Shown: piece by piece, positions 1-64,000 of the stretch
How the letters are laid out: each line of letters starts with the position of its first letter
How positions within the stretch are numbered: position 1 is the first letter of the stretch
From: Lingula anatina
Taxonomy: Eukaryota > Animalia > Brachiopoda
Direction of reading: 5' to 3'
Length of the DNA stretch: 64,000 nt
Assembly: GCA_051362555.1 (NCBI GenBank)
Contig: CM120645.1
Coordinates: 12,896,001-12,960,000 of the forward strand
The notes under the pieces: model-generated
The model's database searches: none
What the model was told of the DNA's origin: nothing
What the model saw: the letters and a program-made list of their open reading frames with translations, nothing else
Position numbers and translations under genes: made by a program

Positions 1-840
1 ACTAATAGAAAAAATATGAGGTGTGATGACTTTATTGAAACTTCCTTCACCCTAAAACATGGCGTATGGTGATTGTACATGATCATAGATTTCCTTAGTA
101 GTCAAATATTTGAAATTTTCCTCATATAGTGATTGTTTCTAATAAAATTAAAGTATACGTACGTGGTAGGTTACTTACAGGTGCAATAGACCGGGTATAA
201 ATGACAACATTATAGTCTCTCTGATGAATTCGCTGATGAGTATTGTGATATTTTTTACTGATGCACAGTATAATACAAGAAATCCGAGATATATATTATG
301 CCTAATGGAAGCTAAAAGCAAAACACGATGTGTAAATAACATGAAATATTCCACAAATGATAAATAACAAATAAATTTAAATTTAGTTGCATATTTTCTC
401 ACAAAAATTGATAATAAAAAACTTGAAACTTCTTTGTTACATGAGTGCAATTCGACTGTGTGTTTCTACAACAAATTTATGTAACCTCCTTTACTCAATC
501 AAACAGTCATAGAATTTTCACGCGTGTGCTTTTAATGATTTTAAACATTTTAACTCCTACATTAACGCACAGCTCGATAAACCCAAAATATAAATATGCC
601 GAAATTGTTAGTATAATATTTCAAATCAACGTTTGTTTTGTTCCCCTTTTCTAACCGTGTGACAAAACTGGAGGTCTGTTAAAGGAGAATTCGCTCTAGG
701 GCGGGACTAACTTGTACATGTTCAATTCAGTGGGTTCGGACCTATCTGATGCGGGGTGGACTCTCTGGTATATGAGGGGGCCCTCTGAAAACTCTGTGTT
801 ATGCCGTGGGTTTCACAGTTAATTAAGTATGATGTGACGT
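1..840 (+). repeat. Segmental-duplication copy of the gene B 3' UTR and B/C intergenic region
   Basis: Colinear high similarity to ~28530-29760 (e.g. gtgatgactttattgaaactt; gaagctaaaagcaaaacacg; tttcacagttaattaagt). Confidence 0.9.
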
Positions 841-1092
841 ATGTTAAGATACTCCATGGTATATTACCACTTCATAGGATAAGAATTACTACTTCATGAT
901 AGAAGGCGACTTCATTGGTTAAAAAATAAGGACCCTTAGGAGACTTCGTAGTATATTACCACTTCATGGTACATTGTATCCAAACATGTTTCAGTTCTGG
1001 TTGGATGCGGAAATTAGGCGTAAAGGTCGATATGATGTTTCATTCTAGACCATGATTTCCAGAGTGACGCGCGTATTTGAAATGGGGTGTGT

Positions 1093-1123
<31 letters not shown>

Positions 1124-3411
1124 GGGGATAACATTACTCACTCACATGATAGTGCGTATTTTATCTCGTTGTAGTTTAATGAAGCTGTTATTTTCAGATG
1201 TTCTCGTAGATACCCGTGAGATTAACTTCTATAAATAAAGTACTTTATTTCAAGAGCTCCGGTCCAGTGACGGAAAGCATAAAGCTAGTTTTTTTGTTTT
1301 ACCCATTTAGTTTTGAGATTTTTTAGATTTCAGGACGATGAAAAACTGACAATATTTGGACGTTGAATCATGATGGGTCTAAGGCACTAGATGTATAAGA
1401 CAAACGAAGTGTATAAATGAACACATTGCCTGCCTTTAAACTAGGGCATAAAACTGACCATGTGTGGTTTGATTGACGGCGCAGGTTTATAGATGTGGCT
1501 AGTACACAGTAGCAAGAATGTATGTCCTTCCACTGTAGGTAGAGAACTCTACTAGGCAGAGAGGTTTTAATTTTGTTCCACACTAAGTGTACATTAATAT
1601 CTTTAACAAACAGTCTATTCCATTATTCGTGTTATAGAAGTATCTCTTTTGTAACTATGACATAAACGTTATGACTTGCAATAACAAGCTGTAAAAATAG
1701 GCTTTTCTATTGATATGCAACATATAAATGTTTCGAAAATATCTCGGTCGTTTGACCTCCTGGCCTATATACTTAATGAAAACGCTTAGGTCGGAAAGTC
1801 TGAAATCTGAATCATTTGAAACGGTCAACTGTCCAGATAGATGTTGGGGAGAATGAAATGCCGGGGATTCATAAAACTGGTGTAGAGCCGCATTTTGCAA
1901 CCAAAGAAAATCGTGAAAACGAATTTTTCAACCAGAACGCATTTTGCAACCAGAATTTTTTCTTAGTCAATAAATAGCTAGTGTGAATTTCTATAGAGGT
2001 AGAATTGGAATGGGGACGGGGTTGTCTCGGTTAGGTACGCTTACATTGGCCAAGCTTTCCCTGTGGTGGACAATTTATTATATACATGCATAATCTATTT
2101 AACATTGTTACTTCCTAAACCATCATAGTTAGGAACTTGATACGTCGGGGATTAATAAACCTATCATTATAGGGATTTGCAAAGGCTCTTCGGAATTCAA
2201 TTGTGACTTGGGGGTGGTCTATTCTAATTTTTACATCGTACTTTATGCTAGGAACATGAAACGTGGCTACATACTATTTTGAATGTGGGAGGGCACTTCG
2301 GATTTTTTTTTTTTTTGGGGGGGGGGGTCCTGGGGGGCGGTTGAGTCTAATTGACATTGTTATTCCTGCTATATCTATATCCTTAGACCAATAAAGCTGG
2401 GAACGTAAGGCTATGGGGATTGAAAAATCTGTCTTTAGGGATGTTTATGGGTCTTTCTGTGTTTTTGTGACATTGGGTGTGGCCGCCCCTGGGGAGGTTG
2501 ATTTTAAATTTTACATCGTTATTCGTGCTTCTACCCTTACGCCATTACAGTTGGGAACATGAAACCCTCCGGGCTGATAAGCTTACCATTGAGGATATGC
2601 ATAGGTTTCCGGGAATGTTAGTATGATATTTCAGGTGTGGCTATCCCGGGGGGTGGTTGATTCTATTTTTCACAACTTTATTTCTGCCATCTATTTCCTT
2701 AAATTTTAAGGAACATGAAACGGAGATTGATGAACCAGTGATTTTAATGAATGTGCATGGGTCCTTGAGAAATGTAGAGAACAGCACAAGCACATACAGA
2801 ACTAAATGGACTTCCAGCCATATGCATAAATATAGGTCAGGGAATCCAATTAAAAACTAATTCAAGACCCCACACACTCGATCAGGAATCCTAGCGTTTA
2901 ACTGCTGTTGTGTCTTAACACAAAACAAAAATGTTTATTTCCCAAGAGCAGTAATTAACATGTGTGTTTTATGTTAAAGAACAATGGGACTTGGACCCTA
3001 CATGTAGGATTCCTGAGAGTATGGGGTCTTGAATGGGTTTTAATTAACTTGACCTATATTCAAGAATACGACTGAAGGTCTGTTATTTAGTACTGTCTGC
3101 TGCTTTCTCTACATTTCCCCTTCCTTCCTAACTCGAAGACTGCCATCAGATTCACACATAGGCTGTAGTGCTAGCTGGGTCGGTCCAACTCTGCAAGGAA
3201 TCTTAAATGCAATCTATGGAATCAGCTTCATTGCCTGACAAACCACTAATCACTCCACCCCCTAGGGACGGCCACACCCCAAGTCACACTAATGTAGCCC
3301 ACCCATGCATCAAAGACTCATGTTTCTTATTCGAATGGTCTAGGGGGTGATGAAATAAATTACGGTAATATATATGTGTACCATCCCCAGGGACAGCCAC
3401 ACCCCAGGTCA

Positions 3412-3467
<56 letters not shown>

Positions 3468-4749
3468 CCTATGCACACCCCGACATTTTAGTTTCCTCAA
3501 CCTAAAGACCTATGGGTATATAGCAGAATACAATTTAAAGATAATAATCAACCACCCCTAGGTCACCAAAGTCACCAAAAATCTGAAGGACACGTGCACA
3601 TCCCTAATGGCAAGTTTAAATATCCCAACGTCTCATGCTCCTCACCTAAATGGATAGAGGATACCAGTAACAACGATATAAAAAATATATACCCCCCCCC
3701 CCCCAAAGGACTGTTAAGTCCCACTACTAAAGGTCTACGGGTAGATAGCAGAAATTACGATGTAAAAATTACAATCAACCACAATTACAATCAACCACAA
3801 TTCTGAATAAATATCAATCTACAAGCCTGTTGATCTCGCAGATCAACTACGTTAATTAGGCTGCTAAACAACAAGCAGGCCTACCCCCCCCCCCCCCCTC
3901 CGAACGCCTTATTAACAGGTTTCCAAATGCAGACTGTGCCGCAGATAATACTTTCGGGTCAAATGAGAGCCAGCCAAGGGCACATTTCGGGGACACCATT
4001 GATCACGCCATGATGGACATTCACAGGTGTAGGACCAGAACAGAGCATCTCGGAAACCAAGGGACAGACGTAAATCATTACACTTGCGCCTGTCTTTCCT
4101 CATGGAAAAATTAGTCTTTTCAGAGTGGTACGCGACTTGATCAAGATAATTGTAGAGCACAATTATATACACGACCTTCTCTGCTTCTTTTTATTATCTA
4201 TTTATTTATCTTTAATAACTAATTCCTTTTTGTTTATTTATCCATCTTATAATCCAGTAACCTACGCGTAAATTATGTTTTCATAGCCTGGTTTACCTGA
4301 TCCATTAGTTTTATGCATCAAGCGGATCTGGGAAGGGAGGGCCCAGGGGGTCTGGACCCCCTTTTCTTCAACGCTGGCCATAATCTCCCATAATGTACTG
4401 ATTTTTAGAAATACTGGATCCTCACCTACATACGCCTGTGTATTTTAAAATTACTCAAAACATGCATCCAATACCACTAAAGAAACCCTATTCAGTCATA
4501 CAAGTGAATTAAAACGTTCAGTTTACCTATTTTGGATAATATTTACAGTACAAAAACATTATATTTCAAAAACGTTCTCTCTCATAGCGTTGGGCCAACA
4601 ACAGGTACTTTTTCACCATTATCCCATGAAGTCGCAGGCAATATCTTATGTGGAGATGAAGTCGCAATTTATCCTATGAAGTCGATTTGACAGTAAAATC
4701 AGAGCATTTATCCTATGAAGTGGTAATATACCATGAAGTATCTTAACAG
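841..4749. mobile_element. 3.9-kb TIR element with ACGT target duplication, containing nested repeats
   Basis: ~42-bp TIRs (a/ctgttaagatactycatggtatattaccacttcataggataa, 2 mismatches), flanked by ACGT at 837-840 and 4750-4753. The empty site is visible in the paralogous region at ~29755-29772. Confidence 0.85.
2768..3116. mobile_element. Degenerate MITE-like inverted repeat nested in the 841-4749 element
   Basis: aaatgtagagaa..ttcaagaccccacacactc is mirrored by gagtatggggtcttgaa..ttctctacattt. Confidence 0.55.
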
Positions 4750-5282
4750 ACGTAGTTTAGTCCCTTATCATTCCGCACAGGAGCTTGGATAAGTTACATC
4801 TCGTCCTGATATATACAGTGCCGCCGGAATCTCCCCTTACCAAATGGCCGTATGGTTTCCCAACCCTGCCCCATATGGTCGAACAATAGAGGCCGTATGA
4901 TAATTACAGGGTAGGGGAATCCCCAAGCAATCCTTATCGGACACCCAAATTAGTCGCTTCAACGAACACGGTCTGCCCCTTCTTAATTGCCTCACTTAAA
5001 GTTTCTATTATAGCTGATGCAAAGAGATTGCTATCAACACGAGCAAACAATACCGGGTTATGTATCAACTGCAACAGAAGACTCGAGTAAAGGCAAGTCA
5101 AATATTAGAACAAAACTCTGAAGAAGAAATCAGACTTTGTTTTAAAACACGTATAAAAAGTTTATTTGATGATAATAAGTCACGATCAACAAAAGCGTAG
5201 TTAAAATGGAAAATTTTAAATAGCTTATACATCAAATAAATATCAATGTCTCATTACCTTTATTACATGTGTTGCTAGTTAA

Positions 5283-5616
5283 TTAGCCTGATGCACGACC
5301 TTCTCTCTCAAGTACCGCTGGAATCATCTTCTTTAGGTGATTTATATATTTATTACTGTATAATACACTTTTCTGCGTTAATATGGTCATCTCCTCGTCT
5401 ATAACGTTCATGTGGCGCAGGTCAACCTTTGAGGGACGTCCACTTCGTGGCTTATCTGCAAGAAAGCCCTTCGTCGTATTTTTTTAACGCATAGTAAATG
5501 GCTTGTCGCGACACTGTATGGCCTTCATTTTCCATTTGTGCGGTTATGTTTTTAATTCGCACCCCTTGTTCTTGGAGGGCGATGATACGCAGACGCACGT
5601 AATCGCTAAGAGGCAT
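5283..5616 (-). pseudogene. Tc1-like transposase remnant (N-terminal HTH fused to C-terminal end, DDE core deleted)
   Basis: MPLSDYVRLRIIALQEQG..VSRQAIYYALKKY, then after a frameshift ADKPRSGRPSKV (GRP linker), then ..NKYINHLKKMIPAVLEREGRASG*, which resembles a Tc1-family C-terminus. Confidence 0.75.
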
Positions 5617-6160
5617 CTTGGAATTGTGATGATTTGGAAAATTTGATTGTCGATTTATACCGTTCACTTGGCAGGTGACACGATGGCATGGAAATCAGTG
5701 ACATAAACAGGTCATATTAAACAAAATACTTATTGGCCATTTAGGAAGTCCAGATACACAAACAATCCTGTTGACACGTGTCAGTTGATTTAGAATTATG
5801 TGCAATTGATTAGTTTGGATTGAAGAGCGTCATCGCAATGTTAACATTAATTTTAGACGACGCGTGTCAACCAGTAGTGATTATGTAATAGTCAGGGCTT
5901 AATCACTGTGTTTACCCAGCATGAATAAAGCTAACCTGGACTGATTGTTAATAAATGTGAGATGACACGTGCCAACCAGTGAAGTTAGCCCGAGAGATTG
6001 TAATCCAGTTTTTTTAAATTAATTTCTTTTGATGCGTTTAAGTATGAAGAAGGCTTTTGGTTAAGTTTGGGCTTTAGATCGTAAAGATGAACTATTCCTA
6101 TCGTTTTGAATTACATATCAAACAATGATAGAGAAACAGTTCCTACTTTTTGTCCTACAG

Positions 6161-6501
6161 AATCAAGGAATCAGTCTTTCCGCCGGCCATCCATCGCCTT
6201 GTCAAATAAAGAAATATTCGAAATTCGACAACGGGCCAGTTCCCCAGGCAACTTTTGCGTTCAGTTGATGGGAAGGTTGTTTACGATTGATGAACGAATA
6301 CGAAAGGACAGAAATGTTACGGGTGTAGATGGGAGAGATCCTATATGCAAATATAGACTGAACTATATTAAAGATATGGCTAACAAAATGTTTATCACTG
6401 AAACAACTGACAAGTATTTTTGGAAAAAATGCATTTCGTCTATGAACAAAACTAATAGAAATATAAGGACATACTATAAAAATAAAATTCAATCTTGTTA
6501 A
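6161..6501 (+). CDS. BEN-domain-like exon carried inside the Tc1-like element
   Basis: ..ASSPGNFCVQLMGRLFTIDERIRKDRNVTGVDGRDPICKYRLNYIKD..FWKKCISSMNKTNRN matches the BEN pattern (LF..EE..N..G...L....L..I...W..C...N). Acceptor tttgtcctacag ends at 6160 and AATAAA is at ~6535. Confidence 0.65.
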
Positions 6502-7629
6502 TAATATGTATATAGGAAAGACAGTTTGAAGCCTAATAAATATTACATGTACAAGTAGTGTTTTATTTGATCTTTAATAAATTCATAAATTCATTTATTA
6601 AACTCTATGTAAATTCAATCAATTCATAGCTACAATGTACACGAAAATTGCTGTCATCACCGAATCTTTTTGGTGAAGCGACTTTTAAAAATCACTGTTG
6701 GCAAGTTCTTATACTTAAAAACTCCGTATCAGAGTAGAGTGATCAAAGTAGAGTGAAGCCACCGCGCATTAAAGGTCAATTAACGCTTGGACGAACACTT
6801 AATTGCGACCACGCTCACCTTCGATCTTTATCTCAGCGAGCTAGGGTTAGGCTCTTTTGTTAGCAGAAAGTTTGTCACGATAATTGCCCGACGGGCAGGG
6901 TATGGAACTATTGTTAACAGAAACCAAACAGCGTATGGATGACAATGTTATTTCCATAGTTACCGAGCCAGGCCGTCCGTACAACCCGCAGCGACCCGGA
7001 GGGTAAGTAAGGGGAGATTCCGGCGGCACTGTATCAGCGGCTGTTGGCTGTTGTTGATTACTTTCGTTTGCTGGCATGCCAAGAGCAGTATATGCGCTGT
7101 CATTGATGTTAGCATATTCAGCCACGTTGTTATCTGTTGCCATATTGTTGGCCTCCAGTGACATATACTCGTGATCCCTATCTGCACTGTCTGGAGGACT
7201 CAAACTGTTTTGGTTCAAACCAGGGGTGTCGCTGTGATCTGTATCAGCAAACGGCTGAGAAGTGGGATTCCGTCTTCTAAATTAAAACGAAATTCAAGAA
7301 GAAAAATTCATAATAATTACCCTAAAGAGCTGTAAAACATAACATCATCATATATTTATATAAGATCATCGTTGGCTAAGATTAAATTCTAGACATTTTT
7401 AAACAGAAGCTGTTTATTTATTATTACAAAAATGCCTTGCACTTTGATTAAAGCTTTATATTTTAAGCTCTATATTATAGAATTTTGGTTTGACACTTTT
7501 ATTTGTATAATACAATATCCTATTTTAATATTCCAAGCAATATTTTCAATAAAATCGTTGAAATCCCATTTTTAGATAGTATACGGCTCATTGCAATACC
7601 CAGCTGTCAAAAAGCTATTACTGCGTCCA

Positions 7630-7850
7630 AGGGACCATTCCTACCCCATCGTAATAACTGAGGATCGATCTATCGCCAAGGGGATTCTCGCTAAAATGCA
7701 ATCAACTAAAGTGGCTTAGATGTCTGTCACGCCTACTGAAGCTGATAGGGTGTAAATAATTATCATTTAGCAGCTTTAAGCTGAAAGCAATTTAGCGAGA
7801 AACCCCTTGGGGATGGATCGATCCTGTTAGATCGATCTAGGTATGGGAAC
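7630..7850. mobile_element. MITE family with agatcgatcta core (copies also at ~29016-29211, ~30370-30745 and ~39540-40345)
   Basis: Shared inverted termini gatcgatctatc.c..ggggattctc / ccc..gggga.gatcgatc. It sits at the same intronic position in genes A and C. Confidence 0.65.
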
Positions 7851-8760
7851 CCAGTTTAACTGACCTTTTTATGACAACCACGATGACTCCCACCAAGATT
7901 AGCACCAATGCTGTTGCTATCCAGCCGCTGATGGCGACAGCCACAGGTACTTGTTCTTTCAAACATTAAAGATATTTAATTTTACAGTAGAGATAGGTTT
8001 ATAGACATATCTGTTTGACTTCATTAATTATTATATGACCAATAAAAGGTTGCATACTACATCTTTCCCATCCAGTCATTTGCTTTGTAATTCATTCATG
8101 CAAGCACCTTTCTCTTTCCTCTTTTACTGAACACGTAACGCCCCAATAATTTGATTTTACGTTTTATCACCGTTCTCCTCTCATTACCTGTCAATGCTTC
8201 TGGCGTGACTTCATTCCTTTGAATGACTGAAAAGAAATAACTTAATTCAATGTCGTTATTCAGTTTAACGTGAAAATGCAAGAAAAAGTCATATTTTGTC
8301 GGTACACATACAGTACGGACCTTCTTCTACCAAACCCAAATTGAATTTACCAGAAGGAACACAGCTCGGTAAACTCTGGTCAAATGTACCATCGGTCCGG
8401 CAATTAAGGATCATCACCGTCGACGTGTCGTTGAATTGGAAGCCGGTATTACACGTATATGTGACAGTTTGTCCTTCAAATATAACGGAACGCTGTGTTA
8501 CCTGTCTCAGGTGATCACCTACAGGAAGGATTTCACAGGTTCCTGGAAGTAAGGCAAATCTTTTCAATATATTTATATTTTCAAGTTAGTAAAATGCCCA
8601 ATAATAGCAGCAGGAATTGTACACATAAATATTACGAGGATATAATCGTTAGGTGAACATGTAGCAAACTGACGATTAAAATATAATTCAAAATCTTTCC
8701 TCAGTTTTCTATTTTGATATGTTCTTGATATCAGACTTACTGTTGCAGGTATAGGTAATA

Positions 8761-11700
8761 CAGTGGTCGGAATAATTTTGTTTCCGTTGTACACCGGTGT
8801 AACCACGTTCGAAATGTTTTAATCCCTATCTTGTGAATAGAAGGGGGCGGACAAACAATGGAGGGCCGTATAAATCCCTTCAAAATTCGAACGCACAAAC
8901 ACAATAGCTTAGGTGGAATAACACAATACTTAATACGTGTGAACCCCATGACGCCGGTTTCTGTGGCCCAGCGCGAGCGTGACAATCCGCTGTAACTAGG
9001 TGTAATTAACAGCAGGATACATCAGCCAGAAGGTCCCTATTGTTTGTTGCGGCGATAGGATTATAGCTTGAAGAGGCTAAACCCATGCTAAGGCGTGCCA
9101 CGCGAAGCGAACTGTCCTTTTGTTCACTAGTTTGGCACGCGCAGCTGGTTTTTAGTGTTGCTAACTAACTGCTAGTTAAATTTGTTATCAGTTATTTCAT
9201 CCTATATGAAATTTCCGCAGTCAAAACTTGAACTCATTATTGTTTGTTTGGTTGAAATGCATGAGCGTCAGCATCAATCTGTCTCAAAAAATTCCTATTG
9301 CATTAATTTATAAATGTATAATTTATTTATGTACTTACGTTTTAATTTGAAATATCTGCATTCAAGCGTTCAAGTATTTATAAAACATGAATGATAATGA
9401 AAGAGGAATAAGGAAATAACATATTACTTATATTATGCTTATATTATAATATTGAAATTAAATGAGGTGCATTGACATAGGCGCAATGACAATCCAACTA
9501 CAACGTGCAACAGGGGGAAGTCTGGCTGTATGATCATACAATATACGAAAGTACGGTCAATTAAAAGTGTAAATCATCAGTTAAATAGGAGGGGGTCTTA
9601 CTATGGTCGCTATCTATTGTTAAACCCGACTGTTATTGTCTCTCGAACAAGCTTAAAGCATGCCTATACAATTACTGTGTCTCCGGCTGCCGTTCAGAAA
9701 CACCATGTCGAACGTATTTTGCTACAGTGAGAAACATGGTACACTAGCGACTTGTTTTAGATCACTCAAGAAAGGATGCATACGTGCGACACCAGAGGAA
9801 AAACAATCAAGTATGCGTCTGATCCATTAATAGTAATTGCACAGTGCATGTTACTAGACCTTTGTCCTAACTCAGTAGTTAGGAATAGGATGTTTGGATA
9901 AAAAGCTTCTATTCAACTCGCTTAGACCTAGGGCGTGATGCTATCATCCGATGAAACACGTAACTGCACCCTCTACCTGAACCTGAAGTCCCTTTACCTG
10001 AAACAAAAACTGCCCCTTGAACATGTCCATTTTTTAATCGTCAAATGATTTGTGATTTCATTGAACGTCTTTGATCGAAAGCTTTCAAGTGACAATAACC
10101 GAACCATGTGTTGATTATTTATTAAAGCGTACTTAAGTTTATTCAACATGATCTATTTTGTAAACGATACTTGCCAAGATTGAGCTTGGATTGATCACCG
10201 TCACTATTTAGCTACTCGCCTATAATGCTTGCTGAACGACAGACAACTTAAAAATATTATCTGTGTAACTGTGCAAATGCAAATGTTAAAATATAACAAA
10301 GCCGGCATCTAATCCATCGAACATATTTATATTTGTTCTTTTTAAACCAGTGTAAGGGTAACGCCAAATCAAAGCAAGCCTTGCAGACTGGTTTTGTTTA
10401 AACTGTCGTGCATCAAGTAAAGCTAAGTAAAGCCTGTTTCTACTTCGCAGTGTTCATCCCAGCCATAAAACTGCATGAAGGATAACAAGACTCCGTAGAC
10501 CTGTGCTTCAGGTTTCCAGGAGTCCCGTGTAACACAATAATATCGAAGACCTGAGAGTAATACATATATGAGGCCGTGTATGAAAGATTTAACAAATTAG
10601 AAATTCAAGAATTTAAACATGCTAGGTACATGCACATCACTTAATAAGTCATTTCACAAAAATCGCATCTAATTGTTTAAATTAACCTTTACTTTTATCG
10701 ATCTCATCCCATTGTCTCAACCACCTAAAAGAAATATAGAGAACATGAGGAAAAGTAACACGTTTACATGCAGGCGAAGGAGTTATACTTCAATATTAAT
10801 CGCGAACAACATCAACAGCGACTAAAGACCGTTGCCTGTCTTTCACACTTTTACACAAACACACGAAGGTTTAATAAAGGGAGTCGCGGCGCGATATCTA
10901 CAGGTATCTCTTTCATTCGAACAAGCAAAGGGCTGACCCGAAGTAAGCTTTCTATACTAATGTCCTTTTTATTGTGTATTGTAATTACTCTACTTGCTCG
11001 CCTCCATTGTCTTGTAAAAGTGACAAAGAATGTGTTGTATTCACACACGAGATGAAAGAACTCCTTTACCTTAAGTTGCATAATGTCTTTCTCAAGGTTA
11101 TAATCAGTGTGAAGAGGGTGTCTTGCCTCATTTAAAAAGGGTGTTGTTCTTCATACTGGTTGTTGCTTAACTTATGCTAATCTTAAACTTTTATGTACCA
11201 ATATGGTTTTAATAAATCGCTAAAATTATTAATTTAATGAACATTGTGTATCAAACGTTTTGATACGATTTAAATAAATGGACGAGGAGGATTACGGTAT
11301 TAGGTTCTATTTACCTCTGGCTTTAACTTCGCCCTGCTATATAAATGAACAAATGTTGCAGATCGTAACAAAAAACTTTCTTATAGTGTTTTATGACATA
11401 TATGATTTACACATTTGATAGTGAAACACTCCTCGACTTTAACGAATCACCTGACGTAAACTGTCTACCCGCGCTCCCCGAAAAAAACTGTTTCTTTTAA
11501 TTTTGAAATGAATTCCTTTTAAGGCAAAGAAGTCCATTAAACCCTTTAGTCTCAATATCATTGTACAGCATGTTGTAATCGATATTTAAAAAAGTTAATT
11601 TTTGTACTCCGCTTTCATCGAGGATACCTCAAGTTGAGGTTACAATTACGTCGCTCGCCTATGCTACTGGAATATATATTTAAGGACAAATTAAGCTTTG

Positions 11701-13147
11701 TAAAGTCCCTATTGTCACACACCATAGATACTTTATTTTGTCTTGAATGAAAAAATAGCCTCAAATTATCGTTTTGTGCTTAAACCTTTCATTACTTGAA
11801 CCAAGATCTGTACTATAGCTACCAAGACGTACATGCATCAAGTTGGGTCTGCTGGGGGAGGGGAGCATTTAAATGATAAACGAGGAAGTCTACCTGCAAA
11901 AGCAGCAGCAGTGGTTTAAATAATCGCTATCTAGACTCCTTTTTCTTTGACAGCAACATAAAAAGTGTTTAGGGAGAAAGTCACACAAAGACCCGACGTT
12001 GTTTTGTCTTCAGCATTTCCTCTTCCTTGTTATCTGCAATTACTATCGTCAATTAATGAAATCGAGAAAGCAATTAAGTGACGGCACATTGAATATAGTC
12101 ACTAGGTGCATTTCGCTGAGTGTTTACAAGATCTAGCGACACATTTTATCGCCACGCGTTCTAGTTTGATTAGTTTAGAAAATTAAACAGTTACTCTGTC
12201 GGCTCTCCGTCATTGCTATGAATCTGACATCGAATTTAGTCCAAAATATTAGTAAATTCAGAATTATTAGCTAAAACGTAAATTGCTCTAATTTGTCAGA
12301 TAATCAAAAATGCCGGTGATCCACGCGGAGGGTACGCTTTCCTGAAGGTAGCGGCGACGAACGGCGACGATATTTTTCTGAATAGTGAACCTTTATTAGT
12401 TACGAAAAGCCCCCTTTTCAACAGGCGCGTTTTATTAATTACTTCATGTCACAAAGTTAATTTATACAGGCAAAACTTTATTTTAAGGAAATAGTTTCAC
12501 GAAATGAACGAGAGTAAAATATTAGTCGGCACAAATATAAGGCATACAACAATGAGTCATGTTATGGATCATGTTATGGGCCATGTCGGATTATAATGGC
12601 ATACCTTGATGCAAAACAGTCTATCGTTTCTTCCACCGCGAGTCCCTTTATTTAATGTAATGTATTACTCATTACCCGTTTCATTTGACACTCTCTCTTT
12701 TTATCTCCCTTCCCCTTTCTCTTGTTAGAAGGAGGGTACATAATTAAGCACTCAAAATCTGCACCACCAATCTTCAGAAAAACAGAAGTCAACGAACCAG
12801 TGGGCTGATCCACAACATCTGACACAGCAGAATGAATCAAATAACAGCTAGCACTAATTTATATGCAGTTAGCTATAGTGTCACTACATACATAATCAGC
12901 TGCACGCGCGAAGCTGTTGAACAAAAGGATAGTTCGCTACGGGAGACCGTTTGTTTACATAAGTACTCTAAGGGGGCGTGGCTACCCAGGCGACCAAGGG
13001 ATTAGGCTAGTTACTATATGCCGTCAACAATCGTTTAGCGACCCTATCATTATACACTCTCTCTATTGTATTTTCCACCGCATTAATCGCAGTGTAATCT
13101 TCAAATGGTCCACGGGGTAAATGTACACATTCTTAATCCGAGTACGG
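8761..13147. mobile_element. 4.4-kb insertion with TA TSD and imperfect TIRs splitting the second sushi exon of gene A
   Basis: The target ggaagcaaTAttacctat (compare gene C ggaaggaatattacctat) is duplicated TA at 8759-8760 and 13148-13149. Ends CAGTGGTCGGAATAA vs CCGTACTCGGATTAA match at 11/15. Confidence 0.75.
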
Positions 13148-13689
13148 TATTGCTTCCAAATCTGTAACCTGTTGCTGGAGAGGGAGCCGCATTGGGAAAA
13201 GTTGGGGCATTGCATTTCCGGTAAATGACAAATGCGGTGCCCACTCAACGTCACACCTCTGCTGATCAGTCTTACCTGAAATCCCTCTTTCAGCCAGGCT
13301 AGGGAGACATTTTATGTGGTGGGAGGCGTCTTGCTGGAACCGCTTTCCATCTCCATATATCCGTCTGCATCGTCCCCATGACGCTCAAAACTTCCTCACC
13401 ACTGCCACTGTCGGACATTTTCGTCTTTGAAGCAGGAAGCGTGACGTTGAAGTCGGCAGCACATTCACCGTACATGAACCCCCAATTTTGTATCTGTGGC
13501 TGTATCTTAGGGATAATGGGATAATGTGTACTAGAAAACCTTCAACCGATTGTTGAACTGAAGGCGGCAATCACAGGTAAAATCAAAGAAAATCCCCAAA
13601 GAGGAATGTGTTCCAATACATGTATTGGCAATTTTGCGCGACGTACGCAAGTATGCCTCCAACGCTGCGGTGGCCATTTGGAGGATATT

Positions 13690-14193
13690 TTTGAAAGAAC
13701 ACGCAAAATATCTGTTAATGAAAGTCACACAATCAGAAATGAAGACTATTGCAAAAATGCGGATTAGTGACCACGAATTAGAAATTGAACGTGGCCGCTA
13801 TACGTCCCCTAAAACCCCTATTGAAAATCGCAAGTGCCCCCACTGTAATGAAATTGAAACGGAAATCCACTTCCTACTGAAATGTGAAGAACATTGTGAC
13901 AGAAGAAGTTGACTAATGATACCTCCTGAGCAGAAATCAGATCATGAAAAAATTCAGTGGCTGCTCAGTCCAAAAAGTGAATCGTGCTTGAGAACATTAC
14001 ATCTATATATAACTGAAAGTTTGAAAAAACGACACACCAATCAATAGCAATAAGCATTTTATTCTGTGCTGCTTCCCAGTAATCATTCCATAAGTATTTG
14101 TATAGATTTTTATAATTGTTATTAAGATGTTGTGACTAGTGTAGAGAGCCTGTAAAATATGTAACATGTACACATTTTAGTTGCTCAATAAAG

Positions 14194-14225
<32 letters not shown>

Positions 14226-14226
14226 T
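13690..14226 (+). mobile_element. Non-LTR retrotransposon 3' end (5'-truncated LINE)
   Basis: The ORF MRISDHELEIERGRY..RKCPHCNEIETEIHFLLKC is the typical CCHC-type ORF2 C-terminus of RTE-X/related LINEs. It is followed by AATAAA and an (ATTT)n tail at ~14196-14226. Confidence 0.8.
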
Positions 14227-15864
14227 ATAAACGCTTGCAGCAAATTTGCATTAATAAACTACTTCATATATACAAGGTTGGTTAGTTACGTTATACTCAT
14301 GTAGCCAGTGAAATAAACTACGTACATGTACACTGTGTAGGTGACGCTTGAACCTTCATCTAAATTATACGGGGTTACAAAAAACAATGGAAAACAAGGT
14401 CCACTTACAATCAGAACACTGGTCACCAGTACGTCCCAGGTTACAAACACACTTCTCTGAAGATATCTGTGTCTCTGAGGTGTATGGTCTCACACACGTT
14501 CCGCCTATAGAGCAGGCCGGGCAGTTGTAGGCGGGATTACCTGATGGTGAAGAAATCGTGAGGTTGGCTATATTGTTGATGCATTATTTGAGGTAAATAT
14601 TTTTAGTAGACAGTTTCTGAAAGGTGTTGTGACACACCACAACCACGGCACTGCAAGTGCTAGTAATAATACATTTCAGTTTTGGACATTGTGTCTAATT
14701 TTACTAATTAATACCCATCTGGTAACCATCCACAATGATTTAAACACAAACAAATAAATGATACAACCTTAACATTAGAAATCGTCACGATTTGCATCTT
14801 ACCAGGACATTGTTTCATTTGATAGTGACAAACATTGGTTACAAATCTTGATCTATTGCACGACGTAGAACTGTCATGGAACCAGCACCACCTTCCATCC
14901 CAGTCCACTGCCTCACATGTTGGGTCATCGTTACAGGCCTGTAAACAGCGGGAAAGTGACAAAAAAATCTTCGGCTTGCCTCCACTGACGGACCTTTTCT
15001 CGTACACATATAACACGTACTCTGGTAGTGAAATGAAATGCTTCAGAAATGATACTCTGCATGAAATATCCGTACTTACATGTTCAATACATAGTGAATC
15101 CGAGGTGTGCATCATACATTAAACTCGTATGGAATTCAAAGTCCCATAATATATGCATTGATAACAATACATAGAATAATTTGATAATTGTATTTTGCCA
15201 CCAAAACGGCGGTTATCGCAATTATTCTGAAATCTGTGCTTGACATCGGACCACTGTGGCTACCCTCCGTAATAATCTCTTTAGAAAGTTTTTTAAAAAA
15301 AGCACTTAAAATAAAAACAACAGACAATTTTGTATGTCAGAACGTATGTCTTAACCATTGGTTAGTACGGAAAACTGTCGTTTATCCCAGAAAAATTCCG
15401 TTCTACGTTACTTTTCCCGCAAAAATGAACAGTTTTTACCACTTTAAGATAATGTTTATTTTAAGTTCAATACAACCGTATGAAAATTCGAATTTGCATC
15501 CTTGTGGTCAGTATAGCCCGGATACTGGTCAATGATAAAAAATGGTGATATTCCATTTAAAACGGTGATACTAAGTGGTTTTAGATGGAAATTACTAGCG
15601 AAGAAAGTAATCCACAGAGACAAAAATACTCACTTCCACATACTGGCGGTTCTTTATCAAAAACGTCCTCTCTGTCAGAACACGTGATTGTAAGAGAACC
15701 GTATATATGGATATATGGAGGAGTAACACACGTGTAGGTAACACTTTGGTGACTGTTAACACGGACAGCAGTTGGAGATCGACTTGAATGTGGAACGTCT
15801 GGCACGACACATCCTACAGTACGAAATACGCAAGTGGTCAAAACACTTATTCTTTGCACAGGTC

Positions 15865-16147
15865 CCGCACAAAAACGAAGTAGATACTCCAGCGCAGTAG
15901 ACTACGGCAATCATACTGTAAACATGCTTCAAATCTGCTTCGATGTGGGAGCTAATTAGCATATTTGAAACATGCTTCTATCATGCTGCTAATCTACTGC
16001 ATTAATGCTCCTCCTCTGTACAACCCTATGTAATTTTTGAAGTAGAATTGCAGTAGGCTATACTACATTTCTACTGCAAATATGCTCCACACCTCTACTG
16101 CGTTAATGCTTCTTTGCTACTTCGATACTACTGCATTTTCATGCGGG
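15865..16147. mobile_element. Degenerate MITE in intron 1 of gene A
   Basis: Ends cccgcacaaaaacgaagtag / ctactgcattttcatgcggg, with internal ctactgc repeats. Confidence 0.5.
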
Positions 16148-16549
16148 GTGTCTCATTCATTAATAGTTATCTCGTTTTTCTAATTCATTATATAACGATC
16201 TTACAAGAGTGCATACAAATGTATTTGGTTTTCTACAAAAGACATTCATAATTTTGCAAATGATTTTATTTGGAGTTAAATAATTTTATATTTACATAAA
16301 TAAATATCCTCTTTTCATCGATGTTAACTACTATAAGTGTGACCAGAAACAACCTACCTGCGTCAGTTCCACGTAGGTCAATGACCAAACTGTATATACA
16401 GAAAAATACACACAGTTGTAACAATTCCTTCATTGTGGCCACTCTTGTCCTAAAATGAGGTTAGTTGACATGAGTGTGACATAAATATACATACCTAGGG
16501 ATGTTATGTGACCGTGGTGATATGATGATCACTGAAGCCTGTCCATTTA

Positions 16550-17895
16550 GACAAGCTTCAGTGAAGATCGAGGGCAACCTCGAGCTGCTACCCAAAAATA
16601 TCTCGCTTCACTCGACATTTCTGCGTAGCGTCTCTCGGAAAACTCGGATTTAACCTCGATGTAGTCTAGAATTTCACGACTACATCTTGGTTAAATCAGT
16701 CGAGGTCTCTTAAATGCTGAAAGCCAAAGACATGGACAGTGATCACGTGACTTTCTTGGCATCAAGAGAATAGTGACGTTGCTTGCGTTATATATCTACC
16801 AGTAGACAAATTTAAAATCTCTCACACTCTTGAAAAATTAGCATAAACCTTTCACGTTTAACACTTATTATTTGGCATCAAGAGAATAGTGACGTTGCTT
16901 GCGTTATATACCTACCAGTAGACAAATTTAAAATCTCTCACACTCTTAAAAAATTAGCATAAACCTTTCACGTTTAACAATTATTTTATTACACGACGTT
17001 ATATCGTATGGTTAATGTTTGAAAACGGGAATTAGTTTACATTTAAGCCACACGTGCATACAAATTATTTGTAAAACTATAACTTCTTAACGAGGGTTGT
17101 ATTATTTACCTTTTGTTTTAAAACTGTTCATTCTTCCTCTTTATCAGATATATCGGTAAAAATCAAATATATTTCCCCTTTGAAATTGTAATTACATGTA
17201 GCACATGAATGCTCTGAAAACCAGCACATGTAAATTCCGAAACCGCCTCGTAGTAAAAGATGTCACCAAAACGTAGAATTATTACTCCTGTGGACTTGAA
17301 ATAAACATCCGTCTGATTTTGACTATATTCCGAAACTGCCTCGTTGTCAGAAATATCACCAAAAAGTAAATTTCTTTCTCCTTTGCACTTGCGAAAAATT
17401 AGTTTGAATATATTCCGGTCCGACGCTCCTTGTTTATCAGAAATCTCACTTAAAAGTAGAGGTTTTGCCTTGAGACCTTTTTTCCGCAGCAGTCCCAGCT
17501 AGGTGTGGCTCAGCTGAGACGCGCATGGTCAGTGTTGACGATTTATTAAATACTTTTCAAGCCAGTTGAACGTCCACGACAAGTATTTAGCAAAAATTGA
17601 CCAAATTGGTCAGACATTACGTAAGAATTTGGCGGGAGGTGACCAGCACACGTGGACGAGTTTATTCCGTATAACATCTCTAGAGCGTGATATAGGGTCA
17701 CTTTATTCGGTTTTAGGATGAAATGACTATATTTTTCCTCGGTATGTATGTCAAATAATACACTGTCACCCTCTCGCGATATATGCCATGAACACCTCTC
17801 GCTGACGCTCGAGGTGTTATGGCATATATCGCTCGGGTGTCAGTGTATTATCTCACACGTATACCTATGTTATCAGACGAAATGTCGTTAAGCTT
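16550..17895. mobile_element. Putative non-autonomous element bounded by two long hairpins
   Basis: Palindromes at ~16575-16640 (loop ctcgcttcactcg) and 17755-17850 (loop ctcgctgacgctcg), and aagctt near both ends. The block is absent from the corresponding position upstream of gene C. Confidence 0.45.
16757..16986 (+). repeat. Near-perfect tandem duplication (~116-bp unit)
   Basis: ttggcatcaagagaatagtgacg..tttcacgtttaaca occurs twice in a row. Confidence 0.9.
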
Positions 17896-17949
17896 TATGT
17901 CCACATGCCGTTTATTCATTTTTATTCCAAGCGATAATTAACTTCTGAC

Positions 17950-18263
17950 TTTTGAAGGGAGTAGAACACAAATGTAATGAGGAAGTGCTAAATAATCTAA
18001 AAATAAAAAAAATTCTTATTGAACTTAATTTGGTCACATCACAAGAAGAGATAATTTGCAGTGGTTGCTTTTGGAAGGAAACTTTAAGGGGAAACGTGAG
18101 AAAGGAAGATCAAGAACCGCATGGATGGACAACATTAAATAACGGACCAATCAAAACTGTATAGGCCTATAGTGAAAGTATACGAATGGCACAACATGGA
18201 GAGGCATAGCGAACCATGGCAGTCAACCTGCTGAGAGTGGATGGTACCCAATGATGATGATGA
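17950..18263 (+). mobile_element. Degenerate RTE-clade LINE 3' fragment
   Basis: Frameshifted LEG..GKREKGRSRTAWMDNIK-like motif ending in a (TGA)n tail. Confidence 0.65.
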
Positions 18264-19000
18264 ACCAGATTTAATAGTTTTTGTTCCTGTGCAATATCAA
18301 ATATAAATCCGATTTCTAAGGCTAATTGATATATTGCATTCAGTTTGTTCAGCGCTCAAAGGAAACGATGTCTGATTTTTAAATTTTTAAGACGTTGACC
18401 TTCGACTGCAAAGAAAATTTTGTTAGCGTGGTGCAATCTAGGACATATATTCTATAGTTTTAAGTGCATCGAGGAGCTTCGGTTTGTGCTGTGTTTTTTT
18501 CCCCTTTTGAAAAAGGGGCATTGGCTGAAGTCATCTCTAAACTTTTGGAAAAATAAAAGGGTTACGTAGGCAAAGCAAAGTTTTACGTTGGAAATATAGG
18601 GACGCTAGTGTAGAATATATTATCCCAGATGTCCGAGATGACAAGAATAACATTCAAAGTTACCTGCGTAATTCAGGGTCCGCCTATCAAAGCTAACTTA
18701 GATCATCCTAATTTTGATGTACATAACATTATTATATATTTAAGTACAATTCACTGACGTTTTACTAGTGGTTTTCCCCGTAGCCACCCGCCTGTGAAAA
18801 CTTACCTTACTTTGAAACTGCCACTAGCATAACAGTAGTCACAGTCTTGTAGACGATGTAATGGCGGCGAGGTGAAGTAAGTTAGTTCCTGTAGGGCAGT
18901 ATTGCGCGAAGTCATCTAAATCGGGAAGTATACCACCTTTTGCTTTTTTATTTCAATGTGACCTCGATTCGCATTCACTGTATAGATAACGTAACAGTGC

Positions 19001-19964
19001 CAGGCCTTCCCAACTACCAGACTCGGCACCTACGGGTCCAGAATAAACCGGTATATCTGACCACACTACCCGTTTTCAAGGTGTGTGTCAGATCGCATAA
19101 AAGAGTATCATACCCTATCACAAATTCTGTAAGCCTACCTGTCATTCGGGTATCACGCCTCGTTTTCGTCAAGTAGGAGTCGTATGAATAGAACAGACGA
19201 CTCCCTCAATCAGGGGGTGGAAACGCGCTACTTATATGATTAAGACGAGCCTAGCCGTCAGTACCGGTTATTGTTTTGTGACCTTGAGGAGCAATTAGGT
19301 TTGGTCGTTGCGGCACGCATGAACAGTAGTTGAACTACCACACCTGGGTCTTTTGTTTTTGACAACTGTTCACTCGTCATCGAGGCGCTTGTTCAAGACT
19401 ACAGGCTGATATCTACTAGTACTACCAGTGGCTTCATTAGTAACGTTCCCACAATACTTAAGTTTTCTGTCCGTGCATACAAACCCTGAAAAAGGACAGC
19501 CTCGCTGACGAGAACAATAGACGTTTCTCACTCCTCTCTAGGATTACCCCTGCCCTCAATCTCGTCCATCCCGGTAGTCATGAAAATAATTTAACCCCCG
19601 ACAGAATATGCTTCTGCTATCAAAATAAAGTCTACTTTTCTAAATTAATATACAAGTTTGCAAGTTCTTATTTACAAAACATCATTGGCTATGTCCGAAC
19701 CTAAATTTTATGTTAAAAATTGCGGTACTGTCAGATTTAGCATAAACAGAGAAAATTGCAGCAGCGCATGAATCTAGATGAGATGCACTACTTTCCAACC
19801 CCGATTAGGATCATTGCTATCACATCGCGCACCAGGCAAAATCGGTGTGGTGGCTGATACTCTGTAATGCGATCTGACACACACCTTGAAAACGGGTAGT
19901 GTGGTCTGATAAACCGGTTTATACTGGACCCGTAGGTGCCGAGTCTGGTAGTTGGGAAGGCCTG
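19001..19964. mobile_element. Non-autonomous hAT-like element with ~98-bp TIRs and 5-bp TSD
   Basis: TIR caggccttcccaactaccagactcggcacctacgggtccag..cagatcgcat. AGTGC is duplicated at 18996-19000 and 19965-19969. Confidence 0.85.
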
Positions 19965-20317
19965 AGTGCTTAGGCGACAAAATACATCTGAGACCTAGAG
20001 TATTCAAATAAATATCTTTTTAGTACAAATTAAGACAAAAGAGATAACGCATTACCCAACAAAAGGTATGAAGACAGTGTGTGCTCTACCTGCATGATCT
20101 AAATAAAATTACCGAACATTATAAGCTGCTACATTACAAGCTTACTTTTATTATCAGCTTCTGCAATCTGAACAAACAACAGTGCAATGTCCTCAAAAGT
20201 ACTAGTAGTAGTAAAATATTGCAGGGCAGTGGCAACAGAGGTTGGTCCCATTGTTATTCATGTTTATCTTTCCCCTTAGCAGCTTTGTTGTTAACACGGA
20301 GCTACACCTTTCGCAGT

Positions 20318-20594
20318 GTAAAATATACAATGGGTCACTTCCTTGTTAACAAAACTCCGCAGATACGCACCTAGGCCTCGCCACACTTTGACAAGCCCTA
20401 ACTTTTTCAGGTCATTCAACAGAGAGAAATTTGGCTATAGGAAAATTAGGGTTAGTATAATACCTGTTACATGTACATGTACTATAACCAGTACATGTAA
20501 GCAGCAGATAAGCCAAGATGTTCCGAAAGAATTGATGTGCATTGATGAGGATTGAATCGTGTCTTTGATACTGTAAGGGCCCAGGCAGGTAAGT
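20318..20594 (+). promoter_or_regulatory. Conserved putative promoter and non-coding first exon of + strand genes (gene B copy)
   Basis: An AT-rich TATA-like stretch, then gggtCACTTCCttgtt (Ets core), then a donor cag|gtaagt at 20588. It is repeated upstream of D (~38521-38812), E (~47990-48264) and F (~55878-56160). Confidence 0.55.
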
Positions 20595-22576
20595 GTAAAT
20601 GCTTTGTACAGTCCTACGTACAGGATTCTTTCAATGACAAAAATGTCTATGATACACGTTTAATCACCATTACTGTGGTCAGAATAAACACAGTAGTGAT
20701 CCTGGGCCATATTTGTCTCAAGTTGTAATTCCGTTATAAGGCTTACAGTGTATGCAATATAAACCGTGAGAATACAGCATGATTACGATTGTCACTTTCT
20801 TGCTTCACGCCACCAATAAGTTGTGGACTTCTTGACACCACAGTCAGTTGTGACAGAAAGGCGACACAACGATTCGATTGGTCTTCTCTTGTAAGAGATC
20901 TTATTTACAAGACTTAAAAGCAGGGGAGTGGTGGAAAGATACAACCTGGGCTTAAAAAGTAAAGCCTTTTTACAGTGAGCCTTATGTCTTGGACCTTTTT
21001 TTTTCACGTTGAGCACCGGAGCGCGGTTATTTTAACATGACCTAATGTGTACCTACGATACGACTTTTTTACTCCCTTTCACGGTTTGCTCCTTACATTT
21101 TACCTGGAAGTTAATCAACGGGCTGTGTCGAGCGAGGAGGGAGGGAAGTTTAGGTGACTTACATACTACATAGACAATTAAGCTATCGAATTTTCAGTTG
21201 TTTAAAATATTCCAGCACAGGTAAGTCACTCAATGTCTTTGATTTGGCATTGGTTGGATTGGAAACAAGTGACCGTAGAGGGTGAACACTCCTTCGGTAC
21301 ACCACATATAAGGAGGGTACATGTACTAGTGGCTAGATAAAAAGTAGATAACAAAAAAGGCGTGCTACCTTATCAGAGCTTACTCAACGAGAAAAGTTAA
21401 TAAGTTACACCAGTCAGTTAGAAATACAGTAATGCTAATACATGCTATAGTGCCTGGAATTATTTGCTGCCATGTTGTTTCAATTAAAAAGTTGGAATTT
21501 TTTCATCGATCTTAGAGGAAATAAACGGTTAGTTTTTAAAAATATCTAATTATTTATTCAGAGTAATTTTTTAGTTTGTTACTTTTGATAACTGTCGATT
21601 TCGACAGTATGTCGTCAGGCTGTCTGTTCGTTTTTAATTTTGTCTGTTAGCACTCTACAGGTTGCAGTTTTGATCATATTAAATCAATTTTGACCTGAAG
21701 AGGCACATTGTATCCAAACAAGTACGTGACCGAACTTTTGGGATCAATCTGTGCATGTTCAAGAAAGAGGCAACCGAATCTGAAAACTCTTATTCTAGAA
21801 TCGTAAATACTAGAATCGTTTTGTTTGCTGCATTTTGTAGAGCATGTCAAACGCAACACTGAGAGTACTGCCCAATTAAAATGGTTTAGGAGCTGCGTTA
21901 TTTCAAAAAGTACATCGTCACAATGCTCAATGTTTAGCAACGGTGCCAATTTTACGACCCTTTTAACCCCAGAACTGTCACTGATATGCTTATAGTTACT
22001 ATTGAACTTGAATAGGAAGTCACGCATTGGCAATCTTACTGTGACCTTGAATTTGACATTGGCCTTCTTTTCACCATGCACTGAATTTTGTAAATTTTCC
22101 AGCCATGGCAGAGATACTTCCTTATCACATTTATGCATACAATTGCTCTTGTCGACAGATAGGAAGTAACACAAGCTTTTATTTAAGTATCTTCAAGATC
22201 ACATTTGAATCCGCTTGTTTTTTCAATCCCTTTTTTTTGTTTGCTTTTATTGTCAGGGGCTGTTACGAAAGTGTTATACATGTCAGTGTGATTTTTCATT
22301 TTGTTTATATACTATTTATCAATTTTTTGTAATTTATTCTATTATTACATAAAGATGAACACAGAAATCATTTCTTATAAAGTGGTTTGGCATTTTTGTA
22401 ACGTGCTAAAAATACGTGATGCTTTGTGCATAACATTTAACCTTCATTTTAGAAGACTGCTACTTGATAATGAGTCACCCTCAATGATGAGAATATTCAC
22501 TCATACACTGTATACCTTTGTTTGAAATATCAACAGTTTTTATTGACATTTATTTCAGAGCTAGGACAACAAGACA

Positions 22577-23334
22577 ATGAAAGGGCTGTCGAATATTTTA
22601 AAATCTTCTATGATATTTTGTTTAATTCGTGGATGGCAAGGAATCGACGCAGGTAGGCGGATCCAGTTTTTAAATACAGGAGGTCCATGCACCCCCATCC
22701 CCCCGTAGCTTCTGAAGTACTCCTTCTATCCCTCCCCCCCCCCCCCCATAAAAATAATAAATAAATGAAAAGAGGGACTTTAGTCAAGACCAAACACATT
22801 TTCCACCCTTGTCCCCTACATTATACAATAAGACCATCCTTCTCTACTGATTTATGTGTTTTAGCAAATGTAAGTGAAACATTTTTATTCATGTTCCCGC
22901 CCCCTTTTACATGTTTCCACAATCCTGGATCATGCAGCGCATGCGTTTTACTTATTTCAAAAGCTAAAAAGATTATTGTAAAGATGATTTTCGCATAGTA
23001 ATTGATGATGAATCAGACGAGAAACAGGCGTCACCTTGAATTTCTCCAAGGAAGTGATCAGCACCCCCCCCCCACCCCCCATTTACGAAAAGGTTATCCC
23101 GTCAATACATAGTTCTGGTGTAGCTTTTCTAGTACATTAGGAGACTAGTGATATTTATCTGCCGAACTTGGTCTGCCGAATTATCCTCTTGCAGAAGGCG
23201 TTGCATTCACGAACAAACATCTTTATCAGACCCGTAGCCAGGGGTGGGGGTTCGAACGAACAGCCCCTTTTGCCTCAAAAATGTATCTTCTGATTAAAAA
23301 TTGAAGGTACACAATGTTTTCATGGCAAAATGTC

Positions 23335-23381
<47 letters not shown>

Positions 23382-26300
23382 AAAGACCAAGACCTTTAAA
23401 TTTGCTAGTTATGGGCCTGGTTAGAATTAGATAGTTCTTTTATCTTACCCAAACATATCGTTCATATGATTTCTTTTCTTTTATTTATTTTATTTTCTAT
23501 CTATTATTATTTTTTGCACTTAATTATACCTAGACCTAAGTAAAGAATTAACTTAACGGTGAAAGATCAAAGGTACGACTTTAAGAGATTTATTCAACTT
23601 CTGGCTTCGGATCTTTTTGAAAGATATGCCAAAACAATATATCCTAAATCTTTAAAAGTGGTAAAATCAAAATTGAAAATAAATAAATTGGTTCCTTTGT
23701 ATATTATAGAATGTAACGTGCCCGATGTTTCTCATTCGAGTCGAAATCCAACTACTGTCCGTGTCAACAGTCAAGACAGTGTTACCTACACGTGTGTTAC
23801 ACCTCCATATATCCATATATACGGTTCTCTTAAAATCACGTGTACTGATAGAGAGGATGTGTTTGATATGGAACCTCCAACATGTGGGCGTGAGTATTTC
23901 TTCTCTGTGGATTACTTTCTTTGCAAATTTTCTTGAATTCGATGTGCTATACTTTATCTTTGTTATCAAAGCCAGATATAAATTTTTTCAAATAAAATTG
24001 TAGCTTTTTACACCACATTTTCTGGAATATCCGCATAACAGTATATTCAGGGTTTAACTTAACAATACATGTAGATTGCTCTGAGAGTGGCCTGGGTTTA
24101 GAGCGAAATATATATTAACATCGACCCGCTTTTGTTTGGCGAACATTTTATGGCTTAAATTGGGATTTGTAGAAGTTTTCATACGCAGTGTCCCCTTTGA
24201 TTTGGCAACAGTTATCCACCAAGTAACCAAGGTTTCGGGAGAGAAGTTGATGATAAAATGGGTATAACGAATACAAGAATGCGACTCGGTTGCATTGAAA
24301 TTGAAATATATGTTAATATATTTCTTTTCCAATAAAGATGTGTAACTCAAAGGGCGCATGCAGTGCACCCATTATTATTGATGTAGTAAACGTGAGGGCA
24401 TGTAACACTAACAAATATATTGCTGAAAGTCTTCTATTTCTTTCAGTGCCAGAATACGTGTTGTATGTATATGAGAACAGGGGCGTCAGTGGAGGCTCAT
24501 GGAAGCTTTATAAACCATTATCCCGCTGTTTACAGGCCTGTAACGATGACCCAACATGTGACGCAGTGGACTGGGATGGGTGGTGTTGGTTCCATTACAG
24601 TTCTACTTCGTGCGGTGACCTTACCTTTGGCAATCTGAGTCACTATCAAATGAAACAGTGTCCTGGTAAGATACAATTTGAAACGATTTATCTGTCATTT
24701 TTTTAACTTTGTGCTTATAATCTTATTGGTGGAGATGAATAAGGGATTTAAGTAAAGTAAGACATTATGTTGGGAAATTAAAAATAGATTACGGATAAGA
24801 ATACCTAGAAGAGACTAGAATACGATAGCATATATAATATACCCAACACCAGTTACAAATTAGCTATTGACGTGATCACAAATTATCTTTGGTTATCCAG
24901 CAGATCTTGGTATATCGGTACTAGCATATCAACAAGCTGTAACATACAGTATGATTTAATTATTCTTAGGTAATCCCGCCTACAACTGTCCCTGCTCTAC
25001 GGGAGGTACGTGTGTGAGAACATACACCTCACCGACACAGATATCTTCAGAGGAGTGTGTGTGTAACCTGGGACGTACTGGTGACGAGTGTTCTGGTTGT
25101 GAGTGGGACTTTGATTTATATTGTTATTTGCCACACTACATAATTGAGATTGAATCGAAGCATCTCCTGTGCAAAAGATGTAGTGTATCGCATCGGATAC
25201 ATTAATACATGTATGTGTCTGAAAATGTTACGCCTTAGATGGAAAAATGTGATGCAATCTATTTATAAAAACCCTTACAACTGTTTCAAAATTAAACAGC
25301 GTACACATGGAGCACACGAATGGTCCCATCTTGAAATTAGAATTTTGACTAGCTGAATCATAGTTATAAAATATACCAAATTCCACCGTTTGCCTTTTAA
25401 AATACCAAATAATTTCGGGGCCCTTCAGCGTGCCCCGAACCACACGCCAAGGGGAGGGGGGCGTCGACTTCGCATAAGCGGACCCCCCTTCAAATAATCC
25501 TGGATCCGCCCCTGAAAGATATCACTATTGCATTTATCATGAACATCTTCTAATACAAATGAAATATATAAATAATACATTAAATGTAAGGGGAAATCAT
25601 CAATATATTATAAGGTTCTTTGTGCAGCCAAGTGGTCACTATTGCGACTGATGGATTTCTTTACAGACATGCACTTTGTTTTTAGTTGTGGAATGCACTG
25701 CTCCGACTTTTCCCAATGCAGCTCCCTCTCCAGTACCTGGAGGTTACAGATTTAATACCACTGTTACCTATACTTGCAACAGTGGGTATCAACTCAGAGA
25801 TGGTTCTGGTAACAGTTTCACACTGACTTGCGGTCCTCGAGGAACGTTTAAAGGGGAGAGAAAAATATGCAACAGTAAGTCAAAAAGACATCAATGTTAC
25901 AAAATAAGAACAGATTAATAATTCGAAATGAAATAGTCGCCCGCAAGTTTGGACCTTATTACGATTATGCTTCTGGGGATAATTATTGTCGGTGTTATTA
26001 GGCTTTGAATATAGTCAAGTGAAATGAAGATATTAAAAAAATTACTCCACTTCCAGGAACCTGTGACCATCCTGTAAGTGATCATCTGAGACAGGTAACA
26101 CATCGTTACATTACCTTTGAAGGACAAACTGTCACGTATACGTGCAGCACTGGCTTCCAATTCAACGACACGTCAACGGTAAAGAACCTTACTTGTCAAG
26201 CCAATGGAACATTTGACCAGAGTTTACCTAGCTGTATTCTCATATCGTGTGGTTTTCCTACTGGTAAATTAAACTTGAAGGCAGAAGAAGGACCATATAA

Positions 26301-28116
26301 ACACAAACAGCATGTGACATTTTCCTGCATTCCTGGATATCATTTCGCTGGCTATGACGTCGACTCACCATTTACGTCACAATGCATTGCGACTGAAACT
26401 CTGGAACCGCCAATACCTGACTGCATAAAGAGAACATGTAGTTTACCTCATTTAAACAATACAGTGACATATTCTGATAGCACGAATTTATTCTTCATGG
26501 CTTCAGTTCAATTCGAATGCATTAAAGGATTTCAATTTCCGGATGGTAATACCAGTGTAACCTTGATATGTGATGAAACCGGTGGATTTGGGGTGGATTC
26601 TCTTAGTTGTTCAGGTACGGGTTTTAATGAATATTTATAAAGTAATAAGCACTAGTACACTGAGAATCAGAGTAATTAGTGCGTTGTGCGCTCTGTCACA
26701 TAGATACGTTTAATTCAGGTTTTCTGCGCAGAGATGGAAAGGTATTCTAAAAACTGGTTGAGGAGATGATTTTTATAAATCCTTTTTCAAAAGAAATTTG
26801 TTAGTCGCGAATGCATATGAAATATTATATGCCACTGTAGAGGAAATTATTGTAATATAGTTTACCTAGTTTCAGGTAAAATTAGGGCAAAAATTACTTA
26901 TAGAGAAACTTCGCTATCTAGTGGAAAATATTTAAAGCTTACCTGTTTCCTTTTTACCATTCAGCGGTGTTGCCTGGTGCTGGCACCCAAGCCGCATTCA
27001 CAGACCCTAACAATAGTAACGTTGGTGTTAGTGTTGGTGTTGGCGTTACTGGGGCGATAGTGCTGATATTACTTGTTGTAACAGTTGTTGTATTCGTCAA
27101 ACGAAGACGGTAAGTGGCAACAAACCATACTGAGTTGTTTTATTTTATTTCTGTTAAAGTTAGTGATAGGGACGCACAATACATGTACAGGGTATATGTA
27201 AGAATGAAAATAGCGTTTACACTGTATAATAAATGAATGAGAAACTGGAGAAGTTGTCAGCATTTTACCTGTCATGCAACAACATTATAAAATATTACAC
27301 GTCCCACGAACCATATAATTAACACATTCCCTTTAATATTTATCCTTTAATGCATTTGCACTGGTGCACGTTGATGGTATCATTAAAATGTTTATATATC
27401 CGCCATGATCTATAAATTCGTTGGTTTTTAGATTTGTCTTTACATAAATATTGATATTCTACTCAACTTTTGTCTTTAACCTACTGGCTTATAATAGATA
27501 GGCCTACAGTTCTTACTTGAGGAGTTGCAAGTGTCTTTTTTTTTTTTTTGTTCGATTGATACATTTATTTATTTTTTTTGCGTTTAACGCATTGATTAGT
27601 AAATGGAACATTTTTCGTTTCAGGAAACAGATGTCAAACTCAAATGAAGATATCAATGTATCAAGAAACGGAGACCTCAGCAACACAATGTACACAGCAC
27701 CCAACACATATGTTGACACAAATCCATACGAACTCGAGGGAGAATGTCCAATGACAGACCGTTATGATCAGTCAAATAATATGAGACAGAATTCTAATAA
27801 CGAAAACCAGGCCTCTGATTCCAAGATGAACGTACAGGACCTATATGCCGTGCCAGACAAATCCAAAAAGACCAAAAAAGACAAGAAGCAACAAAATACC
27901 CCTGCAAGCTATCCAGACGATGCGTATGAATATGTCAAGAAACCTTCTGCCCAAGCATCTTCCGTTTCAAGACAGGATTGCAGTAGCACCTATGAACTTG
28001 CAGGGCAGTTTCAAAACGGAGGCTATGCCCAGTCTATCGATGATGCTGATGACGTGGAGTTTGTTGAAAACGATATTTATGAAACAGGAGGCGTTGACAA
28101 CATGGGCTATGCGTAA
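22577..28116 (+). CDS. Gene B: sushi-PAN-EGF-4x sushi-TM receptor with long (class II) Tyr-rich tail, ~662 aa
   Basis: GT-AG exons: 22577-22652 (signal peptide MKGLSNILKSSMIFCLIRGWQGIDA), 23710-23889 (sushi), 24447-24665 (PAN: CLQACNDDPTCDAVDWDGWCWFH..HYQMKQCP), 24970-25098 (EGF), 25686-25874 (sushi), 26057-26614 (3 sushi), 26965-27109 (TM VGVSVGVGVTGAIVLILLVVTVVVFVKRR), 27624-28116 (tail). The joined frame is open. Confidence 0.88.
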
Positions 28117-29015
28117 GATGAGTCAGTTGAAAACGACATTTTTAATTCTTCGGTGTAATTTCATTTTAGACCAGTTGCGGTCTTTTATGTTTCATATTTG
28201 GAAACCTGCTGATCTCAGTGCTTGCGCTACTGGTATGTTGGGACAAAAATGCCTATTATGGTGATTTGCTCCAACATACAAAATGTTCTTCATGATGTAA
28301 AGTTCAGCTGAGAAGCACTTTCTGGAAAACTTATGTAAGCCTATGTTCTGTATCCAAAGTTTGCTTACAGCGAAAATCCGTTTTTACCAACGATGATGTA
28401 TGTGGAGACTAAAAATTCGAAATCACAAATGGACAATAACCTGAAAAACTCCTTGTTAAGATATAGTTATGTACTTTTGTATAGAAATAAGCTCTACAAT
28501 TTTGTGGTGTTCAACGTCAAAGGATTTAGACTAATAGATATCCATAAAAACTGAGCTGTGATGACTTTATTGAAACTTTCTTCACCCATAAACATGTTGT
28601 ATATGGTGATTGTACATGATCATGGATTTCCTTATTAGTCAAATATTTAAATTTTTCCTCATTTAGTGATTGTTTCTAATAAAATCAAAGTATACTTGGT
28701 AGGTGACTTATAGGTGGAATAGACCGGGTATAAATGACAACATTAGTCTCTATGTTAAATTCATTACTACCTTTACCTCAGATGAAAATGAGTATTGTGA
28801 TATTTTTTACTGATGCACAGTATTATACAACAAATCCGAGATATATATTATGCCAATGGAAGCTAAAAGCAAAACACGTATGTAAATAACATGAAACATT
28901 CCACAAATAAATTAAAAATTAGTGGCATGTTGTCTAACAAAAATTAATAAAAACACTTGAAACTTCTTTGTTGCACGAGTGCAATTCGACTGTTAGTGGA
29001 AAAAGACATGTCTAA

Positions 29016-29211
29016 GGCTCTATTCCCATAGATTTTAGATCGATCTATCCCCGCGGGGAGTCTCACTAGATTACTTTCAGATAATCCGACTTAAATGTCC
29101 GTCCCGCCTACTACAAGCTGTAAATGGGTAATTAATTGACAGCTATTTAGCGTGAACCCCCAGGGAGTTAGGTCGATCTAAAGTAGGTCGATCTAATCTA
29201 TGGAAATGGGG
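29016..29211. mobile_element. MITE (agatcgatcta family) between the converging 3' ends of B and C
   Basis: Inverted termini attcccatagattttagatcgatc / gtcgatctaatctatggaaat. It is absent from the homologous region at ~455-470. Confidence 0.7.
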
Positions 29212-29809
29212 TGTAAGACTAATGAGATACAATTTGAAGTGTGACTCTGAAACAAATTTTTGTAACCTCCTTTACTCACTCAAACAGTTTAGGATTTTCA
29301 TGCGTGTGCTTTTAAGGATTTGAAACATTTTAACGCACAGCTCGATTAAACCCAAAGAATTTGAATATGTTAAAAGTCCTCCAACGGTGAAAACATCAAA
29401 TGAAAATGCCTTTGCAAATAGGTCGACTGTGAATCGTAAGTTTTAAGTACCTTTTACGCAAGACGGGGTTCGCATTTGCCAAAATATGTTAGTATAATAT
29501 AATAATATTTTTAGCGGTTTGTTTTGTTCTTGTGATGAAATTAAACTGTCCGTGTAAGGGAGAATTTGCTCTACAGTAAGATTAGCGTGGCGTAAGTGGG
29601 TCAGAATCTAGGGTGGGGCTAACCTGTACAAGTGGACTCATGATAAGGCCTATCTACTTCGGGGTCGCCCTGGTGCATGACACTTGTTCCTGTGCCACGG
29701 GGACCCTCTGGAAGCACTGTGTTATACCGCGCATTTCACAGTTAATTAAGTTTGATGTGACGCAGTTTAGTCCCTTAGCATTTCGCACTGGCACTTGAAT
29801 AAGTTACAC

Positions 29810-32800
29810 CTAGTCCTGATATATAACAGAGACTGATGGTTGTCGTTGATTACTTTCGTTTGCTGGCATGTCAAGAGCAGTATATGCACTGTCACTGACG
29901 TTAGCGTATTCAACCACGTTGTCATCTCTTGCCATAGTTTTGGCCTCCAGTGACATATACTCGTGATCCCTAGCAGCACTACCTGGCGGATTCAAACTGT
30001 TTTGGTTCAAACCAGAGGTGTCGCTGTGATCTGTGTCAGCAAACGGCTGAGAAGTGGGACTCCGTGTTCTGAATTCAAACGAAATTCAACAAGAAAAATT
30101 CTTAATTATTACCCCAAAAAAGTTTAAGAGCTGTAAAACATAACATCATGTATATTTAAAATAAGATCATCTTTGACTAAGAATAAATTTAAGATATTTT
30201 TTTTATTAAACAGAATCTGGTTATAACAAAAATGCCTTGCACTCTGATTACAAGCTTTATATTTTAGAACTTTGGTTTTACACTGTTATTTGTGTAATAC
30301 AATATCCTATTTTAATATTTCAAACATTATTTTCAAAAAAAAGAAAAAAAATCTTTGAAACCCCGAAGCTGCTACGTGTTAATAAATTATGTTTTAGCAG
30401 CTTTAGTAGGCGTGTCAGACATCTAAGCCACTTATGCTGATTGCAATTTAGCGAGAATCCACTTGAAAATGGGTCAATCCTGTCAGATCGAACAACACAC
30501 ACTGGACAATAGAAGTGTCACCCCTACTGAAACAATACTTTGGGGGAGATAAATGACTATGGAATGATATGCTCCTGGTATCATTTTATTAACATCAAAT
30601 TTCACAAAACGACCAACTATACAATTCCATGGTACAGCGGTTTTATACGCATTGGTCACATTATAAGTAGACCAGGCATTATAACTTTGATTACTCTGAA
30701 TCAGGGTGTGACACTTCTATTGTCCAATGTGTGTAGGTATGGGATCCCAGTTCGACTGACCTTTTTATGACAACCACAACTACCCCAACTAAGATCAGTA
30801 CCACTGCTGTAGATATCCAGCCACTGATGGCAACAGCCACAGGTACTTGTCCTAAAAAATATTACAGAGATTAAATTTACATTACAGTTGAGTTTATAGA
30901 CACTTCTATTTGATTTCAGTACATATTATATGCCGAATAAAAGACTGCAAGTTATATCTTATCTCAGTTACTTATTTTTGTGTTCCATTCATGTAAGTGC
31001 AGCTGGCTTTGCTCTTTTACTTAACACATAACACCCCAATAACTTGTTTTAATTTTTTATCATCATTCTCATATCATTACCTGTCAGTGCTTCTGGTGTG
31101 ACTTCTTCTCTTTGAATGACTGAAAATAAATAAATAAATGATTCATTTCGAAGGACATTTTATGGCTTTTGTTGTAATTATACAAACATTTTTCTCTTAT
31201 ACAAAGTGTGTGGCCATCACTTTTCGTTTATTTCGTTTATTTATTTACTAAAATGCGTTTTATCTTCTCATTCATACCAATTTCAAATTTCGCTTCATAA
31301 TACTTTCAAAAATTATTTTCTGACATTTTACGTCCAGTTTTTGCATTTCCCCAATTTTTTTCATGATGTTCGTATGTAAAAGCCTTTTAAATGAGCACGA
31401 ACTGGTCAATTTTCCTAGACATTTTATCACTCTCCTTAATGACTTAGTTATTCACATGAGTTCATGTAAAATTATAATCCATTACCGGATTTGAGTCACA
31501 CTTGTGATGGAGATTTAAACCGGTGGATTCCGCTTGTGATATTAAAATGATAGTAAGAAAAAAGGGATTTTGAACGAAGACGAATTCACGTATTGTAATT
31601 TTTCTGAGTGGGTCTAGATATATCATGGCGATTAAAGAAAAATGCTGAAATTTCCCAAGATAAATGTCTTTACTACATTGCCTTTATTTAATGCAACGTG
31701 AAAACAAACGAAGAGATGAAAAAAAAACGTCACATTTTGTCAGCACACATATGGACCTTCTACTACCAAACTCAAATTGAACTTACCAGGAGATCCACAC
31801 GATACGGGAACACAGCTAGGTAAACTCTGGTCAAATGTACCATCGGGTTGGCATGTTAGGTTCTTTACTGTTGAAGTGTTGTTGAATTGGAAGCCGGTGT
31901 TGCATGTATATGTGACAGTTTGTCCTTCAAAGGTAACGGAACGCTGTGTTATCTGTCTCTGATGATCACCTAAAGGAAGGACTTCACAGGTTCCTAGAAG
32001 TGGAGCAAAATTTTTCAACTTCTATTGCTATAACCTATTGCAGTTTAATGGTGTTGAGAACAAATATACACCAAATTACCACTAAAAGCATAACTGCATT
32101 TAAGATCAACCTAAAGAAAACGTCGACTTCTTTCATAATTTATGTTATCAATTTTCTATTTGATGTCTTCTTGATTTCAGGCTTACTCATGCATGTTTTT
32201 CTCTCCCCTTCAAACGATCCTCTGAGACTGCAAGTCAGTGTGAAACTGGAACCAGAACCATCGGCGAGTTGATACCCAATGTTACAGTTATAGGTAATAT
32301 TCCTTCCAAACCTGTAACCCCCAGTTGGTAGAGTGGGTGCTGCGTTGGAAATAGCCGGGGCAGCACATTCCACGTCTAAAAATATAGTGAATGTCTGTAA
32401 CGAAATCAATCCATGGCAACAATGGTGTAAAGGCGTTACTTCTGTAACAATTTGTTCAACTGTCCCCGATATGCTTTTATGGGCCTGTTCAGAAACAAGT
32501 TGATCCAACTGATCCCCGTAACAAATATATAGGTAAACCCCATGGAAGCTTTCCGTTTTTTCCTTAAATGGATTCTTCGCGGGTTCAAGTGGGTGGGCCA
32601 TATTTGAACCACGGATCTCTTAGTCAGCGGATCAACTTTGTTCTGAACAGGCCCTGATGAGACCATTTAAAAGAATATCATAAATATAAGGGTTAAATTA
32701 ATAATGAACCAACATTTTTACATTTTCTATATTACAGGATATCCGTCATATAAATCGTGTATTTCATTTTTATTGGAAGACATTCATGGTAGGGTAGACC

Positions 32801-35800
32801 GGGGCTAAACGCCCAGTCGGGGTCAAACGCCCACCCGCGTTTTTTTCAGGTATTACGTATAAATACGCGTCTCGTGATGTTTTGTCCACTTCCGATTTCC
32901 AGCAGACTTATCCTCCATGACGGAGATGACCACAAACTAAAAAATAAGCATTTTATGATAATTTGTTCATTTTTGCCTTGTTTACTGTTATTTAGCCTTT
33001 TCCTTAACATCAGTGACACCACCTACCAAATGCACGAATTCAAAAAACTTTGTTGGTGACAGATAGGATGGTATCAGACTTCCATACAAGTTTCGATGAA
33101 GTCAGATTGTATAAAACTTTTCCCGCCGAATTTTGAAAAAAAATACAAAATCTCACTTTGGGGCAAAACGCCCATGCTGATATGGGGCAAAACACCTATA
33201 GTGGGCGTTTTGCCCCGATCACTGGGCGTTTTGCCCCCTTTCGTTTTTAAATAAAAAATAATTCTAAAAAGATGCGGAAGTGTTCTTTCATGCATGTTTT
33301 TTATTGTATATCATCAGTTATAACACTTTTATGGGGAAAAGCCAAAGCAAGTGGCTGTACTAGGAACTTAATTTTGGAAGTATCACAGTGCCCTGTCGTA
33401 AAGAGTAGAATTACAGCTCATTCTGAATAAATTTGATGGGTATTTTTATTATCTCAGTACCCCAAAATATTATTTGTTGCTTTTAAAGGCTTACAAAGTT
33501 GTCTCGTAGAAATATAATTTGATTTTATTTTGCTTTGTAAAAAGGCGGGGCATAACGCCTATAGTTTGGGGCAAGACGCCCACGGTGGGCGTTTAGCCCC
33601 GTGGTGCGAGGCGTAATGCCCCAGCCATGGGGCAAAAAGGCCGATTTTATAATTTACCTATTTTTTACCTATAAGGTTGTTCTTTTGTTTGTTTCCAAAA
33701 GTGTTAGTATCAGTTTGTAGTCTAGTCAGACCTTCATAGTTAACACCCACTTTGAACGGTCTATACCTTCAGCAGGGAAAATTGTGATGTTTCTTGCTTA
33801 TGGGGGGTGTTTAGCCCCGGTCTACCCTAATTGCAAAATTAACTTCTTTATGGGTTGTGTTCCATCTGCCTCGTTTAATTTGAAACAGTTATCAAAATAT
33901 TCATAATAGTTATATCTTTTCTATAAAATGTGCACACTTAACTGTTCGTGTTTATATTTCCAAGAAAACGAAATATTTAAATTAAAATTTGAAATTGAAA
34001 TAGTTTGCATCACATTTTCAATAAAATATATATATATTTGTTTAGGTACCTATTTCTGTAGCCGTTGCATATTTAACTATTTGCGTATATCTTTGTACAA
34101 GAGACGCTTGAAACACAGTCTAGATTATAAAGTGTGACTAACAACATTGGAAAACAACGCCCCACTTACAATCAGAACACTTGTCACCGGTACGTCCCAG
34201 GTTACACACACACTCCTCTGAAGATATCTGTGTCTGTGAGGTGTATGTTCTCACACACGTTCCTCCTGTAGAGCAGGGGCAGTTGTAGGCGGGATTACCT
34301 GTAGAAAACATACCGTACCGTAGGTTACATATATTGAAGGTTATTTTTTTTTACGTAGCTAATTCCTGAAAGGCGCTATGACACACCACAAAGATGCTTC
34401 GAGCACCAGAGTGTTTCTGTAACTTTACTTTTCCGTCCCCATAGCATGTCCGTCGACACAAAGTAATAAATTGTATGCGAAAAAAAACCTAAACACATAC
34501 AATCGATTTGCATATTAGAATTACCTGTACATTGTTTCATTTGATAATGACGGGGACCAAGCCTATAGTAAAAAACATTGCACGACGTAGAACTGTGGAA
34601 CCAACAGTCTCCATCCCAGTCAACTGCGTCACATGCTGGGTCATCGTTACAGGCCTGTAAACAGCGGGATAATGGCTTATGGCTTGTATTTGAGCCTCCA
34701 TTGATGCCCTTATTTTCATATGCATACAACACGTACTCTGGCACTAAAATAAAATATTTTCATAAATAAGTATGTTATAGTCTGATCTTATTTTCTATAG
34801 TGTTTACAAGCTGTGTACCACATACACTATTTCATACACCCATCGATATAAATATAGCAAAAGAAAGACACAAAAATATATATCAAGTTCAGTACAACCA
34901 TGCAGTAATTCACATTCTTGTATTCATTAATTTCTCACCAACTTACCAGCTAAAAACAGTAACTGAACGAAACCAATCGATTGTATTAAATCCCCTTTAC
35001 ACTGGACGGCATCCTTTCTGCGTCCTTGAAACTGGGCAGGACACGGTTGGACGCTCAAAGAACGCACGGTGATCGCTTAGATCACACAAAGAACGTTCAA
35101 GGATAGCCCATAACGCCATGGTCGCCGTGAAGTTTTGAGCATGTTCAAATGGAGGATGGACGCTGTAAAGCCGTTCAAGGAACGCAGAGAAGACGCACAA
35201 GTATTGCCGTGGTCGCAGAAAGGAGGCACGGGCATCGCTTTGGTTGCCGAGTGAATGCTCAACGATCGACCAGTTGTCGGCAAGAAAATTATTCTTTTTT
35301 CACTCTCAAACCGGACGGCACTAGAGTACTTTTCACCAAAAAGAAAATCTTAGGGTGACAGCTGCTATTGGTCTCATGCCAGCCTCCAGTTGGTATGTTT
35401 TTCGTAAAATTCTTGAACTGATCCATTTTTGTAAGTTATCATTGAGAGAACATTTAGCTTTTTTTCAAAATGCAGTTGTTGCAGTTTTTGCACAATGCGT
35501 CTGTTGAATACGGATTCAAAAATTCTATGTTGTGTCAGTCAGCCTTTCTCGTCTTCAGCGCCTGTCCATCCGTCTTATAAGGACATCAATGATCATCTGG
35601 CTTATCAGTCCATGCAGACCTTGCATTGCTGTAGTTTGGAAAAGAAGTTTATTCCTTGTTAAGTTTCGTTACCTCGAGATGTTCTTAACTTGGTGACCGG
35701 ATTAGTACTGATGAAAAAATATAAAAGAGTCAGAATATATCTAAGGACGCCTAAACAACGCTCATCGGTCTAGCAGGAGGCATAAAGATCGTAGCATGGG

Positions 35801-37523
35801 CGCCACTGATCGCCGATGAAGGCATAGAACGCAACGAGGATGCTAAGTGGTCGCCTCCGGAAGACGGTCAGATTTTCAAGTTTACATTGACGTTTATCTA
35901 TTTTTTTTCCTTTGGAGGACAGTCAAAAATGGAGGATGGATCAACAAAGATAATTTGTAAGAGTCAGACTGTCAGAAAAAACTCTGGATCCACCCCTGGA
36001 CGCCGTAGGTCTCACAGGCAAGCACACCAGGTCGTTCACTGGACGCCCAGGTGGCTCGCAGTTTTACAGGTAATATCAAGATCGGCCGGCCGTTCAAAGT
36101 AGGCACACGGGACGCAGACGCCTCTAAACTGAGACATTTAATTGTTTTGGCGACCGTCTCAGCGTCCAAACGACATTTTTGAACGAAGAACACAGAAAGG
36201 ACGTCGGTGTAAAGGGGCCATTACGTAGCAGGTAGGTTAATCCAAGGATGCATTGTGTGTGTAAATTCCTTACGATATACTTTAAACCATGAAATGTTCG
36301 CCAAGTGGACCGATGCGAATAAGGTTTTCCCCAAACCCATGCAACACTCACACCAATCTATACACTGAGGGAAATTGGGGTGTCATATACCGAGAACACT
36401 AAGGAGCTACGGGCCCTGGATGCCCAGAATTCTCGGCTGGAGACCCCCTGCTAATAGGGGAATCCATAAACATTGCCTTTTTGAAATGTATGGAATATAC
36501 AATCATGTGGTGGAACTGACCAGACGGCCTTGTGGTGGTGTCCGCCTTTGGATCGGGGGGACGTGGGTTCCACTCCGTCCGGGGGCATAGGCCTATCGGT
36601 CCGTCAAAAACGATAGGGTGACCAACGCGACAACACCAAGTCTCCACAAGGACCAAAGATGACCACCCGAAACCCTGGGGTGTCCTGCTGATACATCTCA
36701 CTTGGATGCCCTGGATTCTCAAGACGATGTCCCCGGATTCTGAGGCTGATACCTATGGGTCTCAGTTTGGGGACCACTGCTGGATTCCCCTAAAGGTCTC
36801 TGGATGAAACCCCAATTTACCTCAGTGTTGTTTTATAAGTCAAAGCCTAAGTACACTTGTCTTGCTTCAAATGTTGTGTTAGAAACCATAATTTCATTTT
36901 AAAATAGGAATATTTCGCTTTTATAAAAAAATAAAAGATAAGAAATAGTACAGCGAATTAAAAATTTAGCAAAGAAAATAATCCACGCAAAAGAAATAGG
37001 CCTACTCACATCCACATACTGGTGGTTCCCTATCTAACACATCCTCTCTGTCAGTACACGTAATTTTAAGAGAGCCGTGTATGTGAATATATGGAGGTGT
37101 TAAACACGTGTAGGTAACATTTTGCTGACTGTTAACACGAACAGCAGCTGGAGATCGACTTGAATGAGGCACGTCTGGCACGACACAACCTGAAAGGTTA
37201 AATAATCAAGTAATCAAAATACTTTTTACATAAACGGATGCCTTTTTCATTTCTAGATCTGAAATACCAAATCAAAATTAGATCACCAACCTTACTTTAG
37301 AACATTCAAATATTTGGTTCATACACAAAAAAAAAAAACATTCGAAAATGCATACAATTTTATTTGGAATTAAAGAGTCCTTTAGATTTGTATTAGCACC
37401 TACTCTCAAGCTTTTATTGGACTTTACTACCGTAAGAAATATATTACCTGCGTCAGTTCCACGTAGGTCAAAGTTCAAACTGCACATAAAGAAAAATACA
37501 CACAGTTGTGACAATTCCTTCAT
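29810..37523 (-). CDS. Gene C: sushi-PAN-EGF-2x sushi-stalk-TM receptor with short (class I) Tyr tail, ~462 aa
   Basis: Exons (minus): 37523-37448 (signal MKELSQLCVFFFMCSLNFDLRGTDA), 37189-37010 (sushi), 34743-34525 (PAN), 34298-34170 (EGF), 32375-32187 (sushi), 31993-31787 (one sushi, donor G|gtaagt), 31119-31081 (IQREEVTPEALT), 30851-30761 (TM VPVAVAISGWISTAVVLILVGVVVVVIKR), 30068-29810 (tail EYMSL/EYANV/SAYTAL/IYQD). Frame is open. Confidence 0.82.
30496..30733. mobile_element. MITE nested in the agatcgatcta MITE of gene C
   Basis: TIR cacacactggacaatagaagtgtcac / gtgacacttctattgtccaatgtgtg, inserted at a TA that is empty in gene A (~7838). Confidence 0.75.
32792..33827. mobile_element. 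1-kb non-autonomous DNA transposon with TA TSD
   Basis: TIR gggtagaccggggctaaac / gtttagccccggtctaccc with TA on both sides, and many internal GGGGCAAAACGCCC-type motifs in both orientations. Confidence 0.85.
34992..36219. mobile_element. PIF/Harbinger-like non-autonomous element
   Basis: Ends cccctttacac / gtgtaaaggggcc. It contains a segment (~35860-36000) also found at 63290-63425. Confidence 0.6.
36363..36827. mobile_element. MITE with CACTG termini
   Basis: cactgagggaaattggggtgtcat / atgaaaccccaatttacctcagtg. Confidence 0.7.
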
Positions 37524-38520
37524 TGTACCGTCGACTGCCCTAGAATGAGGTTTGTTGACACGAGTGTGACATAGGTGTACAGCTAGTTAATCAGACCAAA
37601 AGTGGATTTTAAAATTATGCAGCTTAATGCGAGATCTTAAGAAATAAGTAAAGTAAATTTTGTTATTTCCCAAAATCTTTATATACTGTAAATGTAAATG
37701 AGGACAGAGGTCACCTGAGATCAAATCTGAGGCATTTTTGGGAAAAAAAAGACTGTTGAGTTTTCAGGTGTATATAACGGTTAGGAGGTGAAAAAACAAA
37801 ATGGAACACCGAGCTATGTAATTCAGGATGTTTCTAGCACAGCATATTCAGGTATCCTCATTTTGGTGTTTATAACTTTTTGATATATTTACACGCATGT
37901 CATTAAATCTGTTCGAGTCATTTTGTCCGATTGCCAATAATCTGCTTGTATGGATCATCCTTACCTTGAAACTACAACTCACCCAACAGTATAGCAACAG
38001 TCTTTATGGTTGATAATTTGACAGAGTCCTGGGAATATTAACTAGGTACCTGGCATAGCCTAAATCAGGAAGTTAACCTCCGATTGCTTTTTAATTCAAT
38101 GTGACCTCGACTTACTTTGACCCTGTAAATAGTATAAAACGTTTGCAACTAGGATATGAGCCTACGCTGCGAATCTTACGTATGATGTGATACGATATAT
38201 AAAAACTGTCTTCAAGGTACGGTTTAATATAAAAAGCATTGTGTAGCTGGACGCGTTACGCAACAAAGGATGAGGAACAGCAATGCCTGCTCGATCTGAG
38301 AGTGGAGAAAATTTAGCGGTTATACTACGAATAACTTTAAAAAGCTAATTGAGCTGGTAGCAAAGTTTACAATCAGAACACAACTCAGAACTGACTTCAA
38401 TAGTAATGGTAAAATAATTTACAGCAATAGCGGGAGGGATCAGTCCCATTGTTATTTCATGCTTAAGCACCCCCCCTTCCCAATAACAAAAATGTTTTGT
38501 TCTGAACGAGGAGCTACGTG

Positions 38521-38812
38521 GTATAAAATATAAAATGGGTCACTTCCTTGTTCACAAAACTCCGCAGATAACCACCTACCTGGTAGGCCTCACTACACTT
38601 TGACAAGCCTTATATTGTAAGGTCTTTCAACAAAGAAAATTTGGCTATAGAAAAATTAGGGTTTGTACAGGTATAATACCTGTAACATGTACATTTGCTA
38701 TGATCAGTACATGAAAGCAGCAGAAAAGCCAAGATGTTCCGAGAAATTTAATATGCTTTGATGAAGATTGAATCATGTCTTTGATACAGTAAGAGCGCCC
38801 AGGCAAGTAAGT
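38521..38812 (+). promoter_or_regulatory. Putative promoter/5' UTR exon of gene D
   Basis: tataaaatgggtcacttccttg (CACTTCC at 38541-38547) and a downstream gtaagt donor; homologous to the B, E and F copies. Confidence 0.5.
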
Positions 38813-39113
38813 GTTAATGCTTTGTTTAGAAGGCAACATGTTCTCCTACATGTAGATATACTTTAAATGCGAAAAATGTCTATGATTGGCATTTAATCAC
38901 GATCACTTGGTCAGAATAAGTTAGCCTTACCCGTACTTACCTCAAGTTTAAGTGACATTATAAGGCCTCCGATGTATGTAATTAGAACCTTAAGAAGACC
39001 GCGTGATTACAATTTGTCACTTCCTCGCTTTACACAACTAATCTCTATAACAGTCAATGGTAGCAGAAGGACGACAATGTGATTCGTTTGGTCTTCTCTG
39101 GTAAGGCATCTTA

Positions 39114-39397
39114 GGCCCCATTCAGAATGAGAAGATCCTAGTGCTAACTGGTCCATGGCTTAAATTTGGAGGACCTACATGAAAGGAAGACCACAGAATC
39201 CTGTAATGGTCTCTCCGCCTCTCACACGCATCCACACGCGCCGTCCCTGCAGGGGCACAGTAATTAAATCTCGACTCCATTCGCCCAGACGCGTGGAGAG
39301 CAGTGTTAGGATAAGCGGTCTTCCTTTCATGTAGGGTCCGCCATATTTGAGCCTCGGACCAACTGATACAATAGGATCTTCTATTCTGAATGGCCCT
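39114..39397. mobile_element. Harbinger-like MITE with TTA TSD
   Basis: ggccccattcagaat..agaagatccta / taggatcttctattctgaatggccct, flanked by TTA. The site is empty in the paralogous upstream block (~20900). Confidence 0.75.
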
Positions 39398-39688
39398 TTA
39401 ATTACAGGACTTAAAAGCTGAGGGGTGGTGTGGAGAGACACAACATAGGTTTATAAAGAAAAGCCTTTTAACAGTGAGCATTATGTCTTGGACCCTTTTT
39501 CACTTGGAGCAGTATACAGCCTGGAGTACATTCACTTTGAGTGTATTCCCAGAGATTTAGATTGATCCGGAGTTTAAGATTTAGATCGACCTAACTCCCT
39601 GGGGGTTCACCCTAAATTGCAGTCACCCGAGCGCACACCATTGTTAATTACCCCTTTACAGCTTTCAGTAGGCGGGACAGACGCTTAA

Positions 39689-40266
39689 GGCCCCTATTTC
39701 ACACAGACCACGAATCGCCAGGAATTGACAATTTTCAGGATTCGTGAGGATTCGTGAGATTTTGCCAATTTTCTGGTCTAATTCGACACGCTCTAAGATT
39801 CAGTTACAATACAGGTGCGATAGTGTTACGAATATTCGTGAGATTCGGCTGGAATCGCACGAATATTGACCAGAAATCCACTACGATTTTTTGGAATCGG
39901 GAGTTCGTGGCCAAACCTTTGAACAGCTATAAAATTATTGCCACGAATTCCCGATTGACCAGGAATTGCAAGAACTGACCTCGATTATATACGAATCTGT
40001 TAAGAACTTCACGAACTGATCACGATTCAACCACGAATCCTGAAATTTTCAATTCCTGGCGATTCGTGGGATTCGTGGTCTGTGTGAAATAGGGGCATCA
40101 AAGTTTTTGACACCAATTCCTGTTGGTCAAAAAGTGCAAGGACTGTCTACGAATATATACGAATCTGTTAAGAACTTCACGAACTGATTACGATTCAACC
40201 ACGAATCGTGAAATTTGTCAATTCATGGCCATTCGTGGGATTCGTGGTCTGTGTGAAATAGGGGCA
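39689..40266. mobile_element. Harbinger-like MITE with TAA TSD and a duplicated right end
   Basis: ggcccctatttcacacagaccacgaatc is mirrored at ~40070-40096 and again at ~40240-40266, with TAA flanks. It is nested in an agatcgatcta MITE. Confidence 0.8.
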
Positions 40267-40821
40267 TAAGCCGGCTAAGCTGACAGTAATCTAGTGAGAC
40301 TCCCCACAGGGATAGATCGATCTAAAATCTATGGAAATGGGGTCTTTGATAGGTTATAACTGTAACGACTCTACAGTTCTTTTTTACACCTTTCACAAGC
40401 TGTCCACGAGTATGCTTCCTACTTTTAGGCGGAAGTTAATTAATTGACTGTGTCGAGTATGGAGGGAAGGGGTTTAGGCAACTCTTAGACAAGCTTTCAT
40501 TGTCAGTGATTGTTACGAAGTCAGTGGATTTTTCATTTTTTTGTTTATATGTCATTTATTCATTAATGTATCTATTTATTTATGTGTTTTTTGTTTGTTT
40601 GTTGTTTATTTTATAATCACACAAAGCTGTACATATATATAATTTTCTGATTTTATCTTTTTTGTAATGTGTTTAAAAATGCAATTAACATTCTTTTCAG
40701 AAGAATTTATTAGTTGATAATGAGTCACCCTCTATGGTGAGATTACCCAAGCATAGATATTTGTTTTTCGTATCAAAATAATTTTTATTGACATTTATTT
40801 CAGGGCAAGGACAACGAGACA

Positions 40822-43800
40822 ATGAAAAGACTGTCGAGCATAAAATATTTTCTGATATTTTGTTTACTTCGTGGATGGCAAGGAAGCCACGCAGGTAAGT
40901 GGAACAAATCTTCACACCCCGACCCCCCAACACCCAATAAATAATTGAATAAATAAAAAGCACGACATGAGACAAAATAGCAGCACATTCTCTATTCCCG
41001 TGCCCTGCATATTACAATGAAACTGTCCTTCTCTACTGATTTATGTATCATAGAAAATGTAAGTTCTTTTCATTCATGTTCCCTCCCCTTTTTACAGCTT
41101 AGCAAAATCCTGGATCATGCAGTGCGTGCGTTTACTTATTTCAGAAGTTCAAAAGATTGTTCTTAAAGATGATATTGTTTCGAATGGTAATTGCTTATTT
41201 TGAGTCAGACGGGACACTGCATGGTCTCACCTATAATTTCTCAAGGGGAGTGGTCGCGGCCCCCAAATTTATGAAAAGTTTATACCGTCAATACACAGAT
41301 AAGAACTGATGTAAGTGGCAACTATTTCAGCACCTTATGTTTGTGGCTGGTGACTATTTGTCTGCGAAACTCTGTCCGCCGAACATTGGTGATACAATCT
41401 GATTGTTCGTTTATCTTACCCACACACACATAGTTTACATGATCTATATCTTTTACTTTTTTGTACACTCAGTTTCGACCAATGTAAAGCACTAATTAAC
41501 GTTGCAAGCTTAAAGGCATTACTTTTACAGGGTGATTAACTTCTACCTTCGGACTTGATTTTGAAAGACAAGAAAAATAGTCTACGTTGTCATATATCTT
41601 ACATCTTTAAAAGTGGAAAATTCAAAATTAAAACCAATTATTCCCCATTTTGTATGGCAGGTTGTGTCGTGCCAGAAGTTCCTCTTTCAAGTCGAACTCC
41701 AACTGATGCCCGTGTAAACAGTCAGCAAAGTGTTACCTACACGTGTGTTACTCCTCCTTATATCCATATATACGGTTCTCTTACAATCACGTGTACTGAC
41801 AGAGAGGATGTGTTTGATAAGGAACCACCAGTATGTGGAAGTGAGTATGTTTTTCTTTCTTTTTTTTTTGTGGGTATTGTGCTGCAGATAACTATTGAAT
41901 AAAAAGGAATGACTTTCGTTAATAATTTGAATACGATGTGAGATTCTTTCACACTACATTATGTAAATTATGAAAGAAAATTTTAAAAAGGTACATCTCT
42001 AAACATTGTTAGCTATGTATCCGTACACCGGTGTATTCAGGATTTCACGTGGGGTAGGGTCGAAGGAGGCATTGGTTTGGGGCGGCAAATTATTGCATTA
42101 ATCCGCTTTTCGTTCTCTTCTTGGCATGAAATGGATTCCGAGAAGTTTGCATATATCCAATGTCGCCTTTAATTTGGCCACTACAGGATACAACCAGTTA
42201 TATCAATCAGTTTGACAGGGGGTTGGGGTTGGTCGATAGACAAGGCATACCGAATACAAGACTGTGACTCGGTTGTGTTGAACTTAAATATATTTTAGAA
42301 CTTTCTTTTCCAATATAGAGGTGTGACTCAAACGGCTTATATAATGCAAACCTCGTTATTTCTGTAGAAAAAGGTGAGAGCAACTGTCTCTTACCTCATA
42401 CATAATTATTATATTTTAATTAAAATTCTGAAAATCTTCTGTTTCAGTTCCAGAGTACGTGTTGTATCTATATGGAAATAAAAGCATCAGCGGAGGCGAA
42501 TGGAAGAGTAATTGGCCACTATCCCGCTGTTTACAGGCCTGTAACGATGACCCAACGTGTGAGGCAGTTGACTTTAATGGACGGTGCTGGTTTCATTACA
42601 GTTCTTCGTCGTGCAATGGATTAAGATTTTGAAGCAATGTTCGTTATTATCAAATGAAACAATGTCCTGGTAAGATGCAAAACCGAAACTATTTTTTGTT
42701 CCATTTCTTTAGATATTTTTATTCATTTATTTTATAAATTTTATTTTTGCTTATTATCTCATGGAAGTGAATAGGGGCCCTAAGTAAAGTAAGATAAGGT
42801 ATTGATGAACTAAAGACGGCTTTGGTGTGTCATAGAATACGGTCTATATCTGTGAAACATACCCAACACCTTTCAGAAATTATCTACTTACGTAATCACA
42901 TAATCGTATATTATACAGCAGATCCCGTATTACCAAAATGTGACCAAAGACATGGTTTGTTTCCTTCAGGTAATCCCGCCTACATCTGCCCCTGCTCTAC
43001 GGGAGGAACGTGTGTGAGAACATACAGTTCTGAAATACGGGTATCTTCAGAGGAGTGTGTGTGTAACCTGGGACGTACCGGTTCCCAGTGTCTTGGCTGT
43101 AAGTGGGACTTTGATTTCCTTTGTTATTTGACACACTTTTAATTAAAATTATTGAGATCAAAATACAACATCGCCTGTTCATAGATACGTAGATTATTGC
43201 GTCGGCTACATAAATATGAGTCTAAAAATGTTACGCTTTGGATAGAAAAAAGTGACTCTTTATATATAAATTAAACGGAATACACATAGAACTCAACCCT
43301 CAAAGATATCGCTCTTGCCTTAACGATAAGGAAATAAGGAGCTATTCTTCATCCATTAATTAACGTAATCTAATACATTTGAAATGAATACATTACACAT
43401 GTAAGTGCACCAAATTGTCATTTTTTCATTACCATTGCGATGGGTTTCCGTACAGACATAAACTTTGTTTTTAGATGTGGAATGCACTGCCGCGACTTTT
43501 CCCAATGCAGCTCCCTCTCCGGTAACTGGAGTTTACAGATTTGGAAGCACTGTTACCTATACTTGCAACAGTGGGTATCAACTCAGCGATGGTTCTGGTT
43601 CCAGTTTCACACTGAATTGCAATCTTAGGGGAACGTTTGAAGGGGAGAGAAAAACATGCACCAGTAAGTCTGATGTCAAAAAGACATCAAAATTTAAAGA
43701 ATAAGAACAGATTGATAATTCAAAATGAAATAGTCGGCTGCAGGTTGGTCCTTATTACGATCATGCTTCTGGGCATATTTATTGTCGGTGTTATTAGACT

Positions 43801-45808
43801 CTGAATAAAAGTGAGATGAAGATATTAAAATAATGACTCCACTTCCAGGAACCTGTGTCCTTCCTGTAAGTGATCACTTGAAGCAGGTAACACAGCGTTC
43901 CGTTACCTTTGAGGGACAAACTGTCAGATATACATGTAATACTGGCTTCCAATTCAACGACACGTCAACGGTAAAGATCCTTACTTGCCAACCCGATGGT
44001 ACATTTGACCAAAGTTTACCTAGCTGTATTCCTATATTGTGTGGTTTTCCAACTGGTAAATTCAACCTAAAGGCAGAGGGAGGACCATATAATTACAAAC
44101 AGAATGTGACGTTTTCTTGCATTCCTGGATATCATTTGGTTGGTTATAACGTAAACGCGGCGTTTACGTCACAATGCATTGCGACTAACACCCTGGAACC
44201 GCCAATACCTGACTGCATAAAAGGAAAGTGTGTTTTACCTCATTTAAACAACACGGTAGCGAGATCTAAAAGAAAGGATCAGTTCTTCCTGACATCAGTT
44301 GAGTTCAAATGCATGACAGGATTTCGATTCTCGGATGGTAATACCAGTGTCACCTTGACGTGTGATGAAACCGGTGGATTTGGGGTGGATTCTCTGAGTT
44401 GTACAGGTACGTGTATTAAGTGATGTGTATAGTTGATGTCCTCTCCAATCTCCACGCGGATTCAATCGGTCAGACTGGTCTCTTCAATTAAAAACATTGG
44501 CCACTATGATACCCTTATGGGTACGCGTGATCCTGTATAATACTGTTATAGTTTTTGTTGAAATACTTTTTGCTATATATGGTTAATTGTTACATTTGTG
44601 CAACGTTTGTATTTATACTTAAGAAAATGATTAAATGATAAACCACTTGACGTATTTTCATACGGAATTTAAGGTTTATTTTCATGGAAAATTAGCTATC
44701 TAGTAAAGCAAAAAAGAAAAATAATTGATAACGCTTTTTTTTTCAATTTTGCCATTCAGAGGCGTTTCCTGAAGCTGTTGCAAAGGCTGCATCTGCAGAT
44801 TTCTACATTGGTGTCAGCGTTGGCGTGGGCGTTACTGGAGCGATAGTGCTGATATTACTTGTTTTCACAATCGGTGTATTCATCAAACGTAGACGGTAAG
44901 TGCCATGGTACCATTAAAGAAATGTTGTTCGATGGGAATGAATTAAATTACATTAAAAATGTTTTATTCTGATCAAACGTAACGATAAAGAGTTTGTGAA
45001 GAGTAAAAGGGAGACTGTTTACGACCGCTGTGAATCAAAACTTTACGTGTGATATATCATAGCAGTATAAATACTACATTTCACACGAACCATTTCTATC
45101 TATAACTGTGTTTCCTGTAAGATAGATTAAGACGTATTTATTTCCATACTATACAAAATTGTTATGCATTTGGCCCATCTTGACGTTTCGGTTAATTATC
45201 TCCCCCATGATGAATAAATTAATGTGTTCTTAGATTTTCTTTTGGGCAATGCTCACACATTTCGAATTTTGATATTCATCCTCCTACCTCTCGTATGCCC
45301 TCAACCTATTAGCTGATAAGTGGTACATGTGAACTATTGTTTTTCGTTTCCACTCAGAAAACAGTGCGCCGCCTCTAAGCCGCCCAAGGCCATTAACGCT
45401 GATCACAGCAACATCTCGGAGTTATACCAAAACAGTCGGCCCGACAGTGCCGAGCGCGAATATATGTCACTTGAGGCCAATACTATGGCAACAGTTAACA
45501 ACGTGGCTGAGTATGCTAACGTCAATGACAGCGATTATACTGTTCTTCGCACTGCAGCAAACGAAACTAACAATATGCATCCAACATCTGCTAACGCGGA
45601 TCACTGCGACAACTCAGAGTTATACCAAAACAGTTTGAGTCAGCCAGACAGTGCTGATAGGGATCACGAGTATATGTCACTGATACCAAAACTATGGCAA
45701 CAGATAATAATGTGGTTGAATATGCTAACGTCAAGGACAGCGCATATACTGCTCTTTGCATGTCAGCAAGCGAAACTAATCAACATCATCCGTCAGCTGC
45801 TGGAGTAG
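40822..45808 (+). pseudogene. Gene D: same receptor family, with a premature stop in the PAN exon and a frameshifted duplicated tail
   Basis: Exons 40822-40894, 41661-41840, 42448-42669 (TGA at 42630-42632 where E/F have GTA), 42970-43098, 43475-43663, 43849-44406, 44760-44895 and 45358-45808. The tail unit is duplicated, and the second copy shifts frame after EYMSL (~45682). Confidence 0.75.
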
Positions 45809-46599
45809 GCCTATATCAGAACGAAGTGTTAATTATTTAAGCCTATGTGCCTAATGGTACTAGACTAGACTAGACTGCGTCATATAATATGTCATTTTTT
45901 TGCAGAATGTATGCCATAACACAGGGCTTGTAGAGAAAACAGGTGTTATGTACCTATGAGGCTTCCCATGGTACCTAGTCCTGACCCCACGTGTACAGGA
46001 CAGCCCTTTCCGAAAATTTGACCCACTTACGCCACGCTAACCTTAACCTATGTGAATATAATTGAGGGCAAATTCTTTATATTTCTATATTCTTCTTCTA
46101 CTGACAATGAAATTGTGCTCGTGGAACATAGAAATCTCACGTTTTTAATATTATGCTACCTGTATGATCAGTTGTAATATTATTTGCGGTTCATTATTGT
46201 GAAATATTTCATTTTATGAACAGTTCATGTTTTGCTTTGAGTTTATATCACGCATAATATATTCTTCGACTTTATTGTACTATAATGTACGCCAGTAAAG
46301 TATAACAATACTCATTATTTACATCTGAAGTAATGGTAGTAGTTCACTCATTCTAGAGATTTATATTGTCATTTTTTTGCTGTCTATTGTACATAAATGT
46401 ATACGTCATCTACCTGTTCTGTATAATCAAGATGGTTATTTGCTTATTTTAGAGTTTATTATCAAAATAAACAGCCATGCCTATGACAAACTCACATTTT
46501 AGCCACTTTTGCAATATTCCATGCATATGCTAACATACATTTACCAAACGTATTTAGAGTATAAAAAAGATGAGTAATATATCATATTGTTCTTCGTGT

Positions 46600-49000
46600 A
46601 TAAAGCCGGGTAAGCAATCGCTATCATGAACAATAACATTCTGAACAGAACAGTGTTGTATAATGATACCTTCAGGAAATTGATGAAACTGTGCCGCAGA
46701 GTGATATACATGGATAGTAAAGACTAGATGCTACATATATATGGCGACGAATGATCGAGTTCAATCTAAACGTGACAAATAATGTTAATGATATAATCTA
46801 TTTACATACTTAATTTTTTGTTTCTCATATAGGGGTTACATCTTCATGTCACATTCGCATTTTATCCAAGGCAAGAAAATCAATCAAGGGGGTGACAGAC
46901 GCCTTAAAATCGCTATTCTACCAAATACGTGTATATTTAGGTTTATGTAACATTTTGAACAATTTTGTACAATTATTAAACATAAAAATACTGAAATATA
47001 TACTTTGATTCTTAAAAAATAGTTTGTAGGATTGATCAACTTTTAGGAAGAGATATCAAACCCCAAAACACAAAAGACGAGCAACCGACTGTATACCCTT
47101 ATGATTAAGGGGGTAGGGGTAAATTTTGATGTGTAGGTGACCACCCTGAAGCCAAGGTACCTATTGTATTATACCAAAAGAAAGGTCAACAATAACGGTT
47201 TTTTATTAATATTATTTGATGTATCAAACTTGCCACTCAAATGAAGCATATTCAGTTTGATATAATATAAAATATGTATCATCCCTGAACAATTTTGAGC
47301 AAAATAGGGCTATTTTTCACGGTTTTAAATGAGCTCTGATGGCAAAACTGATTTTATATTGTTATTTATGGATAAAAAAATAGGGAAATGCAATTTTCTA
47401 AGCCTTTGGTACATTAAGAGGGGCAAATGCCACGAAATACATGTATATGCAAAAAGATGCTAAAAATCCGTCATTTTCGAATATCGCAAACTTAAGAGGG
47501 TATGTACAGGGGGGTTAGAGAGGTTTTGAAATTCTGAAAAAAATCACTGTTGTATCACCCCCCAATATCACGCAGTGTTACTTCAATCAGGAAGTATGTC
47601 GCATGCTTTTTATTTCAATGTGAACTCGATTCCCATCCACCATGTATGTCTGTTGTCAATACATGTACGTCTGTTGTAAATCAACACCAGCATCTGAGAT
47701 GGTGTCAATATTTAAATCTACTTATATTAAGGTACAATTTAAAATTGTGAAAAGTGTGAAAACAGTGTGTGCTCTGCCTGCTCTCAGATAAAGGTGCCTG
47801 TAAAGAACATTAATCTGTTACATTACAAGTTTAACTTTATATTATCAACATCTGCAATATGAACAAACACCAGTGCGGTATCTTCATATATTACAGGACA
47901 GTGGCAACAGAGGTTGGTCCCATTGTTGTTCATGTTTACCTCTCCTCCTTAGCAGTGTTGTTGTGAACACGGAGCTACCCGTGCGTCGTGTAAAATATAA
48001 AACGGGTCACTTCCTTGTTCACAAAACTCCACAGATTCGCACCTAGGCCTCGCCACACTTTGACAAGCTTTATCTTTTTAAGGTCATTCAACAGTGAGAA
48101 ATTTGGCTATAGAAAAACTAGGGTTTGTATAATACCTACTAAATGTACATGCACTATAATCAGTACATAGAAACAGCAGAAAGGACAAGATGTTCCGAGA
48201 TCAGTGATGTAGATTGATCAGCACTGAATCGTGTAATAGTGTAACAGCGCCCAGGCAGGTAAGTGTATATGCTTTGACATGTTCTACTTAGCCTGAACCG
48301 CATTTCTCTCAAATTTTACCGACGTTATAAGGCCTACAGTGTATGTCATTAGAACCGTAAGAAGACCGCGTCATTACGATTTGTCACCAACCTACCTGTG
48401 GCAGAAGGGCGACACAACGATTACATTGGTCTTCTCTGTTGAGACATCTTAATAACACGAGCCAGGGTGGAGATACCAGTACAACCTAGGTTTATAAATT
48501 TTAAAAACCTTTTACAGTGAGCGTTATGTCTTGGACCCGTTTTCAAATAAGGTAGTATACGGACTGGACCTGTTCAATTTAATATATAGGTTGTAAATTG
48601 TATTTACGGTACGGGTTTGTATTTTTTACTCTCTTTCATCAGCCTACCCACAAGTTAAATTCCTACTGTTTAAGGGGAGGGAAATGAAGTTTAGGTGACT
48701 CTTATACGAAATAGCCAAGCTATCAAATTGTCACTTGCTTAAAACATACTGGTACAGGTGAGTCGCTTAAAGGTTTTTGATTTGGCAGTGGTGGGTTTGA
48801 AAACAAATGACCAGAGAGGACGAACACTCCTTCGGAACACCACATATAAGGAGGGTACATGTACTAGTAGCTAATAAAAAGTACATAACAAAAAGCCTTG
48901 CTACCTTATCAGAACTTACTCAACGAGAAATGTTAATAAGTTACAATAAGTGTAGTAATACAGTAATGCTACAGTACCTAGGATTATTTGCTTCCTTGTT
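46600..49000 (+). repeat. Intergenic block duplicated between D-E and E-F
   Basis: Colinear with ~54280-56760 (e.g. atggcga.gaa.gatcgagttcaatctaaacgtgacaaataatg; caaaagacgagcaaccgactgt). Confidence 0.85.
47990..48264 (+). promoter_or_regulatory. Putative promoter/5' UTR exon of gene E
   Basis: tataaaacgggtcacttccttg and donor cag|gtaagt at 48258. Confidence 0.5.
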
Positions 49001-49549
49001 GGTGATTTTTTAAAATATCTAAGTATTTATTCAATCTTATTTATTAACTGATTAGTTTCGAAAACTAGCGCTTGTCCCTCATTTCGTTTTTGTTTTTTGT
49101 TTTGTTTAGTTTTGTTTTTTTGTTTTTTTGTTTTTTTGTTTTTTTTTGTGTATGTTAGCACTCTACAGGTCGCAATTAGATCATATGTCTTCGATCCACA
49201 AGACCACATCTGGATCCGATTGTCTTTTCTTCCATGTATTTATTATTATTTTTTATTATTATTTTCTTTTGCTTTCATTATCAATGGTTGTGTATATATT
49301 ATTTATTCATTAATGTATCTATTTATTCATATTTCATGTTTGTTATTCTAATATCACATAAAGCTGTACATAGAAAATGGTTGAACTTTTGTGTAACGTG
49401 CTTTAAAACGTGTTGCTCTGAATATCAGAATAAACCTTCATTTGATAACGAGTCACCCTCCCTGGTGATATTATTCAAGCACGGATCTTTGTTTGCCGCA
49501 TCAAGACACTTTTACTTGACATTTATTTCAGGGCGAGGACAACGAGGCA

Positions 49550-49724
49550 ATGAAAGGACTGTCGAACATTTTAAAATCTTTTGTGATATTTTGTTTACTT
49601 CGTGGATGGCAAGGAAGCCACGCAGGTAAATAGAACTAGTTTTCACACGGGATGCACACGTGTACGTGTATACCCTTTTTTCCTCTCCACAATATACAAC
49701 CCATCCCCCGTCTCCCCCCTAAAA

Positions 49725-49755
<31 letters not shown>

Positions 49756-52700
49756 ATAGAATGCGCGACATGAGACAAAAGAGGAAAACATTCTCCATTC
49801 GTTTGCCCTGCATATTACAATAAAAACATCATTTTCTACTGATTTATGTATTTTAGCAGATGCAAGGCGAAGCACTCTTCATTCATTTCCCCTCCCCCTT
49901 TTACATCTTACCAAAATCCTGGATCATACAGCGCATGCGTTTACTTACTTCAAAAGTTCAATTATTTTGCATGGTAGTTACTATGTTGAGTCTGACTAGA
50001 AAGGGAAGTGGTTGCGGCAACAGAATTTACGAAATAGTTATCCCCGCCAATAAACGGGTTTTATGAAACTACCTTGTATTTTCATTACGTTATGTTTGTG
50101 ACTGGTGATTTTATTTATCTGCGATACTCTGTCTGCCGAACACTGGTGATACTCAGATTCTATAATTTCTAGAAGGCAATGCATTCGCAAAAAATGGGAT
50201 TAGATTGTACCTTTATCTTACCCAGTCACATAGTAGACATGATTTATATCTTTTACTTTTTTGTACACCCAGTAAAGCACTAATTGACGTTGAAAGCCTA
50301 ATGACATTACTTTCACAGGGTTATTCAACTTCTACCTTCGGGCCTGATTTTGATATACAAGAAAATAGTCTACGTTGACATATTTCTTACATCTTAAAAA
50401 GTGTAAAATTCAAAAATAAAACTAATTATTCATCATTTTGTATTGAAGGTTGTGTCGTGCCTAACGTTCCTCATTCGAGACGAACTCCAACTGCTGTCCG
50501 TGTGAACAGTCACCAAAGTGTTACCTACACGTGTGTTACTCCTCGATATCTCCAAATATACGGTTCTCTTACAATCACGTGCACTGACAGAGAGAATGCG
50601 TTTGATAGGGAACCGCCAGTATGTGGATGTGAGTATTCCTATTTTGTGGATATTGTGCTGGAGAATACTACCGAATAAAAAAAAGGTTTTCTTTAATAAT
50701 TTTCTTGAATATGATGTGGAATATTTTATCTACAATGCATTGTGTAGAACTGTGGAAACCGTGAAGGCAACTACCCTGTAACTCTAACCTCAAACATATA
50801 TATTTCTGAAAATCTTCTGTTTCAGTGCCAGAGTACGTGTTGTATGCATATGAAAATATAAGCATCAGCGGAGGCTCGCGGAACAGTTATTGGCCACTAT
50901 CCCGCTGTTTACAGGCCTGTAACGAAGACCCAGCATGTGAGGCAGTGGACTGGGATGGAAGGTGTTGGTTTCTTTACAGTTCATCGTCGTGCAATGGATT
51001 AAGATTTGTAAGCAACGTTCGTCACTATCAAATGAAACAATGTCCTGGTAAGATGCAAATCGAAATGATTTTTAGTTCACCATTTTATTTAGATATTTAT
51101 TTATTTATTTATTTTATTTCATTAATTTTTCTTTTTGCATATTATCTCATGGAAGTGAATGGGAGGCCTAAGTAAAGTAAGTTAAAGTATTGAGAAAGTA
51201 AAAATGACGTCCGTGTGTCATAGAATACGGTCAATATCTTTGAAATACACCCAACACCATTTAGAAATGAGCTATACTTACGTAATCACAAATACTCGTT
51301 AATTATCCAGCAGCTTCCTTTATTAGCTAAGAAGTTACCAAAGACTCGATTTGCTTACATCAGGTAATCCCGCCTACAACTGCCCCTGCTCTACTGGAGG
51401 AACGTGTACAAGAACATATACCTCATGGACACAGATATCTTCACAAATACAGGTACCTTCAGAGGAGTGTGTGTGTAACCTGGGACGTACTGGTGACCAG
51501 TGTCTTGGTTGTGAGTGGGACTTTGGTTTTTATTGTTATTTGTCACACTACATAATTGAGATCGAATCCGAGCATCGCCTGTACAAAAGGTGCGTCCATG
51601 TAGTTTATTGTATCGGCTACATGAATATGTGTCTGAAAATGTTACGCCTTAGACAGAAAAATGTGATGCCAACTACATGTATTTACGAAAACCCTTACAC
51701 ATGTTTCAAAATTAAACAGCATATGCATACACGTGGATCACACAAATGGTCCCCTCTTGAAATTAGAATTTTGAATATCTGAATCATAGTTACATGTATA
51801 AAATGTACCAAATGGCATCGTTTGCCTTTTAAAATACCAAAAAAATTCGGGGCACGCTGAAGGGGAGGGGGGCGTCGGCTTCGCATAAGCAGACCCCCCT
51901 TCAAATAATCCTGGATCCGCCTCTTAAGATATCGCTATTACATTTATCATGAACGTCTTCTAATACAAATAAAATTAATAAATAATACATTAAATGTAAG
52001 GGGAAATCATCAATATATAAGTTTTTTGTGCAACCAAGTGGTTACTATTGCGACTGATGGATTTCTTTACAGATATGCACTTTGTTTTTAGATGTGAAAT
52101 GCAATACTCCGACTTTTCCCAATGCAGCCCCCTCTCCAGTACCTGGAGGTTACATATTTAAAAGCACTGTTACCTATACTTGTAACAGTGGGTATCAACT
52201 CAGAGATGGTTCTGGTAACAGTTTCACACTGACTTGCGGTCCTAGAGGAACGTTTGAAGGGGAGAGAAAAACATGCAACAGTAAGTCAAAAAGACAACAA
52301 TGTTACAAAATAAGAACAGATTAATAATTCGAAATGAAATAGTCGGCTGCAGGTTGGCCCTTATTACGATTATGCTTCTGGGGATAATTATTGTCGGTGT
52401 TATTAGGCTTTGAATATACTCAAGTGAAATGAAGATATTAAAAAATTACTCCACTTCCAGGAACCTGTGACCTTCCTGTAAGTGATCACCTGAGACAGGT
52501 AACACAGCGTTCCGTTACCTTTGAAGGACAAACTGCCACATATACATGCGTCACTGGCTTTCAATTCAACGACGCGTCAACAGTAAAGAACCTAACTTGT
52601 CAAGCCGATGGTACATTTGATCAGAGTTTGCCTAGCTGTGTTCCCATATCGTGTGCATTTCCTACCAGTAAATTAAACTTGAAGACAGTAGAAGGACCAT

Positions 52701-54015
52701 ATGTTTACATGCAGAATGTGACGTTTTCTTGCATTCCTGGATATCATTTCGCTGGTTATGACGTCGACGCGCCATTTACGTCACAATGCATCGCTACTGA
52801 AACTCTGGAACCGCCAATACCTGACTGCATAAAAAGAACATGTGTTTTACCTCATTTAAACAACACGGTAGTGAGATCTCAAAGAGAGGATCTGTTCTTC
52901 ATGACATCAGCTGAATTCAAATGCATGCAAGGATTTCGATTCCCGGATGGTAATACCAGTATAACCTTGATATGTGATGAAACTGGTGGATTTGGGGTGG
53001 ATTCTCTGAGTTGTACAGGTACGTATTAAGGGATGTGTATAGTGGGTGTCCTCTTGGATCCCCATGCAGATTGACTTGGTCAGACAGGTGTCTTCAATTA
53101 AAAACATTGCCCACTATAATACAATGATGCTCTGGGTACGTGTGATCCTGTATAATGCTGTTATAGTTTTTGTTGAAATACTTTTTGCTACATATTAGGT
53201 TACTTGTTACATTTGTGTCACGTTTGTATTTATATTCATAAAATGATTAAATGATAAACCACTTGACGTATTTTCATACGAAATATAAGGTTTATTTTCG
53301 TGGAAAATTTGCTATCTAGTAAGGCAAAAAAGAAAAATGATTGATAATTTTTTTTCAATTTTGCCATTCAGAGACGTTGCCTGAAGCTGGTGCCAAGGCA
53401 GGATCCGCAGACCCTAACATTGGTGTCAGTGTTGGTGTGGGCGTTACTGGAGCGATAGTGTTGATATTAATTGCTGTTATAATTGTTGTATTCATCAAAT
53501 GTAGACGGTTAGTGGTGTAGTACCATTAAAATCTTGTTTTATGTATTTCTATCAAAAATAGCGATAGAGGGTTTGTGTATAATAAAAGGGAGATGTTTAT
53601 GACATCTGTGATTGAAAACTTGACGTGTGATATATTATAGCAGTATAAACGCAACATGTCACACGAATATTCCTCCTCCCTATCGTTCTTCCTTCAACCC
53701 ACTTGCTGATAATTAGTAAATGTGAACTATTGTATTTTGTTTCTATTCAGAAAACAATGCTACGCTTCCCAGTCGTCCAAGGCCGTTAACGCTGATCTAA
53801 GCGGCACCTCAGAGTTATACCAAAACAGTTTGAGTCCGCCAGACAGTGCTGAGCGCGAGTATATGTCACTGGAGGCCAATACTATGGCAACAGTTAGCAG
53901 CGTGGCTGAATATGCCAACGTCAATGACAGCACATATACTGCTCTTTGCATGTCAGCAAACGAAGCCAAACAACGACATCCAACAGCTGCTGGTGTATAT
54001 CAGAACGAAGTGTAA
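49550..54015 (+). CDS. Gene E: sushi-PAN-EGF-4x sushi-TM receptor with class I tail, ~590 aa
   Basis: Exons 49550-49625, 50449-50628, 50826-51047, 51364-51510, 52092-52280, 52461-53018, 53372-53507 and 53751-54015 (tail ELYQNS..EYMSL..EYANV..STYTAL..VYQNEV*). All are GT-AG and the frame is open. Confidence 0.88.
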
Positions 54016-55877
54016 AAATTAAGAACTTACATTCACGCATAACTTACATGTGTGCATTTTAATGTTAAAACATCCCCCTTCAAACTATTAAATAAAGAAG
54101 TTAACAATCATTATATTATTGTGACCAAGGAGTGGTAAGAGGTGAATATTTTTAAAAAAATTTAACAACAGATGGATGATATATCTTTGCTCACTATCAT
54201 AAACTGAGACCAACAAAGAAGGTTCCGTTGAAATATCCAATGATTGCATCTCCCAGAATATCTTTCTCGTCATTGAGTAGAACATTTCCAGCAGAATAAT
54301 GTTGTATAATAATACATCCAAGAACCTAATGAAGCTGTGCCACAGAATTACATGGATAGTGAAGGATGGATGGTACATATATATATGGCGATGAAGGATC
54401 GAGTTCAATCTAAACGTGACAAATAATGTTTATGATATAATTGAGTTACATACTTTAAAAAGTTTTCTTTGTCATATTTGGGTAACCTATTTTTATCATT
54501 GTGCTTATGATGTGGGTTACGTCAAAAACATTCTTCGTCAAGTTCATATTGACCCCTTTCATCTTTATATATTATCTTATATCATCCACCACTTTTAGTT
54601 CTTGCACTTCTCAGACAGGTTCTGCTCCGTTAGTTCCCTTAATGTATTATATCCTGAATAAAAAATTTGGAAAAAAAACATCTTCATGTCACGCTTGCAT
54701 GTCCTCCAAGGCAAGAAAATCAAGCGGTTGACGGACGTCTTCAATTTGCTATTTTACCAAATACTTGTATATGTGGGCCTATGCAACATTTTGAACAATT
54801 CTGTATAATAATTAAACATAAACATGCTGAAATATATAATTTTATTATCAAATATAGTTCGTAGGGTTGATGTACTTTTAAAAAGAGATATCAAAACCCA
54901 AATCACAAAAGACGAGCAACCGACTGTGTATCATGATTAAGGAGGTAGGGGTAAATTTTGACGTGTAGGTGACCAATCTGAAGTCAAGGTGCGTATTATA
55001 TTATACCAAAAGAAGGTCAACAATAAAAGTTATTTTTATGTATCAAACTTGCCATTCAGATGAAGCATATTAAGTGCGTGAAATAAAATATGGGTCAGCT
55101 CTAAACGATTTTGAGTAAAATGGGCCTATTTTTCACGTTTTTATGAGACATGATGGTTAAACTGGTTTTATATTGTAATTTATGGATAGAAAAATAGAGA
55201 AATGCAATTTTCGAAGCCTTTGGTACGTCAAGAGGGGCAAATGCCACGAAACATATGCAAAAAAGATGCTAAAAATATGTAATTTTCAAATATCTTAAAC
55301 TTCAGAGGGTATGTACAGGGGGGTAAAGGGGTTTTAAAATTCTTTAAAAAGCACTGTTATATCTTTTAAGATTCATTACAAAATGTTCAGGGAAGTACAA
55401 AAAGTAAGCACTGTCCCCCCCCCCCCCCCCCCCATATTGCGCAGATTTAACTCAATAAGGAAGTACGTCGCATGCTTTTTACTTCAATGTGAACTCGATT
55501 CACATCCACTACGTACGCACACGGTAAATATACGTCTGTTGTAAATTAACAATTGAGATGGTGTGATGCTATTACAATATTTAAATCCACTGAAGGTACA
55601 AATTAAGACAAAAGAAAAAAACGGCTTACGCAAGGAAAAGTGTGAAAATAGTATGTGCTCTGACTGCTCTCAAAGAAAAGTACCTGTAAAGAACATTAAG
55701 CTGTTGCATTAAAATTTAAACTTTTTATCATCAACTTCTGCAATGTGAACAAACAACAGTGCGATATCTTCATATATTACAGGGCAGTGTCAACAGAGGT
55801 TGGTACCATTGTTATTCGTGTTTAGCTTTCCCCCCTAAGCAGCTTTGTTGTTAACACGGAGCTACACCGTGCTTGGT

Positions 55878-56160
55878 GTAAAATATAAAATGGGTCACTT
55901 CCTTGTTCACAAAACTCCGCAGATACGCACCTAGGCCTCGCCACACTTTTACAAGCCTTCCTTATCTTTTTAAGGTCATTCAACAGAGAGAAATTTGGCT
56001 ATAGGAGAACTAGGGTTAGTATAATACCGGTTACATGTACATGTGCTATATTCAGTTCATGTAAGGAGCAGAAAAGGGAAGATGTTCGGAAAGCATTGAT
56101 GTAGATTGATCAGGATTGAATCGTGTCTTTGATAGTGTATGAGTGCCTAGGCAGGTAAGT
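55878..56160 (+). promoter_or_regulatory. Putative promoter/5' UTR exon of gene F
   Basis: tataaaatgggtcacttccttg and donor cag|gtaagt at 56154. Confidence 0.5.
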
Positions 56161-57574
56161 GTAAATGTTTTGTACAGTAAGTGACATGTTCTATTTAGCC
56201 TGAACCGTATTTCTCTCAAATTTTACCGACGTTATAAGGCCTACGGTGTATGTACATGTATACTAATTAGAGACCGCGTCATTACGATTTGTCACCAGCC
56301 TACAGTACCTGTGGCAGAAGGGCGACACAACGATTAGATTGTCTTCTCTGGTGAGACATCTTAATAACACGACTTAAAGGCAGGGGGTGGAGATACCAGT
56401 ACAACCTAGGTTTATAAATTAAAGCCTTTTTACTGTGAGCGTTATGTCTTGTACCCGTTTTCAAATAGGGTAGTATACGGACTGGACCTGTTCAATTTAA
56501 TATATAGGTTCTAAATTGTATTTTCGGTACGGGTTTTTTTTTTTTTTTTTTTTTTTTACTCTCTTTCATCAGCCTACCCACAAGTTCAATTCCTACTGTT
56601 AAGGGGGAGGGGAATGGAGTTTAGGTGACTCTTATACGAAATAGACAAGCTATCAAATTGCTTAAAACATACTGGTACAGGTGAGTCGCTTTAAAAATGT
56701 CTTTGATTTGGCAGTGGTGGCTTTGAAAACAAATGACCATGGAGGACGAACACTCTTTGAAAAAGATCGGTCCGTCTGTTTGTTTTTTAAGTTTGTCTGT
56801 TACATGTAGCACTGTACAGGTCGCAGTTTTGATCAAATCACTTCCATTTTCCCTGAAGGGGTACAGTGTATCCAAACAAGTATGTGACAGGACGTTTTTG
56901 GGGTCATTCGGTGCATTTTCACGTGAGAAGTAGCAATAAGATGCTCTACTTCTGGAAGTGCAAAAGCTCTTGCTTGTTGCATTTTGTAGATCATGTCAAG
57001 CGCAACACTGATATGTGGCGTCCGTTTTTCCCCAAACGCTTTAGGAGATGCGCTATTTTAAAAAAGTATACGTCGCAATGTTCAGTGGTGAGCAATGGTG
57101 GAAATTATATCACCAGAACCGGCACATATATCCCCTGAGTACTATATTACACTGAATTTGAATAGGAACTCATATATTGACAATCCTACTGTGACCTTGA
57201 ATTTGACCTTTGACTTTCTTTTCACCATGGCCTGAACATTCCAGCCCTTATATTTCCAAAACTGGCAAAGGTACTACCATTATCACACATGTTACTTATC
57301 ACATTTATGCATACAATTACACTTGTATGATAGCAATACGAATAAGAAGTCACACATGAGCTTTTATTTAAGTATCTTCAAGATCACATCCGAATCCGCT
57401 TGTTTTTTCTGTCTTTTTATATTGCTCTTATTGTCGGTGGTTGTTTCATAAGTGTTTACACGTCAGTGTGATTTTTCATTTTATTGTTTATATGCCGTTT
57501 ATTAAATAATGTATTTACCTATTTATTCAGCTATTTATTTATTACATAAAGCTGTACATAGTAAGTGTTTGTTT

Positions 57575-57609
<35 letters not shown>

Positions 57610-57785
57610 TTTTTTTTTTGTAACGTGCTTAAAAATACGTGTTTCTTTGTTTATAACATTTATCCTTCGTTTTAGAAGACATTGTTAATTGATAATGAGA
57701 TAAATGATATTATCCAAGCATGGATCCTTGTTTTCCGCATCAAAATACATTTACTTGACATTTATTACAGGGAGAGGACAACGAG

Positions 57786-60700
57786 ATGATGGAAGGACTG
57801 TCGAGCATTTTAAGATCATCTCTGATATTTTGTTTACTTCGTGGATGGCAAGGAAGCCAAGCAAGTAAGTGGAACCAGGTACTTTGTACGTGTACGCCCT
57901 TTCTCCTCTCCCAACTCTACTCCCCCATCCCCCATCTCCCCAAAAAATAATTAAATAAATAAAATGCGCGACAGGAGACAAAAGAAGAACACATTCTCCA
58001 TTCGTGTGCCCTGCATATTTCAATAAGCATCCTTCTCTACTGAATTATGTGGTTTAGCAGATGCAAGGCGAACCACTCTTCATTCATTTCCCCGCCCCCT
58101 TTTACATCTCTCAAAATCCTGGATCATACAGTGCATGCGTTTACTTATTTCAAAAATTTAAGATTGTTGTCTTTTTGCATGGTAGTTACTATGTTGAGTT
58201 TGACTAAAAACCGTTGTCACCCAGAATTTCTCCTGGGAATCGAAGTGGTTTCGGCACCAGGATTTACGAAATAGTTTTCCCCGCCAATAAACGGGTTTTA
58301 TGTAACTATTTTCATTACGTTATGTTTGTGACTGGTGACTTTATTTATCTGCGATACTCTGTCTGCCGAACACTGGTGATTCTCAGATACTATAATTTCT
58401 AAAAGGCAATGCATACGCAAAAAATAGGATTAGATTGTACGTTTATCTTACCCAGTCACATAGATGACATAGTTTATATCGTTTACTTTTTTGTACACCC
58501 AGTAAAGCACTAAATGACGTTGAAAGCCTAAAGACATTACTTTCACAGGGTTATTCAACTTCTACCTTCGGGCCTGATTTTGAAAAACAAGAAAAATAGT
58601 CTACGTTGACATATTTCTTACATCTTTAAAAGTGGAAAATTCAAAATTGAAACCAATTATTCATCATTTTGAATTACAGGTTGTGTAGTGCCTAACGTTC
58701 CTCATTCGAGACGAACTCCAGCTGCTGTCCGTGTGAACAGTCACCAAAGTGTTATCTACACGTGTGTTACTCCTCCATATATCCATATATACGGTTCTCT
58801 TACAATTACGTGTACTGACAGAGAGGATGTGTTTGATAGGGAACCGCCAGTATGTGGATGTGAGTATTCCCATGTTGTGGATATTGTGCTGGAGATTACT
58901 ACTGAATAAAAAACAAAGGTTTTCTTTAATAATTTTTTTGAATATGATGTGGAATATTTTATCTACAATGCATTGTGTAGAACTGCATGTGGAAACCGTG
59001 AAGGCAACTAACTCTAACCTCAAACATATATATTTCTGAAAATCTTCTGTTTCAGTGCCAGAGTACGTGTTGTATGCATATGAAAATATAAGCATCAGCG
59101 GAGGCTTACAGAACAGTTATTGGCCATTATCCCGCTGTTTACAGGCCTGTAACGAAGACCCAGCATGTGAGGCGGTGGACTGGGATGGAAGGTGTTGGTT
59201 TCTTTACAGTTCTTCGTCGTGCAATGGATTAAGATTTGTAAGCAACGTTCGTCACTATCAAATGAAACAATGTCCTGGTAAGATGCAAATCGAAATGATT
59301 TTTTAGTTCACCATTTTATTAAGATATTTATTTATTTATTTATTTATTTATTTTATTTCATTAATTTTTCTTTTTGCATATTATCTCATGGAAGTGAATG
59401 GGAGGCCTAAGTAAAGTAAGTTAAAGTATTGAGAAAGTAAAAATGACGTCGGTGTGTCATAGAATACGGTCAATATCTATGAAATACACCCAACACCATT
59501 TAGAAATTACCTACTTACGTAATCACAAATACTCGTTAATAATCCAGCAGCTTCCTTTATTACCTAAGAAATTACCAAAGACTCGATTTGTTTCCATCAG
59601 GTAATCCCGCCTACAACTGCCCTTGCTCTACTGGAGGAACGTGTATAAGAACATACACCTCATGGACACAGATACCAGTATTTTCACAGGAGTGTGTGTG
59701 TAACCTGGGACGTAATGGTTACCAGTGTCTTGGTTGTAAGTGGGACTTTGGTTTTTATTGTTATTTGTCACACTACATAATTGAGATCGAATCCAAGCAT
59801 CGCCTGTACAAAAGGTGTGTCCATGTAGTTTATTTTATCGGCTACACGAATATGTGTCTGAAAATGTTACGCCTTAGATAGAAAAATGGTTGCAAACTAT
59901 TTATAAAAATCCTTACAACTGTTTCAAAATTAAACAGCATACACATGGACTACACGAATGGTCCCCTCTTGAAATTAGAATTTTGACTAGCTGAATCATA
60001 GTTATAAAATATACCAAATTCCACCGTTTGCCTTTTAAAATACCAAATAATTTCGGGGCCCTTCAGCGTGCCCCGAACCACACGCCAAGGGGAGGGGGGC
60101 GTCGGCTTCGCATAAGCGGACCCCCCTTCAAATAATCCTGGATCCGCCCTGAAAGATATCACTATTGCATTTATCATGAAGATCTTATAATACAAATGAA
60201 ATTAATAAATAATACATTAAATGTAAGGGGAAATCATCAATATAGTATAAGGTTCTTTGTGCAGCCAAGTGGTCACTATTGCGACTGATGGATTTCTTTA
60301 CAGACATGCACTTTGTTTTTAGTTGTGGAATGCACTGCTCCGACTTTTCCCAATGCAGCTCCCTCTCCAGTACCTGGAGGTTACAGATTTAATAGCACTG
60401 TTACCTATACTTGTAACAGTGGGTATCAACTCAGAGATGGTTCTGGTAACAGTTTCACACTGACTTGCGGTCCTCGAGGAACGTTTAAAGGGGAGAGAAA
60501 AAAATGCAACAGTAAGTCAAAAAGACATCAATGTTACAAAATAAGAACAGATTAATAATTCGAAATGAAATAGTCGCCTGCAGGTTGGCCCTTATTACGA
60601 TTATGCTTCTGGGGATAATTATTGTCGGTGTTATCAGGCTTTGAATATACTCAAGTGAAATGAAGATATTAAAAAATTACTCCACTTCCAGGAACCTGTG

Positions 60701-62759
60701 ACCTTCCTGTAAGTGATCACCTGAGACAGGTAACACAGCGTTCCGTTACCTTTGAAGGACAAACTGTCACATATACATGCGACACTGGCTTTCAGTTCAA
60801 CAAAACGTCAACAGTAAAAAACCTAACTTGTCAAGCCGATGGTACATTTGATCAGAGTTTGCCTAGCTGTGTTCCCATATCGTGTGCTTTTCCTACCAGT
60901 AAATTAAACTTGAAGGCAGTAGAAGGACCTTATGTTTACATGCAGAATGTGACATTTTCTTGCATTCCTGGATATCATTTCGCTGGTTATGACGTCGACG
61001 CGCCATTTACGTCACAATGCATTGCGGCTGAAACTCTGGAACCGCCAATACCTGACTGCATAAAAAGAACATGTACTTTACCTCATTTAAACAACACGGT
61101 GGCGAGGGCTGAAAGTAAGGGTCTATTCTTTATGACATCAGTTGAGTTCAAATGCAGACAGGGATTTCAATTCCCGGATGGTAATACCAGTGTAACCTTG
61201 ACGTGTGATGAAACTGGTGGATTTGGGGTGGATAATCTTAATTGTACAGGTAAGAGTTTAAACTGTGGATTTGGGGTGGATAATCTTAATTGTACAGGTA
61301 AGAGATTAAGGAATATTTATTAAGTATTTAAGTACTAGTACTTAGAGAATCAGAATAATGAGCGCCTTGTCCGCTTTTACAAAGCAGACTGAAGGATGTG
61401 TGATTCTGTGAAAAACTTATTACTTTTCTTAAATATTGTTTGCTGTGTGTAAAGTTACATAGCTCTTGGCGACTACGTACTATTAATACAGGTTTTGTGT
61501 GCAGAGATGGAAAGGTATTCTAAAAACTGATTAAAGAGTTGATTTATAAATACTTTCAATAGAAGTTTGTTAGTCGTGAATACTATTGGGAATTATTGTA
61601 ATATAGTTGACCTTTTTTCAGGCAATATTTACTTATAAAGAAACTTAGCTATCTAGTGGAGTATATAAAATAGTTAAAGCCTACCTAACTATTTCATTTT
61701 TATCATTCAGCGGCACTGCCTGAGGCTGGTAACCAAGCAGCATCCACAGGCCCTAACATTGGTGTCAGTGTCGGGGTGGGCGTAACTGGAGCGATAGTGC
61801 TGATATTACTTGTTGTTATAGTTGTTGTATTCGTCAAACGTAGACGGTAAGTGGCAGCAAACCATACTGAGATGTTTCATTTCACTTTTGTTAAAGGTAA
61901 TGATAGGACTGGGTCTCACCAATACCATATAACCATATAATTAAGACATTTCCTTTGATGTTTGACCTTTTATGCATTTGATGCACATTGATGATGTCAT
62001 TTAAATGTATTTATATCCGTCCTGATCTATAAATTCGGTTGTTAGATTTGTTTTTACTTAAATATTGATATTCTACTCATCGTTTGTTTTTAGCCGGCAG
62101 GCTCATAATGGGCACAGTTCTTACTTGAAGAGTTGCAGTGTCTATTTTTTATTCGATTGATACATTTATTTATCTATTTTGCCTTCAATGGATTAATTAG
62201 TAAATGGAACGTTTTTCGTTTCAGGAAACAGATGTCAAACTCACATGAAGATATCGATGTATCAAGCAACGGAAAGCTCAGCAGCACAATGTACACAACA
62301 TCCAATACTCATGTTGACACAAATCTGTACGAACTCGAGGGAGAATGTCCAATGGCAGGCCGGTATGATCAGTCAAATAATATGAGACAGAATTCTAATT
62401 ACGAAAACCAGGCCTCTGATTCACAGATGAACGTACAGGATCTATATGCCTTGCCTGACAAATCCAAAAAGACCAAAAAAGGCAAGAAGCAACAAAATAC
62501 TCCTGCAAGCTATCCAGACGATGCGTATGAATATGTCAGCAAACCTTCTGTCCAGGCTTCTTCCGTTTCAAGACAGGATTGTAGTAGCACCTATGAACTT
62601 GCAGGGCAGTTTCAAAATGGAGGCTATACCCAGTCTATCGATGATGTTGATGACGTGGAGTTTGTTGAAAACGATATTTATGAAGCAGGAGGCGTTGACA
62701 ACATGGGCCATACATGTGTTGAGTCAGTTGAAAACGACATTTATAATTCGTCAGTGTAA
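57786..62759 (+). CDS. Gene F: sushi-PAN-EGF-4x sushi-TM receptor with class II tail, ~677 aa
   Basis: Exons 57786-57864, 58680-58859, 59056-59277, 59601-59735, 60323-60511, 60692-61249 (alternative donor 61297), 61711-61846 and 62225-62759 (tail ..DLYALPDK..VENDIYE..VENDIYNSSV*). Frame is open. Confidence 0.87.
61217..61304 (+). repeat. 48-bp tandem duplication of the exon end and splice donor in gene F
   Basis: gtggatttggggtggataatcttaattgtacaggtaagag occurs twice, 48 nt apart. Confidence 0.9.
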
Positions 62760-63257
62760 TTTTATTTAAGAAAAATTGCGGACCTTTATGATTTATATTT
62801 TGGAAACCTGTTTATCTCAATGTTTGCGTTACTAGTAAGTTGGGACATAAATTTATGTTATATGGTGATTTGCTCCTCCATGCAAAATACTCTTCATAAT
62901 GCCCCTAAGTATTCATGTACTGGTAAAGGCTTAGGATCACTTGCTGATAAACTTATGGAAACCTACATTTAGTTCTTTGACCAAAGTTTGCTTACAATAG
63001 AAATCCAGTTTTACCAGCGATGATGTATATATGTGGAAACTTAATTAAATTCGGAACTACAAATGGAAATGTCCTTGTCCAGATATGGTTACTTTTGTAT
63101 AAAAATAAGGGCTTTTTAATCCCCTTTTGTGGCTTTCAACATCAAGGGATTCAGAATAATGGGTAACTATATAAAAACTGTATCACAGCTGAAAAGGGGT
63201 GCAGGTATATGTCATAACTATATACTACTGTATACTACTTCAGCGTTGTAATATTTA

Positions 63258-63425
63258 CAGGGGCGGATTTAGTCCGTCTTCTGGGTCTTCTTGAAGACGG
63301 TCAGATTTTCAAGTTTACATTGACGGATATCAAATTTTTTCTGTCGGAAGACGGTCAAAAATGGAGGATGGATTAACAAAGATAATTCGCAAGCCTGTCA
63401 GAAAATATCTCTGGATCCACCCCTG
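63258..63425. mobile_element. Short hAT-like MITE
   Basis: Termini caggggcggat / atccacccctg, and the body matches 35860-36000. Confidence 0.55.
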
Positions 63426-63792
63426 TATTTTGATATCATTTCTTTATATTAATATACATGTACTGTAAGTACGCCTATCACAGCTAAAAAGTGATGCAGC
63501 AATGTTATAACTAAGTACTATATTTACTTTCCGTCATGTCATTACATCTCATACTGTAGTAATAAAGCACATGGGCCCTAACTTGGTCGGCCGTGTACAT
63601 ATACACGTACTGTACAGGTATACAGTGTATGTAAACGGACCCCCTAAGTACCTTCAGTACCTGCTTTTATAAAAAGATATAGCAAACTAATAAGTGTAGG
63701 GGCCTATACCATACTTTGCATTTCATTTGTAAAGTCTACAGAACATATTTCATGAATTTTAGACTCTAAATAAACAAACGTGTGTCATTATT

Positions 63793-63825
<33 letters not shown>

Positions 63826-64000
63826 ATTCATATGTACCTGAAAATATGTTCATTACTGTATATCCATGGCATTGGGGAAAAAGTATGGATATAGATAGGT
63901 AAACATTAGTGCAAAAGACAAATATACAAATGTTGACTTGATGTAAATTAAATCATATATTTGTTACCCGTAGGCTTATTTTAGCACGTTGTAACTTTTC

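Follow-up and report, generated by a model that had tools for sequence, protein, structure and literature searches.

A cluster of PAN-EGF-sushi receptor genes with two classes of tyrosine-motif tail in the brachiopod Lingula anatina

Six tandem paralogues and their transcripts

The window analysed here, a stretch of 64,000 nucleotides from a Lingula anatina assembly (contig CM120645.1), contains six tandem paralogues, designated A to F, in 4794..62759. Exon-by-exon models confirm that these share the order signal, CCP1 (sushi), PAN, EGF, further CCPs, transmembrane segment (TM) and tail, as a preliminary description of the sequence had proposed. The encoded type I receptors have two CCPs 3′ of the EGF in the minus-strand copies A and C and four in the plus-strand copies B, D, E and F. 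Splice sites were picked from the sequence; independent support comes from the RefSeq models P0001, P0002 and P0009, which use the same junctions wherever they overlap, and all modelled ectodomain exons are entered in phase 1 and keep the frame. Copies A/B and C/D are arranged head to head. The mixture of intact and broken copies noted earlier, taken as a sign of birth-and-death turnover, is borne out: B (662 aa), C (462 aa), E (590 aa) and F (677 aa) are open, and A and D (two of the six) are broken.

Copy A (4794..16433, minus strand) retains signal (16433-16358), CCP1 (15813-15634), PAN (15021-14803) and EGF (14540-14409) exons, CCP2 remnants near 13216-13151 and 8760-8739, CCP3 (8542-8351), stalk (8226-8188), TM (7955-7865) and tail 2 (7276-7035), with its last codons near 4794. 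The CCP2 exon is split by an insertion of ~4.4 kb at 8761..13150 and partly deleted. Survival of the gene through skipping of this exon was considered and rejected, as the EGF/CCP3 junction creates a stop and leaves a 202 aa product. A second insertion, of 2.2 kb (4813..7034), interrupts the tail exon at a TA and has perfect 28-nt inverted ends; it is likely, judging from these sequence features, to be a non-autonomous Tc1/mariner-type element, and within it lies a weak paired-box/HTH match (5455-5616, E 0.0075).

Copy B (22577..28116, plus strand) has the structure CCP1-PAN-EGF-4 CCP-TM-tail 1, encoded by exons at 22577-22652, 23710-23889, 24447-24665, 24970-25098, 25686-25874, 26057-26614, 26965-27109 and 27624-28116. 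Copy C (29810..37523, minus strand) is shorter (CCP1-PAN-EGF-2 CCP-stalk-TM-tail 2), with exons at 37523-37448, 37189-37010, 34743-34525, 34298-34170, 32375-32187, 31993-31787, 31119-31081, 30851-30761 and 30068-29810. Copy D (40822..45832, plus strand) has a long ectodomain whose PAN exon is broken in this haplotype by a TGA in frame near 42630, and an internally duplicated tail 2 with a 1-nt frameshift near 45681 in the second repeat. The extra base at 45681 is present in four of nine X17 reads and in one X2 contig; X2 is identical to the window in several non-coding pieces and so may not be independent.

Copies E and F lie side by side on the plus strand. Copy E (49550..54015; exons 49550-49625, 50449-50628, 50826-51047, 51364-51510, 52092-52280, 52461-53018, 53372-53507 and 53751-54015) joins a long ectodomain to an ITIM-like tail 2, and copy F (57786..62759; exons 57786-57864, 58680-58859, 59056-59277, 59601-59735, 60323-60511, 60692-61249, 61711-61846 and 62225-62759) joins a near-identical long ectodomain to tail 1. 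Upstream of F is a conserved non-coding 5′ block (55596..56178, plus strand), found also upstream of B (20023-20612), D (38401-39113) and E (47750-48290), that is likely to be a promoter or a 5′ UTR exon; X17 reads map within it at 56007-56057.

Transcripts of the family, the absence of which the preliminary description had named, together with a lack of polymorphism between individuals, as evidence against its proposal, do exist and were seen in one of three RNA runs. In X17, 38 reads cover the TM of F and 50 its tail 1, with zero depth in intron 1; X11 and X14 gave 0-4 reads at the TM and tail 1 sites of F. Among the 15 of 92 read joints listed, all of which reflect repeats in the DNA run, there was no splice joint from RNA.

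The ectodomain and its relatives

Structural modelling and a fold search together confirm that the head of the A–F receptors has a PAN/apple fold, as first proposed for these type I receptors. The PAN_1 match in the E exon lies below the Pfam gathering score (14.9 bits against a cut-off of 21.4), and, by sequence, the PAN profile finds its best PDB match in an apple domain of the Toxoplasma adhesin MIC4 (E 6e-4). The predicted structure of the head has a pLDDT of 93.8, and its top Foldseek matches (TMq ~0.6-0.7) are the N domains of plasminogen and HGF, factor XI and MIC4 apple 5, all of them with E above 0.001. CCP2 and CCP3-5 have Sushi scores above the Pfam threshold. CCP1 is weaker, with a Pfam Sushi match in five of six copies (best E 0.0042) and no meaningful match of its profile to the PDB; aligned with the other CCPs by hhalign it reaches 77.6% (E 1.9e-5). 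The EGF match is also weak (EGF_2, E 0.023). Pfam scans of the exons and RefSeq models detected neither Lectin_C nor an Ig domain.

Selectins (L, E and P) form a tandem cluster and consist of a binding head, one EGF, CCP repeats, a TM and a short cytoplasmic tail. The A–F receptors are like them in having a single EGF, albeit a weak match, followed by CCP repeats and a TM, but differ in their PAN head in place of a C-type lectin, an extra N-terminal CCP and tyrosine-rich tails of 85-177 aa. Selectin identity is rejected on these grounds, and the term 'selectin-like' used in the preliminary description survives as an analogy only.

The closest relatives of A–F are L. anatina RefSeq models labelled 'SVEP1-like' or uncharacterised. 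Members of the same family include the 'SVEP1-like' XP_013399600.1 and XP_013384001.1 and the uncharacterised, partial or fused models XP_013383993.1, XP_013415512.1 and XP_013415543.1. A further 'SVEP1-like' protein, XP_013388999.1, is a distant paralogue (24-28% identity over the ectodomain) with a signal and another N-terminal module; in the other RefSeq family models the signal is missing, as is CCP1 in whole or for the most part. Overall identity between a model and a copy in the window nowhere exceeds ~80%, and the RefSeq PAN domains are only 50-76% identical to that of any copy in the window. SVEP1/polydom is a very large secreted protein with vWA and pentraxin domains, and identity with it is rejected, given that Pfam finds only Sushi, that the proteins are 460-700 aa long and that a TM is present. 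The 'SVEP1-like' names, automatic and drawn from sushi similarity, are misleading, and the analysis of A–F corrects them.

A PAN+EGF profile searched against 1.84 billion proteins gave 62 matches, 56 of them with a Pfam PAN match; sushi and TM were present too in just two, both from Lingula, and the sushi-PAN-EGF-sushi ectodomain was found only in Lingula in the searches made. The pairing of PAN with sushi is itself probably not unique to Lingula, since one of the Atlas feature matches (all scoring <0.9 and to be read as leads only) is a mostly molluscan PAN/Sushi cluster of 87 members and 184 aa. In keeping with the preliminary description, no named gene with the same domain order turned up in these searches, nor did a conserved single-copy orthologue. 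A search of paper listings, mainly from the open literature, found no description of a Lingula PAN-sushi receptor family and nothing relevant combining Lingula with ITIM; Gerdol and colleagues are said to have surveyed Lingula immune genes in 2018.

Sushi, EGF and PAN are among the domains of Lingula or phosphate-mineralising shell proteomes (PMC13425148), which lends something to the idea that the cluster encodes shell-matrix or mantle biomineralisation receptors. We consider this highly improbable: A–F are membrane receptors with tyrosine-motif tails, and five accession terms had no match in the main texts of the papers searched.

Two tail classes on homogenised ectodomains

The preliminary description correctly recognised tyrosine motifs in the tails but missed that these fall into two unrelated classes, tail 2 (A, C, D, E) and tail 1 (B, F). 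Tail 2 carries three YxxL/V/I motifs (YMSL, YANV/I and SxYTAL/YTVL), one of them matching the broad ITIM consensus, and tail 1 carries YxxP (YAVP/YALP), YEYV and NxxY (NDIY) motifs and no ITIM. The broad consensus is matched in six of six tail-2 and none of three tail-1 sequences, the strict consensus in two of six tail-2 sequences (only C and P0002), and the lone broad ITIM of copy E is not beyond chance (p=0.18). YxxL/I/V is more frequent than in shuffles, at p 0.03 to <0.001, in each of the four tail-2 sequences examined; none of the three tail-1 sequences shows such an excess. The three tail-2 tyrosines are invariant in all four window copies while their flanks drift, the three-tyrosine unit is doubled in D, P0001, P0002 and P0019, and both tail classes are present in the RefSeq individual too. 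There is no ITAM in the nine tails, no hemITAM or ITSM in tail 1 and no charged TM residue in A–F; a tail with an ITAM consensus is found only in the distant Lingula paralogue P0030.

YxxL/V motifs also match endocytic sorting signals, and most of the tail motifs meet this generic pattern only. The receptors could be adhesion or endocytic/scavenging molecules, selectin-like in function, with PAN binding glycans and YxxL/V directing sorting or internalisation; the rod-like EGF-CCP stalk is as in selectins, which also supply the Atlas structure matches (but with TM scores of only 0.40-0.43), and the PAN profile finds an adhesin in MIC4. This would leave unexplained why two unrelated long tails sit on one ectodomain, as well as the doubled three-tyrosine unit and the ITAM-consensus paralogue, and we judge it unlikely, if worth keeping in mind. 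Were adhesion or endocytosis the whole story, the cluster would be a lineage-specific domain arrangement of modest significance.

Between E and F the nucleotide difference is 3% in PAN, where two residues differ, 4-8% in CCP1, EGF and CCP2-4 and 14-15% in CCP5 and TM, and the tails are 21% identical over 87 residues. Across 58080..61100 (plus strand), introns included, F differs from E by 1-11% per 200 nt, but the likeness collapses in CCP5, TM and tail; around the CCP2 exon (59810..60600, plus strand) F differs from B by 2-8%. In the quartet B/D/E/F, the genealogy backed by informative sites changes from one part of the gene to another (the 55 sites fall into 19 runs, p=0.0002), and this runs test and the sliding identity argue for gene conversion between ectodomains in the cluster. 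A triplet runs test of F as a B/E mosaic did not reach significance (p=0.085). The RefSeq models display additional module combinations. Tandem paralogues undergo conversion whatever their function, and F could be no more than a recent recombinant of E and B.

Among the domains, divergence is greatest in PAN, with a mean identity of 0.69 against 0.73-0.85. Mean dN/dS ranges from 0.24 to 0.98 and is below 1 in all ten segments, so that overall positive selection is rejected. Site models (our own implementation, with no recombination in the model) favour M2a over M1a for PAN (2dL 10.4, p=0.006, reached by none of 48 null simulations), a signal that disappears once two adjacent codons are removed (p=0.46); EGF gives a similar signal from one codon and five of seven domains give none. 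Evidence for positive selection in the family is thus weak and comes down to two PAN codons. Reads of other individuals are mostly 90-95% alike to the window, a figure confounded by paralogues and population divergence; the differences fit population divergence, being of the same size as the distance of 0.0759 reported between L. anatina populations (PMC13425148).

These data bear on whether the cluster is a neutrally churning tandem array of redundant developmental or housekeeping receptors, with duplication, conversion and tail swaps as by-products of unequal crossing-over. Such an array would accommodate the two broken copies, an overall dN/dS below 1, selection evidence that comes down to two codons and reads that diverge as reported populations do. 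It sits poorly with tail tyrosines that stay invariant while their flanks drift, with the retention of both tail classes in the RefSeq individual and with RefSeq PAN domains so unlike any window copy, and we regard it as quite unlikely.

A possible paired-receptor system

Paired receptors, described mainly in Ig and C-type lectin families, are recognised by genes that are linked, ectodomains that have undergone conversion and tails that diverge (PMC13358205). A–F are like them in their linked genes, conversion-homogenised ectodomains and divergent tails, one with a candidate ITIM-type motif, with E and F providing linked genes with near-identical ectodomains. They differ in being PAN-EGF-CCP rather than Ig or C-type lectin proteins, and their second class, tail 1, is long and has tyrosines of its own, while the TM before it offers no charged residue to a DAP12-type adaptor; no activating partner with such a residue or an ITAM was found in A–F. 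As an analogy for the cluster, paired inhibitory/activating receptors serve better than selectins.

Because two neighbours share nearly the same outer part and have unrelated tyrosine-motif tails, the cluster is likely to encode paired brake-and-go receptors, and we give about an even chance to these Lingula-lineage type I receptors acting as paired recognition receptors. A glycan or a protein is the predicted ligand of the PAN/apple head on its EGF-sushi stalk; binding would cluster the receptor and a Src-family kinase would phosphorylate the tail. Tail 2 would then recruit an SH2 phosphatase and damp the response; signalling from an ITIM to SHIP2 is reported for an oyster receptor (PMC11841013). 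Tail 1 might recruit adaptors for a cytoskeletal or activating response, although an activating role is a guess for a tail that lacks ITAM, hemITAM and ITSM and follows a TM with no charged residue. Receptors with opposite tails would retain matching ligand specificities through gene conversion and unequal crossing-over, while a short segment of the PAN surface diversified. The most likely setting would be innate recognition by coelomocytes or epithelia.

More tentatively, and here we are doubtful, a system of paired inhibitory and activating receptors may have arisen independently in brachiopods, with PAN-EGF-sushi as its scaffold, the head being kept identical by conversion across ITIM-type and adaptor-type tails, the ITAM coming from an older paralogue and the repertoire turning over between individuals under pathogen pressure. 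Such a system would give a lophotrochozoan its own counterpart of KIR/Siglec pairs, built from neither Ig nor C-type lectin domains. If the paired-receptor reading is true, the brake-and-go design can arise on any binding module, and the cluster would offer a small, concrete and testable entry into the immunity of a little-studied phylum.

The allorecognition role put forward in the preliminary description is not supported as stated: Lingula is, to our knowledge, solitary, with no known fusion or rejection reaction, and the Pfam scans detected no Ig domain. A role in allorecognition or in recognition between gametes through allele-specific binding, comparable with that of Hydractinia Alr and Botryllus fester/FcoR, is very unlikely here, even with the head-to-head A/B and C/D pairs in its favour. 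Botryllus has clustered receptors with sushi domains, as in fester, and ITIM-like partners (PMC12582321), and Alr paralogues have SxYxxL motifs (bioRxiv 2022.03.25.485889); like A–F, both are invertebrate surface-receptor clusters with copy-number turnover and ITIM-like, ITAM-like or core YxxI/L/V motifs. They differ in that they are Ig-superfamily receptors, come from colonial animals and have an allorecognition role mapped by genetics, whereas A–F lack Ig. The Biomphalaria PTC2 and GRC clusters are likewise lophotrochozoan, with divergent single-pass TM genes and structural variation (PMC7494358), but are mapped to parasite resistance, a link with no counterpart in A–F.

Six receptor genes and their domains

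Six-frame reading and self-BLAST revealed six related blocks in the window, and hand-built exon models bore out the preliminary description in its coordinates (4794..62759), its count of six copies and its domain order. All six genes (A–F) encode a signal peptide, CCP1, PAN, EGF, more CCPs, a transmembrane segment (TM) and a cytoplasmic tail. In these models B (plus strand, 662 aa), C (minus, 462 aa), E (plus, 590 aa) and F (plus, 677 aa) have open frames, D (plus) is interrupted by a stop in the PAN exon and by a frameshift in the tail, and A (minus) is broken, its CCP2 exon being split and partly deleted and its tail holding a 2.2 kb element whose 28-nt ends are inverted. Every one of the 36 introns modelled in B–F is GT-AG, but GT-AG was the criterion for picking sites; independent support comes from the agreement of modelled and RefSeq splice junctions.

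Leaving out the broken CCP2 exon does not rescue A, as a stop arises after EGF. In every copy the last base of the EGF exon is T and the first two of the CCP3 exon are GA, so CCP2 skipping produces a stop (computed for A, taken directly from the sequence in the other copies); a secreted CCP-PAN-EGF form of ~200 aa could possibly arise in this way. A candidate internal splice donor after CCP3 lies in the long exon of B (~26255), D (~44045), E (~52655) and F (~60890), the genes with four CCPs after EGF, and matches the modelled donor of C and the ectodomain end of the RefSeq model P0009; splicing there may give these genes short forms. The modelled ectodomain of C (exon at 31787-31993) contains 25 cysteines, an odd count that possibly leaves one free for dimerisation.

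When ten stretches from the window were scanned with Pfam, CCP2 and CCP3-5 passed the Sushi cut-off, PAN_1 and EGF_2 matches fell under cut-off, and the CCP1 stretch, two tails and two other ORFs had no match. CCP1 is backed by profile comparison (77.6%), with weak Sushi matches in five of the six copies. The predicted structure of the F PAN exon (pLDDT 93.8, 24-sequence alignment) found PAN/apple domains as its best Foldseek rows (plasminogen, HGF, MIC4, factor XI; TMq ~0.6-0.7), none of the top rows reaching E<=0.001; the best PAN sequence match in the PDB is the MIC4 apple domain.

Module exchange, selection and two tail classes

Between E and F the difference is 3% in PAN, 4-8% in CCP1, EGF and CCP2-4, and 14-15% in CCP5 and TM; between B and F it is 2% in CCP2 but 19% in PAN. 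Quartet sites support different genealogies in different parts of the gene (p=0.0002), and a runs test on triplets fell short of significance (p=0.085). Among RefSeq models, P0009 joins a short ectodomain to tail 1 and P0020 joins a CCP5-like end to an A/C-type TM, combinations that may partly be modelling artefacts.

Mean dN/dS lies between 0.24 and 0.98 across ten segments; mean identity is lowest in PAN (0.69), where two segments are variable. Using our own code for site models M1a and M2a, M2a was preferred for PAN (p=0.006; none of 48 null simulations as high), as it was in the four intact copies alone (p=0.019); removal of codons 17-18, the only two residues at which the PAN domains of E and F differ, gave p=0.46. 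The EGF result (p=0.01) comes from one codon, and CCP1-5 gave no signal. The case for positive selection on PAN is suggestive, not strong. Neutral turnover of the tandem array strikes us as rather improbable.

The tails fall into two classes, only 17-31% alike from one class to the other. Tail 1 (B, F and P0009) is 84-87% alike internally, tail 2 (A, C, D, E and the RefSeq models P0001 and P0002) 55-78% among four compared. Tail 2 carries the motifs YMSL, YANV/I and SxYTAL/YTVL, with tyrosines invariant in all four window copies; D, P0001, P0002 and the further model P0019 each have two copies of the motif unit. A broad ITIM consensus occurs in all six tail-2 sequences and none of three tail-1 sequences, the strict consensus in two of the six; YxxL/I/V counts exceed those of shuffled sequences in all four tail-2 sequences tested (A and D left out) and in none of three tail-1 sequences. 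The sole ITIM of E is within chance expectation. ITAM, hemITAM and ITSM are absent from the nine tails scanned, and the TMs of A–F contain no charged residue.

The cluster joins one scaffold to two tails and displays conversion, gene death and sample-dependent transcripts, and we put at about even the chance that it is a paired recognition-receptor system. In such a system PAN would bind ligand and the tails would become phosphorylated, tail 2 perhaps recruiting a phosphatase and tail 1 an adaptor, in a presumably immune setting; ITIM-to-SHIP2 signalling is reported for oyster (PMC11841013). The same ectodomains and tyrosine-bearing tails might instead serve adhesion or endocytosis, which we consider unlikely, if still an appreciable chance. 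A shell-matrix role for these TM proteins receives very little credence.

Relatives and known systems

A CCP3-5 exon search returned 18 proteins, three of them Lingula anatina models (76-85% identity) and the remainder generic sushi proteins (24-40%); the PAN profile found two proteins and the tail-2 profile four, every one from L. anatina. Since the nearest matches are all L. anatina, the window is Lingula, its source probably being L. anatina sensu lato. Among 1.84 billion representative proteins, a PAN+EGF profile gave 62 matches; Pfam scanning of all 62 found PAN in 56 and Sushi in two, P0001 and P0030, which alone combine CCPs with a TM and are both L. anatina. P0030, a distant paralogue (PAN-EGF-5 CCP-TM, tail with ITAM consensus), has the same arrangement at 24-28% identity, so that the arrangement marks an older Lingula superfamily. 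A mostly molluscan PAN/Sushi cluster in Atlas (score <0.9) is a lead only, and leaves a Lingula-only distribution not proven. RefSeq relatives are spread over four contigs. The nearest named PAN relatives (P0021, P0024, P0025, P0028) come from the annelids Owenia and Capitella and contain several PAN domains.

The receptor cluster is real, and a literature search of open papers found no published description of it. Siglec/PILR-type pairs (PMC13358205) are closest in presumed working mode; the classical activating partner of paired receptors is missing from the cluster. Botryllus FF/FcoR (PMC12582321), Hydractinia Alr (bioRxiv 2022.03.25.485889) and Biomphalaria PTC2 (PMC7494358) are alike as diversifying invertebrate receptor clusters. 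Allorecognition or gamete recognition is given little probability. The genes do not qualify as selectins, SVEP1 or an Ig-type allorecognition family.

Transcripts, individuals and cluster layout

Three RNA runs (of nine listed) and one DNA run, ~6-25% of each being read, were mapped to 43400-63300, from within D through E and F. Reads of RNA run X17 cover exon bins of all three genes: 38 reads fall on the F TM, 50 on tail 1, 11 on the E TM and none in F intron 1; runs X11 and X14, with similar numbers of letters read, gave 0-4 reads at the E/F TM and tail-1 sites. No RNA splice joint occurs among the 15 of 92 joints listed for this region. As 2445 of 2689 mapped X17 reads (repeats included) are 90-95% alike to the window, they derive from a diverged individual or paralogues and are not assignable to a single copy; of nine reads at the D frameshift, four carry an extra base. 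RefSeq PAN domains reach at most 50-76% identity to any window copy, a hint, from fragmentary annotation, of repertoire turnover. A distance of 0.0759 between L. anatina populations, about as large as the differences of these reads from the window, is given in PMC13425148.

A/B and C/D are head-to-head pairs (intervals 16433-20023 and 37523-38401), each of a minus-strand gene with a short ectodomain and a long plus-strand gene; C lies ~1 kb from the conserved 5' block of D, and the two could have a common promoter. Window positions 11-598 are ~80% like the B/C spacer (28546-29369) in the same orientation, a match by which a further B-like gene may lie just to the left. C intron 2 (~34750-37000) holds ~2 kb of additional sequence, likely mobile elements, with 25-nt inverted arms (36362-36386 and 36804-36828). 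High-copy repeat pieces at 51737-51900, 56977-57237, 59952-60140 and 63258-63300 dominate depth in all four runs. In P0019 (XP_013415512.1) a YqaJ-like recombinase domain is fused to the TM and tail 2 of the receptor family; this RefSeq model is probably a mis-joined mobile-element gene.

Follow-up and report, generated by a model that had tools for sequence, protein, structure and literature searches.

The window analysed is a 64,000-nucleotide stretch of the Lingula anatina genome (assembly GCA_051362555.1, contig CM120645.1, positions 12,896,001 to 12,960,000), in which a PAN/apple-like exon is found in six neighbouring paralogs, A to F. Gene models and open frames gave the copies a layout of signal peptide (SP), Sushi, PAN-like, EGF, Sushi (two to four), transmembrane segment (TM) and tyrosine-rich tail. 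The copies make up a six-gene tandem family, probably of Lingula, of predicted single-pass membrane receptors, four of the genes being intact and two broken (Table 1). Copies A and C both lie on the minus strand.

Table 1. Positions of predicted features in the window; loops are those of the PAN exon
Feature	Position	Strand	Basis or remark
Copy A, short form, likely pseudogene	6847..16433	-	gene model
A, SP	16358-16433	-
A, Sushi0	15634-15813	-
A, PAN	14803-15027	-
A, loop 1	14957-14998	-	six-frame translation
A, loop 2	14828-14857	-	six-frame translation
A, EGF	14409-14540	-
A, Sushi1		-	broken
A, Sushi2	8351-8542	-
A, stalk	8188-8226	-
A, TM	7865-7955	-
A, type-2 tail	from 7276	-
Copy B, intact, 662 aa	22577..28116	+	gene model
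B, SP	22577-22652	+
B, Sushi0	23710-23889	+
B, PAN	24447-24665	+
B, loop 1	24476-24517	+	six-frame translation
B, loop 2	24614-24640	+	six-frame translation
B, EGF	24970-25098	+
B, Sushi1	25686-25874	+
B, Sushi2-4	26057-26614	+
B, TM	26965-27109	+
B, type-1 tail	27624-28116	+
B/F near-identical tract, ~740 bp	25330..26068	+	EGF-Sushi1 intron, Sushi1 exon, next intron; 14 mismatches to F
Copy C, intact short form, 462 aa	29810..37523	-	gene model
C, SP	37448-37523	-
C, Sushi0	37010-37189	-
C, PAN	34525-34743	-
C, loop 1	34673-34714	-	six-frame translation
C, loop 2	34550-34579	-	six-frame translation
C, EGF	34170-34298	-
C, Sushi1	32187-32375	-
C, Sushi2	31787-31993	-
C, stalk	31081-31119	-
C, TM	30761-30851	-
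C, type-2 tail	29810-30068	-	two ITIM-consensus motifs
Copy D, likely pseudogene	40822..45832	+	gene model, assembly sequence alone
D, PAN	42448-42669	+
D, loop 1	42477-42518	+
D, loop 2	42615-42644	+
Copy E, intact, 590 aa	49550..54015	+	gene model
E, PAN	50826-51047	+
E, loop 1	50855-50896	+
E, loop 2	50993-51022	+
E, type-2 tail	53751-54015	+	one ITIM-consensus motif
Copy F, intact, 677 aa, mosaic	57786..62759	+	gene model
F, PAN	59056-59277	+
F, loop 1	59085-59126	+
F, loop 2	59223-59252	+
F, type-1 tail	62225-62759	+

In copy A, the Sushi1 exon is split by ~4.4 kb of other DNA and partially deleted, and the PAN acceptor is AC in place of the usual AG, with an in-frame AG 6 nt further on. 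Exon skipping was considered as a rescue of this copy and rejected, as omission of Sushi1 led to a stop at the EGF/Sushi2 joint. None of the four open frames in the insertion gave a Pfam match. Copy D carries an in-frame TGA (42630-42632) inside PAN loop 2, where two adjacent bases are swapped relative to E and F, and a frameshift near 45684 in its type-2 tail. The PAN-EGF joint of copy B was seen in RNA reads, its remaining joints appearing as loose ends of family reads.

The closest proteins were L. anatina RefSeq models of the same layout, labelled here P0001, P0002 and P0121 (PAN identity 69%, 63% and 32%, respectively), and these alone gave PAN profile matches among the 166 proteins compared. 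A 50%-cluster search started from P0001 was dominated by Sushi arrays. XP_013399600, XP_013384001, XP_013383993, XP_013399599, XP_013415543 and XP_013388999 belong to the same family, with PAN-like, EGF, Sushi and TM segments and both tail types; the two nearest proteins share 63-69% PAN identity with the window copies, none is identical and several models are partial. Automatic annotation names these relatives 'SVEP1-like' or 'uncharacterized'. SVEP1 is a secreted protein with VWA and pentraxin domains and a long row of Sushi domains; Pfam analysis of P0001, P0002 and P0121 returned Sushi and a weak PAN only, with no VWA or pentraxin, and all three have a TM and a tail, so that a SVEP1 identity was rejected.

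Transcripts of the family were found in one of three RNA studies, the other two giving 0 reads in the ~6% of each run sampled, too small a share to weigh against expression. The 208 family reads of run X17, mapped to the Sushi0-PAN-EGF part of copy B only, covered exons only and were spliced, most being less than 95% alike to B. They yielded one further loop-1 consensus beyond the six copies, in reads that mix alleles and paralogs. Contigs of run X2 matched the introns of copy B with 0-6 differences. Across the PAN core the summed contig depth of this run was ~955, compared with 54-132 in most intron bins, which is not a copy number, and no contig spanned two loop-1 places, which is not proof of absence; neither result was drawn on. 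A literature search, mostly outside subscription papers and confined to main text, returned no description of this receptor family and no paper combining brachiopod, immune, receptor and ITIM; the genes may be listed in supplementary tables of Lingula gene families.

The assignment of the exon to the PAN fold is supported by weak but concordant lines of evidence from sequence and structure models. Of 9 aligned members, 7 gave a Pfam PAN_1 match, and each score shown fell short of the curated cut-off; the best E value was 4.7e-05 (the P0121 stretch or another member). The window copies reached 14.5-17 bits, where the cut-off is 21.4, and copy B gave no match. C27, C31, C37 and C46, present in all copies, together with C55 and C71 form a CxxxC helix with two downstream cysteines as in the PAN/apple core, with a putative disulfide pairing. 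The better structure model has a helix at 24-33, and the low-confidence models (pLDDT 57.7 and 49.6) follow the order strand-strand-helix-strand-strand-strand; both loops fall at low-confidence coil or short strand, with loop 2 under pLDDT 50. The top three Atlas matches were PAN (0.94-0.95) and the top 16 Foldseek rows were all PAN/apple-bearing entries, though with E about 1. VIA-align gave a Z of at most 4.1, with thyroglobulin in first place, and the PAN profile run against PDB sequences returned only E 2.7 and 5.4. The loop positions in the models coincide with the L1 and L5 insertion sites of PAN/apple domains (PMC9024836). According to that paper, these two insertions differ widely from one PAN domain to another, and PAN domains mediate protein and carbohydrate contacts. 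We infer that the two segments would be the L1 and L5 insertions and would lie together on the surface.

The six loop-1 and four loop-2 strings listed in the preliminary description were all recovered by six-frame translation. Its hypervariable loops within a cysteine scaffold are real, while its range of 24447..59277 misses copy A and the stop in D had been omitted. Six cysteines are kept in all six copies, and a seventh in A lies within loop 2. LSRCLQACN and YQMKQC, which had been called invariant, were also found, but read LSHCLKACN and YQMKRC in the Lingula relative P0002. Of the 73 columns of the PAN exon, the 24 in the two segments account for 69% of its amino-acid diversity. The best 14+10 columns took 13.47 of 19.4 summed pairwise diversity against a permutation mean of 9.76, a value reached in 0 of 3000 permutations; this test allows for windows chosen after the fact, with copy D read only as far as its stop. 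Equivalent best windows in the four other exons had a dN of 0.14-0.21, compared with 0.48 in PAN. Loop 2 is common to D, E and F, so that the six copies amount to about four loop types. The PAN exons of E and F differ at 6 nt, three of which are synonymous and three of which make SR>LQ (codons 17-18, loop 1), the sole amino-acid difference, as previously stated. Loop divergence in D-E and D-F (0.12) is no higher than in their own introns (0.15-0.17), and that in B-D, B-E and B-F is 0.38-0.41 versus 0.17-0.23 in alignable flanking introns. A GG within loop 1 is constant across the six copies, and position 45, outside both loops, is variable too (R/W/D).

Positive or diversifying selection on the two PAN segments, as proposed previously, is suggested only weakly by these data; plain site models and a loop dN above background dS speak for it, and a ratio based on local dS and non-significant extended models speak against it. 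The ratio of loop dN (0.48) to background dS (0.23) was 2.11 (1.47-3.01), and synonymous divergence at unchanged residues was 0.15 in the PAN core and 0.15 in other exons, indicating that the background is a fair yardstick. Neutral-loop simulations attained the observed dN in 0-2.7% of runs; the version scaled to PAN-core dS takes no account of the uncertainty in that estimate. Site-wise models gave p=0.006 for M1a/M2a and p=0.003 for M7/M8, the plain models flagging codons 17-18. With the loops' own dS, dN/dS was 0.92, and a value at or below 1, taken literally, counts against the claim as it was originally framed. A fixed loop class within the PAN exon gave an omega of 1.45 (p=0.11). Site-model support was p=0.34 with multi-nucleotide changes, 0.32 with rate variation and 0.96 with both, and p=0.02-0.09 without the broken copy A; the EGF exon gave a similar site signal (p=0.013). 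Joint maximum likelihood gave an omega of 1.73 (p=0.003), which weakened without copy A, and of 1.39 (p=0.12) under multi-nucleotide or rate-variation models, and p was 0.08-0.85 in all six runs in which the loops were set from the structure model and not from variability. Faster-rate and higher-omega loop models fitted equally. New residues of two outside relatives were not enriched in the loops in a hold-out test (p=0.62 and 0.18). The selection tests rest on six sequences and about four loop types, the codon models being our own scripts with F3x4, FastTree topologies, an 8-class beta and naive posteriors.

On the sequence comparisons, mosaicism is a stronger feature than loop variation, and was missed in the preliminary description. 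The front of copy F (Sushi0-PAN-EGF) is E-like (PAN 71/73, Sushi0 52/59), and its Sushi1 (60/62), TM and type-1 tail (142/178) are B-like. E and F adjoin, are identical at 165 of 185 positions in Sushi2-4, differ by 11% over 3.6 kb and have unrelated tail exons. The near-identical tract of B and F is likely the result of gene conversion between them, since its few mismatches contrast with PAN exons that are 81% identical. A mosaic runs test found 66 runs among 218 informative sites versus 125 expected (0 of 20000 permutations), and does not separate conversion from unequal crossing-over. Most branches stayed unresolved in the protein trees of PAN and Sushi2 (one starred branch in the two trees).

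The copies use two unrelated tail exons, type 2 in A, C, D and E and type 1 in B and F. Type-2 tails carry ITIM-consensus motifs, and type-1 tails YxxP and acidic tyrosine motifs with no ITIM; the consensus was found in 7/7 type-2 tails scored versus 0/4 type-1 tails, which are homologous and so not independent. ITIMs were above chance in C, P0001, P0002 and P0003 (P 0.003-0.03) and not in D, E and P0139, the single ITIMs of D and E alone giving P 0.24 and 0.18. No ITAM was found in the four type-1 tails, and no charged residue in the TM segments of B and F. P0002 and P0004, both recorded with a 490344-base contig, likewise pair a type-2 with a type-1 tail, and their Sushi sequences are 93% identical (122/131 over two Sushi domains).

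Copies A to F are thus predicted cell-surface receptors, likely a diversifying set of recognition receptors. The explanation that we favour overall, at a probability of roughly one half, is that of recognition receptors in which the two variable PAN segments would set what is bound and the tyrosine-rich tail would pass the signal on. The architecture, the focus of change in two PAN segments, loss (A, D), block exchange and two unrelated tail exons support it at the sequence level. At about even odds, selection for differing binding specificities would drive the segments to change above the neutral rate, and the ligands would likely be non-self molecules. Conversion would reshuffle binding fronts and tails, such that E and F would bind alike and signal differently; type-2 tails would recruit a phosphatase and type-1 tails adaptors. 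A more specific and speculative proposal is a brachiopod paired-receptor system on a PAN scaffold in place of Ig or C-type lectin, with L1 and L5 as antibody-style variable loops. Conversion would repeatedly couple one binding front to an inhibitory ITIM tail, as in E and P0002, and to a non-ITIM tail that recruits adaptors, as in F and P0004, so that a single ligand would evoke opposite responses.

It could also be envisaged, as a serious if minority possibility, that the loops are ordinary tolerant surface insertions of a PAN domain, drifting near the neutral rate with no need of selection for difference. Block (multi-nucleotide) changes would act here together with small indels and short tracts of conversion, constraint would be confined to the disulfide core, and the array would be decaying or redundant. 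The loop omega with local dS, the failure to reject omega=1 in models with multi-nucleotide changes or rate variation, the equal fit of the two loop models, the two broken copies, the general variability of L1 and L5 and the hold-out relatives are all consistent with drift, and both confounders are known sources of false positives in the available text of PMC10336034. Against this, the loops stand about twofold above both intron and background synonymous divergence, Sushi and EGF exon loops reach a dN of 0.21 at most, and the sole E/F amino-acid changes sit at the two most variable codons overall (not independently of the site test); with so few sequences, multi-nucleotide terms may also mask real selection. 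Were the loops merely relaxed, the array would be an ordinary tandem family.

That the loops are true specificity sites for a non-immune ligand, serving gamete recognition, cell adhesion or matrix contact in tissue-specialised copies, seems unlikely. The contacts made by PAN domains generally, the appearance of sushi/EGF membrane proteins in the search entries of gamete-recognition reviews and the finding of reads in a single RNA study would fit such a role, but ITIM-consensus tails, gene turnover, conversion and tail exchange follow the pattern of immune and allorecognition clusters, as given in the available parts of PMC12065747 and PMC13358205. It is very improbable that some copies are assembly artefacts, whether alleles placed in tandem or base errors behind the D stop and the F mosaic. 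The swapped bases in D and the mapping of reads to B only would agree with this; the divergence and unrelated tail exons of E and F, the two separate lesions in D, the match of X2 contigs to B introns, and independent L. anatina proteins that show the short stalk as well as each of the two tails argue against it.

To our knowledge, variation in diversified invertebrate recognition receptors lies mostly in Ig, lectin, SRCR, fibrinogen or LRR domains. A PAN-varying cluster that swaps ITIM-type and other tyrosine tails would, if true, add an independent scaffold, and paired-receptor logic would enter a phylum with barely described immunity. E and F, which differ in two PAN residues and the whole tail, offer a natural pair for studying specificity and signal sign.

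Paired receptors, as outlined in the available text of PMC13358205, are linked genes with near-identical ligand-facing domains kept alike by conversion and with differing tails, one of which carries ITIMs. E/F and P0002/P0004 fit this outline in linkage and near-identical ectodomain, and the window copies also in sequence exchange. In contrast, the Lingula copies are built of PAN, EGF and Sushi domains and not of Ig or C-type lectin domains, and whereas paired receptors need an activating partner with an ITAM or charged TM residue, the Lingula non-ITIM partner has neither and bears a long tyrosine-rich tail. By analogy, E and F resemble paired receptors but are not counted among them, and their opposite signalling is a proposal. 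The Botryllus fester family and FcoR are likewise clustered, polymorphic type I receptors with a Sushi domain, tails with ITIM, hemITAM or core YxxI/L/V motifs, birth-and-death and motif swapping (PMC12065747, available text). Their variable part consists of Ig domains, the likeness lies in organisation and Lingula is solitary; unlike fester/FcoR and the Alr allorecognition receptors, the window exons and relatives gave no Ig family match. The apicomplexan AMA1 has a PAN scaffold whose polymorphic loops reach out around a ligand site (PMC2323298). AMA1 variation is allelic antibody escape on a tandem PAN pair, whereas in Lingula it is paralogs that differ, in an animal receptor whose single PAN domain is small. 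On the structure models, the Lingula PAN exon would share its fold with AMA1, MIC4, SML-2, the HGF N domain, the factor XI apple domains and the plant SRK PAN domain.

Exon mapping of the six paralogous PAN-bearing receptor genes (A-F) gave the order signal peptide, Sushi0, PAN, EGF, Sushi1, Sushi2-4, TM and tyrosine-rich tail. After splicing, B, C, E and F have open frames of 662, 462, 590 and 677 aa, respectively; D carries a stop in PAN and a frameshift in the tail, and in A the Sushi1 exon has lost part of its sequence and is interrupted by about 4.4 kb. Skipping of this exon was ruled out as a rescue of A, since it creates a stop. The interrupting DNA is unrelated sequence with a 107-bp inverted repeat (72% alike) near its ends; four frames from it gave no Pfam match, and it may represent an old mobile element. 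Copies A and C are of the short form, leaving the Sushi2 exon early at a donor GT (window 31787 in C and 8351 in A, minus strand) that the long copies read through, and continuing into a 39-bp stalk exon and a different TM exon; C retains an extra cysteine ahead of the new donor. Short and long forms derive from one ancestral Sushi2 exon. The end and donor site of the F Sushi2-4 exon are repeated by a 48-bp tandem duplication, which may supply another in-frame donor. Non-coding sequence of 0.6-1.3 kb is conserved at 70-82% upstream of four copies (B, D, E and F), including the intervals within the head-to-head pairs A/B and C/D; it could be regulatory sequence common to these genes or an exon that escaped recognition. 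The second copy of a 450-bp repeat (82% identity) sits directly downstream of B.

Window coordinates of PAN exons (from exon mapping) and of other features of the cluster
Feature	Position	Strand
PAN exon A	14803-15027	-
PAN exon B	24447-24665	+
PAN exon C	34525-34743	-
PAN exon D	42448-42669	+
PAN exon E	50826-51047	+
PAN exon F	59056-59277	+
Upstream non-coding block	20023-21477, 38401-39113, 47558-49001, 55427-56758	
DNA splitting A Sushi1 exon	8767-13160	
107-bp inverted repeat in that DNA	about 9103-9200 / 12836-12941	
450-bp repeat	11-459, 28546-28993	
Tandem duplication in F	61207-61309	

Pfam searches of the exons matched Sushi (E 2e-14 and 2.8e-08), and EGF and PAN weakly. The nearest proteins were Lingula anatina RefSeq models: P0001 (XP_013399600) and P0002 (XP_013384001), with 69% and 63% identity in PAN, respectively; P0003, P0004, P0080 and P0139, which are partial models of the family; and P0121 (XP_013388999), a distant paralog (32% identity) with the layout of the window copies. 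By this similarity the window is likely to come from Lingula, a brachiopod. The tail of P0121 holds an ITAM-like pair, YESL-x10-YDSL, which makes this paralog a putative activating receptor within the wider family.

The copies are mosaics that exchange tails, a feature overlooked in the preliminary description. Among B, D, E and F, the 218 informative sites formed 66 runs where 125 would be expected, a result that none of 20000 permutations reached. Copy F clusters with E over the Sushi0-PAN-EGF stretch and in Sushi2; it clusters with B over the EGF-Sushi1 intron plus the Sushi1 exon, where about 740 bp hold 14 mismatches, and again from TM onward. The two alternative tail exons are unrelated, with no BLASTP match between them at E 10. 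Type-2 tails (A, C, D, E, P0001-3 and P0139) hold YxxL/V motifs in excess of shuffled expectation and the ITIM consensus in all 7 scored, the tail of A being read by eye only; type-1 tails (B, F, P0004 and P0080) hold 10-12 tyrosines and YxxP motifs, with an ITIM in 0 of 4. Thus, E and F are nearly alike in front and different in tail, a pattern repeated by the reference proteins P0002 and P0004 (122/131 identical across two Sushi domains, the P0004 model being without the PAN part).

Within PAN, six cysteines are constant across the copies, bearing out the conserved scaffold described earlier, and all strings quoted in that description were recovered by six-frame translation; its range of 24447..59277 holds PAN exons B-F, with copy A lying outside. 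The E and F PAN exons differ by 6 nt, three giving the SR>LQ already noted and three silent. Pairwise amino-acid diversity summed over the 73 columns comes to 19.4 units, and the best 14- and 10-column windows account for 13.47 of these; none of 3000 column permutations matched this, and windows chosen equally post hoc in four other exons gave dN of 0.14-0.21 vs 0.48 in PAN. Together with the recovered strings, these comparisons indicate that clustering of diversity in loop 1 (residues 10-23) and loop 2 (residues 56-65) is a real pattern. Loop 2 is common to D, E and F, so that the sample holds about four loop types; in D it contains an in-frame TGA (42630-42632). N-glycosylation sequons shift as the loops change, lying at position 10 in D/E/F, at 18 in C and at 62 in B, and could mask the variable face or alter its shape. 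Variation is also seen in the EGF loop that follows RTYTS (in exons such as 51364-51510 and 59601-59735), where one codon reads E/P/Q/E/W/W (M2a posterior 1.0) and insertions of 2 residues in F and 6 in E occur; this loop is a possible third variable site adjoining PAN.

About a quarter of RNA run X17 was mapped to the B Sushi0-PAN-EGF region, yielding 208 reads, all confined to exons; reads ran through the PAN-EGF joint, and the remaining joints were seen as loose read ends. Only 3 reads were at least 99% alike to B and 12 were 95-99% alike, so the majority stem from other copies or alleles. Depth fell across loop 2 from about 35 to about 11, and 11 reads matched the flanks of 24576-24639 but not the interior. 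A loose-end consensus (8 reads, agreement 0.79) read by eye as ISGGTQKGYR, a loop 1 absent from the six copies, P0001 and P0002. Runs X11 and X14 gave 0 reads, from only about 6% of each.

AlphaFold2 models of PAN, from alignments of 8 and 9 sequences, were of low confidence (pLDDT 57.7 and 49.6; below 50 in loop 2), and placed a helix at 24-33 among five strands near 4-9, 16-23, 37-42, 45-49 and 65-70, with loop 1 running from strand 1 to the helix and loop 2 from strand 4 to 5. No Foldseek match reached E 0.001, the best 16 rows being HGF, MIC4, plasminogen, SRK, factor XI, AMA1 and SML-2 entries; VIA-align ranked thyroglobulin first (top Z 4.1), Atlas ranked PAN clusters top (0.94-0.95), and Pfam PAN_1 matched 7 of 9 members. 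The domain is probably PAN-like, a reading well supported by these lines in sum and weakly by each. Insertions in L1 and L5 presumably lie together on one face. Such two-stranded insertions are typical of canonical PAN/apple domains, according to PMC9024836.

The loops had been proposed to form a ligand-binding surface under diversifying selection. In favour of this, Nei-Gojobori loop dN was 0.48 against a background dS of 0.23 (a ratio of 2.11 with a bootstrap range of 1.47-3.01, or 1.68 and 1.12-2.43 when the loops were defined from the model), and was reached in 0 to 2.7% of neutral-loop simulations (600 runs per setting). Site models (M1a/M2a p=0.006, M7/M8 p=0.003) flagged codons 17 and 18, a joint Sushi0-PAN-EGF fit gave a loop omega of 1.73 (p=0.003), and B differs from D, E and F by 0.38-0.41 in the loops and 0.17-0.23 in alignable introns, where local alignment favours conserved parts. 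Against it, dN/dS with the loops' own dS was 0.92 in six copies and 0.63-0.65 in subsets, and a fixed loop class inside the PAN exon gave omega 1.45 (p=0.11), or 1.13-1.52 in other settings, none significant. The M2a p rose to 0.34 with multi-nucleotide changes, 0.32 with site rate variation and 0.96 with both, terms whose omission is a known source of false positives (PMC10336034), and the extended joint fit dropped to omega 1.39 (p=0.12). Without copy A, p was 0.02-0.09. Novel residues numbered 3/24 in the loops vs 6/49 outside for P0001 (p=0.62), and 8/24 vs 10/49 for P0002 (p=0.18). The EGF exon (M2a p=0.013) and Sushi1 (overall omega 0.89-0.94) indicate that rapid change is not confined to PAN. 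The PAN core is constrained (omega about 0.2) and the loops are neutral or somewhat above, a higher omega and a higher local rate being inseparable with these data. Diversifying selection stands at about even odds; that the loops are relaxed, with no selection, is rather unlikely.

We favour, at a probability of roughly 0.5, recognition receptors encoded by a cluster that evolves by birth and death, in which the PAN loops, held up on the Sushi stalk, would be the specificity sites, type-2 tails would recruit phosphatases and type-1 tails adaptors, and the cluster would serve an immune role. A non-immune ligand is improbable, and an assembly artefact behind some of the copies very improbable indeed.

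A literature search of partial coverage yielded no account of this receptor family and no hypervariable PAN-loop receptors in animals. AMA1, with polymorphic loops on a PAN scaffold, provides a precedent (PMC2323298). E/F and P0002/P0004 fit the outline of paired receptors, like fronts with unlike tails (PMC13358205); neither an ITAM nor a charged TM residue, the feature of the activating partner, was found in the type-1 receptors, and the family is therefore classed only as working like paired receptors. The tail exchange in the window recalls the ITIM/hemITAM switching of the Botryllus FcoR cluster (PMC12065747).

Follow-up and report, generated by a model that had tools for sequence, protein, structure and literature searches.

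Paired-receptor-like evolution in a sushi/PAN-like receptor gene cluster of the brachiopod Lingula anatina

Vertebrate paired receptors, which include KIR, LILR/PIR, PILR, SIRP, Ly49 and NKG2 (as set out in PMC3533184), lie in gene clusters and carry similar ectodomains on differing tails, with an ITIM in one class and with homogenization that stops near the membrane. Such ectodomain-limited homogenization of vertebrate receptors is termed 'merohomogenization' in PMC3210942. The Lingula cluster described here is alike in these respects; however, the vertebrate ectodomains are of the Ig or C-type lectin kind, whereas those of Lingula, a protostome, are sushi/PAN-like, and the short tail and charged transmembrane (TM) residue of the vertebrate receptors contrast with the long Tyr-rich tail of one Lingula class (class II). 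In CEACAM1/CEACAM3, as described in PMC5112662, each partner signals via a tail of its own and needs no adaptor chain, as is predicted in Lingula, but Lingula class II lacks an ITAM-like double YxxL and the ectodomain is unrelated.

Among invertebrates, the Botryllus FcoR family (PMC12582321) is comparable in its sushi domain, ITIM or hemITAM tails, head-to-gene pairing and copy-number variation. It belongs to the Ig superfamily, however, and swaps motifs by alleles or splicing within one tail, whereas Lingula has two non-homologous tail exons; the main text of that paper does not use the term 'gene conversion'. The Alr genes of Hydractinia, another invertebrate, are likewise clustered, and their ectodomains are related to one another whereas their tails vary and bear ITIMs or ITAMs; unlike the Lingula genes, they have Ig/Fn3 ectodomains and true ITAMs, and gene conversion is raised in that preprint (bioRxiv 2022.03.04.482883) as a possibility only. 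The polymorphic transmembrane clusters GRC and PTC2 of the lophotrochozoan Biomphalaria (PMC13712769, PMC7494358) also consist of unstable genes for single-pass receptors, with other ectodomains, and the main text of PMC13712769 mentions neither ITIM nor ITAM. Selectins share with the Lingula receptors a recognition domain, EGF, sushi repeats and a TM segment; the Lingula receptors differ in lacking a C-type lectin domain and in having an extra N-terminal sushi and long Tyr-rich tails. Searches of open-access literature turned up no account of this family, nor any of lophotrochozoan pairs of this kind, although one may exist in subscription papers or supplements. Ectodomain-limited homogenization across differing tails has been described as a signature of vertebrate leukocyte receptors; its occurrence on an unrelated ectodomain in a brachiopod would mean that protostome recognition has converged on the paired-receptor solution. 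The cluster is a case of paired-receptor-like evolution in a protostome, with its polarity predicted.

Receptor genes of the cluster

The window, that is, the whole 64-kb stretch of DNA analysed, contains six related single-pass receptor genes (A to F) within 60 kb; RefSeq proteins of Lingula anatina are their nearest named relatives. The shared layout comprises a signal peptide, sushi, PAN-like, EGF-like, two to four further sushi domains, a TM segment and a single tail exon; in A and C the ectodomain is shorter, a stalk mini-exon is present and the TM exon is a different one. Genes B (22577..28116, + strand; 662 aa) and F (57789..62759, +; 676 aa) are intact models with a class II tail. Gene E (49550..54015, +) is an intact 590-aa model with a GT/AG exon chain and an open frame, its exons encoding in order the signal peptide, sushi, PAN-like, EGF-like, sushi, three sushi domains in one exon, TM segment and class I tail. 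Gene C (29810..37189, -) is an open model with sushi, PAN-like, EGF-like, two sushi, stalk mini-exon, alternative TM and class I tail; a candidate signal-peptide exon at 38680..38776 (-) is a hydrophobic open frame with a phase-1 GT donor at its end, and that of A may lie at 20464..20542 (-). No charged residue occurs inside the hydrophobic TM segments of either class.

Two of the six genes are broken. Gene D (40822..45830, +) is a probable pseudogene, whose PAN-like exon is interrupted by an in-frame TGA (42630) and whose class I tail is internally duplicated and frameshifted in its second unit. Gene A (7033..15813, -), also a probable pseudogene, has a C-like architecture with a broken second sushi, whose exon is split into two pieces about 4.4 kb apart (skipping it results in a stop), and an interrupted class I tail. 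The interruption is a TA-flanked, transposon-like 2.2-kb insertion (4815..7032) with 28-nt perfect inverted repeats and a weak paired-box match inside (E = 0.01), which separates the terminal YQDEM (4811) from the rest of the tail; the displaced end, YQDEM and stop, occupies 4794..4814 (-).

Pfam yields only sushi and a weak PAN in the cluster receptors, E included. PAN_1 is matched in four of five PAN-like copies (best E = 0.0045), with scores shown below the curated cut-off; no solved structure matched the PAN-like domain under E = 0.35, and its predicted folds are of low confidence (pLDDT 35.5, and <50 over the PAN-like region in another AlphaFold model). The EGF-like label derives from Cys spacing in a region without a Pfam match. 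Pfam found neither an N-terminal C-type lectin domain nor an Ig family match, a search that divergent Ig folds can escape; the Cys patterns are sushi-type. The name SVEP1, given in RefSeq to the relatives P0002 and P0003 and denoting a secreted protein with vWA and pentraxin domains, was rejected: only sushi is matched at E < 0.01, with no vWA or pentraxin, and a TM segment is present.

Two tail classes and their transcripts

The first-pass annotation had divided the tails into two unrelated classes, and BLASTP (E = 2.7), hhalign (probability 0.1%) and hmmsearch --max (best E = 0.088) all agree in detecting no homology between them. Class I tail exons lie at 53751..54015 (+) in E, 29810-30068 (-) in C, 45358-45830 (+) in D and from 7276 (-) in A, and class II tail exons at 27624-28116 (+; 165 aa) in B and 62225..62759 (+; 179 aa) in F; class II tails are 161-179 aa long with 10-12 Tyr. 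The motifs previously named occur at the expected positions, with ELYQNS, EYMSL, EYANV, STYTAL and YQNEV in E and NLYEL, DLYALPDK, DDAYEYV, STYEL and two VENDIY in F. ELYQNS, offered as a class I motif, is confined to D and E, A and C having GLNQNS.

The ITIM consensus, a sequence match that is weak per tail, is present in 8/8 class I and 0/4 class II tails, counts that are not independent because the tails are closely related. A single match is common by chance given the composition of E's tail (18% of 5000 shuffles), and the two matches in C's tail are rare (0.4% of shuffles). None of the 12 tails contains an ITAM; a loose hemITAM-like match in three of the four class II tails (p = 0.06-0.07, not significant) occurs also in one of the eight of class I. 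YxN, a Grb2-type site, is found in all eight class I tails and one of the four class II tails, with significant enrichment in E (three sites, p = 0.007) but not in C; Grb2 sites were set aside as a class marker.

The expectation that Tyr would be more conserved than its flanks holds modestly for class I, where 4/5 Tyr columns are invariant versus 20 of the 86 columns in total (p = 0.01, or 0.066 in a second test), and fails for class II, where Tyr windows are no better conserved than flanks (40/49 versus 82/112, p = 0.32). Tail dN/dS is <1 (B/F 0.43; class I pairs 0.42-0.89), and in no domain is the ratio clearly >1 (pooled 0.32-0.89). A class I tail search of 1.84 billion representatives gave seven matches, three of them members of the Lingula family; P0009-P0012, considered as class I tail homologues, were rejected on reading as unrelated repeat proteins. 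The class II tail search among longer proteins found one homologue in 387 candidates, itself from Lingula. Best ESM Atlas scores (0.77-0.78) fall under the lead threshold, and the nearest clusters of the class II tail include PAG/LIME1 adaptors, a weak lead.

Nine RNA runs were picked by species label. The class II tail is spliced to the TM exon, as had been proposed, by a GT..AG joint at 61845-62224 (19 reads, X7-X9), and RNA joints lie at or beside all seven modelled introns of F. No class I TM-to-tail joint appears among the 15 of 51 joints listed or the 11 of another list; RNA depth over the E tail region (53816-54169) is ~6-13 per mate direction in X7-X9. Both tail classes are transcribed in these same three bulk runs, and depth on the cluster genes is near zero in X1, X4 and X5. 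Most reads are <95% alike and therefore come from other alleles or paralogues.

Mosaic structure of E and homogenization of ectodomains

The ectodomains of E and F had been called near-identical, which is correct for the PAN-like domain (97%) and too strong for the mature ectodomain overall (88.5%, 394/445 aa); identity in the last sushi is 79%. The PAN-like domain is the most variable of the family, the remaining 27 of 28 pairs being 51-81% identical. As far as the last sushi, starting with the signal peptide, E resembles F; beyond it, E resembles D. In a quartet test of B, D, E and F, which used 239 of 253 informative sites and left out 14 of the third pattern, 98 sites support EF|BD and 20 DE|BF before the switch, versus 5 and 116, respectively, from the last sushi on (chi-square 151.7, reached in 0/2000 permutations). 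These site patterns place the switch approximately at 52885..53018 (+), within the three-sushi exon at its last sushi; from there to the following bin, E-F identity falls from 94% to 66%, and E-D identity stays near 88%. A mosaic origin of E is almost certain.

E has D and F as its neighbours, and the spacer is present in duplicate. The D-E spacer (46635..48832) is homologous to the E-F spacer (54281-56758), with 292/2148 columns different (14%), and is likely the trace of the unequal crossover that made E. E/F introns from the first sushi to the three-sushi exon differ at only 65/1246 columns (5%). Divergence is significantly higher in the co-duplicated spacer (p = 1e-15) and, at 39/346 columns, in the D/E intron that follows the switch (p = 2e-4); the contrast between introns and spacer points to later gene conversion. 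A conversion tract in B common to E/F (25099..26056, +) covers the second sushi exon and the introns on either side, in which B and F differ by 5.0% and 2.8% versus 31-37% upstream and 17-18% downstream.

A second cross-class pair is found among the RefSeq relatives. On a contig of 490,344 bases lie P0001, with a class II tail, and P0003, with a class I tail; they share 93% identity across two sushi domains, against 68-75% with the six other sequences compared (support 100/99). All of P0001-P0003 are automatic gene models, on whose predicted exon joins the pair rests. P0002 combines a class II-type TM segment (87-88% identical to B, F and P0001) with a class I tail. Grouping of ectodomains by tail class is rejected (p-AU 1e-45 with class II held together; 0.0018 for the PAN-like domain). 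As seen in the switch, intron and RefSeq-pair comparisons, homogenization is confined to the ectodomain, and it is highly probable that it has repeatedly crossed classes. The proposed swapping of tails on shared ectodomains is upheld, on firmer grounds than the first-pass annotation had, by the sharp recombination switch, the rejected grouping by tail class, the second cross-class pair and the spliced TM-to-class II joint.

Signalling and competing explanations

The cluster is likely a paired-receptor system, with a probability of roughly 0.5, in which recombination joined shared ectodomains to two unrelated Tyr-motif tails. E would have arisen when a D-like and an F-like gene crossed over unequally, and gene conversion would later have maintained the likeness of E and F, above all in the PAN-like domain; as the most variable of the family, this is likely the specificity domain. 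Ligand would cluster the receptors, whose tails would then be phosphorylated by Src-family kinases. To judge from their motifs, class I tails (EYxSL, EYxNV, SxYTxL) may bind tandem-SH2 phosphatases of the SHP/SHIP type and dampen signalling, and class II tails (YAVP, acidic YEYV, NxxY) may recruit adaptors of the Crk/Nck/PTB type directly, with no ITAM adaptor chain in between; these assignments follow general SH2 and PTB preferences. Class I YxN sites could also signal positively. ITIM-SHIP2 signalling is reported for an oyster receptor (PMC11841013).

Because vertebrate paired immune receptors show this swapped-tail pattern, a shared ligand that evokes different outputs via the two tails is probable. 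The similar ectodomains, small cluster, ITIM in one class and ectodomain-limited homogenization match the description of paired receptors; class II has neither an ITAM nor a charged TM residue, and so falls short of the classical definition on its activating side. An immune role is slightly favoured, strictly opposite polarity of the two classes is somewhat less likely than not, and it is rather doubtful that these are independent protostome paired immune receptors in the full sense, with an ITIM inhibitory tail, a novel adaptor-free activating tail and recurrent conversion keeping each recognition domain on both.

Tandem paralogues may instead recombine wherever they are homologous, with unselected pairs and with both tails serving as ordinary SH2-docking scaffolds of overlapping outputs. 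Introns are homogenized along with exons, a conversion tract also lies within one class (B/F), A and D are decaying and positive selection is not clear; tracts would end near the TM exon because the sequence beyond is too divergent, the intron after the three-sushi exon being only 60-68% alike between classes. Such a neutral origin is nevertheless unlikely, since cross-class near-identity occurs in two ectodomain lineages (E/F and P0001/P0003), the best-homogenized domain is the most variable of the family and ITIM matches sort completely by class. More improbable still are adhesion or matrix receptors that share a ligand and have two outputs, neither immune nor opposite, class I acting through SHP2/Grb2 on growth and class II on the cytoskeleton or endocytosis. 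This reading would account for the selectin-like order of recognition domain, EGF, sushi and TM, for the nearest Atlas structure, a P-selectin cluster (at a structural TM of 0.34 only), and for the YxN sites of class I and NxxY/YxxP of class II. However, rapid turnover, pseudogenes and mosaic copies are commoner in recognition clusters than in structural adhesion genes. Sushi and PAN are named in shell-matrix domain lists (PMC13425148), but four RefSeq accessions and two UniRef codes are absent from one supplement, whose identifier system may differ.

E could also be a chimera that the assembly built from D and F haplotypes, the L. anatina genome being described as 1.6% heterozygous (PMC4595640); alternatively, the tail exons may be foreign to their genes. 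Yet along its length E is 3-11% different from F and 10-28% different from D, and is therefore a copy of neither; moreover, the tail exons are in frame after the TM exons with GT/AG sites, the class II joint is present in RNA, and both joins recur in RefSeq models from another assembly, which makes an artefact very improbable. E and F, which differ at only 2/73 PAN-like residues and have unrelated tails, constitute a natural experiment in which tail function is directly testable.

Gene cluster and domain architecture

The window (about 38% GC) contains six related single-pass receptor genes in the order A(-), B(+), C(-), D(+), E(+) and F(+), whose exon models were assembled by coordinates; A, C, D and E carry one class of cytoplasmic tail (class I), B and F another (class II). 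B, E and F give open protein models (662, 590 and 676 aa, respectively) with a common layout: signal peptide, sushi domain, PAN-like domain, EGF-like domain, sushi domain, three-sushi exon, transmembrane (TM) exon and single tail exon. The sushi domains have Pfam support, the PAN match is weak (four of five copies, best E=0.0045), and the EGF-like label is based on cysteine spacing. C is an open frame shorter than B, E and F because a donor inside the three-sushi exon is used, followed by a 39-nt stalk exon and a different TM exon. Such internal donors give short ectodomains in A (8351-8542, -), C (31787-31993, -) and the Lingula anatina RefSeq model P0001; thus, splicing too may yield long and short ectodomain forms.

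Two of the genes are broken. In D, the frame is interrupted by a stop at 42630, and the duplicated tail (45358-45830) carries a frameshift. The second sushi exon of A is split by about 4.4 kb of unrelated sequence (8766-13150), a model that skips this exon runs into a stop, and the terminal YQDEM is severed from the tail by a 2.2-kb insertion (4815-7032). This TA-flanked element has 28-nt perfect inverted repeats, holds a weak paired-box-like ORF (5452-5694), and from these features is presumably Tc1/mariner-like.

The nearest named proteins are seven L. anatina RefSeq models (P0001-P0003 and P0005-P0008), and the sole further match is a sushi protein at 31%. Thus, at the sensitivity of the searches made, the family looks confined to Lingula. 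No paper describing it was found in the open-access literature searched, mostly by listings.

Tail exchange and ectodomain homogenisation

Tail swapping and cross-class homogenisation in this family are real and repeated. The ectodomains of E and F, which the first-pass annotation called near-identical, are indeed the most alike pair among B-F, but identity is 88.5% overall (394 of 445 aa); the other nine pairs lie at 72-81%. At informative sites of the B/D/E/F quartet (14 third-pattern sites excluded), E groups with F up to its last sushi domain (98 versus 20) and with D afterwards (116 versus 5), a switch that none of 2000 permutations of the site pattern reached. The D-E spacer is homologous to the E-F spacer, as expected if an unequal crossover had created E. 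Divergence is 13.6% in the spacer, 11.3% in the D/E intron after the switch and 5.2% in the E/F ectodomain introns; thus, one event cannot account for all ages, and subsequent E-F conversion is the simplest reading. The PAN-like domain, the most variable of the family (51-81% identity in 27 of 28 pairs), is 97% identical between E and F, and B holds an additional tract in common with them.

RefSeq models P0001 (class II) and P0003 (class I) likewise pair together (93%, support 100/99). Grouping by tail class is rejected by ectodomain trees (p-AU 1e-45; eight rows, A and P0005-P0008 being excluded as one or both domains are missing) and by the PAN-like domain tree (p-AU 0.0018). P0002 joins a class II-type TM segment to a class I tail, a third breakpoint if this automatic model is correct. 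The main rival explanation is that the swap and homogenisation arise neutrally from where homology ends. The two tail classes, described earlier as unrelated, have no detectable homology.

The genomic behaviour is like that of a paired-receptor cluster, with ectodomain-limited homogenisation as in vertebrate leukocyte receptors (PMC3210942). However, paired receptors as defined in PMC3533184 include a second member with a short tail and charged TM residue, or an ITAM, whereas in Lingula the class II tail is not short, the TM segments of both classes are devoid of charged residues, and no ITAM was found in the tails. Since this one defining feature is absent, the cluster is not filed as a member. 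Botryllus FcoR (PMC12582321) and Hydractinia Alr (bioRxiv 2022.03.04.482883) are the nearest invertebrate cases, although both are Ig-based, and snail transmembrane clusters are the nearest lophotrochozoan case (PMC13712769). We infer that the receptors may share a ligand, may have an immune role and may signal with opposite polarity.

Tail motifs and their conservation

All tyrosine motifs listed in the first-pass annotation lie at the positions it gave. The ITIM consensus, taken from the Alr paper (bioRxiv 2022.03.04.482883), occurs in 8/8 class I and 0/4 class II tails (D counted by its first tail unit, A up to the insertion); by chance, one match is common (18%) and two, in C, rare (0.4%). 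D, P0002 and P0003 each have an internal duplication of the class I motif unit and hence twice the number of ITIM-like sites.

The proposed excess conservation of the tyrosine motifs held modestly for class I and was not seen for class II. Over ten class I repeat units, four of five tyrosine columns are invariant, compared with 20 of all 86 columns (p=0.01; p=0.002 in a prior test omitting the fifth column), and a mean-conservation permutation gave p=0.066; class II tails showed no surplus conservation around tyrosines (p=0.32). The latter contain 10-12 tyrosines each, with YxxP in all four, NxxY enriched (p=0.01-0.03) and a loose hemITAM-like DDAYEYV in three (p=0.06-0.07). Judging from general binding preferences, SHP/SHIP phosphatases would be the predicted partners of class I tails, and Crk/Nck/PTB adaptors those of class II tails. 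In an oyster receptor, signalling from an ITIM through SHIP2 has been reported (PMC11841013).

dN/dS is below 1 in both tail classes. As point estimates, the second sushi exon at 43475-43663 and its homologues have the highest pooled dN/dS of all exons (0.89), with several pairs above 1. The B tail ends 14 codons before that of F, a second VENDI unit persisting just past the B stop (28117-28158), and P0001 and P0005 have the same short and long endings.

Transcription and upstream blocks

That the tail exons are spliced to the TM exon was borne out in RNA for class II. With joints counted at 82% likeness, runs X7-X9 have joints at or adjoining 7/7 modelled introns of F, including the TM-to-tail joint (61845-62224, GT..AG, 19 reads); this join also appears in 8 reads of another RNA mapping. 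The E class I tail is covered in X7-X9 (about 6-13 per mate direction), its TM-to-tail joint is absent among the 15 of 51 RNA joints listed, and RefSeq models P0002, P0003, P0007 and P0008 make the class I join. Depth is almost nil in X1, X4 and X5. Because reads are mostly <95% alike, the RNA supports the family structure rather than these exact copies. Transcribed high-copy repeats at 56897-57270 and 63258-63425 draw many partly matching reads.

A conserved block lies 5' of each + strand gene (20150-20750, 38350-39000, 47850-48450 and 55700-56330). Read on the - strand, those of B and D contain a candidate for the signal-peptide exon of A and C, respectively; in the blocks of E and F, two genes without a head-to-head partner, this exon has an in-frame stop. 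Given a + strand donor some 125 nt away and transcription of the block, the members of each head-to-head pair (A/B and C/D) may have overlapping 5' exons.
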